From: Parcubacteria group bacterium GW2011_GWC1_41_7 | Lineage (GTDB): Bacteria > Patescibacteriota > Minisyncoccia > UBA6257 > HR35 | DNA length: 47,885 bases | Reading direction: 5' to 3' | Assembly: GCA_000997465.1 (NCBI GenBank) | Contig: LCBW01000003.1 | Location: forward strand, 1 to 47,885 | Part shown: piece by piece, positions 1 to 47,885 of the stretch | Layout of the letters: each line of letters starts with the position of its first letter | Position numbering within the stretch: the stretch's first letter is position 1 | Program-made: the position numbers and the translations under genes | Notes under the pieces: generated by a model | What the model was told of the DNA's origin: nothing | Seen by the model: only the letters and a program-made list of their open reading frames with translations | Database searches by the model: none

Positions 1-396
1 ATGCGCGCAGATGAAATTTCTGCTATGCAGCGCATGCGGAGCAAGGCATCTGAAAAGGACACCCTTCCAACGCAGCGCAAGCAAAGCTTGGCTGATAAAA
101 AAATCATTGCGCAATTTAATGCTACAAAACTGCGCGTTGAGAAACACATACAGTTGTTTCAATTTTCAGATGCGCTAAAATTACTGTATGAATTCTTTTG
201 GCATGACTTTTGCGATGTATATGTTGAATCATGCAAAGGAGATACCACCAATGATCCAAAGATTCTGATGCAGGTACTTGAGCAATCGCTCAAACTTATT
301 CATCCCTTTATGCCGTTTGTCACTGACGCGCTCGCACAAAAATTACAAAAAAAGCACCTTCCATTATTTACCCAACCGTGGCCAACCAAGCTATAA
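1..396 (+). CDS. valS: valyl-tRNA synthetase, C-terminal fragment (5' end lies outside the window)
   Basis: The ORF is open to the window edge. Motifs FWHDFCDVYVE and LIHPFMPFVTD resemble the class Ia ValRS anticodon-binding/C-terminal region. TAA stop at 394-396. Confidence 0.7.
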   Translation: MRADEISAMQRMRSKASEKDTLPTQRKQSLADKKIIAQFNATKLRVEKHIQLFQFSDALKLLYEFFWHDFCDVYVESCKGDTTNDPKILMQVLEQSLKLIHPFMPFVTDALAQKLQKKHLPLFTQPWPTKL

Positions 397-1097
397 ATTT
401 TTTTTATATATTTTTCTTTTCTTTTCTTCCTGTTTTGGGTTGGTTCTGGTTTATTCTCAAAGAAGATCCCCATCCTGAACCGCGATCGTTAACCGCGCTT
501 TCATTCTTACTTGGAGGAGTTGCGGTTTTTTTAAGTTTTTACGCAGAGCTTTCTTTAGAACAGTTTGGCCTCAGTAGTCACACGGCTCCTTTTCTTTATT
601 ACTTTTACAGTTCGGTGATCGAGGAGGTGTTCAAGTTTCTTCCCATTGCACTTTTTATTTTTACGCGGCGCGCATTTGATGAACCGATTGATGCGATGGT
701 GTATATGGGATTTGCGGCGCTTGGTTTTTCTTTTTTAGAAAATTTTTTTGGACTCTATACCCTTGCGTCATCATCAGTTACGCTCGTTATGGTTGTTGCC
801 CTCATGAGAGCGTTAAGCGCAAATTTTTTACACATGCTTGCATCAGTTTTAATTGGATTCGGGTTTGCGGAGAGCTTGAAGCTTCGCCGCGTGCTTCCCT
901 TTGTCTTCAGTATTATCGTTGCGATACTGTTACACTTTATTTATAATATGTATATCGTTGAACAAGACGCCATGCTGTATGTCTTTCCTATTTTGTGGGC
1001 AGTATTTTTTATCGTCTTAAAGGAATTTGATTTCATAAAGGCACGCTCGCTTCCTCGCCATACATCAAAACAATTACCCTCGGAACATTCTTTTTAA
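378..1097 (+). CDS. PrsW-family intramembrane protease-like membrane protein
   Basis: Multi-TM protein with SVIEEVFKF (EExxK), FLENFF and HMLASVLIGFG motifs typical of PrsW-type proteases. GTG start overlaps the valS end by 19 nt. Confidence 0.55.
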   Translation: MANQAINFFYIFFFSFLPVLGWFWFILKEDPHPEPRSLTALSFLLGGVAVFLSFYAELSLEQFGLSSHTAPFLYYFYSSVIEEVFKFLPIALFIFTRRAFDEPIDAMVYMGFAALGFSFLENFFGLYTLASSSVTLVMVVALMRALSANFLHMLASVLIGFGFAESLKLRRVLPFVFSIIVAILLHFIYNMYIVEQDAMLYVFPILWAVFFIVLKEFDFIKARSLPRHTSKQLPSEHSF

Positions 1098-1109
1098 ACA
1101 CAAACCCCC

Positions 1110-1487
1110 ATGGACCAAAACTTTCACGAACACCAAATAAATCTTGAGCAAGAAGAAGGACAGTTGAGCATTGATGTATTCCAAACCGACACTGATCTTA
1201 TTGTGCAATCAACCGTTGCCGGGGTCACTATGGAAGACCTTGAAATTCTCGTGCACGGCGATATGCTTGTGATTCGCGGAAAACGACTTCCTCCCGATCC
1301 TGCGCGTGCGGAACAATATCTGTATCGAGAGTGCTACTGGGGTCCCTTTGCCCGAACTATTGTGCTCCCCCGAGACGTTGATCCAAACCGCATAAAAGCG
1401 GCTCTCAAAAACGGCATTTTAACCATCCGCATTCCGCGGGTCTCCTCTGAATCATTCAAAAAAGTAGACGTTCGGTTTGAAAATTAA
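1110..1487 (+). CDS. Hsp20/alpha-crystallin small heat-shock protein
   Basis: 125 aa. The alpha-crystallin core reads LSIDVFQTDTDLIV...GDMLVIRGKR...FARTIVLPRDVDPNRIKAALKNGILTIRIPR. Confidence 0.9.
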   Translation: MDQNFHEHQINLEQEEGQLSIDVFQTDTDLIVQSTVAGVTMEDLEILVHGDMLVIRGKRLPPDPARAEQYLYRECYWGPFARTIVLPRDVDPNRIKAALKNGILTIRIPRVSSESFKKVDVRFEN

Positions 1488-1580
1488 GAATTTAAGCACG
1501 AAATTCAAAGCACGAAGCACAAAATTTTTGATTTTCAAATTTAAGATTTAAAATAATCTTACTTCTTATTTTTTGAACGA

Positions 1581-1680
1581 ATAAATGCACAAAGAAACCC
1601 GCGCAGCCCGAGCGGGCATGGTACGAGCATCTTTGATGCGAGTGAGCGAGGGCGAGTATAACTGATGCGTGTGCATTTAT
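1581..1680. repeat. 11-bp perfect inverted repeat (ATAAATGCACA / TGTGCATTTAT) enclosing a 78-nt GC-rich structured insert, 7 nt upstream of the tRNA
   Basis: Left arm at 1581-1591 and right arm at 1670-1680, read directly. Internal hairpins are cccgc-N9-gcggg (1598-1616) and gcatc-ttt-gatgc (1627-1639). GCGAG occurs three times in 1639-1655. Confidence 0.45.
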
Positions 1681-1687
1681 GAGTGAA

Positions 1688-1762
1688 GCGCCCGTAGCTC
1701 AGTGGTAGAGCACCAATCTTATAAGTTGGCCGTCGCAGGTTCGATCCCTGCCGGGCGCACCA
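1688..1762 (+). tRNA. tRNA-Ile with anticodon UAU (reads AUA), CCA encoded
   Basis: Hand-folded cloverleaf. Acceptor GCGCCCG/CGGGCGC, D arm GCTC/GAGC, anticodon stem CCAAT/GTTGG, loop CTTATAA (34-36 = TAT), T arm GCAGG-TTCGATC-CCTGC, discriminator A plus CCA. Confidence 0.8.
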
Positions 1763-1768
1763 TATACC

Positions 1769-2209
1769 ATGAATTGTCAACGCGCTTCTTTTTTTGTCTT
1801 GGGAATTTTTATTCTTGCCTTCACATTCAATTTCCTTTTTGCCCATACTGCTCTTGCCATTCCAGGAAGGGACTTTGGGGGGCGCATTGTGTTTACGGGG
1901 TACTACTGTGTGAATGGAATTGATCTTTTTATTGCCGGGCCCCTTACTGCCCCTCAGATGACTGGGTTTTACCTTTTTCCGTGGGGAGCAATTTTATACA
2001 AATGGTGGCAGCCAATTGTCGGCAATAATGTTGTTGGACAGGTATTCCCCGGTGGGTGTTGTTGGGTTCCCACTGCAGTTGGGCCCATTTGTCTTCCTGA
2101 GCTCTATACTATCACCAGTATGGGAACATCGGGTGGACTCGTGGGAGCAATTGCAGACACCGCCCTCACGGTTATTCAAAGTCAAATTCAAAATCAAATA
2201 AATCAGTAA
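1769..2209 (+). CDS. small secreted cysteine-containing protein, unknown function
   Basis: N-terminal signal-like segment FFVLGIFILAFTFNFLFAHTALA. Mature part has 5 Cys including GGCCW. No family recognised. Confidence 0.45.
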   Translation: MNCQRASFFVLGIFILAFTFNFLFAHTALAIPGRDFGGRIVFTGYYCVNGIDLFIAGPLTAPQMTGFYLFPWGAILYKWWQPIVGNNVVGQVFPGGCCWVPTAVGPICLPELYTITSMGTSGGLVGAIADTALTVIQSQIQNQINQ

Positions 2210-2290
2210 TTTATTTTTATTTATTTAAAAATATTTTTGTAGATAAATTTTAAAAATATTAGGCGCTGTTATTACTTCACAATAACAGCT

Positions 2291-2546
2291 TGCGGCACCT
2301 GAGATGTATCGCTACGCGATATCATCGCTACTTTCGCAAGGCGAACGTAGCAATCGGCGCCGCGATGGCAACGCAAACGGCTTATCGCTAAAGCGAACAC
2401 CGTAAGCGTTTTGCAAATGGCTTATCGCTAAAGCGAACACCGTAAGCGTTTTGCGGCACCTAATCGGCGCCGCGATGGCAACGCAAACGGCTTATCGCTA
2501 AAGCGAACACCGTAAGCGTTTTGCGGCACCTAATCGGCGCCGCGAT
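2291..2546. repeat. tandem array of a GC-rich, hairpin-forming intergenic repeat (70-bp unit; 36-bp core present three times)
   Basis: Core ggcttatcgctaaagcgaacaccgtaagcgttttgc sits at 2379-2414, 2419-2454 and 2489-2524. A full 70-bp unit is at 2461-2530, with near-copies from 2351 and a truncated copy at 2531-2546. The array lies between convergent genes and abuts the stop codon of the minus-strand ORF. Confidence 0.9.
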
Positions 2547-3037
2547 TATCGAAAGATCGAAACGTACCACCGATCAAGGTACGAGAGTGAATCTTCATAT
2601 TCATCCAAAAATTGCCGCAACGTAGTGCGAACTTTATCAAGGGGTGTATAATCGCTCAGCGGCATCATAATCCCAAATCCAAACCGAAATGCTGTTTTCG
2701 GTAAAAAATATAAATACTCGCGATGATCGGTTTCAAAAATTTCAAATCCCTCAAACTCGGTCCATGGATGGAACCGTTTGTTTATAAATACCCCCTCTTT
2801 GTTTAGTACAATTGATAACTTCTCTTCTTCATAAAAAACAGGGTGAAAAAAGAATATAGCTCCAAAGAGCGAAATAATTAAAAAAAGAAAATCTTTCACC
2901 ACAATCGCATACACCAAAGATGCTCCCGACACCACCCCCCAAAACAAATGCCACATAGTATCTCCGTACGGATGATCTAAGTGATTTAAAGTTTCCCAAT
3001 GTAACTCAAAGTCTGCGATGTGTTTTAAAGAAGACAT
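2546..3037 (-). CDS. hypothetical membrane protein (2 TM helices plus a C-terminal soluble domain)
   Basis: 163-aa ORF with two hydrophobic helices (WGVVSGASLVYAIVV, FLFLIISLFGAIFFF). No family recognised. Confidence 0.5.
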   Translation of the reverse strand: MSSLKHIADFELHWETLNHLDHPYGDTMWHLFWGVVSGASLVYAIVVKDFLFLIISLFGAIFFFHPVFYEEEKLSIVLNKEGVFINKRFHPWTEFEGFEIFETDHREYLYFLPKTAFRFGFGIMMPLSDYTPLDKVRTTLRQFLDEYEDSLSYLDRWYVSIFR

Positions 3038-3159
3038 GATGTAGAGCTTCCAATATATAAAGATTATAAATCTAAAATTCTATAAAAATACCCTCAGGAC
3101 GCGCGTATGATGCCTATTGTACGCTAGCGGTATCTTACTTATAATCTTCAACGTAAGAT

Positions 3160-5574
3160 ATGAAATACGATTTTGAAAAAATTGAAAAGAAGTGGCAGAA
3201 GATCTGGGAAGAAAAAAAATACGCTCCCTGGAAAGTAAAAAAAACTTCTGGTAAAAAAAATACCTATATCCTTGACATGTTCCCCTATCCTTCAGGATCC
3301 GGGCTTCATACCGGACACATCGAAGGATATACGGCAACAGATATTCTCTCGCGCTACTATCGCATGCAAGGACACCAAGTGCTCCATCCGATGGGATGGG
3401 ATGCGTTTGGGCTCCCCGCAGAAAACTATGCGCTCAAAATGAAAAAAAATCCAATGTCGTTTGTGCCGACAAATATTGAGTTGATGAAAAAACAGCTCAA
3501 AAAAATGGGTTTTTCATATGATTGGTCACGTGAAATTTCAACAACCGATCCCGCATATTACACCTGGACCCAATGGATGTTTTTACAGATGTATAAAAAG
3601 GGGCTTGTGTATGAAGCGGAATCTCCAATTAATTTTTGCCCTTCATGTAAAACAGGTCTTGCTAATGAAGAAGTTGTCGGAGGACGATGCGATCGCTGCG
3701 GATCGGAAACTGAAACACGCATGCTCTCTCAATGGCACATTAAAATCACGCAGTATGCCGACCGTCTTCTTGAGGGACTTGATGGTTTAGGGTGGCCCGA
3801 ATCAATCAAGGAACTTCAGCGCAACTGGATTGGAAAAAGCGAAGGATATGAAATTACATTCAAAACAGAAGATAAGGAAAATACTATTTCTGTATTTACC
3901 ACTCGCCTTGACACACTCTTTGGAGTTACATTCTTAGTACTTGCGCCTGAACATCAGATGGCCCTGAAAATCGCAAAAGGCGACTATTATTTTATCACCG
4001 AAAATTACATTGAAAACGCACAAAAAAGAACAGCAAAAGAACGGCGCAGCAGCGATGAGGTAAGCGGAGTGTTCACGGGCTCGTATGTCGTGCATCCGTT
4101 TACTAAAATTCGCATCCCGGTTTGGGTGAGCGAATATGTACTCTTTGACTATGGAACTGGTGCTGTGATGGGAGTGCCAGCTCACGACAAACGGGATCAT
4201 CGATTTGCAACGCGATTTCATCTTTCCATTGAAGAGGTTATTGCGGGCAAGGACGTCCCCCATGAAAATTATGGGGTGCTTAAAAATTCAGAAGAATTTA
4301 CAGGCCTTACCTCGCAAGAAGCAATTGAAAAAATCGGGGAGCAACTGATGTCTTCGGGTATCGCGACAAAGCATATTTATTACAAATTGCGTGATTGGGT
4401 ATTTTCACGCCAACGATACTGGGGAGAACCCATCCCGCTGATTCGCTGTCCTCATTGCGGCATTGTTCCAGTTCCCGAAAAAGATCTTCCTGTTACGCTT
4501 CCGCCCGTTAAAAGCTATGAGCCCTCTGGAACCGGACAGTCGCCGCTTGCAAAAATAAAAGAATGGATTGAGGTAAAATGCCCTGTATGCGACAAAAAGG
4601 CAACGCGCGAAACAAATACTATGCCGCAATGGGCAGGATCTTGCTGGTATTATCTTCGTTATCTTGATCCAAAAAACAAAAAAGTATTTGCATCAAAAGA
4701 ATCCCTTAAGGCGTGGCTTCCTGTGACGATGTATGTTGGCGGAGCTGAACACGCGGTGCTTCATCTGCTGTATGCGCGTTTTTGGCACATGGTGCTCTAT
4801 GATGCAAAGCACGTACCTACCCCCGAACCATTTGCAAGGCTTGTTAATCAGGGCATTATCTTAGGGCCAGACCATGAAAAAATGTCCAAGTCCCGCGGAA
4901 ATGTGGTTAACCCTGATGATATTACAAAAGAATTTGGGGTAGACACCTTGCGCATGTATGAGATGTTTATGGGGCCTTTTGAAGATACCAAGCCATGGGC
5001 GCAGGAAGGTATTCGCGGTATTTTTAGATTTTTGATCCGCGTGTGGAGTATTGGGTTAGATGTAAAGAAAAAAAATGTTCCTTCTTCAATAAAAGACGAC
5101 GCCCTTTTGAAAGGACTGCACGCCACCATTCAAAAGGTAGGTCAAGATATTCCCGCGCTTAAGTTTAATACGGCAATTTCTGCCATGATGGAGTGCAGTG
5201 ATATGCTCCGTAAAAAATGCGACGAGGGAGCTCTCTCGCCCAATACCTTTATTGATTTTCTTAAAATTCTCTTTCCTTTTGCTCCATATACGGCGCAAGA
5301 ACTTTTTCATATGCTTGGGAAGACAACACTCCTTGATAGCGCATCGTGGCCAACGGTCAATAAAAAATATCTCGCACAAGAATCTAAAACGATTATCATT
5401 CAAGTCAATGGTAAAAAACGCCTTGACTTTTCAGTTCCCTTGGATATGACATTTGAAAACATAAAAACTGAAGCAATGAAATCTCCAAAGGTAAAAATAT
5501 ACTTGAAGGGCAAAAAAATACTTAAAACTATTTTTGCGCAAGATCGCATTATCAACTTCGTAGTAAAGGAGTAG
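3160..5574 (+). CDS. leuS: leucyl-tRNA synthetase
   Basis: 804 aa. HIGH motif LHTGHIEGY, KMSKS motif EKMSKSRGN, and an editing-domain-sized insertion. Confidence 0.95.
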   Translation: MKYDFEKIEKKWQKIWEEKKYAPWKVKKTSGKKNTYILDMFPYPSGSGLHTGHIEGYTATDILSRYYRMQGHQVLHPMGWDAFGLPAENYALKMKKNPMSFVPTNIELMKKQLKKMGFSYDWSREISTTDPAYYTWTQWMFLQMYKKGLVYEAESPINFCPSCKTGLANEEVVGGRCDRCGSETETRMLSQWHIKITQYADRLLEGLDGLGWPESIKELQRNWIGKSEGYEITFKTEDKENTISVFTTRLDTLFGVTFLVLAPEHQMALKIAKGDYYFITENYIENAQKRTAKERRSSDEVSGVFTGSYVVHPFTKIRIPVWVSEYVLFDYGTGAVMGVPAHDKRDHRFATRFHLSIEEVIAGKDVPHENYGVLKNSEEFTGLTSQEAIEKIGEQLMSSGIATKHIYYKLRDWVFSRQRYWGEPIPLIRCPHCGIVPVPEKDLPVTLPPVKSYEPSGTGQSPLAKIKEWIEVKCPVCDKKATRETNTMPQWAGSCWYYLRYLDPKNKKVFASKESLKAWLPVTMYVGGAEHAVLHLLYARFWHMVLYDAKHVPTPEPFARLVNQGIILGPDHEKMSKSRGNVVNPDDITKEFGVDTLRMYEMFMGPFEDTKPWAQEGIRGIFRFLIRVWSIGLDVKKKNVPSSIKDDALLKGLHATIQKVGQDIPALKFNTAISAMMECSDMLRKKCDEGALSPNTFIDFLKILFPFAPYTAQELFHMLGKTTLLDSASWPTVNKKYLAQESKTIIIQVNGKKRLDFSVPLDMTFENIKTEAMKSPKVKIYLKGKKILKTIFAQDRIINFVVKE

Positions 5575-5582
5575 TGCATTAA

Positions 5583-5640
5583 ACGCGGCGCCTCAACGAA
5601 TGCTACGTTCGCGAAGCGATACATCTTAGGTACCGCCAAA
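5583..5640. repeat. dispersed, inverted, shortened copy of the left flank of the 2291-2365 repeat region
   Basis: tgctacgttcgc (5601-5612) is the reverse complement of gcgaacgtagca (2341-2352). agcgatacatct (5615-5626) is the reverse complement of agatgtatcgct (2302-2313). cgcggcgcc is shared. Confidence 0.7.
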
Positions 5641-5651
5641 CGCTTGCCTCC

Positions 5652-5683
5652 AAACGCAACGGGCATAATGCCCGTTGCGTTTT
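5652..5683 (+). terminator. intrinsic terminator-like hairpin downstream of leuS
   Basis: Perfect 14-bp stem AAACGCAACGGGCA / TGCCCGTTGCGTTT with loop TAA, ending in a T run. Confidence 0.6.
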
Positions 5684-5707
5684 CAATACAAGTTATAATC
5701 CGTATAA

Positions 5708-6586
5708 ATGAAAAAAATACGAAAGGCGGTTGTGCCCGTTGCCGGATACGGGACACGATTTCTCCCAGTTACTAAGGCAATGCCAAAAGAAATGTTGCCC
5801 TTGGTTAATAAGCCGGTCATTCAATATATAGTTGAAGAATTAGTTGATGCGGGTATCACTCAAATTGTGCTGGTAACCGGATGGCACAAACGCGCTATTG
5901 AAGATCACTTTGATAGGCACTGGGAACTTGAAGCACAACTTGAAAAAAATAATAAAAAAAACGAACTTTATGAAATTCGCCGTATATCAGAACTTGCAGA
6001 TTTTATTTATGTTCGCCAAAAAGAAATATGTGGAAATGGAGACGCAATTCTTGCGGCACGCAGTGCAGTTGGCGATGAACCGTTTTTGGTTTTTTGGGGA
6101 GATGATTTTATCACCGCTTCCCCGTCACGCGCAAAACAACTTATTGCCGCATACGAAACATATCAAAGCACAATTTTAGGAGCGATACGAACTGAAGATC
6201 CCGAAGATACAAAAAAATTTGGATTTGCAAAAGGACCCGAAGTTGCGCCTGGCGTGATTGAAATTACCGATCTTATTGAAAAGCCGGGACCCGATACATG
6301 TCCATCTCATCTTGCAACGGTTTCTGGGTTTGTGTTCACACCGGATATTTTTGATGCCCTCTCTTCTGCTCCCGTGCAAAACGGGAAAGAACTCGTGTAT
6401 ATTGACGGCGTAAATGAGCTTCGCAAAAAAGGACAAAAGACATATGCGGTTGAAATTCAAAATGGCACCTACTTTGACTGCGGAAATATTTTAGAATACA
6501 TGAAGACAAACGTGCGTATTGCGCTCACTCATCCTGAGCTCAAAGATCCCTTTATGGATTTTCTCCGACACATTACTAAGGAATAA
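5708..6586 (+). CDS. galU: UTP--glucose-1-phosphate uridylyltransferase
   Basis: N-terminal KAVVPVAGYGTRFLPVTKAMPKEMLP nucleotidyltransferase signature. 292 aa. Confidence 0.9.
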   Translation: MKKIRKAVVPVAGYGTRFLPVTKAMPKEMLPLVNKPVIQYIVEELVDAGITQIVLVTGWHKRAIEDHFDRHWELEAQLEKNNKKNELYEIRRISELADFIYVRQKEICGNGDAILAARSAVGDEPFLVFWGDDFITASPSRAKQLIAAYETYQSTILGAIRTEDPEDTKKFGFAKGPEVAPGVIEITDLIEKPGPDTCPSHLATVSGFVFTPDIFDALSSAPVQNGKELVYIDGVNELRKKGQKTYAVEIQNGTYFDCGNILEYMKTNVRIALTHPELKDPFMDFLRHITKE

Positions 6587-6605
6587 TTTTCTATCCCTAT
6601 TACCT

Positions 6606-6639
6606 AAAAGCCCCCGGCACTTGCTCGCCAGGGGCTTTT
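6606..6639 (+). terminator. terminator-like hairpin downstream of galU
   Basis: AAAAGCCCC ... GGGGCTTTT stem (6606-6614 / 6631-6639). Confidence 0.45.
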
Positions 6640-7116
6640 ACTTCTAGCGTACAATAATCAACCCTCCCTTGCCATAAAAATCATAAAAAATTTGATAGGT
6701 TATCTGTGTAATATAGTGTCTATTGTAAAAAATAAAGTATATATGTTTCATGTTTTTTTAAAACATCATTTTGGGACTGTTTCGCGGTACCAATATAAAA
6801 TATTTTTATCTTTTAGCTGATTTTAAAAAAATAATGTTTTTAAAATGTTTCACGATGAAACCGTGAAACATAGAATTTAATTCATTCTTGTCTTTAACCG
6901 TGAAACATTGGATGTTTCATAAGTTCGCAGAATATGCGTAATTGTTTCACGATTTTAGCCCTTTAAAAATGCATGTTACCGAAGTTCGCAGAAGTTATGG
7001 GAGAATATGTTTCACGTGAAACAATTTGTTCATTTTTTTAAAGCAACATATTCCTAAAAATACACGTGTTCTGTCACACGTGTAACACATTGTGTATTTT
7101 TATATATTTAAAATAT

Positions 7117-7209
7117 TTACATCTGGTAAATCTTACGGTCTCTGAGATGTAAGCAACCGCGGCGTTTTGGGTAGTCCAAAGCCGCAAATGAAGTACCAGC
7201 CGTTTGCGG
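7117..7209 (+). ncRNA. candidate structured RNA or attenuator-like element (unclassified)
   Basis: GC-rich island in AT-rich DNA. Stem TTACATCT/AGATGTAA at 7117-7124 / 7145-7152. Hairpin GCGGC-G-TTTGG-G...CCAAAGCCGC at 7159-7185. A competing stem CCGCAAA/TTTGCGG at 7182-7188 / 7203-7209 is followed by a T-rich tail. Confidence 0.25.
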
Positions 7210-7321
7210 AGCTATTTATTTCTTAAAACACACCCCTTGTTACACGTGAAACAGATTATGTATTTTATTAATTTATTGACCTAAACCGATCAAATTAATC
7301 AATTACCGCAATAATACAGAG

Positions 7322-7330
7322 TGCTATAAT
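7322..7330 (+). promoter_or_regulatory. extended -10 promoter element (TGCTATAAT) upstream of the LAGLIDADG ORF
   Basis: Matches TGnTATAAT, 66 nt upstream of the ATG at 7396. A TGTTTCAC motif follows at 7341-7348, an operator-like position. Confidence 0.3.
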
Positions 7331-7395
7331 GTACATAGGATGTTTCACAATTTACAAATCTCAAAAAGCATGTTCCTATTGGAACACTTATTTTT

Positions 7396-7866
7396 ATGAA
7401 ATTAGATCCTTGGTATATTACCGGAATATCAGAAAGAGAGGCGGCTTTCACCTACAGCATAGCAAGCAAAAAAAGAGTGAACTTATATTTTGCTATTCGC
7501 TTAACCCACACAGATGCCTTACTGCTAAAAGAAATAAAGGATTTCTTTGGAGTTGGTAATATCTATCACGTGAAAGCATCCAAGCTAACAAGTAACTCTG
7601 ACAACATTAATCGGACAGAATATTATCGCGTTACCAATTTAAATGATCTTGCGGTTATTGTGAGGCACTTTGATGCATATCCGATACATGGAAGAAAAAA
7701 GCACTTATATGAAATTTGGAAGAATATTTATCTTTTAAAACAAGAAGATAATATCAGTCAAAATGTTCTTTGGCGACTCGTCTATGCGCTTTCTCTTCTT
7801 ACGACAAAAAATCAAAATTCCTTTATGAAAAAATCTTTTACTGAAAAAGATGAACAAAACGGGTAG
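7396..7866 (+). CDS. single-motif LAGLIDADG homing endonuclease, free-standing
   Basis: WYITGISEREAAF aligns to the LAGLIDADG block (xxGFxDGDGxF). LLKEIKDFFGVGNIY and the size (156 aa) are typical of the LAGLIDADG_1 family. Confidence 0.7.
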   Translation: MKLDPWYITGISEREAAFTYSIASKKRVNLYFAIRLTHTDALLLKEIKDFFGVGNIYHVKASKLTSNSDNINRTEYYRVTNLNDLAVIVRHFDAYPIHGRKKHLYEIWKNIYLLKQEDNISQNVLWRLVYALSLLTTKNQNSFMKKSFTEKDEQNG

Positions 7867-8203
7867 GGAAGCAGAGGATCTTGCTGCGGCGCATATTGTA
7901 CGTCATGGATTTAAGATTATAGCGCGCAATGTACGGATAGGAAGTTTTGGTGAGATAGATATTGTTGCAGAAAAAAACAAGGTGCTGTGTATTTTTGAAG
8001 TGAAAGCGCTTTCCCGATCTGACACGTTTAAAGCGCACCATCACTTCACGGAAAAGAAAAAACAAAAAGTCCTTCGTCTTGCGCAACACATAGGGAACAC
8101 CTATAATCACAATGAAGGAGAAATAGCGGTCTATTTACTCACTATTGACAATCTCGCAGATGAACCTATTTTTCAAATATTTCCGATATTTTTAAGCTCA
8201 TAA
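7850..8203 (+). CDS. YraN-family (UPF0102) endonuclease-like protein
   Basis: GREAEDLAAAHIVRHGFKIIARNVRIGSFGEIDIVAEKNKVLCIFEVKA matches the YraN core. Overlaps the upstream ORF by 17 nt. Confidence 0.8.
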   Translation: MNKTGREAEDLAAAHIVRHGFKIIARNVRIGSFGEIDIVAEKNKVLCIFEVKALSRSDTFKAHHHFTEKKKQKVLRLAQHIGNTYNHNEGEIAVYLLTIDNLADEPIFQIFPIFLSS

Positions 8204-8206
8204 TTT

Positions 8207-8482
8207 ATGCGCAGACATCATCCCATACGCACAGCTTTAGGGTTTTTACTTATTATTGGTATTGCGGTGCTTTACGTAAAAGAACGAAATAAAAATGAAC
8301 CACTTCGCCAAGAATTGTCAACTCTTCAATCGGATGTTTCGCGCCTGCGCCAAGAAAATACTCTGCTTAAACAACGCTCGCTTTATCTGCGTAATCAAGA
8401 AAATATACAAAAGGAAGCTCGTGATAAATTTAATCTTTCAGAGCCCGGAGAAAAAGTTATTATTTTTCCAAGCGGATGGTAA
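8207..8482 (+). CDS. FtsB/DivIC-type septum formation initiator
   Basis: N-terminal TM helix, a coiled coil (LSTLQSDVSRLRQENTLLKQR), and a C-terminal IQKEARDKFNLSEPGEKVIIF motif. Confidence 0.7.
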   Translation: MRRHHPIRTALGFLLIIGIAVLYVKERNKNEPLRQELSTLQSDVSRLRQENTLLKQRSLYLRNQENIQKEARDKFNLSEPGEKVIIFPSGW

Positions 8483-8647
8483 TGTGGGTTGTGCGCATTT
8501 TTAGCACGCTTCTGCTTATTTTACGTATATAATTTTTATAAGCGGCGCATTGACACAAGCATTATTACGTAACGCTTGCATTTGCATGATTTTATTTTAG
8601 ATAGTAGCGGAAAATCGTGGACGGAATCTGCACATATGGTGATATGT

Positions 8648-8720
8648 GCCGAAGTAGCTCAGCTGGTAGAGCAGTCCCTTCGTAAGGGAAAGGTCGGAGG
8701 TTCAAGTCCTCTCTTCGGCT
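8648..8720 (+). tRNA. tRNA-Thr (anticodon CGU), CCA not encoded
   Basis: Hand fold. Acceptor GCCGAAG/CTTCGGC, D arm GCTC/GAGC, anticodon loop TTCGTAA, T arm GGAGG-TTCAAGT-CCTCT. By recollection of the E. coli sequence, the arm layout parallels E. coli tRNA-Thr(CGU). Confidence 0.85.
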
Positions 8721-8773
8721 CTCTTGATGAAACTCTCTCTCTTTCATCTTTTTCAAGGGCCGCACATCCTTGT

Positions 8774-9448
8774 ATGAAAAAAAAGCAACTTATTGTTTTC
8801 ATCTCTATCGTCGCGGGCATTGCGCTTTTGTTTGGAATTTTCAAACTTTTCAAAAGTCCTGCATCAAAAAATAAAAACGCAGATGCCTTTGCGGGTATTT
8901 TGCAACAAAGTGCAGCAGAGCAAAGAGCATATCGGGAAACTGAAAAATTAGCACTTGAATTTTTTCCTGAAGAATACAAAAAATTACAGGGAACGCTTCA
9001 AACAGAGGCGCAAGCTGGAATAGAGGAGGCAACAAAAGGATTTAACGCAATTGTTGATGAAATCAACCGGGGATCGCTTGCCGCAACAAGCCCCCTTGTT
9101 GATGCTATAAAAACGAACAAGCATAAAAGCAACGCGGAATATGTAAAAGAAATGACTACGGTTGTTGATAACATGAAGGGTGTTTCTTTTAATTTACGTA
9201 CCCCCGCGTCGCTTACTTCAGCCGGAACGCTGTACCGCCAAAGCGCGGTTGCGCTCTCCCGCATCCAGCCGCCGCCCAGTTTCTATAATGTGCATGTGGT
9301 ATGGGTGTCTTTGTTTGCAGGAAAAGGATATGCTCTGACGGAACTGGGCAAATCGCCCGATGCGGATCATCAATATTTTTTACATTCGTTTTTAAACCAA
9401 CTTATTGACCAAGAAGCTCAAGCGCTTGCACTTATGATTAAAAAATGA
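8774..9448 (+). CDS. bitopic membrane protein, first gene of the T4SS-like operon (unknown family)
   Basis: I trimmed the 8576 ORF to the ATG at 8774 because its N-terminus overlaps tRNA-Thr. MKKKQLIVFISIVAGIALLFGIF is a TM anchor. The stop overlaps the next start (ATGA at 9445). Confidence 0.6.
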   Translation: MKKKQLIVFISIVAGIALLFGIFKLFKSPASKNKNADAFAGILQQSAAEQRAYRETEKLALEFFPEEYKKLQGTLQTEAQAGIEEATKGFNAIVDEINRGSLAATSPLVDAIKTNKHKSNAEYVKEMTTVVDNMKGVSFNLRTPASLTSAGTLYRQSAVALSRIQPPPSFYNVHVVWVSLFAGKGYALTELGKSPDADHQYFLHSFLNQLIDQEAQALALMIKK

Positions 9449-12400
9449 ACTTTATAAAAAAAACGTTTACTTTTTTTATTCTTGCATCGCTCATTATTCC
9501 GCCATCTTTAGCGTCCGCACAAAGTAGTTTTGCGTCGGACGCGGTCGGTGCGGGATTGGGTATTTTAGATGCACTAGAGGGCAACGCCGACTGGCAGGAT
9601 CAATATCCCTATTTTTCTTTTCCTAATCCTTTTTATAATCCTGAATATAAAAATACCCATAACGGACAAAGAATTGCCCTTGACTTTTCTCTTCAGGCAG
9701 ATGGGGTGGATATTACACAGTCATACGACAATTCTTTTGTCATTGATGACAAGCCCCAAATTACCATTGACATTGGAGATTTGGTTCGAAGAAATAGGTT
9801 TAATAATTTTCCAAATTCATACGCACGCATAAGCATCACTCTTCTTCCTTTTATCCAAGGAGCCGATGGAATTGGGATTGTAGAAAATGGAACTCTTGTT
9901 CAGCCGCCGGGAAATCTTGCAAACGATACTCTTACGGTTTTAAACCCCACGCTCGGCGAAACAGCCGCGCCTTACTTGACCAATCTTGCAATGCCCTCTG
10001 GCGCAAGCCAAAATTTAGGCAGTGCAATTCAAAGTTTTGCGCTCAACCTTGCAATCTCTTCGGTTATGGGATTGATCACTGGAGAGGTGCCAGTAGGGGA
10101 CAAGGGGGCTATTAACGCTCTGGGAAAATCTTTTTCTGAAAATTTAAAGACACAGGTTGAACAAATGAAGCAACAGATGATGCAAGCACTTAAGGATGCC
10201 GGAAAATACATCATCTATAAAATCATCAATATTGTCACCACGCGCATCGCAAAATTGATAGGGGATTTGCAAATTAAAGATCCCAATATGTATATGCTGA
10301 TGAATATTTTAAGCGGTACGTTTGTGGGGATGCTCCAATATGCCCAAAACGGCTGCATAGACCCAATTGCAATGGGGTGTTTTCAAAGCGCCATTCGCGG
10401 AACAACAGGGGCTGTCTCAGGACAAAACAAAGATCCGGAGTTTCAGCAGCGCGCATCACTTTTGGCAACACGCGTGATTGGAAAAGTTGCGGCGTGTCCA
10501 ACGAGTGCGGTTGAGGGTATTTCTGAAAACGTTAGCATTCAATACGATAAAAATAAAGGTACTATTATTACCTATAAACCAAAGGGGCCATCGGATGGGA
10601 AAAAACTCGCGTTTCGCAATTTATTTTCCCGCGTTCCGTTTTTTGCGCAAGTTGTAAGTCAGGCAGATAGCCGAAGAGGGTGGATGCTTGCGCAAGCAGG
10701 TGATGCGGGAAGTGGCGGGGGTGACATGACCGATGAAAGCTGGAAATATGATGGAATTTGTACGCCCGGAATGGAATCCCAAGACCCCGAGTGCCCTAAA
10801 CAAAAAACTTCAAGCGGATTTGAGGACATGACTGCGTTTATCACCCAGGGGCTGGTGGGGCAACTGCAAGGAGCCGCATGCTCTGACCTTGCATCGGGAT
10901 TACAAGGCATGGCACAATCAAGCGCCGCCATGGCTGAAATTTCTGCCAGGTCAGATATTCAAACCGGTTTCAGGCCATCTGGAAAATGCACCACAAATCC
11001 GAATCTACCTAAAGAAAGTTGCCCGACTAACGCATGGCTTGATGAAACACCTCCGACAGTCATTGCGGGTATTGCCAGTAAAGTTGCAACAAATGATTTG
11101 GATCGCATGATGGCCGAACTTCAAAATCCCGATGCGCCAAACCCGATTGTGTCATGGTTTCGTAATTTTCTTTTTTCAAACATAAACCGTGTGTTCCAGG
11201 GATTTGAAAAGGTTGCCGAAAAACCACGCCAGGGGAGCGATGCGCTCAACGTTGACCCTGAAAAGGCGTGCGAAGGCGCTCGCGGATCGGGTGCAGGAGG
11301 AGGAAAATTTTATGATGCATGTGTGCAAGCCCATCAATCACAAATTGCCTTGGGAGGCGAATTTGAAAGTCAGGTACTTTGGCCCGAGGTGCAAAAACAA
11401 GTTGACACAGTTGCGGTTGACCTAGATAACACCGCATCATCACTTCGCGGACTTATTTCCATTAAAAATTCTTTTCGCGACCAACTGCAAAGCCCACATC
11501 CGGACTATCCAAGCGGCCCTACACTGGAGCTAGTTATTGATCCGACAGTCCTGGATGAATTTGCAAACATTGAGCAACGGCTTGGCGATGCAGAGGAACA
11601 AGTTACTCTTTTACAAAACAGCTTTAATGAAATCTTGCCCAGCGCAGAGTTAACAGCCCTTAATAATAGTCTTAATTCTCTGCAACAAACAAATCCCGCA
11701 ATCCAAGCAAGTACTACTGCGCTCACCCAAGAACAATCGCGCATCGCGTCAGACATTCAAGCAACAAAAACAGCCGTACAGCGCACCCTCTCTCCCTATA
11801 TGTCATTTGGGCAAAACCGAGTTATGGGAACGCTGTTTCAATCAGGCAATGGCGGCATCCTAGATATTATTGGTGACTCTGGGTACGGAATTGGGTCTTT
11901 TAGATCTGTTGCGAAACAAAATTTTCCGTTTTTTGAAATAAGCAATATGGATGTTGATTATGTTGATACGTTTTTGGCGGTGCGCGAAGAAGATATTCTT
12001 ACCTATCAAACCGATGGAAGTAATTTTTCTCGCCTTATGGGTATCTTTGCGCATTTTATGAACCAAGATATGGCTCCCGCGGGGCTTCAGGCAACGCAGG
12101 GGCCGCTTTTATCTGTTATATACAAATCAAGCGAGCTCATTTCGCAAGACCTTGAGGTGACTCCGCAGGCAGCAGCAGACATTCACACCATGAAGGAATT
12201 TCTTGCAAAGAAAAAACAAGCATACGAAAAAATAAAAACAATTGCGCAGTCACGAGGATGGATGGATACTCAAATTCAATATGCGGCCGCAAATAATGTT
12301 ACCGCACCTGAAATGCCCGTTTCTGAATATTTAAATGCAATGCTTCCGGCAGTATCTGGTGCACTTGACGCGCTCACTCAAATAGATAACACGGACTTCA

Positions 12401-12834
12401 TTACCAAGCAAAATAGAGTTGCGCAAATTACGCAAGAATTAGAAACCCTGCGCGGAACAGACAGCGCACGCATTGAGGCAGTACATGCTCGCATTATTGA
12501 GCTTATGCAATCAAACGAGCTTGATGCCGTAGCCGTTCAGGGAGAAATCAATGCCATACAAAAAGATATCGGGAGCGCAAAAAATACGCTTAGCTTGGCC
12601 CGAGAACAGTTATCTGCGTTTAGTGGAACCTTAGAGGGTGCAATTGGAAATATTCCAGAAGATCTTCTTCTTCCAATTGACGAAGAACTCTCCGCCCGTG
12701 CCCCCCAAGGCAATAGATTTTCAGTTATTCAAACAATCAAAAACGCATTTGCAAAGACAAAAATGTTTTTTGCGAACGTATTTGAGCTTATCACTTCGCC
12801 GTTTGCAAATCCAAGGCGCGTAAAATTAAAATGA
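9445..12834 (+). CDS. 1129-aa secreted giant protein (signal peptide, paired cysteines, coiled-coil C-terminal half)
   Basis: Signal peptide FFILASLIIPPSLASAQS. Spaced Cys pairs such as CIDPIAMGC, CTPGMESQDPEC and CTTNPNLPKESC. A Q/S/T/A-rich heptad-like region spans about residues 690-1080, followed by a short hydrophobic C-terminus. Confidence 0.7.
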   Translation: MNFIKKTFTFFILASLIIPPSLASAQSSFASDAVGAGLGILDALEGNADWQDQYPYFSFPNPFYNPEYKNTHNGQRIALDFSLQADGVDITQSYDNSFVIDDKPQITIDIGDLVRRNRFNNFPNSYARISITLLPFIQGADGIGIVENGTLVQPPGNLANDTLTVLNPTLGETAAPYLTNLAMPSGASQNLGSAIQSFALNLAISSVMGLITGEVPVGDKGAINALGKSFSENLKTQVEQMKQQMMQALKDAGKYIIYKIINIVTTRIAKLIGDLQIKDPNMYMLMNILSGTFVGMLQYAQNGCIDPIAMGCFQSAIRGTTGAVSGQNKDPEFQQRASLLATRVIGKVAACPTSAVEGISENVSIQYDKNKGTIITYKPKGPSDGKKLAFRNLFSRVPFFAQVVSQADSRRGWMLAQAGDAGSGGGDMTDESWKYDGICTPGMESQDPECPKQKTSSGFEDMTAFITQGLVGQLQGAACSDLASGLQGMAQSSAAMAEISARSDIQTGFRPSGKCTTNPNLPKESCPTNAWLDETPPTVIAGIASKVATNDLDRMMAELQNPDAPNPIVSWFRNFLFSNINRVFQGFEKVAEKPRQGSDALNVDPEKACEGARGSGAGGGKFYDACVQAHQSQIALGGEFESQVLWPEVQKQVDTVAVDLDNTASSLRGLISIKNSFRDQLQSPHPDYPSGPTLELVIDPTVLDEFANIEQRLGDAEEQVTLLQNSFNEILPSAELTALNNSLNSLQQTNPAIQASTTALTQEQSRIASDIQATKTAVQRTLSPYMSFGQNRVMGTLFQSGNGGILDIIGDSGYGIGSFRSVAKQNFPFFEISNMDVDYVDTFLAVREEDILTYQTDGSNFSRLMGIFAHFMNQDMAPAGLQATQGPLLSVIYKSSELISQDLEVTPQAAADIHTMKEFLAKKKQAYEKIKTIAQSRGWMDTQIQYAAANNVTAPEMPVSEYLNAMLPAVSGALDALTQIDNTDFITKQNRVAQITQELETLRGTDSARIEAVHARIIELMQSNELDAVAVQGEINAIQKDIGSAKNTLSLAREQLSAFSGTLEGAIGNIPEDLLLPIDEELSARAPQGNRFSVIQTIKNAFAKTKMFFANVFELITSPFANPRRVKLK

Positions 12835-14471
12835 CACAAAGAAAGCATATAAAAAATAGAGGTCTTGCCCCGCTTTTAATTGCGGCTGGTATTGGTGCAA
12901 TTGCAGTTATTGGCGGAGCGGCATTTGGAAGACCTATTTTAGATGCTGCCGGGCAGAGCATTTTAAATGGCATGCTGCATTTTTTGGATTTTGTGCTTCC
13001 TTTAGTACGTCATGTGTTTTGGTGGCTTGGGGGAATATCGGCAAATGCAATCAACACGTTTGTGTTGATGAACCCATTTGATAGCGCGACACTTTCCCCG
13101 TTCTTATGGGAAACATTCAAAAATATCGCGTATGTGGTGATTATTTTCTTTTCGCTTTATGCGGGGTTTATGTGGATTGTTGGACGCGACTCTGCGGCAA
13201 AGCCAATGATTTTTAAACTTCTTATTATTGCGCTTTTGATAAATTTCTCATTCTTTATCGCAAAAGAGCTATTTTTTGTTTCACATGTAGTAACAAAATC
13301 ATTGGCATGTTCATTTGGACAAAACGAAAAAGTTCAACCTGGTGGAGAACCTTGCTCACAGGTTGGAACTGCAATATATACAGGGCTTTTAATGTTTGGT
13401 GATAACAATCTTGTTGCGGGAATTAAGGGTGATGTTGAAAAACTTTCCTCTGCTGAATCTTCAAGCCGCCTCTCTCAGCTTATCTTTGCGCATTTAGTTG
13501 CGTTTGTACTTTTTTTCATATTTACATCCATTATGATGATCCTGGCTGGCATGTTTGTGGGAAGATTTCTCATTGTTTCATTTTTAGTGGGTATTTTACC
13601 GCTTGCGATTATTTCTTGGGCAAGCCCCAAAAACAATGGTCATTGGGAAGAGTGGTCAAAAAAATATTTAACCTGGCTAACCAACATTCCAACTCTTTTG
13701 CTTTTTATTCTGGTTGGATTTTCTATTGTGGGAGTAGGTTTAGGAGATAATTTTCGGGACAAACTTCAGGCAAACGTTGATACACGTATTTTAATGGGAA
13801 ACAACGCCAACTCCAACGTTGACGCAAACGCGGTAAAAGGATACGCGGGGCTTATCCGCTTCTTTTTCTTAGTAGGATATTATGCGTTTGCAATTGTCTA
13901 TGCTCAACAGGTAGGAGGAAAAGCGGCAAAATTCGGGCATGACTTTGCCGTAGGAAGCTATCTCGCCCTTGGAGGCGCGGTGCGTGGAGCCGCAGTGTTT
14001 AAGCCGACGCGAAATCTTTTAGGAGATCGTCTTGAAAAAACCGGAAAATGGATTGAAGAAAAAAACCCGGCATTTTTAGGTATTGCAATGCGTGGAATGG
14101 GAACCAAAATGCGAGAGGCAGGAAAGGGAATGCTTGCTCAAAAAAGAGAACGCATTGAAAAAGACGCAAAACAGTTTGTTGAGGCTAATAAAGGAGACCC
14201 ACAAAAATTAGGACAATACCTTAAAAATGCCCGAGGAGATCAACGACTTGTTATAGCGAAGGTTATTGGGGAAAAATTGCAACGCCACGAGGAACTTCAA
14301 GCGGTTGTTGACCATTTAGACCAAGGTGAATTAAGCGACTTTTTATCAGACGAGCGCGTACGAAAAGCATTAGGAACCCGAACTGGCATTGGAAAATTTT
14401 CTAGTGCAACCCGTAAGGGAACTCCCGAAGGATTTGAGGAGGCAGCAAAAATAATACTGTTGTTGCGTTAG
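12831..14471 (+). CDS. VirB6/TrbL-like polytopic membrane protein
   Basis: 546 aa with 7 or more hydrophobic helices and a long charged C-terminal tail, an architecture typical of TrbL/VirB6. ATGA overlap with the upstream ORF. Confidence 0.55.
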   Translation: MTQRKHIKNRGLAPLLIAAGIGAIAVIGGAAFGRPILDAAGQSILNGMLHFLDFVLPLVRHVFWWLGGISANAINTFVLMNPFDSATLSPFLWETFKNIAYVVIIFFSLYAGFMWIVGRDSAAKPMIFKLLIIALLINFSFFIAKELFFVSHVVTKSLACSFGQNEKVQPGGEPCSQVGTAIYTGLLMFGDNNLVAGIKGDVEKLSSAESSSRLSQLIFAHLVAFVLFFIFTSIMMILAGMFVGRFLIVSFLVGILPLAIISWASPKNNGHWEEWSKKYLTWLTNIPTLLLFILVGFSIVGVGLGDNFRDKLQANVDTRILMGNNANSNVDANAVKGYAGLIRFFFLVGYYAFAIVYAQQVGGKAAKFGHDFAVGSYLALGGAVRGAAVFKPTRNLLGDRLEKTGKWIEEKNPAFLGIAMRGMGTKMREAGKGMLAQKRERIEKDAKQFVEANKGDPQKLGQYLKNARGDQRLVIAKVIGEKLQRHEELQAVVDHLDQGELSDFLSDERVRKALGTRTGIGKFSSATRKGTPEGFEEAAKIILLLR

Positions 14472-14566
14472 CGGCAGAGCGCGCGGGGTCGGAACGAAAC
14501 AGAACAAAGATTCGACAATGGTGTTTAAATTTATCTCAAAACCTTCCTGTGCTTCGCGAATCAGGA

Positions 14567-15010
14567 ATGATGCAAGATAATGACATTGTAAATGATATAA
14601 GAAACTCTCCCGTCATGAATGTTCTCAGTAAAGTTCAACGTTTTAATCAAGCAGCTCAAAATATAACAACGGACATACGAAATGCCATTTTACAACAAAA
14701 TCCTCCGTTTATACCGATAGAGCAAATTATAAGAACAGCAACCGAAGGAATTAATGCCCAATTCCCTGAAGGAAGAGATGCTCGAAGTAGACAGACGCGC
14801 TCACGACTCTTAGGCGCCTTAGCGATGTTACAGGGATCACAACACACGCAATTCCTTCGTGAACGCGATCTTATTGATACTCCATTTCAACCCGGGGAGG
14901 CACGTGGAGGCCCAGGAAAATCTGATATTACAGGGGATGATGAAGATGACGGAGGGGGGGGTAGTCGTGGAGGAAGAGATAGGAGCGACGCAGGTCCACC
15001 GGGTGATTAA
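14567..15010 (+). CDS. soluble protein with a Gly/Asp/Arg-rich tail, unknown function
   Basis: ORF with an ATG at 14567 (an alternative GTG lies at 14549). No TM segment. C-terminus reads GDDEDDGGGGSRGGRDRSDAGPPGD. Confidence 0.45.
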   Translation: MMQDNDIVNDIRNSPVMNVLSKVQRFNQAAQNITTDIRNAILQQNPPFIPIEQIIRTATEGINAQFPEGRDARSRQTRSRLLGALAMLQGSQHTQFLRERDLIDTPFQPGEARGGPGKSDITGDDEDDGGGGSRGGRDRSDAGPPGD

Positions 15011-15021
15011 TTATCTTATAT

Positions 15022-16011
15022 ATGAAAGATTTTGCAGACCTATACAATCATTCACCCTTAGATGTACAGAATTTTTTGTATTCTGATGATTTTTGGTTTT
15101 TTGTCGATGAAGCTGAGAAAAAATTTTCCATTGAAGAAGAACAGAGCATTCAATTCGCATATTTGCTTCAAGATTTTGCAATGGGAGCTACTGAATTTGA
15201 TAACCAAGCGGGGCTTACGGAAGCCCTAAAAACTGATGTGGGTATTCGCGCTGATCTTGCTCCTTCGCTTGCGTATATGATTTGGACTCGCTTTAAGCCA
15301 CTTTTTGAACACCTTAAAAAACAAGCGGAAGAAAAGCAAGAAGCAAGCAGGCAAGAACAACTGCGATCGGTTATTGCGCAATCGCAAAAAAGAGAATCGC
15401 TTTTGAAGGCGGCGCAAGAAGAGCAAATGCAACAGATGCGCAAAAGTGCGCTTGATTTAAACCGCGTTGCAGGCGTTGCAACGTCGCGCGTCCCCATCCC
15501 CACACGCATTAAAATTCCCATAGAACACGAAGATGTTGGAGAAAAAATTTCGCCTGTGCGCCCAAAACAAGAAGAGGAGAAAATTATTATTACAGAGTTC
15601 CCAGACGATGAAAGGGTTGTCCACCCTACGACACAGACACCTCAGCCGCACTTTACTGAAAAACAAAAAGATATTCCTCAGAATTTTATTCCCTCATCTC
15701 AATTTCATGCACCGGAAAACCCACAGGATGAAATGGATCAATTGCAATATCGCGTTATAGGAATGCCTAAAAATCAAAATGCGGCGCCGATGGAGAGCCG
15801 CAAGCGCAGACCTGAAGGGGCTGTGGCGCCCAATGCGGTATCGCAAGCAACTGTACTACAAAAAAAATCCGAAGAGATACTTCATTTTCCACCCGCAAAA
15901 GAAATTCCGCAGTCGCCTCCATCAAACGAGACTCCGCCTACAGCCACAGTTGATTTACATACATTGCAAAAAAAAGATTCGGATAGCGCCGTTGATCTTT
16001 CTGGCAAATAA
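15022..16011 (+). CDS. protein with a folded N-terminal domain and a long Q/E/P-rich low-complexity region, unknown function
   Basis: 329-aa ORF in the operon. No TM or signal peptide is evident. Confidence 0.5.
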   Translation: MKDFADLYNHSPLDVQNFLYSDDFWFFVDEAEKKFSIEEEQSIQFAYLLQDFAMGATEFDNQAGLTEALKTDVGIRADLAPSLAYMIWTRFKPLFEHLKKQAEEKQEASRQEQLRSVIAQSQKRESLLKAAQEEQMQQMRKSALDLNRVAGVATSRVPIPTRIKIPIEHEDVGEKISPVRPKQEEEKIIITEFPDDERVVHPTTQTPQPHFTEKQKDIPQNFIPSSQFHAPENPQDEMDQLQYRVIGMPKNQNAAPMESRKRRPEGAVAPNAVSQATVLQKKSEEILHFPPAKEIPQSPPSNETPPTATVDLHTLQKKDSDSAVDLSGK

Positions 16012-16089
16012 TTCAGTTTAATTGATCGTCTTGCCTGTATAATAAAAATATAGTTTTTGTTTTATTATTTTCACTTTTTACTTTTTATC

Positions 16090-16677
16090 ATGCGCTTCAA
16101 CGTTCCCCAATACATTACTATTGAAGATAAACTGCTGGGATTAATTACCTTTAAACAACTTTTTTTATTGCTGGGTGCTTTTATCGCAAGTTACACCACC
16201 TTTAAAATCGTTGGTGGTCCCATTGCGTGGATTGTCACCCTCGTAAGCTTTCTCATTGCCGGCTCTTTGGGATTTATGCGGGTAAATGGGAAATCGCTTT
16301 TATCCGCCTTGCCCAGAGTTTTGAGCTATTTTTTAGGAGGGAAACAGTACTTTTGGCAAGCATCCGCACCCACATCAACAAAAACAATAGAAGTTTCCGT
16401 TATTCATAAATATTTTCTCCCACAAGAGCATGAGACCGAATCTTTTGGTATAGAAAAAAATGCAGTCCCTGAAATTTCCGAAGAACCCTTACCCGAAATG
16501 CCAAAAATCCCGATCCCCAAGACAATTCCCCAAAGACAAAAAGAAGAAGGCGTTACCGAGTTTAAAAAAACTCAGCCCCTGGTGCGTTATATTCAATATG
16601 CCCATAAGCACGGACAAAATCCGGTTAATCCGTATCGCTATTTTCCGCTTCCTCATTTTCCTAAAAGACAATGGTAA
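16090..16677 (+). CDS. PrgI-family (VirB3-like) T4SS membrane protein
   Basis: MRFNVPQYITIEDKLLGLITFKQLFLLLGAF followed by two TM helices, which is the PrgI-family N-terminal signature. ATG at 16090 preferred over the TTG at 16057. Confidence 0.6.
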   Translation: MRFNVPQYITIEDKLLGLITFKQLFLLLGAFIASYTTFKIVGGPIAWIVTLVSFLIAGSLGFMRVNGKSLLSALPRVLSYFLGGKQYFWQASAPTSTKTIEVSVIHKYFLPQEHETESFGIEKNAVPEISEEPLPEMPKIPIPKTIPQRQKEEGVTEFKKTQPLVRYIQYAHKHGQNPVNPYRYFPLPHFPKRQW

Positions 16678-17300
16678 GTTCTGTTTTGCAACTTATAAAA
16701 GTAAAAAATATAAAAGATGATGTTTTTGTTATGGACAACAATGCCTTGCGCGCGGTACTTGCGGTGCCGGGTATCAACTTTTCACTCCTTACGGATACTG
16801 AAAAAGAAATTGTTATTTCACAGTTTAAGGAACTTTTAGATGGTCTTGACTTTCCACTCCAATTTCTTATTGTGTCGCGTTTTGCAAATACGGAAAACTA
16901 TATCAATGTCTTGCGCGTAAAGTTAGGCGACGAAACTGAACCGCTTATCCGGTTGCAACTTGAAGATTACATTAAATTTATTCGTGAGTATACCGAAACG
17001 CATAAAGTTATGAAAAAAATCTTTTATGTTGTTGTGCCGTATGAACCCTCTGTTATTCAAACAGGATCGTTTCTTAGCAAAAAACAGACGCAAAAAAACG
17101 AGGCGTACTTTCAACAACTTGAGCAGTTGGAGACGCGCGTTATTTACATTTCAGAAAAATTATCTGGTATTGGGCTGCAGCCCATTCGATTAAATAATGG
17201 AGAGCTTACACAGCTTCTTTTTGAAATGTACAATCCGTCCATCAGGTGGGGATCTGCTCCGATTGAATTATTTGAGGAACTTATGCAAAAAATCCAATGA
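16671..17300 (+). CDS. VirB4-type ATPase, N-terminal domain encoded as a separate ORF
   Basis: IKDDVFVMDNNALRAVLAVPGINFSLLTDTEKEIVISQFKELLDGLDFPLQFLIVSR resembles the VirB4/TraC/PrgJ N-terminal domain. Ends in ATGA, overlapping the next ORF. Confidence 0.55.
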   Translation: MVSSVLQLIKVKNIKDDVFVMDNNALRAVLAVPGINFSLLTDTEKEIVISQFKELLDGLDFPLQFLIVSRFANTENYINVLRVKLGDETEPLIRLQLEDYIKFIREYTETHKVMKKIFYVVVPYEPSVIQTGSFLSKKQTQKNEAYFQQLEQLETRVIYISEKLSGIGLQPIRLNNGELTQLLFEMYNPSIRWGSAPIELFEELMQKIQ

Positions 17301-19123
17301 AGCTGCCACATTTTTCTTTTGGAAAAAAATCTAGCGGGGGACAAAAAATAAATATTCCCACTGAAGAAACCGATTATGGATTTTCCAAAATAAAAGAAAT
17401 TATCGCCCCCCCAGGAGCGCTTTTCAACTCACAAGATTTCCAAGTGGGGGAAGTATATGGAAAAAATATTCTTATTTTAGCATATCCAAAATTTCTTTTT
17501 GCGGGATGGCTTGAAAAAATACTAGAAATCCAAGAGGCATTTAATCTATCTCTTTTTGCTATTCCTATGGATGTCCCGACGGTACTCAAAACCCTTGAGA
17601 AGCAACTTGCGCGCGTTGAAGCGCAAATTGAAGAGCGCGAAGAGCGGGGGCTCGTGCGATCCCCGGAACTAGGAACTGCGTATGAGGACATTGAAACACT
17701 CCGCGACTCGCTCGTGCAAGCAAGAGAAAAAATGATGCAGGTTGGGTTGTATATGACTGTATATAATGAATCAAAAGAGGAAATTTCCATTCAAGAGAAA
17801 GAAATGGTGAAGATGCTTGAAAGCTCTCTTATTTTAGCAAAGCCGGTTATTTTTCAGCAAGAAGATGCGTTTATTTCAACTCTTCCTTTGGGGTTGGACA
17901 AAATGGAATCGCATTATCAGATGAACTCTTCGCCTGCATCGTCGTTTTTCCCATTTATCTCTTCAGAACTATCAACTGATAATGGAACGCTTTTAGGAAT
18001 TAACTTGCAAGATAATAGCTTGGTTATTTTTGACCGGTTTGCGTTTGAAAACGCGCACATGGTAACATTTGCCAGATCAGGAGCTGGAAAATCATACACC
18101 TCAAAAATTGAAATGATGCGCAATTTGATGATGGGTATTGATGTTATTGCGCTTGATCCTGAAAATGAGTATCGCTCTATTGCGGAAATTTACGGAGGAA
18201 GCTTTATTCCGGTTTCTTTAAAATCAGAATTTCACCTTAATCCTTTTGATCTTCCGCCTCCCCTTAAAGACGAGGAACCTATTGAACTATTTAAAGAGAA
18301 AGTTGCCGATGTGCTCGGGCTCATTGAACTTCTCATTGGAGAAAAACTCCCCTCAGACCAATTGGTAATATTTGATCGCGCAATCAACCAAACATATGCA
18401 TCGTTTAATATTTTACCTGAGAGCGATTTTTCAAAAGTTGAATTATTCCCAACCTTAAACGATTTTGCAAAAGTGCTTCGCGGGGTAGAGGGAGGTGATG
18501 CGCTTGCTGAAAAATTGTATCCATTTACTGAAGGAAGCTTCAACGGATTTATCAACCAACAATCTAATGTTGAGCTCAATAAACGCATTGTCGTGTTTGG
18601 ATTTCGGGATCTTGTTGAAGAGCTTCGTCCCATTGGCATGTATATTGTGCTTAACTATGTTATGAACCGCATCCGAAAAGAAGTAAAGCGAAGAATTGTG
18701 GTACTTGATGAAGCATGGTGGCTTATGAAACAAGAGGCCGCGGCAATGTTTTTACTTAACTCTATTAAGCGCGGACGCAAATATATGCTTGGAATCTCAA
18801 GTATTACCCAAGACGTTGAGGACTTTTTAAATTCTCCTTATGGAAAGCCGATCATTACTAATTCGGGCCTTGTATTTCTTATGAAACAATCTCCCGCAAC
18901 TATTGATCTTGTGGGGCAGGTGTTTGCGCTCTCAGACGGTGAAAAAAAATTTCTCTTGCAAGCAGAACGGGGGAGGGGTATTCTTATTGCAGGATTAAAA
19001 CGCGTACCTCTTTTTGTACTTGCTTCCTACGCAGAAGATCAAATCATCCGATCAACCCCCGAACAGCTTTTGCTTCTCCAGCAATCTGAAAAAAATGCAG
19101 AAAATACACCAAGCTCCTCATAA
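17297..19123 (+). CDS. VirB4-type T4SS ATPase, middle and C-terminal ATPase domains
   Basis: Walker A is FARSGAGKSYT and Walker B is RIVVLDEAWWLM. 209 + 608 aa equals the size of a normal VirB4. Confidence 0.8.
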   Translation: MKLPHFSFGKKSSGGQKINIPTEETDYGFSKIKEIIAPPGALFNSQDFQVGEVYGKNILILAYPKFLFAGWLEKILEIQEAFNLSLFAIPMDVPTVLKTLEKQLARVEAQIEEREERGLVRSPELGTAYEDIETLRDSLVQAREKMMQVGLYMTVYNESKEEISIQEKEMVKMLESSLILAKPVIFQQEDAFISTLPLGLDKMESHYQMNSSPASSFFPFISSELSTDNGTLLGINLQDNSLVIFDRFAFENAHMVTFARSGAGKSYTSKIEMMRNLMMGIDVIALDPENEYRSIAEIYGGSFIPVSLKSEFHLNPFDLPPPLKDEEPIELFKEKVADVLGLIELLIGEKLPSDQLVIFDRAINQTYASFNILPESDFSKVELFPTLNDFAKVLRGVEGGDALAEKLYPFTEGSFNGFINQQSNVELNKRIVVFGFRDLVEELRPIGMYIVLNYVMNRIRKEVKRRIVVLDEAWWLMKQEAAAMFLLNSIKRGRKYMLGISSITQDVEDFLNSPYGKPIITNSGLVFLMKQSPATIDLVGQVFALSDGEKKFLLQAERGRGILIAGLKRVPLFVLASYAEDQIIRSTPEQLLLLQQSEKNAENTPSSS

Positions 19124-19817
19124 CTCTTCTTCTCAAAATCAACGCCCGAAACGCATCAAAGACGAATTTCATCCAGAGCGCTCACTTTTACAGCAACAAG
19201 GCCAAACTGATAGCGAACACGTAAATTCTCCCTCGGGCACACCAACTTCGGGACGCACCCCCGAGCAACAAAGAGGGCAAAAAATATACGATTCTCAAGA
19301 AAATCGCGGTGATGACATTAAGCCGTTTTCTTCTTTGCAAAAAAATGCAGGATCTGATGAACAACAGGGGAAAACCCCCGTTGTTGCTCTTTTTTTTACC
19401 CTTTGGGCAGGGCTTTCCCTTGATATTGTTGAAATCATATCAGCTGGATTTGACCTGACGATTATCGCCGGTATTCTTATTCGACTGGTGACGCTTCCTA
19501 TTGAAGCGCTCTATGTGCTTTTATTCACCTTTGTATGTTGGAGCCAAAAAATTCCTTCGGAAGAACGCAATGTCGCAAATTTGATCCGCGGAACCGCCAT
19601 GTTGTTTCAGGGAGTTGAGCTTTCGGCAAATTTTTTTCCTCCAGGACTCGCACTTATTGAAATTCTTCCCTTAAAAACACTTTCGGTTATTATGATTTTT
19701 TTCCTTCGTCCCCTTATTAAAAAACTTGCTCCCAATATTCCTGGTGGAGAAGAAGCACTTGCTACAATAAAAAATGTTTCTTCAAAAATTCCAGACCCCA
19801 AAAAAGTTGGGAAATAA
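19095..19817 (+). CDS. membrane protein with a disordered N-terminus, unknown family
   Basis: ATG at 19095 (the start is uncertain and overlaps the VirB4 end by 29 nt). Polar Q/S/P-rich first ~110 aa, then 4-5 hydrophobic helices. Confidence 0.5.
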   Translation: MQKIHQAPHNSSSQNQRPKRIKDEFHPERSLLQQQGQTDSEHVNSPSGTPTSGRTPEQQRGQKIYDSQENRGDDIKPFSSLQKNAGSDEQQGKTPVVALFFTLWAGLSLDIVEIISAGFDLTIIAGILIRLVTLPIEALYVLLFTFVCWSQKIPSEERNVANLIRGTAMLFQGVELSANFFPPGLALIEILPLKTLSVIMIFFLRPLIKKLAPNIPGGEEALATIKNVSSKIPDPKKVGK

Positions 19818-19840
19818 TTGAGGGGATTTATAATAGAGAT

Positions 19841-20473
19841 ATGAGAAATTGCCTATTTTTTTTCGTTGCATTCATTTTATTCTTTTCGGCTTCGCTTGCA
19901 CATGCCCAAACGCTTGATTTTTTTTATGCGTTTGCAAAAAAAACATCCGGGGGGATTCTTTTGGGGGTTGAAACGCAAGCACAAAAAGACGGAATTCTTA
20001 TTCCGCCGGAACAGCTTAGTTATAAATGGAATTTATATGCCGGGACGACAATCAAAAAATCAACGCTTTCTCCTGTTTTAAAAATTATGACCCCTCCGGG
20101 AACCACTGAGGTTTCAGGATCTGTGACGATCGCGGCATACCGATCGGGATTTGAAGCAAGCCGCAATTTTTCGCTTTTCCTCCCTGGCCCTCGCGCAAGT
20201 ATTGTCAAATATGACCCTTCTTTAAATCTTTTTCTTCCTCTTTCGTTGCCGCTTCTTCGCGGACAAATGATCGGGGCTTTAGTTTTTTCATTTTCGGTTC
20301 CTGATAACCAGTTGTCTTATTCTTGGAAAATAGGAAATGCTTCGCTCGCCTCTTCTCAATTTTTACAAATTGCCGCCAATCAGCTCTCAATTGGAGACGG
20401 AACGAGTGTTACTGTTTCAAATCCTTCATACTCACGCGAATTTGCTCAAGATCAAAAAACAATTATTGAGTAA
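19841..20473 (+). CDS. secreted protein with two internal beta-sandwich-like repeats
   Basis: Signal peptide FFFVAFILFFSASLAHAQ. Internal repeat LSYKWNLYAG / LSYSWKIGNA. Confidence 0.55.
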   Translation: MRNCLFFFVAFILFFSASLAHAQTLDFFYAFAKKTSGGILLGVETQAQKDGILIPPEQLSYKWNLYAGTTIKKSTLSPVLKIMTPPGTTEVSGSVTIAAYRSGFEASRNFSLFLPGPRASIVKYDPSLNLFLPLSLPLLRGQMIGALVFSFSVPDNQLSYSWKIGNASLASSQFLQIAANQLSIGDGTSVTVSNPSYSREFAQDQKTIIE

Positions 20474-21507
20474 TGCCATTTTTCTCCTTTGTATACGCAC
20501 AAAACCAAGAAAGTGCCGTAGGGCTTATTCAGCAGTACTGCACAAATTCAGCAGGTATTCAACAATGCCTACAGGGGCTGTATAACGCAGGAGTTATGCT
20601 TGCTATTGCAATCGCATTTCTCATGGTGGTGTATGGGGCGTTCAAATATATTATCGGTGCGGCGGGAAACACAAAAGCTGCAGGAAAACAACACGTACAA
20701 AATGCCGTTATGGGTGTTGCGTTTATCTTTATTTCAGGAACTATTTTATATTGGGTAAACCCTTCGATTTTCAATGCGGAGCTTATTTTATACAATGTAA
20801 AAAAACTAAAGGTTCCTACGGCTGGAATAACCCTCAATTCATATGGCGGGGCTGGTGGAGGAAGCGCTTCTTCTGGAAATCTTTCATATACGGAACCCCC
20901 AGCGCCATCTGGAACTCCTATATATGATGGAGAAATTTGGGTAACTAATTATTACGGCACAACCGAGGGGGAGGGAGAACAGAGGGGTGGATATCCATAC
21001 TCTTCTCCACGCACTTTTCCGGCAAATTTTTTACTACAGGGAAGTGGTTTGTGCGAAGGAGGTTCATTTCTCTCAAAAAGAAATGAACATACCGGAAGCC
21101 AGATTAATCAAAAAATCTATGCACTTTGTAACGGCTATAATGGCTGGATTAATGTTGGTTCAGGAAGTGGACCCCAAAAAGTTTCTGGTCCCACAGAGGC
21201 CTGTGGAAATATTATAGGGCTTGGGGTTGTTGCTGTTCCTGCGGCGTGGCATACCTCAATTGTTGAATTTTACAGCGGCACTACAGTAAAAAGATTTTAT
21301 GGAACAGATCGAGGGGGCGCCATCAACGACCATCACATTGATATTTATACAGGAGTTGGATTTGAGGCCATTGCCGCACTCCCTTCGTTTGCACAAAGTC
21401 TTGGGCTGCGTACAAGCGGAGGTAAATATTATTTACGCGGAAAAGTTTACAAACTAAATAATGGGTGCAATGCTTCTGAATTAATGCCCCTAAAAAATTC
21501 GTCATGA
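20473..21507 (+). CDS. fusion of a VirB2/TrbC-type pilin hairpin with a 3D-domain (MltA/YuiC-like) peptidoglycan hydrolase
   Basis: The N-terminus has two TM helices joined by a short basic loop (GVMLAIAIAFLMVVYGAFKYIIGAAGNTKAAGKQHVQNAVMGVAFIFISGTILYWV). The C-terminus has GTDRGGAINDHHIDIY, the 3D-domain signature. Confidence 0.6.
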   Translation: MPFFSFVYAQNQESAVGLIQQYCTNSAGIQQCLQGLYNAGVMLAIAIAFLMVVYGAFKYIIGAAGNTKAAGKQHVQNAVMGVAFIFISGTILYWVNPSIFNAELILYNVKKLKVPTAGITLNSYGGAGGGSASSGNLSYTEPPAPSGTPIYDGEIWVTNYYGTTEGEGEQRGGYPYSSPRTFPANFLLQGSGLCEGGSFLSKRNEHTGSQINQKIYALCNGYNGWINVGSGSGPQKVSGPTEACGNIIGLGVVAVPAAWHTSIVEFYSGTTVKRFYGTDRGGAINDHHIDIYTGVGFEAIAALPSFAQSLGLRTSGGKYYLRGKVYKLNNGCNASELMPLKNSS

Positions 21508-22220
21508 AAAAAATATTATTTTTATTTATTTTATTGACAATTATATTCATTCATAACCCCGCGTATGCGGCAAAAAATGCCCTTCCACAGGAAATTCGTT
21601 CGTTTACAATCAATTTAGATCGTACTGAAAAAAATATTATTTTCGACCCAAATTACCCTAACCCCATAGCATTATCATCGGAAAGGCCCCTTAAAAATAA
21701 CTTGGGAAATTTTACAATTTTTCTAAAAGACATTTCCGGAAATACTGTTTACACAGAAAACATTGACATCCCTTTTGGAAAATCATTAGTATATTTACCT
21801 TATTTTTTAAATAATAGAGGACTGGGTATTTCGTACCTTGAAAGATCGTACTCCTTTGATCTTTCTTCCTTTGCTTTATGTAATGAGGATGCTCAATGCA
21901 ATTTTATGGAAGAATTTTCCACCGCATGTCCGAAAGATTGCGCAAATGCAAAAAATCCCCTATATCCTCGCTCGCCCTATTTTTTTACAGAAAATGAGAT
22001 TGAACTTCCATCTCTTTTTCAAGAGTCTCAATTTTTGCAAGAATTACTTACCCCATCTTTTGTGAATTCTTCATCCCCCCTCACTGAAAAAATTTTCATA
22101 CCTTCATATACTACTTCAACCGCACGCAGAGCAACTGCTTCAAATTTATGGCTACTAGGCGGAGCAATCATTGCGCTTGTTGCCGTACTTATGGGTATTT
22201 CTTGGTACAATAAAAAATAA
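21504..22220 (+). CDS. secreted protein with a C-terminal TM anchor, unknown family
   Basis: Signal peptide ILFLFILLTIIFIHNPAYAA. C-terminal LWLLGGAIIALVAVLMGISWYNKK. ATGA overlap upstream. Confidence 0.55.
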   Translation: MKKILFLFILLTIIFIHNPAYAAKNALPQEIRSFTINLDRTEKNIIFDPNYPNPIALSSERPLKNNLGNFTIFLKDISGNTVYTENIDIPFGKSLVYLPYFLNNRGLGISYLERSYSFDLSSFALCNEDAQCNFMEEFSTACPKDCANAKNPLYPRSPYFFTENEIELPSLFQESQFLQELLTPSFVNSSSPLTEKIFIPSYTTSTARRATASNLWLLGGAIIALVAVLMGISWYNKK

Positions 22221-23344
22221 TGGTAAAAAAAATATTTTTTGCGCTTGGTATTGTCATCCTTATTGCACTTATTGCTCTTTTTATTATGAATAGGAGGCCT
22301 GCACAGCCGATTCCGGATATTTTAACCCTCCCCCAAAAAGATAATCGCCCTTTATCAGAAATTCCAGAAACAACCGGCATTCCTTCGCTTTCAGTCACTT
22401 CTACGCAGCTTGGGGGGCTCTCTGATGAAAATATCGCCACATCTTCAAGTGACTCTATCCGGCCTATTTTTGACAGACCTATGGGATTTTTAGCAGTGGA
22501 TTATCCTGATGTATATGCGTTTGACTTCCAAGAAAAAAGCGTAAAAGTTTTTAATGTAGAAGAAAAAACGTATAGAGAATTACTCCGTGATAAAAATATA
22601 CGGTCCATTCTTTTTTCGCCCTCCAAGGGCACCGTATTGGTTGAAAAAAACATCAACAGCAGAAGCCGATTCTTTTTAATAGATCTTGTACAAGATACCA
22701 CCGCAAGCGTTGACGCATTTGCACGATCATTTGTATGGGATTTAAAAGATACCCTTTGGTATCACTATTCAAATAATTCATCCGTAAACTACATTGGGAC
22801 AATCCAAAACAAAAAATCTTCTCGGGTTATTTCCGTTGGGTTTCCCGATCCTGTCTTTGCGCCATTGCGCGGGAATATATTTATTGCCAACAAAACAAAT
22901 TCGCCTTTATTTTTTATCAATGTGACCACGCAAAAACGCCGGATTCTTGTTTCCCAGCAGTCATTTTTTTCGCTCCTCGCAAATAACACCTATGTATTTG
23001 CAAGTTACGGATCTGAAAATGCAAAAAAAAGCTCAATTATCAATGCTGCCGGAACTATTGTAAAAACATTTCCATGGGGAACCCTTTCTCAAAAATGTAC
23101 CTTTGATCGGATGCTTGTCTGCGGGGTTTCAGTTGATCAATTATCTGTTGGATCGCCCGAAGATTGGGAGATGATGAAGCGACCCTTTTTCGATAAAATT
23201 GTTATATATGATATAGAACGAGATACCGCGCGTGAGATAGAATTACCGGACAGATTTGATGTGGTATCTCCTTCGATAACCCCGTTAGGGATTATTTTTT
23301 GGAACCGGATTGATGCCCAAGCGTATCTCGTACCAATGAAATAA
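22220..23344 (+). CDS. N-terminally anchored extracytoplasmic protein, unknown family
   Basis: TM helix FFALGIVILIALIALFIM, then about 340 aa that look beta-rich. Last gene of the operon. Its 3' end overlaps the convergent yidC by 60 nt. Confidence 0.5.
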   Translation: MVKKIFFALGIVILIALIALFIMNRRPAQPIPDILTLPQKDNRPLSEIPETTGIPSLSVTSTQLGGLSDENIATSSSDSIRPIFDRPMGFLAVDYPDVYAFDFQEKSVKVFNVEEKTYRELLRDKNIRSILFSPSKGTVLVEKNINSRSRFFLIDLVQDTTASVDAFARSFVWDLKDTLWYHYSNNSSVNYIGTIQNKKSSRVISVGFPDPVFAPLRGNIFIANKTNSPLFFINVTTQKRRILVSQQSFFSLLANNTYVFASYGSENAKKSSIINAAGTIVKTFPWGTLSQKCTFDRMLVCGVSVDQLSVGSPEDWEMMKRPFFDKIVIYDIERDTAREIELPDRFDVVSPSITPLGIIFWNRIDAQAYLVPMK

Positions 23345-23917
23345 TTTTCTCTCTATAATTGTCCAAAGCATAATTGTTGCCCAGTAGAGTGTATATGCTG
23401 CAGGGAAGGTAAGAATAAGAAGGCCCACAACGCCCACAATAATAAATCCCGCCTTTCTTGTTTCCTTCGGTTCAGTCATAATAAAAAGTAACTGTAGCGC
23501 GATAGTAAGAGCGCCCAACAGAAGGTTGGGCGTTTTCACATCTATAAAACCAAACGCGATAAGCGGTAATGAGCTTTTTACAATATCCCCCAGCACCGCA
23601 AACATTGCAAAAATAATCGGCAAAGGAATCATCTGGATAATAAAATTACGAAACGGATTGAATTTTTCTTCTTCGTAAATACCCGATATGATTTCTGCCT
23701 GCTTTACCATGTCTTTTATCCCCTTTGTGCGCTCTTTCATTTTTACCTGAATGGCGCGCAATTTATCAGATTCTTTGTGCTGAATATAATACAAAGGGAA
23801 AAGAGGAACGCGAATTAAAAGAGAAAACACCACAATGGCTATTCCGGGATCTCCTGTCCAATTATGAACAAGCGCAAAAAAAAGAAGGAGGGGTTGTACA
23901 AGATAAAGCCGAAACAT
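23285..23917 (-). CDS. yidC: YidC/Oxa1-family membrane protein insertase (short form)
   Basis: GIAIVVFSLLIRVPLFPL motif, 5 TM helices, and the conserved position next to rnpA-rpmH. Confidence 0.8.
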   Translation of the reverse strand: MFRLYLVQPLLLFFALVHNWTGDPGIAIVVFSLLIRVPLFPLYYIQHKESDKLRAIQVKMKERTKGIKDMVKQAEIISGIYEEEKFNPFRNFIIQMIPLPIIFAMFAVLGDIVKSSLPLIAFGFIDVKTPNLLLGALTIALQLLFIMTEPKETRKAGFIIVGVVGLLILTFPAAYTLYWATIMLWTIIERKLFHWYEIRLGINPVPKNNP

Positions 23918-23920
23918 AAA

Positions 23921-24229
23921 TTAAGAAATAAGTTCACATAAAATTTCTTTCTGCGTAAGGTCCTTTATGTCTTTGTGAGGAACAATAACATAATCGGCTG
24001 TGGAAAAATTGTGTATAGACATTCGTATGGTTTCATATATGCGCCTGCGAATTCTATTTCGCGCGACGGCACTTTTACAGAGAGATTTTGGTACGGGAAT
24101 GGAAAATCGAGGGTATCCTATATTATTTGACTTTTGAAAAATGCGAAGGTGTTGCCTATTTTTCTTTATAGAGTCCTTAAAAAACGCTGAAAAATTAAAA
24201 TTTCGTAACCGATATTTTGCGGCAAGCAT
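23921..24229 (-). CDS. rnpA: RNase P protein component
   Basis: KYRLRN... and AVARNRIRRRIYE motifs. Synteny rpmH-rnpA-yidC. Confidence 0.85.
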   Translation of the reverse strand: MLAAKYRLRNFNFSAFFKDSIKKNRQHLRIFQKSNNIGYPRFSIPVPKSLCKSAVARNRIRRRIYETIRMSIHNFSTADYVIVPHKDIKDLTQKEILCELIS

Positions 24230-24236
24230 CCGGATG

Positions 24237-24353
24237 TTACGGGGTTACTTTTTTCCTGCCCTTTCTTCTTCGCAGAAGCACTACTTTTTTTCCTGCTGTT
24301 GTTTTTTTTCGGGCAAGGAAACCAGACACTCTTTTTCTTTTTTTATTTGTCAT
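24237..24353 (-). CDS. rpmH: 50S ribosomal protein L34
   Basis: I trimmed the 67-aa ORF to MTNKKRKRVSGFLARKKTTAGKKVVLLRRRKGRKKVTP (38 aa), a typical L34 sequence. Confidence 0.85.
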   Translation of the reverse strand: MTNKKRKRVSGFLARKKTTAGKKVVLLRRRKGRKKVTP

Positions 24354-24445
24354 GGGAATAAGAGTATAACAGAATTCGCCGTGCAATGGTAGGGCACCCC
24401 CTTGTATTTTTATTGTAAGTATAATAAAGTACTTACACACTATAC

Positions 24446-25798
24446 ATGGAGCTCATTGGCTTGGAAAAAATTTGGGAAGATGTCGTGCAAGACCTTTCTG
24501 GAAAGGTTGCGAAACCAAGCTTAAAAACCTGGTTGCACAAAGTGCGTCCTGTTTCAAAAATAGATGGGACGTTGCGCCTTGAGGTCCCTAATAAATTAGT
24601 AAAATATTGGTTGGAACAAAAATTCAACTCTTTTATTCTTGATTCTGCGCGCAAAACAATTTCTGAAATACGCGAGATTGAATATATTGTTGTTGAAGAG
24701 CGGAGCACAAAAAAACGCCGCAGAGTAAAAAGCTTTTCTTATGTAAAAAAAATCACGGTGTTTGAAACAAACCCTCAAACAAACCTTAACCCGCGGTATC
24801 GATTTGATAATTTTGTTGTAGGAAACAATAATGAACTTGCGTTTGCTTCCGCGCAAAGTATTATCGAAAAAATAGGGCAAAAATTTAACCCTCTTTTTGT
24901 GTACGGAGGAGTGGGGCTCGGAAAAACACACCTTCTCCAAGCGGTAGGGAATGAGGTTCTTAAGAAATATAGTGGGGTAAAAAAGGTTCGATATAACACT
25001 AGTGAGCAATTTACTAATGACCTTATTAATTCTCTACGAAACCAAACTATTGATGATTTTAAATTAAAGTTTCGCGAGGTTGATGTGCTCATTCTTGATG
25101 ATGTTCAATTTTTGTCTGGAAAAGCAAAATGCCAAGAAGAATTATTTCACACCTTTAATGTTCTCTTTGATGCTGGAAAGCAAATTATTTTTTCATCAGA
25201 TCGTCCCCCAATTATGATTTCTGATATTGAAGATCGGTTAAAGTCCCGCTTTGGAGGTGGATTAATTGTGGATATAACACCCCCAGACATTGAAACACGC
25301 ATTGCAATTCTTCGAGTAAAAACCCAAGAGAAGGGACTTTTAGTTGAAGATAATATTTTGGAGCATATAGCCCAAAAAATAACTAAAAATATTCGGGATC
25401 TTGAGGGAGCACTTAATGCGATTATTGCCAAAATGAAAAATTATGACAAAATCAATGAGTCCGATATTGATGATGCACTTAAAGATTACGTCAGTGTGTT
25501 TTACACTAAAGTTACTCCTAAAAAAATCATTAAATCCGTTTCTGAATTTTATTCTCTTAAGGAAGAAGAAATTTTAAAGAAAATGCGGAGAAAGGAGGTT
25601 GTGCGCCCAAGGCAAGTTGCCATGTATCTTTTGCGTGATTTAGGAAAAATGTCTTATTCCGCAATTGGAGAACTACTAAGCCGACGGGACCACACAACAG
25701 TTATTTACTCTTGTGAAAAAATAGAACGGGAACTTATCCACAATCCAGATCTTACTCAAGAAATAGAAATTATTAAATCAAAGGTTATTCAGGGTTAG
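24446..25798 (+). CDS. dnaA: chromosomal replication initiator DnaA
   Basis: Walker A is GGVGLGKTHLLQA. Domain IV reads RPRQVAMYLLRDL...RRDHTTVIYSCEKI. Confidence 0.95.
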   Translation: MELIGLEKIWEDVVQDLSGKVAKPSLKTWLHKVRPVSKIDGTLRLEVPNKLVKYWLEQKFNSFILDSARKTISEIREIEYIVVEERSTKKRRRVKSFSYVKKITVFETNPQTNLNPRYRFDNFVVGNNNELAFASAQSIIEKIGQKFNPLFVYGGVGLGKTHLLQAVGNEVLKKYSGVKKVRYNTSEQFTNDLINSLRNQTIDDFKLKFREVDVLILDDVQFLSGKAKCQEELFHTFNVLFDAGKQIIFSSDRPPIMISDIEDRLKSRFGGGLIVDITPPDIETRIAILRVKTQEKGLLVEDNILEHIAQKITKNIRDLEGALNAIIAKMKNYDKINESDIDDALKDYVSVFYTKVTPKKIIKSVSEFYSLKEEEILKKMRRKEVVRPRQVAMYLLRDLGKMSYSAIGELLSRRDHTTVIYSCEKIERELIHNPDLTQEIEIIKSKVIQG

Positions 25799-25869
25799 TT
25801 CAGTTATTACCCACTACTTATTAAGATATTATTTATAAAAAATAATAGGTATTGCGCCTTATTTTTCTC

Positions 25870-25886
25870 TTATCCACATATCCACA
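25870..25886 (+). promoter_or_regulatory. two abutting DnaA boxes (TTATCCACA, then ATATCCACA) in the dnaA-dnaN spacer
   Basis: A perfect consensus TTATCCACA at 25870-25878 is followed immediately by ATATCCACA at 25878-25886. An inverted 8/9 box AGTGGATAA lies at 25949-25957. AT-rich tract at 25826-25850. Confidence 0.6.
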
Positions 25887-25901
25887 CCCCTTATTATTAC
25901 T

Positions 25902-27032
25902 ATGAAATTACAAATAATAAAAAATAGTATTATAGATATAGTCCACGTAGTGGATAAAATATGTTCTCGAAAATCAGATTTAAATATTTTAAACTTTTTT
26001 AAACTTTCAGCTGAAAATGATCGTATTTTTCTTTTTGCAACAGATTTAGAAATTTCGTATTTTGCAGAAGTATCGGGAAAGATAGAAGAAAATGGTGAAG
26101 CACTTATTCCTGCAAAACAATTTTCACAACTCCTTTCAAATTTTTATGAAGATGTTCTTTTTATTGAAAAAAATGATAATTCACTTGTTATTAAAGGTGA
26201 TTACTCACTTTCAAGTTTACCTGGACTTATTGATGAAGAATATCCCCTTATTTCAACATTTAAAAAAGATCATGTTATTGAGATTGAAACTGAAATTTTT
26301 GATGAATACCTTGAAAAAGTCTATGCGCCGCTTAAAACAGCTGATATTTTTAAACCAGAACTTTCGGGGGTGTATATACACCTGCAAGGAAACTTTTTAT
26401 ACTTAGTAAGCACAGACACTATCCGGCTTACTGAAACAAAAATAAAAAAACAATTTTTTGAAACCAATATGAGCTCAATTTCAGCACTTATCCCTAAGAG
26501 AATTCTTGAAGAATACCGAAATATTAAACGTAAACCGATAAAAATCTTTATATATATAGAGGATCATCAAATTACATTTGATTTAGGATCTCAAATTCTC
26601 ACCACAAAAAGAGTTGCAATAGAGTTCCCTGACTACAAAAGGGTTATTCCTGAAACATTTGGAGTGTCCGTGTATATAAAAACTGAAGATTTTATAAAAT
26701 CATTAAAACTTACAAAAGTTTTTCTTGATCAAACAAAAGAATTAAAAATAAAGGTTATTCCCGATGCGCAAAAACTTGAACTCTATACAAAAAACGATCT
26801 TTTAGGAGAAAGCGAAAATAGTATACAAGCCGAATTTAAAGAAAGCTCCCTGCAGAAAAATGAACACTTTGTGGTTTCGTTTAATCATGAATTTCTACTT
26901 GATGGGGTTTTGGCGGCAGATGGAGAAAAAATTTTTCTAGGGCTTACTCCAACTCACGCAGAAGGAGCTCGTCCGCTTTTAATAAAATCTCCTCTTGAGG
27001 ATAACTTTATATATATTCTTATGCCACTTTAA
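25902..27032 (+). CDS. dnaN: DNA polymerase III beta sliding clamp
   Basis: 376 aa directly downstream of dnaA, with three-domain clamp length and a typical N-terminus (MKLQIIKNSIID...). Called from size and synteny. Confidence 0.85.
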   Translation: MKLQIIKNSIIDIVHVVDKICSRKSDLNILNFFKLSAENDRIFLFATDLEISYFAEVSGKIEENGEALIPAKQFSQLLSNFYEDVLFIEKNDNSLVIKGDYSLSSLPGLIDEEYPLISTFKKDHVIEIETEIFDEYLEKVYAPLKTADIFKPELSGVYIHLQGNFLYLVSTDTIRLTETKIKKQFFETNMSSISALIPKRILEEYRNIKRKPIKIFIYIEDHQITFDLGSQILTTKRVAIEFPDYKRVIPETFGVSVYIKTEDFIKSLKLTKVFLDQTKELKIKVIPDAQKLELYTKNDLLGESENSIQAEFKESSLQKNEHFVVSFNHEFLLDGVLAADGEKIFLGLTPTHAEGARPLLIKSPLEDNFIYILMPL

Positions 27033-27038
27033 TCACGC

Positions 27039-27251
27039 ATGGCATTTCGTAAAATTTCAAATTATCGCACCCCAGTTTTTTTAGCGGCACAGGAAATAGA
27101 AGAGCGTTTTCCGGGATCGGGGGTAAAAATTTCCCTGCAGCAAAAAAATATTCTTATAAAAAGAAAAAAGGTTTTAGATTATTATTCTTCCAAAGAAATA
27201 GAATTTATTGTGAAAAAACATTTTCCAAAACACCAGCTGGTAGTTCGTTAG
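27039..27251 (+). CDS. small protein, tentatively DUF721/DciA-like
   Basis: 70 aa directly after dnaN. Only weak pattern resemblance (VKISLQQKNILIKRKKV...EIEFIVKKHFP). Its 3' end overlaps the convergent PBP gene by 47 nt. Confidence 0.3.
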   Translation: MAFRKISNYRTPVFLAAQEIEERFPGSGVKISLQQKNILIKRKKVLDYYSSKEIEFIVKKHFPKHQLVVR

Positions 27252-29337
27252 ATGTAATATCTTGTTGTTGGGGCAGAGAAGCTTCACCGCCAGACCATTT
27301 TTGTACCGGATACTCCCAATTAAAAAATTGCGGATCAGATGCTGGATTTGTTGGCATGGGACCAAGTGGATTTTTTGTGCTGACATAGTAGAGAATTTCA
27401 TGTATGCCAAGGGGGGATGTCCATTGTCCGTTAAGCATAGGTTTTGCAACTGTTCTGGGAAGGGGTGAGGAAAATTGAGTTTGTGGAAATTGATAGATAA
27501 TTTGTGATATGAAATCGTGCCAAATAGGAAGTGATGCAACTAAACTTGCACCCCCGGGTTTCATAACTTTTCCATTTGTATTTCCTGACCATACCGCAAC
27601 AACAAAGTTAGGGGTGTATCCAAACACCCACGCATCGCGATAGTATTGACTGGTGCCGGTTTTAAGCGCGATATCGTATCCTTCTATTTTTGTAAGACCC
27701 AGGCTGGCACCGAATAATCCACTTCGGGCATCGTAATCTTTAAGGACATCATTCAAGAGGCGTACTGATTCGGAATCGATTACCCGTTTTTTTTCAGGTT
27801 TGTATTCGTATACTATTTTTTTACGTGTATCTGTTATTTTTTCAATAAGAGATATAGATGTTAATTCTCCATCGTTTGAAAATACTCCATACGCGCGTAC
27901 CAAATCAACCATCCTACTCTCTGCTGTCCCTAGGCCCAATGACAATCCATAATAGCGATAATCTTTTAAGGTGGTAAGCCCAAGGGTTTTTGCGTTTTCA
28001 ATAACTCGATTGGGATCTGCAAGATAGAAAACCTTTACCGAGGGGATGTTTAGGGATTCTGCAAGCGCGCGCCTTAAGCTAACGGGCCCACGAGTGGTTA
28101 AATCAAAGTTTTGGGGGCTGTAATTTCCAAAATTAGTTGGGAGATCGAAAAGGATTGTTTCTGCTGGGTATCCAAGCTGAAATAGAGTGAGGTAGGAAAA
28201 CGGCTTAAATGCAGACCCGGGTTGCCTTGGCCACATAGTCATATTTACTTGTCCACTGATTGCCTCATCATTAAAACTTCGGGATCCTACCATCGCGCGT
28301 ATTCCTCCATCACGCGCATCCATCATAAGAAGAGATGCGTTTTTCCCGCCATATTTTTTTTCATTTTGAGCCGCTCCTTTTTCAATGGCATTTTCCGCAA
28401 CGCGCTGCATATCGTAATCAAGGGTTGAAATAACGGTCAATCCAGCAGTTTCAAGGTTTGCCTTGGGAAACATATTTTCCAAAACTGCTTTTACATCAAG
28501 CACAAAGTGCGGCGCAACAATTTTGAAATATTTTTTCCCGATAGTTTTTACGGGTTTTTCTTTTGCGGTAGTGTATTCGCGTTCATCTATCCATCCCAAT
28601 TCCTTCAGACGTAAAAGAATATAGTTTCGTCTTCGAAGTACACGGGCCGCATTTTCTGGTTTTGCCGGCGTATAGTAATAGGGAGATTTTGGAATTGACA
28701 TAAGGGTTGCGATTTCTTCCCACGTTAAACTTTTTAAATCTTTTCCAAAATAAAAATCAGCGGCGGCCTTAATGCCATAATTTCCTTCGCCAAAATTTAT
28801 ACTATTGAGATAAAAGGTTAAAATTTCTTCTTTTGAATACTTTCGTTCAATTTCAATCGCAAGCACCGCTTCTTTTAGTTTTCGAGGCACTGTTTTTTCT
28901 TGAGTGAGGAAGATTGTTCGAGCAAGTTGCTGAGTAATTGTTGAGCCGCCCTGCTCAAATGAACCGCTTTTAAGGTTTGTCCATACAGCCCTTAGAAATC
29001 CGCGAACACTAATACCGCCATGATAAAAAAATTCACTGTCTTCTGCGGCTAAAAGTCCAAGCACGACATTTTTAGGAATTTCTTTGTACGACACCCAAAA
29101 TCGTCGTGTTCCCACTTCGTACAGTAGTATTTTCCCGGTGCGATCATATATTTGAGTGCTTCCACTTGACATTTTTTGTCCTAAAACATCGGGTTGTGGA
29201 AGGGTGATGCTTACCACGCTAAACCATACAAGTAAAAGTGATACACAAAAAAATACACCAACCCCCGCTAAAATAAAAATATCGCGCAATACTTTTTTGC
29301 GCATCTGTTTTTTAATATGCCGAGAATGAGTACCCAT
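27205..29337 (-). CDS. class A penicillin-binding protein (glycosyltransferase 51 plus transpeptidase)
   Basis: GT51 motifs EDSEFFYHGGIS and GGSTITQQLAR. Transpeptidase motifs SAFKP (SxxK) and KTGTS. Confidence 0.9.
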   Translation of the reverse strand: MGTHSRHIKKQMRKKVLRDIFILAGVGVFFCVSLLLVWFSVVSITLPQPDVLGQKMSSGSTQIYDRTGKILLYEVGTRRFWVSYKEIPKNVVLGLLAAEDSEFFYHGGISVRGFLRAVWTNLKSGSFEQGGSTITQQLARTIFLTQEKTVPRKLKEAVLAIEIERKYSKEEILTFYLNSINFGEGNYGIKAAADFYFGKDLKSLTWEEIATLMSIPKSPYYYTPAKPENAARVLRRRNYILLRLKELGWIDEREYTTAKEKPVKTIGKKYFKIVAPHFVLDVKAVLENMFPKANLETAGLTVISTLDYDMQRVAENAIEKGAAQNEKKYGGKNASLLMMDARDGGIRAMVGSRSFNDEAISGQVNMTMWPRQPGSAFKPFSYLTLFQLGYPAETILFDLPTNFGNYSPQNFDLTTRGPVSLRRALAESLNIPSVKVFYLADPNRVIENAKTLGLTTLKDYRYYGLSLGLGTAESRMVDLVRAYGVFSNDGELTSISLIEKITDTRKKIVYEYKPEKKRVIDSESVRLLNDVLKDYDARSGLFGASLGLTKIEGYDIALKTGTSQYYRDAWVFGYTPNFVVAVWSGNTNGKVMKPGGASLVASLPIWHDFISQIIYQFPQTQFSSPLPRTVAKPMLNGQWTSPLGIHEILYYVSTKNPLGPMPTNPASDPQFFNWEYPVQKWSGGEASLPQQQDITSNELPAGVLENVFSQ

Positions 29338-29386
29338 ATATGCAAATTTTTACTGCGTCTTTGCGTTATAACGTTATAATCTAATT

Positions 29387-31060
29387 ATGACACAAAAGTA
29401 TGAATTTGATAAAGAAGAAGAAGAAGTATTTCAAAAAATAAAAAACGACGAAGAAGAAGATATCAGTAAGCGTCTTGCACACGCATTAGGACTTCGGTAT
29501 ATTGAAGTAGGATTTCGTCGCGTTGATCCTGACGCGCTTCGCATTATTCCCGAAGCGATTGCAAAAAAACTAAAAATCATCGGCATTGAAAAAAGAATGA
29601 ATAGCCTCGTGGTAGGGGTTATTAACCCTACATCTGCTGAAATCAACCAATATATTCAAGAACTAACCAATCAGGGATTTATTGTTACAAAAGGTATTAT
29701 ATCTGAGAGCAGTTTTCATAAAGCACTAGAAGAATATCGGTTTATCAAGGAAAAAAAGGTGAGATATTTGGAGGGGTTGGATATTCAAGAGGCAATTTTA
29801 ACTAAGGTTTCCGAAGAAATTAAAGGAATTGATGACCTTAAAAAAATTATTGCACAAATTGCAAAAGAAAATCCATTTGTTATTTTGGAATATCTTCTTT
29901 CGGGGGCTTCAACGCTTGGCGCATCGGATATTCATATGGAGCCATCGGAGCATGAGATTCTTGTTAAGTATCGCATTGACGGAGTTCTTGTTGTTGTTGC
30001 GCAGTTTCCAAAAAATATTTACGTGCTTATTAAAAATAGAATCAAACTTGCGGCAAAGCTGCTTGTGAATGTTGAAAATAAGCCGCAGGATGGAAAATTT
30101 TCCATACTGCTAAAAGATCTCACTATTGACATTCGACTCTCAACCATTCCAAGCGCATACGATGAGACCATTGTTATGCGTCTTTTAGATCCAAGGTCTA
30201 TTGTGGTTGACTTAAAGGATATGGGATTTCGGACAGATGACTATGAAATTATGAAGCGCACCATAGAACTTCCGAATGGCCTTATTTTAAACACAGGTCC
30301 AACGGGGTCAGGTAAAACAACTACGCTGTACGCTATTTTAAATAAGATTAAACGGCCTGAAATTAAAATTATCACCGTTGAAGACCCTATTGAGTATCAT
30401 ATGGATGGTATTTCGCAGACCCAGGTTGATGCGCGCCATGGATATACCTTTGCTTCTGGATTGAGATCTATTTTACGCCAAGACCCAGATATTATTCTTA
30501 TTGGTGAAATTCGCGATAATGAAACCGCAGAGATCGCCATCAATTCGGCACTCACTGGACATTTGGTGCTCTCAACTCTTCATACCAATGATTCATTGGG
30601 TGCTATCCCGCGTCTTTTAAATTTAAAGGTTGAAAAAACACTTATTCCACCAAGCTTGCGGCTTATCATTGCGCAACGACTCGTTAGGCGCATTTGTACA
30701 TCATGCGGAAAGCTTGTTTCGCCGCCCGAGGACTTAAAGAAAAAAATTCTTGATATTATTGCAAATATTCCTCAGCACGCAAAAGCAAATATTGATGTTT
30801 CCAATATTCAAATTTACGAGTCCGGAGGGGGGTGCGAGGCATGTCATAAAAGCGGGTATAAGGGACGTGTGGGGGTTTTTGAGCTTTTGCGCGTTACGCC
30901 GGCCATAGAGCAAGTTGTCTATGAAACTCCATCTGAAATTAAGCTATTTGAAGTCGCGCGAAAAGAAGGATTCGTAACACTCAAAGAAGATGGGGTGCTT
31001 AAATTATTGCAAAAACTTACCACGGTTGAAGAAATTGGACGAGTGCTTGGGGTTCTTTAA
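29387..31060 (+). CDS. GspE/PilB-family secretion or type IV pilus assembly ATPase
   Basis: N-terminal T2SSE_N-like domain, Walker A GPTGSGKTTT, His box LTGHLVLSTLHTN, and tetracysteine CTSCG...CEACH. Confidence 0.85.
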   Translation: MTQKYEFDKEEEEVFQKIKNDEEEDISKRLAHALGLRYIEVGFRRVDPDALRIIPEAIAKKLKIIGIEKRMNSLVVGVINPTSAEINQYIQELTNQGFIVTKGIISESSFHKALEEYRFIKEKKVRYLEGLDIQEAILTKVSEEIKGIDDLKKIIAQIAKENPFVILEYLLSGASTLGASDIHMEPSEHEILVKYRIDGVLVVVAQFPKNIYVLIKNRIKLAAKLLVNVENKPQDGKFSILLKDLTIDIRLSTIPSAYDETIVMRLLDPRSIVVDLKDMGFRTDDYEIMKRTIELPNGLILNTGPTGSGKTTTLYAILNKIKRPEIKIITVEDPIEYHMDGISQTQVDARHGYTFASGLRSILRQDPDIILIGEIRDNETAEIAINSALTGHLVLSTLHTNDSLGAIPRLLNLKVEKTLIPPSLRLIIAQRLVRRICTSCGKLVSPPEDLKKKILDIIANIPQHAKANIDVSNIQIYESGGGCEACHKSGYKGRVGVFELLRVTPAIEQVVYETPSEIKLFEVARKEGFVTLKEDGVLKLLQKLTTVEEIGRVLGVL

Positions 31061-32880
31061 AGAGTAAATGATCCCTTAGGGTCTTTTATCAGCCGCTCAA
31101 ACGCGGCCTTTTCAATCACTTCTTTTTTAAGCAGATATTGTGCAATATCATCGAACTGTTTTTTCTTTTTATCAATGACGCGTTGCGCAAGAGCGAGTGC
31201 GTTTTCTAAAATTTTTTTCAACTCTGCATCAATTGCCTCTGCGGTTTTTTCAGAATAATTTTTTTCCGCTCCCATATCTTTTCCTAAAAATACCGCCTCA
31301 TGGGTTTTTCCAGCGGTAACAGGTCCAAGTGTTTCGGACATGCCAAAGCGAGTGATAAGTTGCCGCGCTAAATCATTTGCAATTTCAAGATCACTGCTTG
31401 CCCCAGTTGAGGTGTCTTGAAACATGGTAAGCTCTGCGGCATACCCAGCAAGAAGCACCGCCAATTCATCAAGAAATTCTTTTTTGAAGTGAAAACTTTT
31501 TTCTTCAGTTGGCGCCTTGAGGGTATATCCACCTGCACGTCCTCGTGCGATGATGGACACTTTTTGCACCGGATGAGAAAGGGGAAGGTAGTGCGCAACA
31601 ACAGCATGCCCCGCTTCATGATATGCGGCAACTTCTCGCTCCTGCTTTGACGAAACGCGAGATTTTTTTTCGGGTCCTAGGATAATTTTTTCAATTGATT
31701 CAAGTAGTTCGCTTTGAGTTATTTCTTTTTTGTTTCTTCGAGCAGTTAAAATCGCTGCCTCATTACAGAGGTTTGCAAGATCTGCACCCGAAAATCCAGA
31801 GGTGCGTTCTGATACCTGTCTCAGTTGTACGCGGCCCACTTTTTTATGCTTGAGATGAATTCTTAAAATTTCTTCACGTTCTTTGATATTTGGCAGGTCC
31901 ATTGTGATGCGTCTATCAAATCGTCCGGGACGAAGCAGGGCAGGATCTAGAATATCTGGGCGATTTGTTGCAGCAAGGACAATGACGCGCGTTTCTTTTT
32001 CAAACCCATCCATTTCAACCAAAATTTGATTGAGGGTTTGTTCGCGTTCATCGTGTCCTCCGCCAATTCCTGCTCCGCGCACACGTCCTACGGCGTCAAT
32101 TTCATCAATAAACAAAATTGAGGGGCCGCTTTTTTTTGCAAGTGAAAAGGCATCTCGTACACGCGACGCTCCGATACCCACAAACAGTTCAACAAATTCA
32201 GATCCCGAGATATAAAAAAACGGAACCTGAGCTTCTCCTGCAACGGCCCGAGCAAGGAGAGTTTTTCCCGTTCCCGGCATTCCAATAAGAAGTACTCCGC
32301 GAGGAATGCGGGCTCCTAAATCTAAGAATCGTTCAGGGGTTTTCAAAAATTCAACAACTTCTTGAAGTTCCTCCTTTGCTTCTTTGAGCCCTGCAACCTC
32401 GTTAAAGGTAATTTTGTCTTTTTCCGGATCGTATACTCGGATTCCAGAGCGCGAAAAAGTAAATGCTTGGCCCGCGCCTTTTTGCGCCTGAGAAAACATT
32501 TGCCAAAAAATCCAAATTAGAATCAAAAATGGCAATACGTTCATAAGGAGTCCTACAAACACATCTTTCCACTGAAATCCTTGCGTACGGACACTTAAGG
32601 ACGCAAGAGTTGGAGTTGCAATTTCTTGGGAATTCATAATTTCCCAAAAGGAAACCTGGGGCTCCTTTGTTGTTTTTATGAGCGTTTTATCTGCTTTTTC
32701 ACCAAGAAGCTGGTCTTCAAATATAACAACCTGTTTTACTTGGTTGTTTTTAATTTGTTCCATAAACTCAAACAACGTGACCTCTTTTGATGCTCCTTTT
32801 TCAAGGGCAGAGAGTATGCTGCCGAGCGCAAAAAAAACAACAAGGGTTATTATGATATATCGAGTCCAGTTATTTCTCAT
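31057..32880 (-). CDS. ftsH: ATP-dependent zinc metalloprotease FtsH
   Basis: Walker [19 protein letters not shown], zinc site HEAGHAV, and two N-terminal TM helices. Confidence 0.95.
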
Positions 32881-33922
32881 ACGAAAGAATCAATTTCTTT
32901 TCTGTCGGATTTATTTCAATGATTTTAAATGTATGTGTTGATCCTACTTCAAGCTCTTGAATATTTTCAAAGACAATACCGCGAATACCGCGTTCAACTT
33001 CAATAATCACAAAGATATCTTGGTTGTTTTCAACGACAGTTCCTTGGAGGGCATCACCTTGGTTGTGTGACTTTTCAAAGGTAACCCACGGATCTTCACT
33101 TAAATCTTTTATAGACAAGTTTACGCGGTCTGAATCTATTTTTATGATTTTTACTTGAGCTTCATCTCCAATTTTAAATCGTTCTTCAATATCTTGCATT
33201 TTTTCTGGAATTTCAGAGATGTGAACCAATCCTTCAAGCGGGGGATTATCTTGAAATCGAATAAAGAGTCCAAACGCGCTTACCCCCACAATGCGCCCAG
33301 AGATAATCTGACCCTCTGAATATTTTTTTAGTTCTTCGTGATACGATTCGCTCATTCCTAAGCGTTCGGACAAAATAAGTTTTCCCGACGCCGGATCTGA
33401 TGAAATAATGCGAAGTGAAAGCTCTTGGGCCACCAGTTGCTTAAGAGTTGCAAGAATAAGATTTTTATCGTCTCCTTGAACTCGTGGGTAATGCTGCGGA
33501 GTGAGCTGGGAAACAGGAACAAATCCACGCACCCCCTCAACTTCAACAATGAGCCCTCCCCGGTTTGCCTCTAGAACAGGAAGGCGCAAAATTGTTTTAT
33601 TTTTAATGCATTCTGAAATTTTTGCCCACTTATTGATTTCCTGTACGTCATGCAGAACAATTTCGTAGTTTCCAAATCCATCATCAACGCCAAGTATTTT
33701 TGCAACCACTTCTTCTCCTTCGCGCACGCGGTCAATTAATTTTTTGCATGCTTGATATTCCCGCCCATAAATGCGCCCTACTCCGTAATGAAGAAGATCA
33801 ACAAACATCTCTCCGCGGCGCTTTTTTAACACAGTACCGTTAATAAGTGACCCGATAATGATGTTTTTAGGGAGTCGCAAAAACTCTGATTTTTGGTTTT
33901 GTGCCGGCTTTCTATTGATCAT
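32870..33922 (-). CDS. multi-S1-domain RNA-binding protein (short ribosomal protein S1-like)
   Basis: Repeated S1 OB-fold blocks (GTVLKKRRGEMFVDL, GLIVEVEGVRGFVP, GRIVGVSAFGLFIRF, GTVVENNQDIFVIIEVE). Confidence 0.7.
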   Translation of the reverse strand: MINRKPAQNQKSEFLRLPKNIIIGSLINGTVLKKRRGEMFVDLLHYGVGRIYGREYQACKKLIDRVREGEEVVAKILGVDDGFGNYEIVLHDVQEINKWAKISECIKNKTILRLPVLEANRGGLIVEVEGVRGFVPVSQLTPQHYPRVQGDDKNLILATLKQLVAQELSLRIISSDPASGKLILSERLGMSESYHEELKKYSEGQIISGRIVGVSAFGLFIRFQDNPPLEGLVHISEIPEKMQDIEERFKIGDEAQVKIIKIDSDRVNLSIKDLSEDPWVTFEKSHNQGDALQGTVVENNQDIFVIIEVERGIRGIVFENIQELEVGSTHTFKIIEINPTEKKLILSYEK

Positions 33923-33978
33923 TAATTTTTTTTGCGGCGCGTCTTTTTAATAAATGATGAGCGGCCGCCACACAAAGA

Positions 33979-34461
33979 ATGAAAATAAAAAAGCTTGAAA
34001 ACGCGTGTCTTATTGAGCTGGAAAATTCAACAAAAATATACTTAGACCCTCAACGGGTTGTTGAAGGCAGTGTCAATATTGTAACAGAACCAGCGCAAAA
34101 TGTACATCATGACACAAATTTCAACCTTCCGGGGGAATATGAATTAAAGGGAATTTCCATTTACGGGTATTCTGGAAAAACCTATTCTTTTGTCATATCA
34201 AACGATATAAACATTTTATACACACAGGGCGATTTACCTGAAAAAATGGCCCAAAAAATACAAGAACAATTTGGCGCCATTGATGTTATTATTATGAAAA
34301 ATTCTAAAGATCTCTCTGACCTAAAAAATCGCTTTAAAACAAAGGTTTTTGTCACTCTTGATAAAGCCGTTCAAGTTGCTGGGTGCGAGATACAAAAGGG
34401 TAAGGAAATTAGCCTAAAAAAGAACAAATTAGAGCCAATTTGCCATTTTTTACAAGGATGA
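33979..34461 (+). CDS. hypothetical protein, possibly an MBL-fold-like domain lacking the HxHxDH motif
   Basis: The N-terminus MKIKKLENACLIELENSTKIYLDP resembles UPF0173-type MBL proteins, but no metal ligands are seen. Confidence 0.3.
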   Translation: MKIKKLENACLIELENSTKIYLDPQRVVEGSVNIVTEPAQNVHHDTNFNLPGEYELKGISIYGYSGKTYSFVISNDINILYTQGDLPEKMAQKIQEQFGAIDVIIMKNSKDLSDLKNRFKTKVFVTLDKAVQVAGCEIQKGKEISLKKNKLEPICHFLQG

Positions 34462-34664
34462 AAAACGAAAAACTTCGTATTTTTTCATACACCATATCTC
34501 TTTTTATTATTATTATGTTCTTATGGTGGTTTCAAGGTGGACACGTCGTGTCATTTTTAGGTCCGGATCCAGCTCCAAGCGACATTGTAGTTATTGGTAC
34601 CGCAAACGCCCTTAAGGCAGGAGGAGCGAATGCTGTTCATGCTATACGGGGAATTTTTAGATAG
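34458..34664 (+). CDS. small membrane protein, unknown function
   Basis: ATG at 34458. One TM helix (IFSYTISLFIIIMFLWWF). Confidence 0.35.
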   Translation: MKNEKLRIFSYTISLFIIIMFLWWFQGGHVVSFLGPDPAPSDIVVIGTANALKAGGANAVHAIRGIFR

Positions 34665-34750
34665 TAACTTTGAAAATTTCAAAATTAAAATATTGAAAAA
34701 TTAAAATTGCCGTAAAATAAAAAACCTTTTGTTATTAATCTGTATATTTT

Positions 34751-37084
34751 ATGTCCGAACATATATTTGATCGTTCCATTAGCGAAGAGTTAAAACAATC
34801 TTATTTGGATTATGCGATGTCGGTTATCGTATCGCGTGCGCTTCCTGATGTGCGCGATGGATTGAAGCCCGTTCAACGTAGAATTGTCTATACCATGCGC
34901 GAGCTTGGACTTTTGCCGAGCGCGAAATTTACTAAATGCGCAAACATCGTGGGAAATATCATTGCGCGATACCATCCACATGGGGATATCTCCGTTTATG
35001 ACGCCCTCGTTCGATTGGGGCAAAATTTTTCATTGCGATATCCGCTGGTATGGGGGCAGGGAAACTTTGGATCGATTGACGGAGATCCTGCGGCGGCATA
35101 TCGGTATACTGAAGCAAAACTGACTAAAATTTCCGAAGAGCTTATCGCGGATATTGAAAAAGATACCGTTGATTTTGCGCCAAACTATGACAATACCAAA
35201 AAAGAACCCGTTGTTTTTCCCTCAAAGGTTCCGCATTTACTGCTGAATGGATCTTTGGGTATTGCAGTTGGTATGGCAACAAACATTCCAACGCACAACT
35301 TGGAGGAGGTTATTGATGCGACTCTTTTTTTGCTTGATAACGAAAAAGCAACCATTAAAGATCTTCTGCAGATTATTAAGGGACCGGATTTTCCAACTGG
35401 AGGTATTGTGTACGGACAAAAATCGCTTGTGAAGTGTTATAGCGAAGGACGAGGGGGAATTACCGTGCGTGGAAGGGCGGTTGTTGATGAAAGCAAGAAA
35501 AAAGATCGCATTCTCATTACCGAAATTCCTTGGCAAGTAAACAAGTCAGATTTAGTAAGACAAATTGCGCTTCTTGCCCTTGAAAAAACCGTTCCGCAAA
35601 TTAAGGATGTTCGGGACGAGTCTGATCGGACGGGCATTCGCGTTGTTGTGGAATTGAAAGATGACGCAAAGCCGGAAGTAATTTTGGAGCGTTTATTTAG
35701 GTTGACTGATTTGCAGAAAAATTTTTATTACAATCTTGTTGCCATTCAAAATGGTATTCAACCGAAACTTTTCAATTTGAAAGAAATTTTAGCTGAATGG
35801 ATCGGGCATCGCAAACAGGTTATCTATCGCCGGACAAAATACGATTTAGATCGGGCAAAAGAGCGCATTCATATTTTGGAAGGGTTGGTGAAGGTGCTTG
35901 ACAAAATAGATTTAGCAATTGGGATCATCAGAAAATCAAAGGACAAAGAAGACGCGAAGGTAAATTTAAAGAAAAAATTTGTGCTGTCTGACCGGCAAGT
36001 AGAAGTTATTTTAGAAATGCCGCTTCGCACGCTTACCAACTTAGAACAGCTCAAAATAAAACAAGAACTTGATGAAAAAAATAAACTTGCGCGAGAATTG
36101 GAGGCAATTTTGAAGAGCCCGAAGAAAATCGCAGATGTTATTAAGAAAGAACTGTCTGAAATCAAGACAAAATACGCAGACAAGCGTAGAACAGAAATAC
36201 GAAAAGAAGAAATTGAGGGGGGATCGGATGAAGAAGAGATTATTGATGAAAACATTGCGCTCTTGGTAAACCAAAGGGGATTCGTGCGGACATTTGCGCA
36301 AGATACCGCGCTGAGTAAAATTGTTAAAAATAAAGAAGAATTTGGAAAAGTGTACCTCATCAATACGAAGGAAAAAATTTGGGCAATGAGCCGCGGAGGA
36401 CGCATGTATCAGGTCCAATCAGCACAGTTTCACCAGAGCGAAAAATATTTAGAGTCGCTTTTGACGCTTGATAAAGACGACCATATCTTTAAAACATTTA
36501 TTGCGCAAGAAACCGACACCCATCTTTTTATAGTGACAAAAAACGGTTTTGGAAAAAAGTTAAACATCCAAGAGGCGCTGTCACAAAAACGCACAGGAAC
36601 ACAAGTCATAAAACTGCAAGAAGGAGATGAGGTTGTTGATGTTATTCCCTATTTAAAAAATAATTTTTTTATCGTAACAAAAAAAGGAATGAGCCTTGCA
36701 TTTAAAGATACCCTAGGAGAGCAGGGAAAAACTGCTCGTGGGGTCAAAATTATGAATGTGCAAATAAAGGACGGAGATAGTGTTCTCTCTGCTGGTATAT
36801 GCGAAAAGAAGCTGCTCCTTCTTGCTTTTGAAAATGGATTTTGGAAAAAAGTTGATATGGGAGAGTTTAAATTGCAGCAACGCGGAGGAAGGGGTATTAA
36901 AATTTTTGATGAAAACGAGAAATGGGGAGTGCTTGTACACGCAGAAACTATCAATCCTGACGCACATGTGTGGTATGCGAATGGCGGCGTTGCGCAACTT
37001 GATGTAGGAAAACTTAAAACACAAAAACGTACCAATCAGCCGCAACCTGCAACACAATCAGTTTCATCAGTTATTGTTTTGTAG
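34751..37084 (+). CDS. gyrA: DNA gyrase subunit A
   Basis: [15 protein letters not shown] and the active-site region [12 protein letters not shown]-terminal beta-pinwheel repeats. Confidence 0.93.
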
Positions 37085-37251
37085 GGATTTTTTAATGGCT
37101 ATCTTAGGAATCTATCTTTCGTTTAATTGTAATAATAAAGTTATTGTGACCCATATAAATCTCGCCTAGGGGATATAGAGAAAATTGGTAGTATACGTTA
37201 TCCGAGTTTTATTTTCGAATTTTGTGCTTCGAATTTATACTGTTTATAACC

Positions 37252-37773
37252 ATGTTTTTACAGCCGGATGCCGTTGTGCAACAACTGTTTCAAAAACTTT
37301 ATTTTTTGCCCGGCATGCGCGTATGCGACATTGGGTGCGGTGGGGGATATTTTGCCGCGCTTCTTGCTGAAAAATTAGGCCCCGAAGGAAGAGTGTATGC
37401 TATTGATATCCAAGAAGACGCGGTGAAGGAAACTCAAGAACTCGCACATTTGTTGGGGTTTCGCACTATTATATGCGCCCTGGAGAATGGGCAACACACC
37501 TCATTTGAAAACAATTTTTTTCAAGCGGTTTTTTTAAGTCAACTTCGCGTAGGAGAAAAAAACGGACCCTTAATTTTAAAAGAAGCAAAACGTATTGTTC
37601 AAAGGGGCGGAGTTATTGCGATTGTAGAGCAAGAAAAAAATATACTGTTTTCAAAAGTACAGCCGCATGTGAGCGAAGAGATTCAAAAAAATATCAAAAA
37701 CATAGGGCTTACGCTTGTTGAAATCTTACACATAAGCGATAATTATAATGCGTACATCGTAAAAGCTTCCTAA
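37252..37773 (+). CDS. class I SAM-dependent methyltransferase
   Basis: Motif I VCDIGCGGGYFA. ATG at 37252 preferred over the upstream alternative start. Confidence 0.7.
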   Translation: MFLQPDAVVQQLFQKLYFLPGMRVCDIGCGGGYFAALLAEKLGPEGRVYAIDIQEDAVKETQELAHLLGFRTIICALENGQHTSFENNFFQAVFLSQLRVGEKNGPLILKEAKRIVQRGGVIAIVEQEKNILFSKVQPHVSEEIQKNIKNIGLTLVEILHISDNYNAYIVKAS

Positions 37774-37777
37774 GGAC

Positions 37778-39022
37778 ATGAGCGTAAAAAAAGTTTTTCT
37801 TATTGCCGGCATTCTCATTATTATTTTTGGGATTTTTATTGGAATTGTTTTTTTAAAAAATAAAAAACCAGCCCCTTCTTCCGTGCAAACAAATTGTTTC
37901 AATAAGGAAATCATCTTGTGGTCTCCGTTTGATCGGGGCGTTTTTCGAAAGGTGCGTGATAGTGTGCAAAAAAAATATTGTATTAAGTTGAAGATTGTGA
38001 AAAAAAATATGTCTGATATTGAACAGGAATTAGCATCTTCTGCCGCCTCCGGGGAGGGGCCCGCAATAGTGTATATTTCAGGAGAATATCTTTTAAAACA
38101 CAAAGATTTTTTTGCCCCGCAGCCGCAAAAAGACAACACGCAAAAACTTTTGTTTTCCGCATATCCCGATAGTATTAAACAGGCGCTTGGGAAGGAATTT
38201 TTAGCATACCCGATAAGCTATGACGCACTTGTGGTATTTTGGAATAAGGAACTTTTACAATCAAAGGGATTCAGTGCTCCCCCTGGGACATTACAAGAGC
38301 TCAAAGAGGCAATTCCAGCGCTTAAAAAGGTTGACGCGCAGGGGAATATAGAGCTTAGTCCTATCGCCTTAGGAACTGCGGAAAATATTTTCCACAATCA
38401 AGAGATTTTTTTGGCTTATTGGAAAATGTTGAATCCCACCGTGCGCCTCAACAATAGCAGTGATGTTGGAAAATCATTTATTGCAACACTTGATGCGTTG
38501 ACGGTATTTGCAAATCCGGGGCTTGAAACGTTTTCATGGCATCCGAATATGCCGCTTAGTCGCGAGGCATTTTTGCAAGAAAAGACCGCAATGGTGATTG
38601 ACATGTACAGCTTTAAAGATGTAATTGAAAAGCGCAATGCCAGATTTTCATATGGCATTGCGAGCTTACCAAAAAACAGCGAAAGCGCAAAACAGGCAAA
38701 TTATTTTGACGGCAGATTTTTTGGGGTACTCTCGAGCCATGAAAAAGAAGGGTGGCTCGTTCTTCAAACGCTAGATGAGCAATACGACGATTTTATAAAA
38801 AGCATCAAGCAACCCCCGGTTAAAATAGAGGCGGGGAAAAACTTAAGCGGTGATGAAGAAATGCTTTTTCGAGAGCTTATTATATCTGATGCGTTTGCGA
38901 GTATCAATAAAGATATGTTGCGAAGTGAGTTGGATAGCGATTTTGCAAACTGGATCGCAAATCGAAAAGACACCGAGTCGCTCATTCGCTATAAACAAGT
39001 TCCTAAGTTTATCATCAGATGA
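37778..39022 (+). CDS. membrane-anchored extracellular solute-binding protein (ABC family-1-like), orphan
   Basis: N-terminal TM helix. Pattern EIILWSPFD...GEGPAIVYISG...YPISYDALVVFWNKELLQSKGFSAPPGTLQEL is typical of sugar-type SBPs. No permease or ATPase is adjacent. Confidence 0.55.
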   Translation: MSVKKVFLIAGILIIIFGIFIGIVFLKNKKPAPSSVQTNCFNKEIILWSPFDRGVFRKVRDSVQKKYCIKLKIVKKNMSDIEQELASSAASGEGPAIVYISGEYLLKHKDFFAPQPQKDNTQKLLFSAYPDSIKQALGKEFLAYPISYDALVVFWNKELLQSKGFSAPPGTLQELKEAIPALKKVDAQGNIELSPIALGTAENIFHNQEIFLAYWKMLNPTVRLNNSSDVGKSFIATLDALTVFANPGLETFSWHPNMPLSREAFLQEKTAMVIDMYSFKDVIEKRNARFSYGIASLPKNSESAKQANYFDGRFFGVLSSHEKEGWLVLQTLDEQYDDFIKSIKQPPVKIEAGKNLSGDEEMLFRELIISDAFASINKDMLRSELDSDFANWIANRKDTESLIRYKQVPKFIIR

Positions 39023-39510
39023 AAGTGAGGTTTTTTATATTTATTGCCATTGTTTTTTTGGGCACTCAATTTATCTATGCGGCAAACGATTGGTACCCGA
39101 TTGTGAATAAAAATTGCAGTCCGGTAAATATCAAAACAGGAGAAACTGGAACAAGTACTAATACGGGCGATTTTACAAATTCTAAAAATATTATCAGCTG
39201 GGGGGAGGGATGCACCTGGAAAGACTTGACTGATACCATTCAGCGCCTTATTCGATTTATTATTAATGTTTCGGGACTAATCGCGCTTGTGTTTGTGCTT
39301 TGGGGAGGGGTACTGCTTATGACGGCCGGTGCTAATCCCGGGAATCAAGGACGAGGCAAGTCGCTTATCTATGACGCGCTTATTGGGTATATTCTCGTGC
39401 TCCTTTCTTTGTTTATTATTGATTTAGTTCTTGATATTTTGGGTCCGAAACTTGCGCCAGCTCCTAAATCATCGGGAATTGAATTACACTACATACAAAA
39501 AGATGCATAG
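39019..39510 (+). CDS. VirB2/TrbC-type (T4SS-type) pilin-like protein 1
   Basis: Signal peptide FIFIAIVFLGTQFIYAAN. C-terminal two-helix hairpin LIALVFVLWGGVLLMTAGANPGNQGRGKSLIYDALIGYILVLLSLFII. ATGA overlap with the SBP gene. Confidence 0.6.
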   Translation: MKVRFFIFIAIVFLGTQFIYAANDWYPIVNKNCSPVNIKTGETGTSTNTGDFTNSKNIISWGEGCTWKDLTDTIQRLIRFIINVSGLIALVFVLWGGVLLMTAGANPGNQGRGKSLIYDALIGYILVLLSLFIIDLVLDILGPKLAPAPKSSGIELHYIQKDA

Positions 39511-39907
39511 AAGAAAAAAATATATTCTCTTCATATTGTTGGCCCTTTTTATAACGCATATTTCGTATGCCGTAACAAGTACAGTAAGCGCTGAAGACGC
39601 TTCAAACCCAAGATTTTTTTATAACCAAATACGTCCAGAGTCTGCTCCGGAGTGCGCGAGCGGAGCAAAAGGATTAAACGCGATTTTAAATTGCATTGTT
39701 GCCTTTACTAACGCGCTTAAACCCCTTGCGGTGGTACTTTTTGTTTTGGCAATTACAATATCAGGCGCGTATTTAATTTTTTCACCCGTAAGCGCAAAGG
39801 GGGTAGAGGCAGCAAAAGCAATTCTCATTTGGTCGTCGGTTGGATTTGTGATTGTGTTTAGCGCAACAGTGCTTCGCGATATTGTGAAACAAATCGGCGG
39901 AAACTAA
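39503..39907 (+). CDS. VirB2/TrbC-type pilin-like protein 2
   Basis: ATG at 39503. Signal peptide ILFILLALFITHISYA. Hairpin LAVVLFVLAITISGAYLIFSPVSAKGVEAAKAILIWSSVGFVIVF. Confidence 0.6.
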   Translation: MHRRKKYILFILLALFITHISYAVTSTVSAEDASNPRFFYNQIRPESAPECASGAKGLNAILNCIVAFTNALKPLAVVLFVLAITISGAYLIFSPVSAKGVEAAKAILIWSSVGFVIVFSATVLRDIVKQIGGN

Positions 39908-41289
39908 TGAAAAGATTTTTTATCGTTTTTTTATTTTTAGGGCTTATGGGGGTTTCAGGCGTTTCTTTTGCGCAAGGTGCTCCACTGGCAGTAAATGTTG
40001 GCACAATCAAAAATCAGATTAGTTTACTGGTGCAGCAAATTGATAAAATTAATCTTGGTGCTGCATGGCCGCAGGAAAGTGGGCAAGATCGGGAGCTTCA
40101 AGCGTGTACCGTAGAGGTGCCTCCCAGTACTACAGCATATCTTTATCCTCAATACCCTTTTTGGGGATGGTGGGATGGTTCGCGTAGTATTTGGTTTGCC
40201 CGTAATTTTTTAGATATTCACGTTGATCATGCAAATCTAACGAAAATGGATTCTTTGCGCCCAGAAAAATTTTCAATAACTATTTTAGGAACGCCTATGC
40301 CTATTTTTTTTGATACAAAAGCAGAGCACTGGAAAAAAACAATTGAGGGATCCTTTGATACTCCGGGTACCAGCAGTAATGAGGCGCATCTCAAAAATAA
40401 TCCTGCAGTAATAAGCGTCCTTACGCATTATTGCGGAAGATATAATTTTTACCGTCCACAATTTGTCGCAGTGGGTAATTACTTAGAGGGGCTTGGTCAG
40501 GGGTTAAAAGGTACTTATAAGCCATCTGATAGCACTTGGAAATGGATTTTGCATATCGGATGGAAAGATGTTGGAGGGACAAAGGAAGTTTTAGGAGATT
40601 TAAAAACAGCCCTTGATGGATCAGGGGCAGTTCATGACGCATTTATTGGTCCAGATGGATCTGCAAAGCCCACTATGCAGCGGCTTTCAAAGTTACTAGA
40701 TGATTTAAAAATAAATTTAAATTCCATTGAGACTTGGAAGGGGAAGGCGAGTGAGGGGATTAATTTTGATAACGTCGGTAAGTGGGCAGAAAATACGAAA
40801 AATACAGCAAATAATACAAATCAAATAACTGCAGCATTAAAAAATATTTTAAGAAATCCATCAGAGGTTGATCGATATCTTGGTATTGCGGAGCAAAACA
40901 TGCAGCAGTTGACACAAAGTGTGCAACAACTATCTCAACTTATTTTATCTATAACCCCAGGAAGCGTTGAAGTTTCCATTGAAAAACAGCCAATTGCAGT
41001 TATGCCGGTTGGAATTTTTGGAAATGATGCAAGCCCTGAGGGGTACAAAAAAGTTGGCCCAGACACTATTGCTGAGCGATTGCGTGTCTTTATTCAAGAT
41101 CAACTTGCCCCACCACTTTTTGTGTTGATGGTAGTTTTAGGCGGTATATTTTATTTGTTTGTGCCGTTTAATCAAGCAAACATTAATAAAGGAAAAGACT
41201 ATGTTAGATTTGCTATTTTAGGGTACCTTATTATATTAGTAGCATCTGCGATTTTAACTCTTACACGTGGTTTTTTTGGCAATCCATAG
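39907..41289 (+). CDS. large secreted protein ending in a VirB2/TrbC-type pilin hairpin (pilin 3)
   Basis: Signal peptide FIVFLFLGLMGVSGVSFAQG and an ectodomain of about 380 aa. C-terminus reads PPLFVLMVVLGGIFYLFVPFNQANINKGKDYVRFAILGYLIILVASAIL. Confidence 0.55.
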   Translation: MKRFFIVFLFLGLMGVSGVSFAQGAPLAVNVGTIKNQISLLVQQIDKINLGAAWPQESGQDRELQACTVEVPPSTTAYLYPQYPFWGWWDGSRSIWFARNFLDIHVDHANLTKMDSLRPEKFSITILGTPMPIFFDTKAEHWKKTIEGSFDTPGTSSNEAHLKNNPAVISVLTHYCGRYNFYRPQFVAVGNYLEGLGQGLKGTYKPSDSTWKWILHIGWKDVGGTKEVLGDLKTALDGSGAVHDAFIGPDGSAKPTMQRLSKLLDDLKINLNSIETWKGKASEGINFDNVGKWAENTKNTANNTNQITAALKNILRNPSEVDRYLGIAEQNMQQLTQSVQQLSQLILSITPGSVEVSIEKQPIAVMPVGIFGNDASPEGYKKVGPDTIAERLRVFIQDQLAPPLFVLMVVLGGIFYLFVPFNQANINKGKDYVRFAILGYLIILVASAILTLTRGFFGNP

Positions 41290-41317
41290 TAGGACGATAC
41301 ATAAAATATTTTTTTAA

Positions 41318-41336
41318 GGCGCATATGGTATGCGCC
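41318..41336 (+). terminator. hairpin downstream of the pilin operon
   Basis: GGCGCATA-TGG-TATGCGCC 8-bp stem. The downstream U-tract is weak. Confidence 0.35.
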
Positions 41337-41364
41337 TCCCTCTATTGCACGTTATAATCTAAGA

Positions 41365-42479
41365 ATGAAGGAGTTTTTTGTAGATTTGCACGTGCATTCA
41401 AAATATTCGCGGGCATGTTCAAAACAATTAGACCTTGAACACCTCGCCGCATGTGGCGCGCAAAAAGGCCTTGATATTATTGCAAGCGCAGACATCACGC
41501 ACCCAAAGTGGCTCAGCGAGATCAAGGAAAAACTTATTGAAGTAACCCCTGGTATTTTTGCACTCAAAAAAGACGGTGCCACTATGCGTTTTGTGCTCTC
41601 TACTGAGCTGAGTTCTATTTTTTCACGGGACGGAAAATGTTATCGCATGCACTATGTTATTATGTTTCCATCTTTCTTGTCCGTTGACCGGCTTGTGCGA
41701 AAGCTGCTTTTACTTGGCGTAAATGTTGCATCAGACGGCAGGCCAATTTTAGGCATTGACCCAAAAGAGGTATTGCGGATGGTTTTGGAAGTTGATGAGC
41801 ACGCTATCTTTATTCCAGCGCATATTTGGACGCCCTGGTTCTCGGTGTTTGGATCGCACAGCGGGTTTGAGAGTATGGAGGACGCGTTTGGGGATCTTAC
41901 ACCGCACATTTTTGCTGTTGAAACCGGGCTTTCGTCTGATCCGCAGATGAACTGGCGCCTTTCACAGCTTGATCCTTTTTCTCTTGTTTCATTTTCTGAT
42001 GCGCACTCCGCCCAGCCACATCGTGTTGGTAGAGAAGCGACAGTATTGAAATTGGAAGAATTATCGTTTTTGCACATTAAAAAGGCACTTGATAGAAAAG
42101 AAAAGAAAAATACGATCGTACGTACGATAGAATTTTATCCCGAAGAGGGGAAGTATCATTTTGACGGGCATCGCATATGCGGAGTATGTCTTTCCCCAAA
42201 GGAGAGCAAGAAAAATAAATATATGTGTCCCGCGTGCGGTAAGGGCGTTAAGTCAATGCGCTGTATGATGTATGTATAAAAGAATTTGGCAGCGAGTTTG
42301 CGCTTATGTTGTCGGATAAACCAGTATCACATCTTCCTATTCCAGGCGTAGTGATACATGCAATTGACGCGGTGCGTGCAGGTGATGTGTTTGTTCGTCC
42401 CGGGTATGACGGAGAGTACGGAGTTGTGTCGATGCAATATGCCCCCCAAGCACCCACACACTCTCTTTTTACATCATGA
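41365..42479 (+). pseudogene. endonuclease-Q-like PHP-domain nuclease, interrupted by a frameshift near 42252-42279
   Basis: Frame 1 (41365-42279) gives DLHVHSKYSRACS, ADITHPKW and CPACGKG. Frame 3 is open from 42252 to the TGA at 42477-42479 and encodes ...KEFGSEFALML...AIDAVRAGDVFVRPGYDGEYGVV, which looks like the family C-terminus. That stop overlaps the next ATG (ATGA). Confidence 0.55.
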
Positions 42480-42814
42480 TCACATCTCTTTTTTTTGAAC
42501 TCTATAGAAATATTGCGCTATTTTTTGAGTATTATTTTATTCGTCAAACAACAGTACTGTGGCGGTTTTTTTTCGAACAATTTGCACATCTCAATAGGGT
42601 ATTTGGAATAACTGCAAATATGAAGCACTTTTTTGAACCCCTGTATCGCGATTATTCTTTTGGAGGGTATATATTTGCAATCCCCTGGAGAGCGTGTCTT
42701 ATTGTTGCGGGTCTTATTTCAAGTATTTGCTTATTTGTTTTATTTTTAAGCATGTGGATTTTTTGGGTCGGGTTGCCATTTTTTATATCTTATTTTCTTT
42801 TTTCTGCCGCATAA
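42476..42814 (+). CDS. small polytopic membrane protein, unknown function
   Basis: 112 aa with hydrophobic helices. The start overlaps the upstream frame-3 stop. Its stop is immediately followed by the Clp-like ATG. Confidence 0.45.
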   Translation: MITSLFFELYRNIALFFEYYFIRQTTVLWRFFFEQFAHLNRVFGITANMKHFFEPLYRDYSFGGYIFAIPWRACLIVAGLISSICLFVLFLSMWIFWVGLPFFISYFLFSAA

Positions 42815-45316
42815 ATGAATCATTTTGATTACAAACCATTATTTTTGCCTAAAAATCAAAAATTTCTTTTTCGCATTTTGAGTTTCAGTATTCGGGTCCT
42901 TTTTGTTGTTCTTGGAATTACTTTCTTTACCACGCAAATAGGCATTCTTCGGATTTTTGGATTTTGGATGCTTCTTATTTTTGGATTTTATTTCGGATGG
43001 GGAAAGCGCATTGCACTGAAAGATCTTCGATTTCAGCACTGCGAAAATATTGCAGATTTTTGTACGCAAGAAACACTCGATGTACTTCTTGATGCGCACA
43101 AAGATGCCGAATATGCGCACACTGAAAATCCCCAACTTATGCTTATGTTGAAATTACTCCAATTTTCTTCTGTGCGAGTGCTTTTTCGTATATTGCGTAT
43201 TGATGTAAGAAGGGTATATCGAGATGTGTACGGGGCGCTTTCTGAGAAAAAAGTGATTCTAGACGTGGATATGCAAAAACAGGCGGCATATACTGCGCGA
43301 GAAAACATTCTTCCGCTTACCGCGTCTGCAAAGGCAATCGCACAAACTATTTTATACCCCGCAATTACCCCAGAAATTTTATTTTTAGCTCTTGTGGAGT
43401 GCGGAAATTTTGAGGTGCAACATGTGTGCGAAATGCATGGCATTCAAAAAGAATTTGTGCGAGCGGCATTTATGAAGTGGGCATATCGAAGAAATCTAAA
43501 AAAGTCGCTTGGAATGCAACCGCTTATGAATTTTTCTTTTGGTAAAGGCAGGGTGCGATGGAGAACGCGCACATGGTCTTCTCGGCCGACGCCTTTTTTA
43601 GATGCCCACGGAATAGACCTTACATTTCTTGCAAGGGAGCAATGGGTGGGATTTTTGATTGGCCACCGCAAAGAACTGCAGGAAGTTCTTTCTCTTGCAA
43701 ATAAAGGCATTCAATTTTCGGGTCTTTTGGTTGGAAACGAGGGAGTCGGAAAACAATCTTTGGTCTGGCACCTTGCATGGCTTATTGCGCATGATAAAGT
43801 TGCGGAAGAATTATATGATATGCGCCTTATCGAATTACATCTTGGACAATTGTACGGAAACAGCGGAGAGGAATTTCAACAAGTGCTTCTTCGGGCGCTT
43901 GGCGAGGCATCTAATGCGGGAAATGTCATTTTATATATTCCCGACATTGAAACACTTTTTCTCTCCGGCATTACCCCATCTCCTCTTATTACTCTCCAGC
44001 CATTTTTATCCGGACGATCTGTTTCAATTATCGCATCCACCACGCCCGAGGGGTTTGCCCGTATGAAACAACAAGGATCTTTTATGCAGATGTTTAGTGC
44101 TGTTTTTGTCAATGAGATTTCATCAGAAGAAGCGATTCATCTTTTGACGCTTGAGGCTATGATTCAAGAGCGTATGCAAAAAATTTCCATTACGCCGCAA
44201 GCTATTGCTTATTTAGTTTCACTTTCAAAAAAATATATTTCTGCAGTGCCGCTCCCTTCATCTGCGCGCGGAGTTTTAGAGAGGGCGTTCGGATTTGCAA
44301 AAAAAGAACGCATCCCTGAAATTTCAGAGGAGCTTATCGGAGATTTAGTTGGACAACAATCGGGTATTCCGGTACAAAAGCCGGAAGAGGATGAAAGAGA
44401 AACGCTCCAGAATTTAGAGGAGATTATTCATCGTACATTAGTTGATCAAGAGTTTGCGGTACGGGAGGTTTCTCGGGTGCTTCGCACCTATCGAGCGGGC
44501 TTTGAAAAAAAAGGCCCGGTTGGCGTATTTTTATTTATTGGTCCAACGGGGGTAGGAAAAACAGAACTTGCAAAAACGCTTGCGAGAATTTATTTTCAAG
44601 ATAAAAAACAATTTCTCCAACTGGATATGGTTGCCTTTCAGACCCCTAAAGATATTGATGAGCTTATCGGGTCTGAAGACGGCAGTATTTTGGGAAAACT
44701 AACTGAAGGGGTGCGGCAGATGCCGTACGGGGTGTTGCTTTTGGATGAGTTTGAAAAAGCGCACCCTCAAGTGTTGAATATCTTTTTGCCTATTTTTGAT
44801 GAGGGATCTATACAAGACGGGATGGGAAGAGCAGTTGATTTTAAAAATACGATTATTATCGCAACATCAAACGTACACTCACAAACCATAAAAAAAGAAA
44901 TTGAAAGCGGAAAGCACATTGAAGATGTTGCGAAAAAATTAAAAAATAATCTCACCTCGTATTTTCCAGCAGAACTTATTAATCGTTTTGATTCCGTGGT
45001 ATTTTTTAAACCGCTTTCGCAAGACGATCTGTCAAAAATTATTAATAGGTACGTTGATCAACTAAACGGTGAACTGCAAGAAAAATTTGGATTTTCAGTT
45101 GACATGACGCATAGCGCAAAAGAAAAAATTATCGAGCTTGGGTATGAGGCGGCATATGGTGCGCGTCCCCTTAAGCGTGCATTTGAAAAATATATTAAAT
45201 CATTTTTAGCAACTGAAGTGTTGGCTGAAAAAATAAAAAGAAATGATAAAATATTGGTTGATTACCGTGATTCATTTGTTTTGATCTACGATCGCGTACA
45301 AAAGGGCACTGCATAG
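42815..45316 (+). CDS. membrane-anchored ClpA/B/C-type double AAA+ ATPase (D1 motifs divergent)
   Basis: Two N-terminal TM helices (FSIRVLFVVLGITFF, ILRIFGFWMLLIFGFYFGW) and Clp_N-like repeats. D1 has GNEGVGKQS and ILYIPDIETL. D2 has IGPTGVGKTELAKTLA, LLLDEFEKAHPQV and GARPLKRAFEK. Confidence 0.75.
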   Translation: MNHFDYKPLFLPKNQKFLFRILSFSIRVLFVVLGITFFTTQIGILRIFGFWMLLIFGFYFGWGKRIALKDLRFQHCENIADFCTQETLDVLLDAHKDAEYAHTENPQLMLMLKLLQFSSVRVLFRILRIDVRRVYRDVYGALSEKKVILDVDMQKQAAYTARENILPLTASAKAIAQTILYPAITPEILFLALVECGNFEVQHVCEMHGIQKEFVRAAFMKWAYRRNLKKSLGMQPLMNFSFGKGRVRWRTRTWSSRPTPFLDAHGIDLTFLAREQWVGFLIGHRKELQEVLSLANKGIQFSGLLVGNEGVGKQSLVWHLAWLIAHDKVAEELYDMRLIELHLGQLYGNSGEEFQQVLLRALGEASNAGNVILYIPDIETLFLSGITPSPLITLQPFLSGRSVSIIASTTPEGFARMKQQGSFMQMFSAVFVNEISSEEAIHLLTLEAMIQERMQKISITPQAIAYLVSLSKKYISAVPLPSSARGVLERAFGFAKKERIPEISEELIGDLVGQQSGIPVQKPEEDERETLQNLEEIIHRTLVDQEFAVREVSRVLRTYRAGFEKKGPVGVFLFIGPTGVGKTELAKTLARIYFQDKKQFLQLDMVAFQTPKDIDELIGSEDGSILGKLTEGVRQMPYGVLLLDEFEKAHPQVLNIFLPIFDEGSIQDGMGRAVDFKNTIIIATSNVHSQTIKKEIESGKHIEDVAKKLKNNLTSYFPAELINRFDSVVFFKPLSQDDLSKIINRYVDQLNGELQEKFGFSVDMTHSAKEKIIELGYEAAYGARPLKRAFEKYIKSFLATEVLAEKIKRNDKILVDYRDSFVLIYDRVQKGTA

Positions 45317-45326
45317 CATGCCCTTT
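45301..45326 (+). terminator. terminator-like hairpin overlapping the Clp-like stop codon
   Basis: AAAGGGCA-N10-TGCCCTTT. Confidence 0.35.
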
Positions 45327-45339
45327 TGTGCTCAATAAT

Positions 45340-46233
45340 ATGACTTTTAAAAATATATTTTTTTTCCTTTCGTTATCTGCCTTATCTGCATTTTTTTTGT
45401 CAGGCGTTCCTAATACTTATTTTTATTACAAGGGATTTGATCAGGTGTTTGCGTATGCGGGGGTTGAAAACATACTGCTTTTGGGAAAACCCGGGGCAGG
45501 ATATTATGGTGGCGAAAATACCGATTCTATTGTGCTTTTGAGTATACGAAATAATGGAATAGCGCTCGTGTATATTCCAAGGGATTTAGTTGTTCAAATT
45601 GGCGATGCAACATATAAAATAAACTCACTTATTCCTTTAGGGAAGCAAGACGAGCTCCTTCGAGAGGTGAGTAAATTTTCGGGCATGCATGTTGATAGGT
45701 ACTTTGAATTTGATCTTGCTTTAGTGCGGAAGCTTATTGATTCTACGGGGGGGATTGATGTGACACTGCAAAGACCGGTGGTTGATGCGGTATCTGGATT
45801 TACGCTTCCTGCTGGAAAACATCATTTAAATGGTGAATGGGCTGAATTTGTTATTCGGTCACGATATGCTCCGGAGGGAGATTTTTTCCGCATGAAAAAT
45901 CAAGTTGCTATTTTGAAGGCATTGGGGCAGGAGCTTCAAACTATGCCAAAAGACAAGACGCTTTCAGTGCTGTATACGATTGAGTCATCAAAGCAGCATT
46001 ACCACACAAATCTTAAGCCGGTTGAAATTGTTGATCTTTTTTCAAAATTACAAAAAGCATCACAATATGCCATCACGGAGGCAATTCCGGATTTCCAAAG
46101 TGGGCTGTGGAAAGACGGATCAATCCGAATTATTGTTGAGGGCGGATATGGAAATGCATACGGACTGTATCCAAAAGAGGGGATCGGAGATTATACGAAC
46201 GTGCGAGCGTTTATTAGGGATACATTAAAATAA
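45340..46233 (+). CDS. LytR-CpsA-Psr (LCP) family protein
   Basis: GENTDSIVLLSIRNNGIALVYIPRDLVVQI...YKINSL core. N-terminal TM helix. ATG at 45340 (an alternative GTG lies at 45328). Confidence 0.8.
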   Translation: MTFKNIFFFLSLSALSAFFLSGVPNTYFYYKGFDQVFAYAGVENILLLGKPGAGYYGGENTDSIVLLSIRNNGIALVYIPRDLVVQIGDATYKINSLIPLGKQDELLREVSKFSGMHVDRYFEFDLALVRKLIDSTGGIDVTLQRPVVDAVSGFTLPAGKHHLNGEWAEFVIRSRYAPEGDFFRMKNQVAILKALGQELQTMPKDKTLSVLYTIESSKQHYHTNLKPVEIVDLFSKLQKASQYAITEAIPDFQSGLWKDGSIRIIVEGGYGNAYGLYPKEGIGDYTNVRAFIRDTLK

Positions 46234-46242
46234 TGACATACG

Positions 46243-47634
46243 ATGCATGAATTAAAAAAAAGATTAAGATCCCATATCCCCCGGTTTCTTATTGTGGCGT
46301 ACCATTATCTATGGGGAATAAGCGGAGCGCTTTTCTATCGGTTTCCATCGCGCAGTATTGTGATTATTGGTGTAACGGGAACAAAGGGAAAAACGTCTGT
46401 TTCGTATTTACTGCGGGATATGTTGCAGGATGCAGGAGTTAAAACCGCGCTTTCCTCATCAACTCATTTTTTTATTGGAGAGGAAAAGCAAGAAAATAAA
46501 AGCAGGGCAACAATGCCCGGAAGATGGTTTCTGCAAAAATTTCTGCGGAACGCTGTTTCGAAAAATTGCGAAATTGCAATCATTGAAACAACATCGGAGG
46601 GGCTTATGCAATACCGGCATGCAGGTATTGATATTGATATTGCGCTTTTTTTAAACCTTCATCCAGAGCATATTGAACATCACGGAGGATTTGAAAAGTA
46701 TAAACAGGCGAAGGGTAAGATGTTCGAGCGGCTTTTGAAGGGGGGCACAAAGTATTTTAAGGGTGTTCCGGTAAAGAAAACAATCGTTGCAAATTTAGAC
46801 GATGATTATGCAGATTATTTTTTGGGATTTGCCGCAGAGCGAAAAATTACCTTTGGGCTTCGGGGAGGTTCTTCTGATACCCACCTTGTTCCAGATAGAT
46901 ACGCGTTTAAGACAACAGGATTAAGTTTTTTTCTTGAAAAAACAGTTTTTTCTTCTTCGCTTTTAGGAACGCAGGGATTGTACAATATTTTAGCGTGCCT
47001 TGCGGTGCTTCGGGCGCTTGAATTGCCTCTTACCTGCGCAAAAGATACTCTGTTTCATGTTCGGGGTCTTTCGGGGCGATTTGATATTATTCCAGCAAAA
47101 GGATTTAAGGTAATTGTTGATTATGCGCATACGCCTCAATCTATTGAGGATCTCTATAAAAATGTCCTTTCTATTTTTAAACCCCCAAAAATGCTTTGTG
47201 TCATAGGGTCTGCGGGAGGGTTGCGCGATAAATGGAAGAGGCCTGTTATTGGAAAAATTGCGGCTCAATACTGCAGTGATATCGTTATTACCAATGAAGA
47301 TCCATTTGATGAAGATCCCCTTGTTATCATGCGCTCGATTGAACAGGGGGTAAAAAATTATTTAGAGGAGTTTGATTTTAAAAAAGAATATGAAGTTATC
47401 GAGGATCGCTATAGTGCAATTGTAAAAGTTATCAAGCAGGCTCAGCGTTCTGATGTCGTGGTGCTTGTGGGGAAGGGATCTGAAAATACCATTGAAACAC
47501 AAAGCGGATCTGTTGCGTGGAATGAAAGGGAGGCGGTTATGCGAGCGCTTCGTGAGTGTAAAAAAACACCGACAACCCAAAAATCAAAACAATCTTCCGC
47601 AAAGAAAGCTACAAAGCAAAAAAAATCTTCGTGA
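46243..47634 (+). CDS. Mur ligase family protein (MurE-like), with a Lys-rich C-terminal tail
   Basis: P-loop IIGVTGTKGKTS, then ETTSEG and DYAHTP. The tail reads KKTPTTQKSKQSSAKKATKQKKSS. Confidence 0.75.
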   Translation: MHELKKRLRSHIPRFLIVAYHYLWGISGALFYRFPSRSIVIIGVTGTKGKTSVSYLLRDMLQDAGVKTALSSSTHFFIGEEKQENKSRATMPGRWFLQKFLRNAVSKNCEIAIIETTSEGLMQYRHAGIDIDIALFLNLHPEHIEHHGGFEKYKQAKGKMFERLLKGGTKYFKGVPVKKTIVANLDDDYADYFLGFAAERKITFGLRGGSSDTHLVPDRYAFKTTGLSFFLEKTVFSSSLLGTQGLYNILACLAVLRALELPLTCAKDTLFHVRGLSGRFDIIPAKGFKVIVDYAHTPQSIEDLYKNVLSIFKPPKMLCVIGSAGGLRDKWKRPVIGKIAAQYCSDIVITNEDPFDEDPLVIMRSIEQGVKNYLEEFDFKKEYEVIEDRYSAIVKVIKQAQRSDVVVLVGKGSENTIETQSGSVAWNEREAVMRALRECKKTPTTQKSKQSSAKKATKQKKSS

Positions 47635-47639
47635 GGAAT

Positions 47640-47885
47640 TTATTCAAGAATTTCAACAGGAACCTTGCGGTGAATGCCAAAAAGCAGTGCATCAAATTTG
47701 CTTGGCATCCACACGTCAATACGTTCCGTATGCCGCCTATTCATGCGGTCTTCAACGATAAACACCTTGTCTCCAAAAAGAGAAGGAATGCGTATTTTTG
47801 TTCCAAAGGGCAGGAAGTTTGAGGCAACAATTCCGTCTCTTGTATCGCTTCCTGAGGCGGTAATCCAAGGGTCATCGTCCGTTTC
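47640..47885 (-). CDS. 3D-domain (MltA/YuiC-like) cell-wall hydrolase, C-terminal fragment (5' end outside the window)
   Basis: My own translation of the minus strand is ETDDDPWITASGSDTRDGIVASNFLPFGTKIRIPSLFGDKVFIVEDRMNRRHTERIDVWMPSKFDALLFGIHRKVPVEILE, then a stop. It is not in the ORF track because there is no Met start inside the window. Confidence 0.6.
   Translation of the reverse strand, partial: ETDDDPWITASGSDTRDGIVASNFLPFGTKIRIPSLFGDKVFIVEDRMNRRHTERIDVWMPSKFDALLFGIHRKVPVEILE

Follow-up and report, generated by a model that had tools for sequence, protein, structure and literature searches.

A T4SS/pilus-like gene cluster beside the replication origin of a Parcubacteria group bacterium, very probably a chromosomal system of the Patescibacteria clade

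What is the role of a T4SS/pilus-like gene cluster that lies next to a chromosomal replication origin and has neither a coupling protein nor a relaxase beside it? We addressed this question for positions 8774-23344 of a 47,885-nucleotide stretch of DNA (the window) from Parcubacteria group bacterium GW2011_GWC1_41_7 (GCA_000997465.1), a member of the class Paceibacteria with a 488-kb genome. The cluster is genuine, and the system is already known from the studies of Wang et al. 2023 (PMC10633639) and Quinonero-Coronel et al. 2025 (PMC12102498), who described such loci as MPF-FATA-derived, piliated, relaxase-less, close to dnaA and, in Saccharibacteria, essential. With good confidence, we consider it to be a chromosomal Patescibacteria-clade T4SS of a monoderm cell, of the kind encoded beside the origin in these ultra-small, host-dependent bacteria; derived from MPF-FATA, it is no longer tied to conjugation and has acquired VirB2-like pilins. 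The genome was included in the survey dataset of PMC12102498, in which 2,425 patescibacterial VirB4s form one clade nested within MPF-FATA; the loci of this clade mostly lack a relaxase and often have dnaA, dnaN and rnpA nearby. The accessible part of Table S3 of that study contains entries for the TrsD (g07, FATA_TrsD KKS19213) and VirB4 (g08) of the present locus.

The first-pass annotation of this DNA had counted 14 consecutive ORFs. Both the ORF listing and GenBank (UU76_C0003G0010-G0022) contain 13 long plus-strand ORFs (Table 1), a number which is probably to be reduced to 12, because a 67-nt discrepancy between assemblies fuses g03 and g04 (see below). All of the start/stop overlaps reported earlier are present, i.e. 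ATGA at 9445, 12831, 17297 and 21504, TAATG at 20473 and 22220, and ATGGTAA at 16671, and many of the genes are translationally coupled. The start of the first gene had correctly been placed at ATG 8774, since the alternative, TTG 8576, was rejected because its ORF would run across the tRNA-Thr gene. The cluster is directed away from this tRNA gene and towards the origin region, and 9 of its 13 products have a predicted signal peptide or TM segments. Its position beside the origin was borne out by rnpA, dnaA, dnaN and DnaA boxes (at 25734, 25870, 25878 and 25949) located 0.6-2.5 kb downstream; yidC and a gene for a class A PBP (Pfam) are also neighbours. The GC content of the cluster (41.7%) is close to that of its flanks (40.7% and 39.4%), and neither a direct repeat of the tRNA-Thr gene nor an att-like repeat was found elsewhere in the window.

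Table 1. Features of the cluster and its surroundings (window coordinates)
Feature	Position	Strand	Description	Basis or remark
tRNA-Thr(CGU)	8648-8721	+	Bounds the cluster upstream, 52 nt ahead of g01	ARAGORN; Rfam RF00005, 65.5 bits
g01	8774-9448	+	224 aa, N-terminal TM anchor (residues 5-23)	TM prediction
g02	9445-12834	+	1129 aa, secreted, coiled-coil-rich	Signal-peptide-like N-terminus; translationally coupled to VirB6-like gene
g03	12831-14471	+	VirB6-like polytopic membrane protein, at least 6 TM	Family profile; TM prediction
g04	14549-15010	+	Probably cytoplasmic C-terminal tail of g03	
g05	15022-16011	+	Probably cytoplasmic; conserved N-domain, Pro/Gln-rich tail	Family sited between VirB6 and PrgI
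g06	16090-16677	+	PrgI/VirB3-like, 2 TM	Pfam PrgI; start at ATG 16090 as annotated in L081
g07	16671-17300	+	209 aa, TrsD-like, split-off VirB4 N-domain	NCBIfam
g08	17297-19123	+	608 aa, VirB4 ATPase, predicted motor of the system	NF045971 conju_CD1110 above cut-off
g09	19095-19817	+	Small polytopic membrane protein, 3 TM, disordered N-terminus	Family directly after VirB4
g10	19841-20473	+	Secreted, beta-rich, signal peptide	Family between VirB4 and pilin gene
g11	20473-21507	+	T4SS-pilin-like TM hairpin (approx. aa 25-118) and extracytoplasmic 3D/MltA-like wall-hydrolase domain (motif aa 279-292)	
g12	21504-22220	+	Secreted, Cys-rich module, C-terminal TM anchor	TM prediction
g13	22220-23344	+	N-terminally anchored TolB-like (PD40) beta-propeller, last gene	Family profile
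Origin context	23285-27032		yidC(-), rnpA(-), dnaA(+), dnaN(+)	Pfam; DnaA-box scan
Second pilin-like array	39019-41289	+	39019-39510, 39431-39907 (weak), C-terminus of 39907-41289	Outside 8774-23344

Profile searches upheld the core assignments, with VirB4 scoring above its cut-off and PrgI, VirB6 and the pilin confirmed at the family level. The g08 protein (identical to KKS19214.1) carries the expected Walker motifs FARSGAGKS and VVLDEAW and matches the equivalog profile NF045971 conju_CD1110 with 347.7 bits (cut-off 325; profile positions 179-734 of 752), as well as P-loop_TraG (8.9e-21), AAA_10 and CagE_TrbE_VirB; over 7,800 relatives reach E<=1e-50. The preceding protein, g07, aligns with positions 106-279 of the 894 of NCBIfam VirB4_plasma (E 3.8e-10) and with TrsD (2.5e-5). 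Its family is present in 75 of 80 related loci, in five of which (L004, L057, L064, L065 and L069) the TrsD-like part is fused to VirB4 to give proteins of 790-803 aa. The score of g06 itself against Pfam PrgI (22.8 bits, E 1.4e-4) is below the cut-off of 27, yet all 44 members of its family match PrgI (best 5.7e-14), in agreement with the PrgI/VirB3-like identity proposed for it.

The VirB6/TrbL-like character of g03 was likewise supported through its family, present in 47 related loci, whose profile matches TrwI/VirB6 (PDB 7o3v; E 9.1e-5) and 4 of whose 38 members match Pfam TrbL; g03 itself gave no direct match to a VirB6 profile. In L081 and L082, two re-assemblies made independently from the same population, 70 nt replace the AAA present at 14450-14452 of the window, and g03 and g04 thereby become one ORF of 748 aa. 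Members of the VirB6-like family are 522-899 aa long, and the closest relative, L001, has no separate ORF at the position of g04; comparison of these sequences indicates that g03 and g04 are probably a single VirB6-like gene. Upstream of it, g02 shares 24-25% identity with its L001 homologue and has no PDB or Pfam match. It is possibly, but unproven, a divergent member of a secreted family whose genes precede that of VirB6 in 27 related loci: hhalign against family A5 gave a probability of just 4.5%, with the shared motif GF..KC...TP..V...D.D. Among the 80 related loci a homologue of g01 occurs only in L001, and this protein matched nothing in Pfam or NCBIfam; its AF2 single-sequence model (pLDDT 40.9) was too low in confidence to use.

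The gene order proved to be conserved when 80 related Paceibacteria/Minisyncoccia genomes were compared: in dozens of them it reads VirB6 - g05 family - PrgI - TrsD - VirB4 - g09 family - g10 family - pilin - TolB-like - yidC - rnpA - dnaA - dnaN. About eight ORFs had been regarded as belonging to no nameable family. This description remains valid for g01 and g12 (the latter without a homologue among the 80 loci or a match in Pfam or NCBIfam, and with the lowest GC content of the cluster, 34.2%), but not for the TrsD-like g07 or the TolB-like g13, and the g05, g09, g10 and g13 families recur in 33-43 related loci with their positions unchanged. Judging from this conservation, most of the "unknown" ORFs are more than filler peculiar to one lineage. 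The g05 family occurs in 40 of 44 loci (g05 against the family HMM, E 9.6e-7) and that of g09 in 33 (E 1.4e-8), and neither protein has a Pfam or PDB match. For g10, whose family is found in 41 loci (E 1.5e-6), the AF2 single-sequence model (pLDDT 36.9) was again unusable; when the accessory-family proteins were pooled, a small number matched PKD-like domains, and these are most plausibly members of the g10 family. The g13 family, encoded in 43 loci and usually directly after the pilin gene, matches PD40 in 22 of 39 members and, as a profile, TolB structures (E 1.8e-21); g13 matches the HMM of the other 38 members with 1.9e-17.

The proposed fusion of a pilin hairpin with a 3D-type hydrolase in g11 also received family-level support. 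Its direct T4SS_pilin match (17.8 bits) is below the Pfam cut-off, but PF18895 is matched by 53 of the 65 family members and g11 matches the HMM of the others with 1.1e-21. The 3D domain, whose 20.9 bits fall short of the 23.8 cut-off, carries the signature DRGGAINDHHIDIY, with an additional match to MltA NF008366 (1.6e-3), and four other representatives have the same two-part architecture. The Lys-rich loop between the two predicted TM segments fits a topology with both termini outside, and g11 may be regarded, by analogy, as a functional counterpart of VirB1. A pilin-like hairpin is also found outside T4SS loci: relatives 66-69% identical to the N-terminus of g11 are fused to YkuD or VanY and are encoded beside mraZ, rsmH, ftsI and a Mur ligase gene; the recovered contigs, 7-9 kb in length, carry no VirB4. 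Because these relatives are associated with division and wall genes, g11 could serve in general wall metabolism. The second pilin-like array scored 40.2 bits against PF18895, above the cut-off, and its three parts matched the local pilin HMM with 2.1e-14, 1.4e-3 and 4.7e-6; ORF 39019-39510 is the VirB2 entry |461| in the accessible part of Table S3 (PMC12102498).

Pfam scans of the ORFs of at least 100 aa in the window, apart from a few that are short, nested or overlapping, agreed with the reported absence of VirD4 (the T4CP), relaxase, VirB7/9/10 and recombinase families, integrases included; no VirB8-like protein was recognised in the cluster. The claim that the system has no coupling protein is correct for the locus, but not for the genome, since the available rows of Table S3 (PMC12102498) place a T4CP homologue (KKS19340) elsewhere in the same assembly. 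DNA transfer by the system is therefore conceivable.

The view of the cluster as a conjugation-independent T4SS/pilus-like machine of an episymbiotic small-genome bacterium is supported by the taxon and by the published reading of such loci (PMC10633639, PMC12102498, PMC12857230). Established T4SS biology, applied to the gene anatomy found here, suggests how it might work. The VirB4 ATPase and the TrsD-like N-domain would dock on PrgI/VirB3 (g06) and VirB6 (g03 plus g04), which would form a platform in the membrane, and VirB4 would power the extraction of pilin-like hairpins (g11 and the 39-41 kb array) from the membrane to form a pilus or conduit. The 3D-type lytic domain joined to the hairpin of g11 could open the wall locally, in the manner of VirB1, while the exported or anchored accessory proteins g02, g09, g10 and g13 (the TolB-like propeller) might build the extracellular part; for g05, which lacks TM segments, an accessory role in the cytoplasm is probable. 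The role of this machine would most likely be contact with the cell on which the bacterium lives and the passage of macromolecules into or out of this host, and not plasmid or ICE transfer. In Southlakia epibionticum a homologous cluster, including its pilins, is essential for growth on the host (PMC10633639), with comEC being dispensable (PMC12857230), and a 2026 preprint describes tubular structures, possibly T4SS pili, at the Minisyncoccota-host interface.

Alternatively, the T4SS could work in the import direction, like Helicobacter ComB or archaeal Ced, and supply a nucleotide auxotroph with host DNA or RNA. De novo nucleotide synthesis is absent in Patescibacteria (PMC10633639), import needs no relaxase, and the same preprint reports a Minisyncoccota parasite that feeds on host RNA, with VirB4 as a marker of macromolecule transfer. 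We nevertheless consider this rather unlikely: the match of g08 to the DNA-import ATPase CedB is weak (E 3.1e-13; 49 bits against a cut-off of 700) and far below its CD1110-type score, and the cluster contains no ComEC-like or nuclease partner. The dispensable competence channel and essential T4SS of S. epibionticum (PMC12857230) neither prove nor exclude import via the T4SS. It is still less probable that g11, and perhaps g13, maintain the envelope or wall near the origin and do not belong to the T4SS, the hairpin being merely the membrane anchor of a wall enzyme. The YkuD/VanY relatives, the envelope-maintenance function of diderm TolB and the neighbouring yidC and class A PBP genes are in favour of this idea; however, in 43-55 related loci VirB4 is followed, in the same orientation and at very short intergenic distances, by pilin-like and TolB-like genes, the start and stop codons of g11 and g13 overlap those of the adjacent genes, and the pilin genes of the homologous Saccharibacteria cluster are essential (PMC10633639).

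A degraded or resident conjugative element (an ICE remnant), whose relaxase, T4CP and integrase are elsewhere or lost, would be in keeping with the equivalog match of g08 to a conjugative-transposon family, the bordering tRNA-Thr gene, and the T4CP homologue and second TrsD/VirB4/VirB2 set listed elsewhere in this assembly in the accessible rows of Table S3 (PMC12102498). This origin is highly improbable: those rows include no relaxase, the window contains no relaxase, integrase or att repeat, the composition of the cluster equals that of its flanks, and the yidC-rnpA-dnaA-dnaN order follows VirB4 in 37 of the 47 related loci whose downstream sequence extends to 8 kb or more. As VirB4 identity across these genomes is 44-50%, the shared order indicates long vertical residence.

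Our additions to the published picture of the chromosomal Patescibacteria-clade T4SS are modest: a gene order that dozens of the 80 genomes compared have in common; four to five conserved but unnamed families of accessory proteins encoded in the cluster, one of them a membrane-anchored TolB-like beta-propeller (43 loci); and a pilin-like module joined to interchangeable wall-enzyme domains. The locus resembles the systems surveyed in PMC12102498 in its VirB4 with adjacent TrsD, PrgI/VirB3, VirB6 and VirB2-like pilins, in the absence of relaxase and T4CP nearby and in the adjoining dnaA, dnaN and rnpA. The accessible part of the table of that study flags just TrsD, VirB4 and the distal pilin here, leaving g06, g03 and the g11 fusion unflagged, and the available main text and supplements do not mention PD40, TolB, a propeller or a 3D domain, or name the g05, g09 and g10 families. 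With SEML1_0006-0019 of S. epibionticum (PMC10633639), a cluster of approximately 14 genes a few kb from the chromosome start, it has in common a VirB6-like protein, PrgI, a TrsD-like protein, VirB4, an approximately 1,100-aa protein, a wall hydrolase and PF18895 pilins, as well as the absence of a recognisable coupling protein and relaxase. In that cluster six pilin genes lie in tandem and the lysozyme-like protein is encoded on its own, in contrast to one pilin::3D fusion plus a distal array here, and its available rows include no TolB-like propeller comparable to g13; it belongs to the class Saccharimonadia, and its essentiality has been demonstrated by experiment.

Among the Gram-positive MPF-FATA systems (pGO1 trs, pCF10 prg, the C. 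difficile CTn of CD1110 type, Mycoplasma ICE), similarity extends to the VirB4 above the CD1110 equivalog cut-off, the TrsC/PrgI - TrsD - VirB4 order of pGO1, the missing VirB7/9/10 outer-membrane core and the presence of a wall hydrolase. Unlike them, the present cluster has no relaxase, T4CP, PrgB-type surface adhesin or recognisable VirB8-like protein, possesses VirB2-like pilins, which Gram-positive systems lack (PMC12857230), uses a 3D/MltA-type rather than an SLT/CHAP hydrolase, and has a fixed chromosomal place at the origin instead of being carried by a mobile element. The lack of a coupling protein in the locus and a non-conjugative use are shared with Bordetella Ptl and Brucella VirB (PMC12102498, PMC12857230), which have VirB7-11 and known protein substrates and belong to the MPF-T class of diderms, whereas the system described here is that of a monoderm envelope.

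The region described in the first-pass annotation as a 14-gene minimal T4SS/pilus-like operon contains 13 long plus-strand ORFs (g01-g13) in our ORF listing, all of them exact protein matches to GenBank entries UU76_C0003G0010-G0022 of Parcubacteria group bacterium GW2011_GWC1_41_7. The start of g01 had been placed correctly at ATG 8774, since the ORF listed from TTG 8576 crosses a tRNA-Thr gene, and all of the quoted start/stop overlaps were found (ATGA at 9445, 12831, 17297 and 21504; TAATG at 20473 and 22220; ATGGTAA at 16671). Scans of the window for promoters (41 sites vs 35.2 +/- 7.0 in shuffled sequences) and terminators (23 sites vs 18.8 +/- 4.8) gave counts no higher than the shuffles and are therefore uninformative on operon structure.

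In the native sequence the number of ORFs is probably 12. Three nucleotides (AAA) of the deposited sequence are replaced by 70 nt in L081 (a 51.2-kb ENA scaffold) and L082, which were independently re-assembled from this aquifer population and are 99.97-100% identical to the window elsewhere, and this 70-nt version joins g03 and g04 into a single VirB6-like ORF of 748 aa. Relatives of g03 are 522-899 aa long, and in the closest related locus (L001) the position of g04 holds no ORF of its own. The end of the L082 contig coincides exactly with the junction, which suggests either faulty assembly or variation within the population. Specialists using the deposited sequence should be aware that it probably splits the VirB6 gene artificially.

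Eighty loci were fetched around VirB4 relatives from bacterial assemblies (one genome per species). All of the lineage-labelled loci are patescibacterial, and the identity of the VirB4 relatives is 72% in the best case and 44-50% in the others. Family membership was established by iterative HMM searches on these loci, because single-sequence searches with g13 and g11 against a set of 5.8 billion proteins returned almost only the queries themselves. A shared gene order recurs, comprising a secreted protein (27 loci), VirB6 (47 loci), the g05 family (40/44 loci; g05 itself, E 9.6e-7), PrgI (72 loci), TrsD (retained in 75 of the 80), VirB4 (all 80 loci), the g09 family (33 loci; g09, E 1.4e-8), the g10 family (41 loci; g10, E 1.5e-6), a pilin-like protein (52-55 loci) and the g13 family (43 loci), followed by yidC, rnpA, dnaA, dnaN and a class A PBP gene.

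The T4SS components named in the first-pass annotation could be recognised within this order, some directly and others through their families. The product of g08 is a predicted VirB4 ATPase of the monoderm (FATA) type: it scores 347.7 bits with the NCBIfam equivalog NF045971 conju_CD1110 (cut-off 325 bits; profile positions 179-734 of 752), also matches Pfam P-loop_TraG, AAA_10 and DUF87, and contains both Walker motifs. Every organism-labelled VirB4 relative retrieved belongs to the Patescibacteria, and an entry in Table S3 of a recent survey assigns KKS19214 (g08) to the VirB4 cluster HPC_22015, together with other patescibacterial VirB4 proteins (PMC12102498). The adjoining g07, which overlaps virB4, matches positions 106-279 of a Mycoplasma-ICE VirB4 model (3.8e-10) and, under the curated cut-off, NCBIfam TrsD (2.5e-5). 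It is thus predicted to be a TrsD-like protein that would supply the VirB4 N-terminus missing from g08. A TrsD-VirB4 fusion of 790-803 aa occurs in five related loci (L004, L057, L064, L065 and L069), while in about 70 others the two are separate genes, the usual arrangement in this group.

Although g06 itself remains below the Pfam PrgI gathering score (22.8 vs 27 bits), all 44 aligned members of its family match this model, and the protein has two TM segments; it is a PrgI/VirB3-like component. No direct Pfam or NCBIfam match was found for g03. Its VirB6-like character appears at the profile level only, from a match of the family profile to TrwI, the VirB6 protein of plasmid R388 (PDB 7o3v; E 9.1e-5), and from Pfam TrbL matches in 4/38 family members. 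Sequence-level searches of the cluster gave no match to a VirB8-like (NTF2-fold) bitopic protein, which is seldom detectable in this phylum (PMC12102498); g01 is the best candidate by size and topology, and its single-sequence AlphaFold2 model was unusable (pLDDT 40.9).

The proposed fusion of a VirB2-type pilin with a 3D-domain hydrolase was also borne out. The N-terminal two-helix hairpin of g11 matches an HMM of its relatives (1.1e-21), PF18895 (T4SS_pilin) is matched by 53 of 65 family members, and the C-terminal part carries the 3D-domain signature DRGGAINDHHIDIY, with scores of 20.9 bits (below the cut-off) for PF06725 and 1.6e-3 for the MltA model NF008366. We therefore consider g11 a predicted pilin hairpin fused to a wall-hydrolase domain. 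Neither an SLT nor a CHAP catalytic domain was found in this protein; because a 3D/MltA-like motif stands in their place, g11 would be an analogue of VirB1 and not its homologue. A Lys-rich loop joins its two TM helices, as would suit a VirB2 topology in which both termini face outwards; the enzyme domain would then be on the wall side. When 1.84 billion representatives were searched exhaustively with the C-terminal domain, four further proteins were recovered (E 4.6e-10 to 4.2e-5), each of which has the same pilin-like N-terminus. The pilin::3D architecture is therefore rare but real.

Other enzymes are attached to the same type of hairpin. Proteins with 66-69% identity to the g11 hairpin carry YkuD or VanY domains and are encoded in tandem on another contig of this aquifer; among the fusions of L083, L085 and L086, N-terminal identity to g11 is 66-75%. 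These genes adjoin mraZ, rsmH, ftsI and a Mur ligase gene, and VirB4 was not found on the recovered contigs that carry them. Two further relatives of the hairpin carry Peptidase_M23. Judged from these sequences, the hairpin seems to behave as a module tethering interchangeable wall enzymes. This supports a VirB1-like role for g11 in the cluster, and it also means that the "pilin" domain occurs outside T4SS loci as well. At a distance of 16 kb from the cluster, the gene of a solute-binding protein is immediately followed by a second set of pilin-like genes (see the table).

The ORFs for which no family had been named in the first-pass annotation mostly belong to conserved families (g05, g09, g10 and g13), and most of them are likely to be components of the cluster. 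The g13 family is best described as a predicted membrane-anchored TolB-like beta-propeller: its profile matches TolB crystal structures (1.8e-21), 22 of 39 members match PD40, and g13 itself is recovered by an HMM of the other 38 (1.9e-17). Sequence and profile searches of the PDB with the g05, g09 and g10 families, and PDB searches with g02 and the family of secreted proteins encoded upstream of VirB6, gave no significant match, and the Pfam matches of these four families were limited to scattered Ig/PKD domains. The single-sequence AlphaFold2 model of g10 was unusable (pLDDT 36.9). Within the 80 loci, homologues of g01 and g02 could be recognised in the closest relative only. Membership of g02 in the secreted family is no more than possible (hhalign probability 4.5%), with a motif-level hint of a relation. 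The sole cluster gene with no relatives in the 80 loci is g12, which separates the pilin and propeller genes that are neighbours elsewhere; it may have been inserted recently or encode a surface protein that evolves fast.

Coordinates of the T4SS-like cluster and of other features (window positions unless a locus is given)
Feature	Position	Remarks
tRNA-Ile gene	1688-1762	anticodon UAU
LAGLIDADG homing-endonuclease ORF	7396-7866	free-standing, just upstream of the cluster
UPF0102/NERD-type nuclease gene	7850-8203	start overlapped by the LAGLIDADG ORF
DivIC-like gene	8207-8482	next gene in L081
tRNA-Thr gene	8648-8721	
T4SS-like cluster, g01-g13	8774-23344	
AAA at the g03/g04 junction	14450-14452	70 nt at L081:7087-7156
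g12	21504-22220	GC 34.2%, lowest in the cluster
Perfect DnaA boxes, TTATCCACA	25734 and 25870	
PilB/T2SSE-type ATPase gene	29387-31060	near the origin, ~3.5 kb past dnaN
Second pilin-like set	39019-41289	
Pilin-like gene	39019-39510	PF18895 40.2 bits, above cut-off
Weak pilin-like gene	39431-39907	
460-aa protein with pilin-like C-terminus		third of the second set
Pilin-hairpin::YkuD and ::VanY genes	L083:833-2632	also in L085 and L086

The flanks of the cluster consist of housekeeping genes (leuS, yidC, rnpA, dnaA, dnaN, PBP, pilB, ftsH and gyrA). The pilB gene, whose product would be the motor of a type IV pilus or of type II secretion, forms a divergent pair with the neighbouring class A PBP gene and a convergent pair with ftsH. 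The tRNA-Ile gene of the window represents an unusual bacterial way of reading AUA, a codon read in most bacteria by a lysidine-modified CAU tRNA.

The location beside the replication origin was supported by the dnaA, dnaN and rnpA neighbours (Pfam) and by DnaA boxes. Four boxes, two of them perfect and two with one mismatch, are spread over the end of dnaA, the dnaA-dnaN spacer and the very beginning of dnaN, which puts the end of the cluster about 2.4 kb from the likely origin. GC skew over the window does not change sharply at dnaA, so that the origin call is based on gene context and the boxes. In 37 of the 47 related loci with enough downstream sequence dnaA follows VirB4, at a median distance of 5.1 kb. 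The cluster is an old chromosomal resident and not a recent island.

We consider it likely that the cluster encodes a monoderm T4SS serving host contact or macromolecule exchange, and not conjugation. Its anatomy and conservation are observed; by analogy with canonical T4SS biology, a filament or conduit of pilin subunits would be built by the core (VirB3, split VirB4 and VirB6) and would pass the wall where the tethered lytic enzyme opens it, and the outer part would consist of class-specific exported proteins and the propeller. Its essentiality would be expected by analogy with Saccharibacteria. In a Pfam scan of the window ORFs of at least 100 aa (minus a few short, overlapping or internal ones) no relaxase, VirD4/TcpA coupling protein, VirB7/9/10 or recombinase was found within the 47.9 kb, in agreement with the first-pass annotation, and no relaxase is present among the examined Table S3 entries for GCA_000997465.1 (PMC12102498). 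The claimed lack of a coupling protein holds for the locus and the window, but not for the genome, as the same table flags a T4CP homologue (KKS19340) elsewhere in the assembly and not near virB4. That the cluster is the remnant of an ICE is highly improbable, as conserved synteny and composition speak against it and both relaxase and integrase are missing; an ICE or island reading was rejected, as no direct repeat derived from tRNA-Thr was found and there is no compositional step (GC 41.7% in the cluster vs 40.7% and 39.4% in the flanks).

That the cluster imports host nucleic acids, which would be a sub-case of the proposed exchange differing in the direction of transport, seems rather unlikely. 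The scores with CedB (49.2 bits, cut-off 700) and CedD (19 bits, cut-off 600) are low, and no CedA/ComB import partners were recognised; the cluster is less likely to be of the Ced/ComB type, and an import function would stay compatible with its sequences. A role in wall maintenance, which would concern g11 and g13 only, is unlikely. More speculatively, and with little probability, the inherited VirB3/4/6 core may bear an extracellular module specific to the Paceibacteria, whose pilin hairpin delivers or displays interchangeable 3D, YkuD, VanY or M23 enzymes and whose head breaches the wall of the host; its parts may be the secreted protein encoded upstream of VirB6, the three unnamed conserved families and the membrane-anchored TolB-like propeller. 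If so, a head that cuts or remodels walls would be part of the pilus or conduit itself, directed at the host's wall and not only at that of the parasite.

The preferred reading, a T4SS for host contact or exchange, agrees with published descriptions, which together with the profile tests and the synteny support both the original observation and its interpretation. There are few candidate machines by which the ultra-small, biosynthetically crippled Patescibacteria could exploit their hosts, and T4SS clusters of this kind are among them. In Southlakia epibionticum, epibiotic growth requires the homologous cluster SEML1_0006-0019, in which no coupling protein or relaxase is recognisable and which encodes VirB6-like, PrgI, TrsD-like and VirB4 proteins, six PF18895 pilins, a lysozyme and a ~1,100-aa protein (Wang et al. 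2023, PMC10633639). A survey of 3,035 Patescibacteria genomes revealed one VirB4 clade nested in MPF-FATA, the monoderm-type T4SS class, in which TrsD, PrgI, VirB6 and VirB2-like pilins are widespread and relaxases nearly absent, and whose systems are often located near dnaA, dnaN and rnpA (Quinonero-Coronel et al. 2025, PMC12102498). They are presented as noteworthy new members of the T4SS superfamily in a 2025 review (PMC12857230). The system is therefore of a known kind, and GCA_000997465.1 was part of the surveyed dataset. Entries in Table S3 list KKS19213 (TrsD; g07), KKS19214 (VirB4) and the distal pilin, as well as, elsewhere in the assembly, a second TrsD/VirB4/VirB2 set (KKS18358-18362), another VirB2 (KKS17803) and two PrgF matches. 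Since the survey counted 2,474 VirB4 proteins in 2,417 genomes, two sets per assembly are uncommon, and the second set in this 488-kb MAG could represent a paralogous system or a mixed bin.

With essentiality in Saccharibacteria already published, the locus adds no new principle. Specialists may find useful the gene-by-gene map of a Paceibacteria representative, in which PrgI, VirB6 and the proximal pilin fusion, unflagged among the Table S3 entries for this locus, are identified. Neither the TolB/PD40 propeller nor the 3D domain is mentioned in the main text or the examined supplements of the survey (PMC12102498). The remaining value of the locus lies in its enzyme-bearing pilin module and its unnamed conserved accessory families. 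The evidence points to four to five additional families, the TolB-like propeller included, as conserved parts of the class-specific cluster, and they offer targets for structure prediction and genetics.
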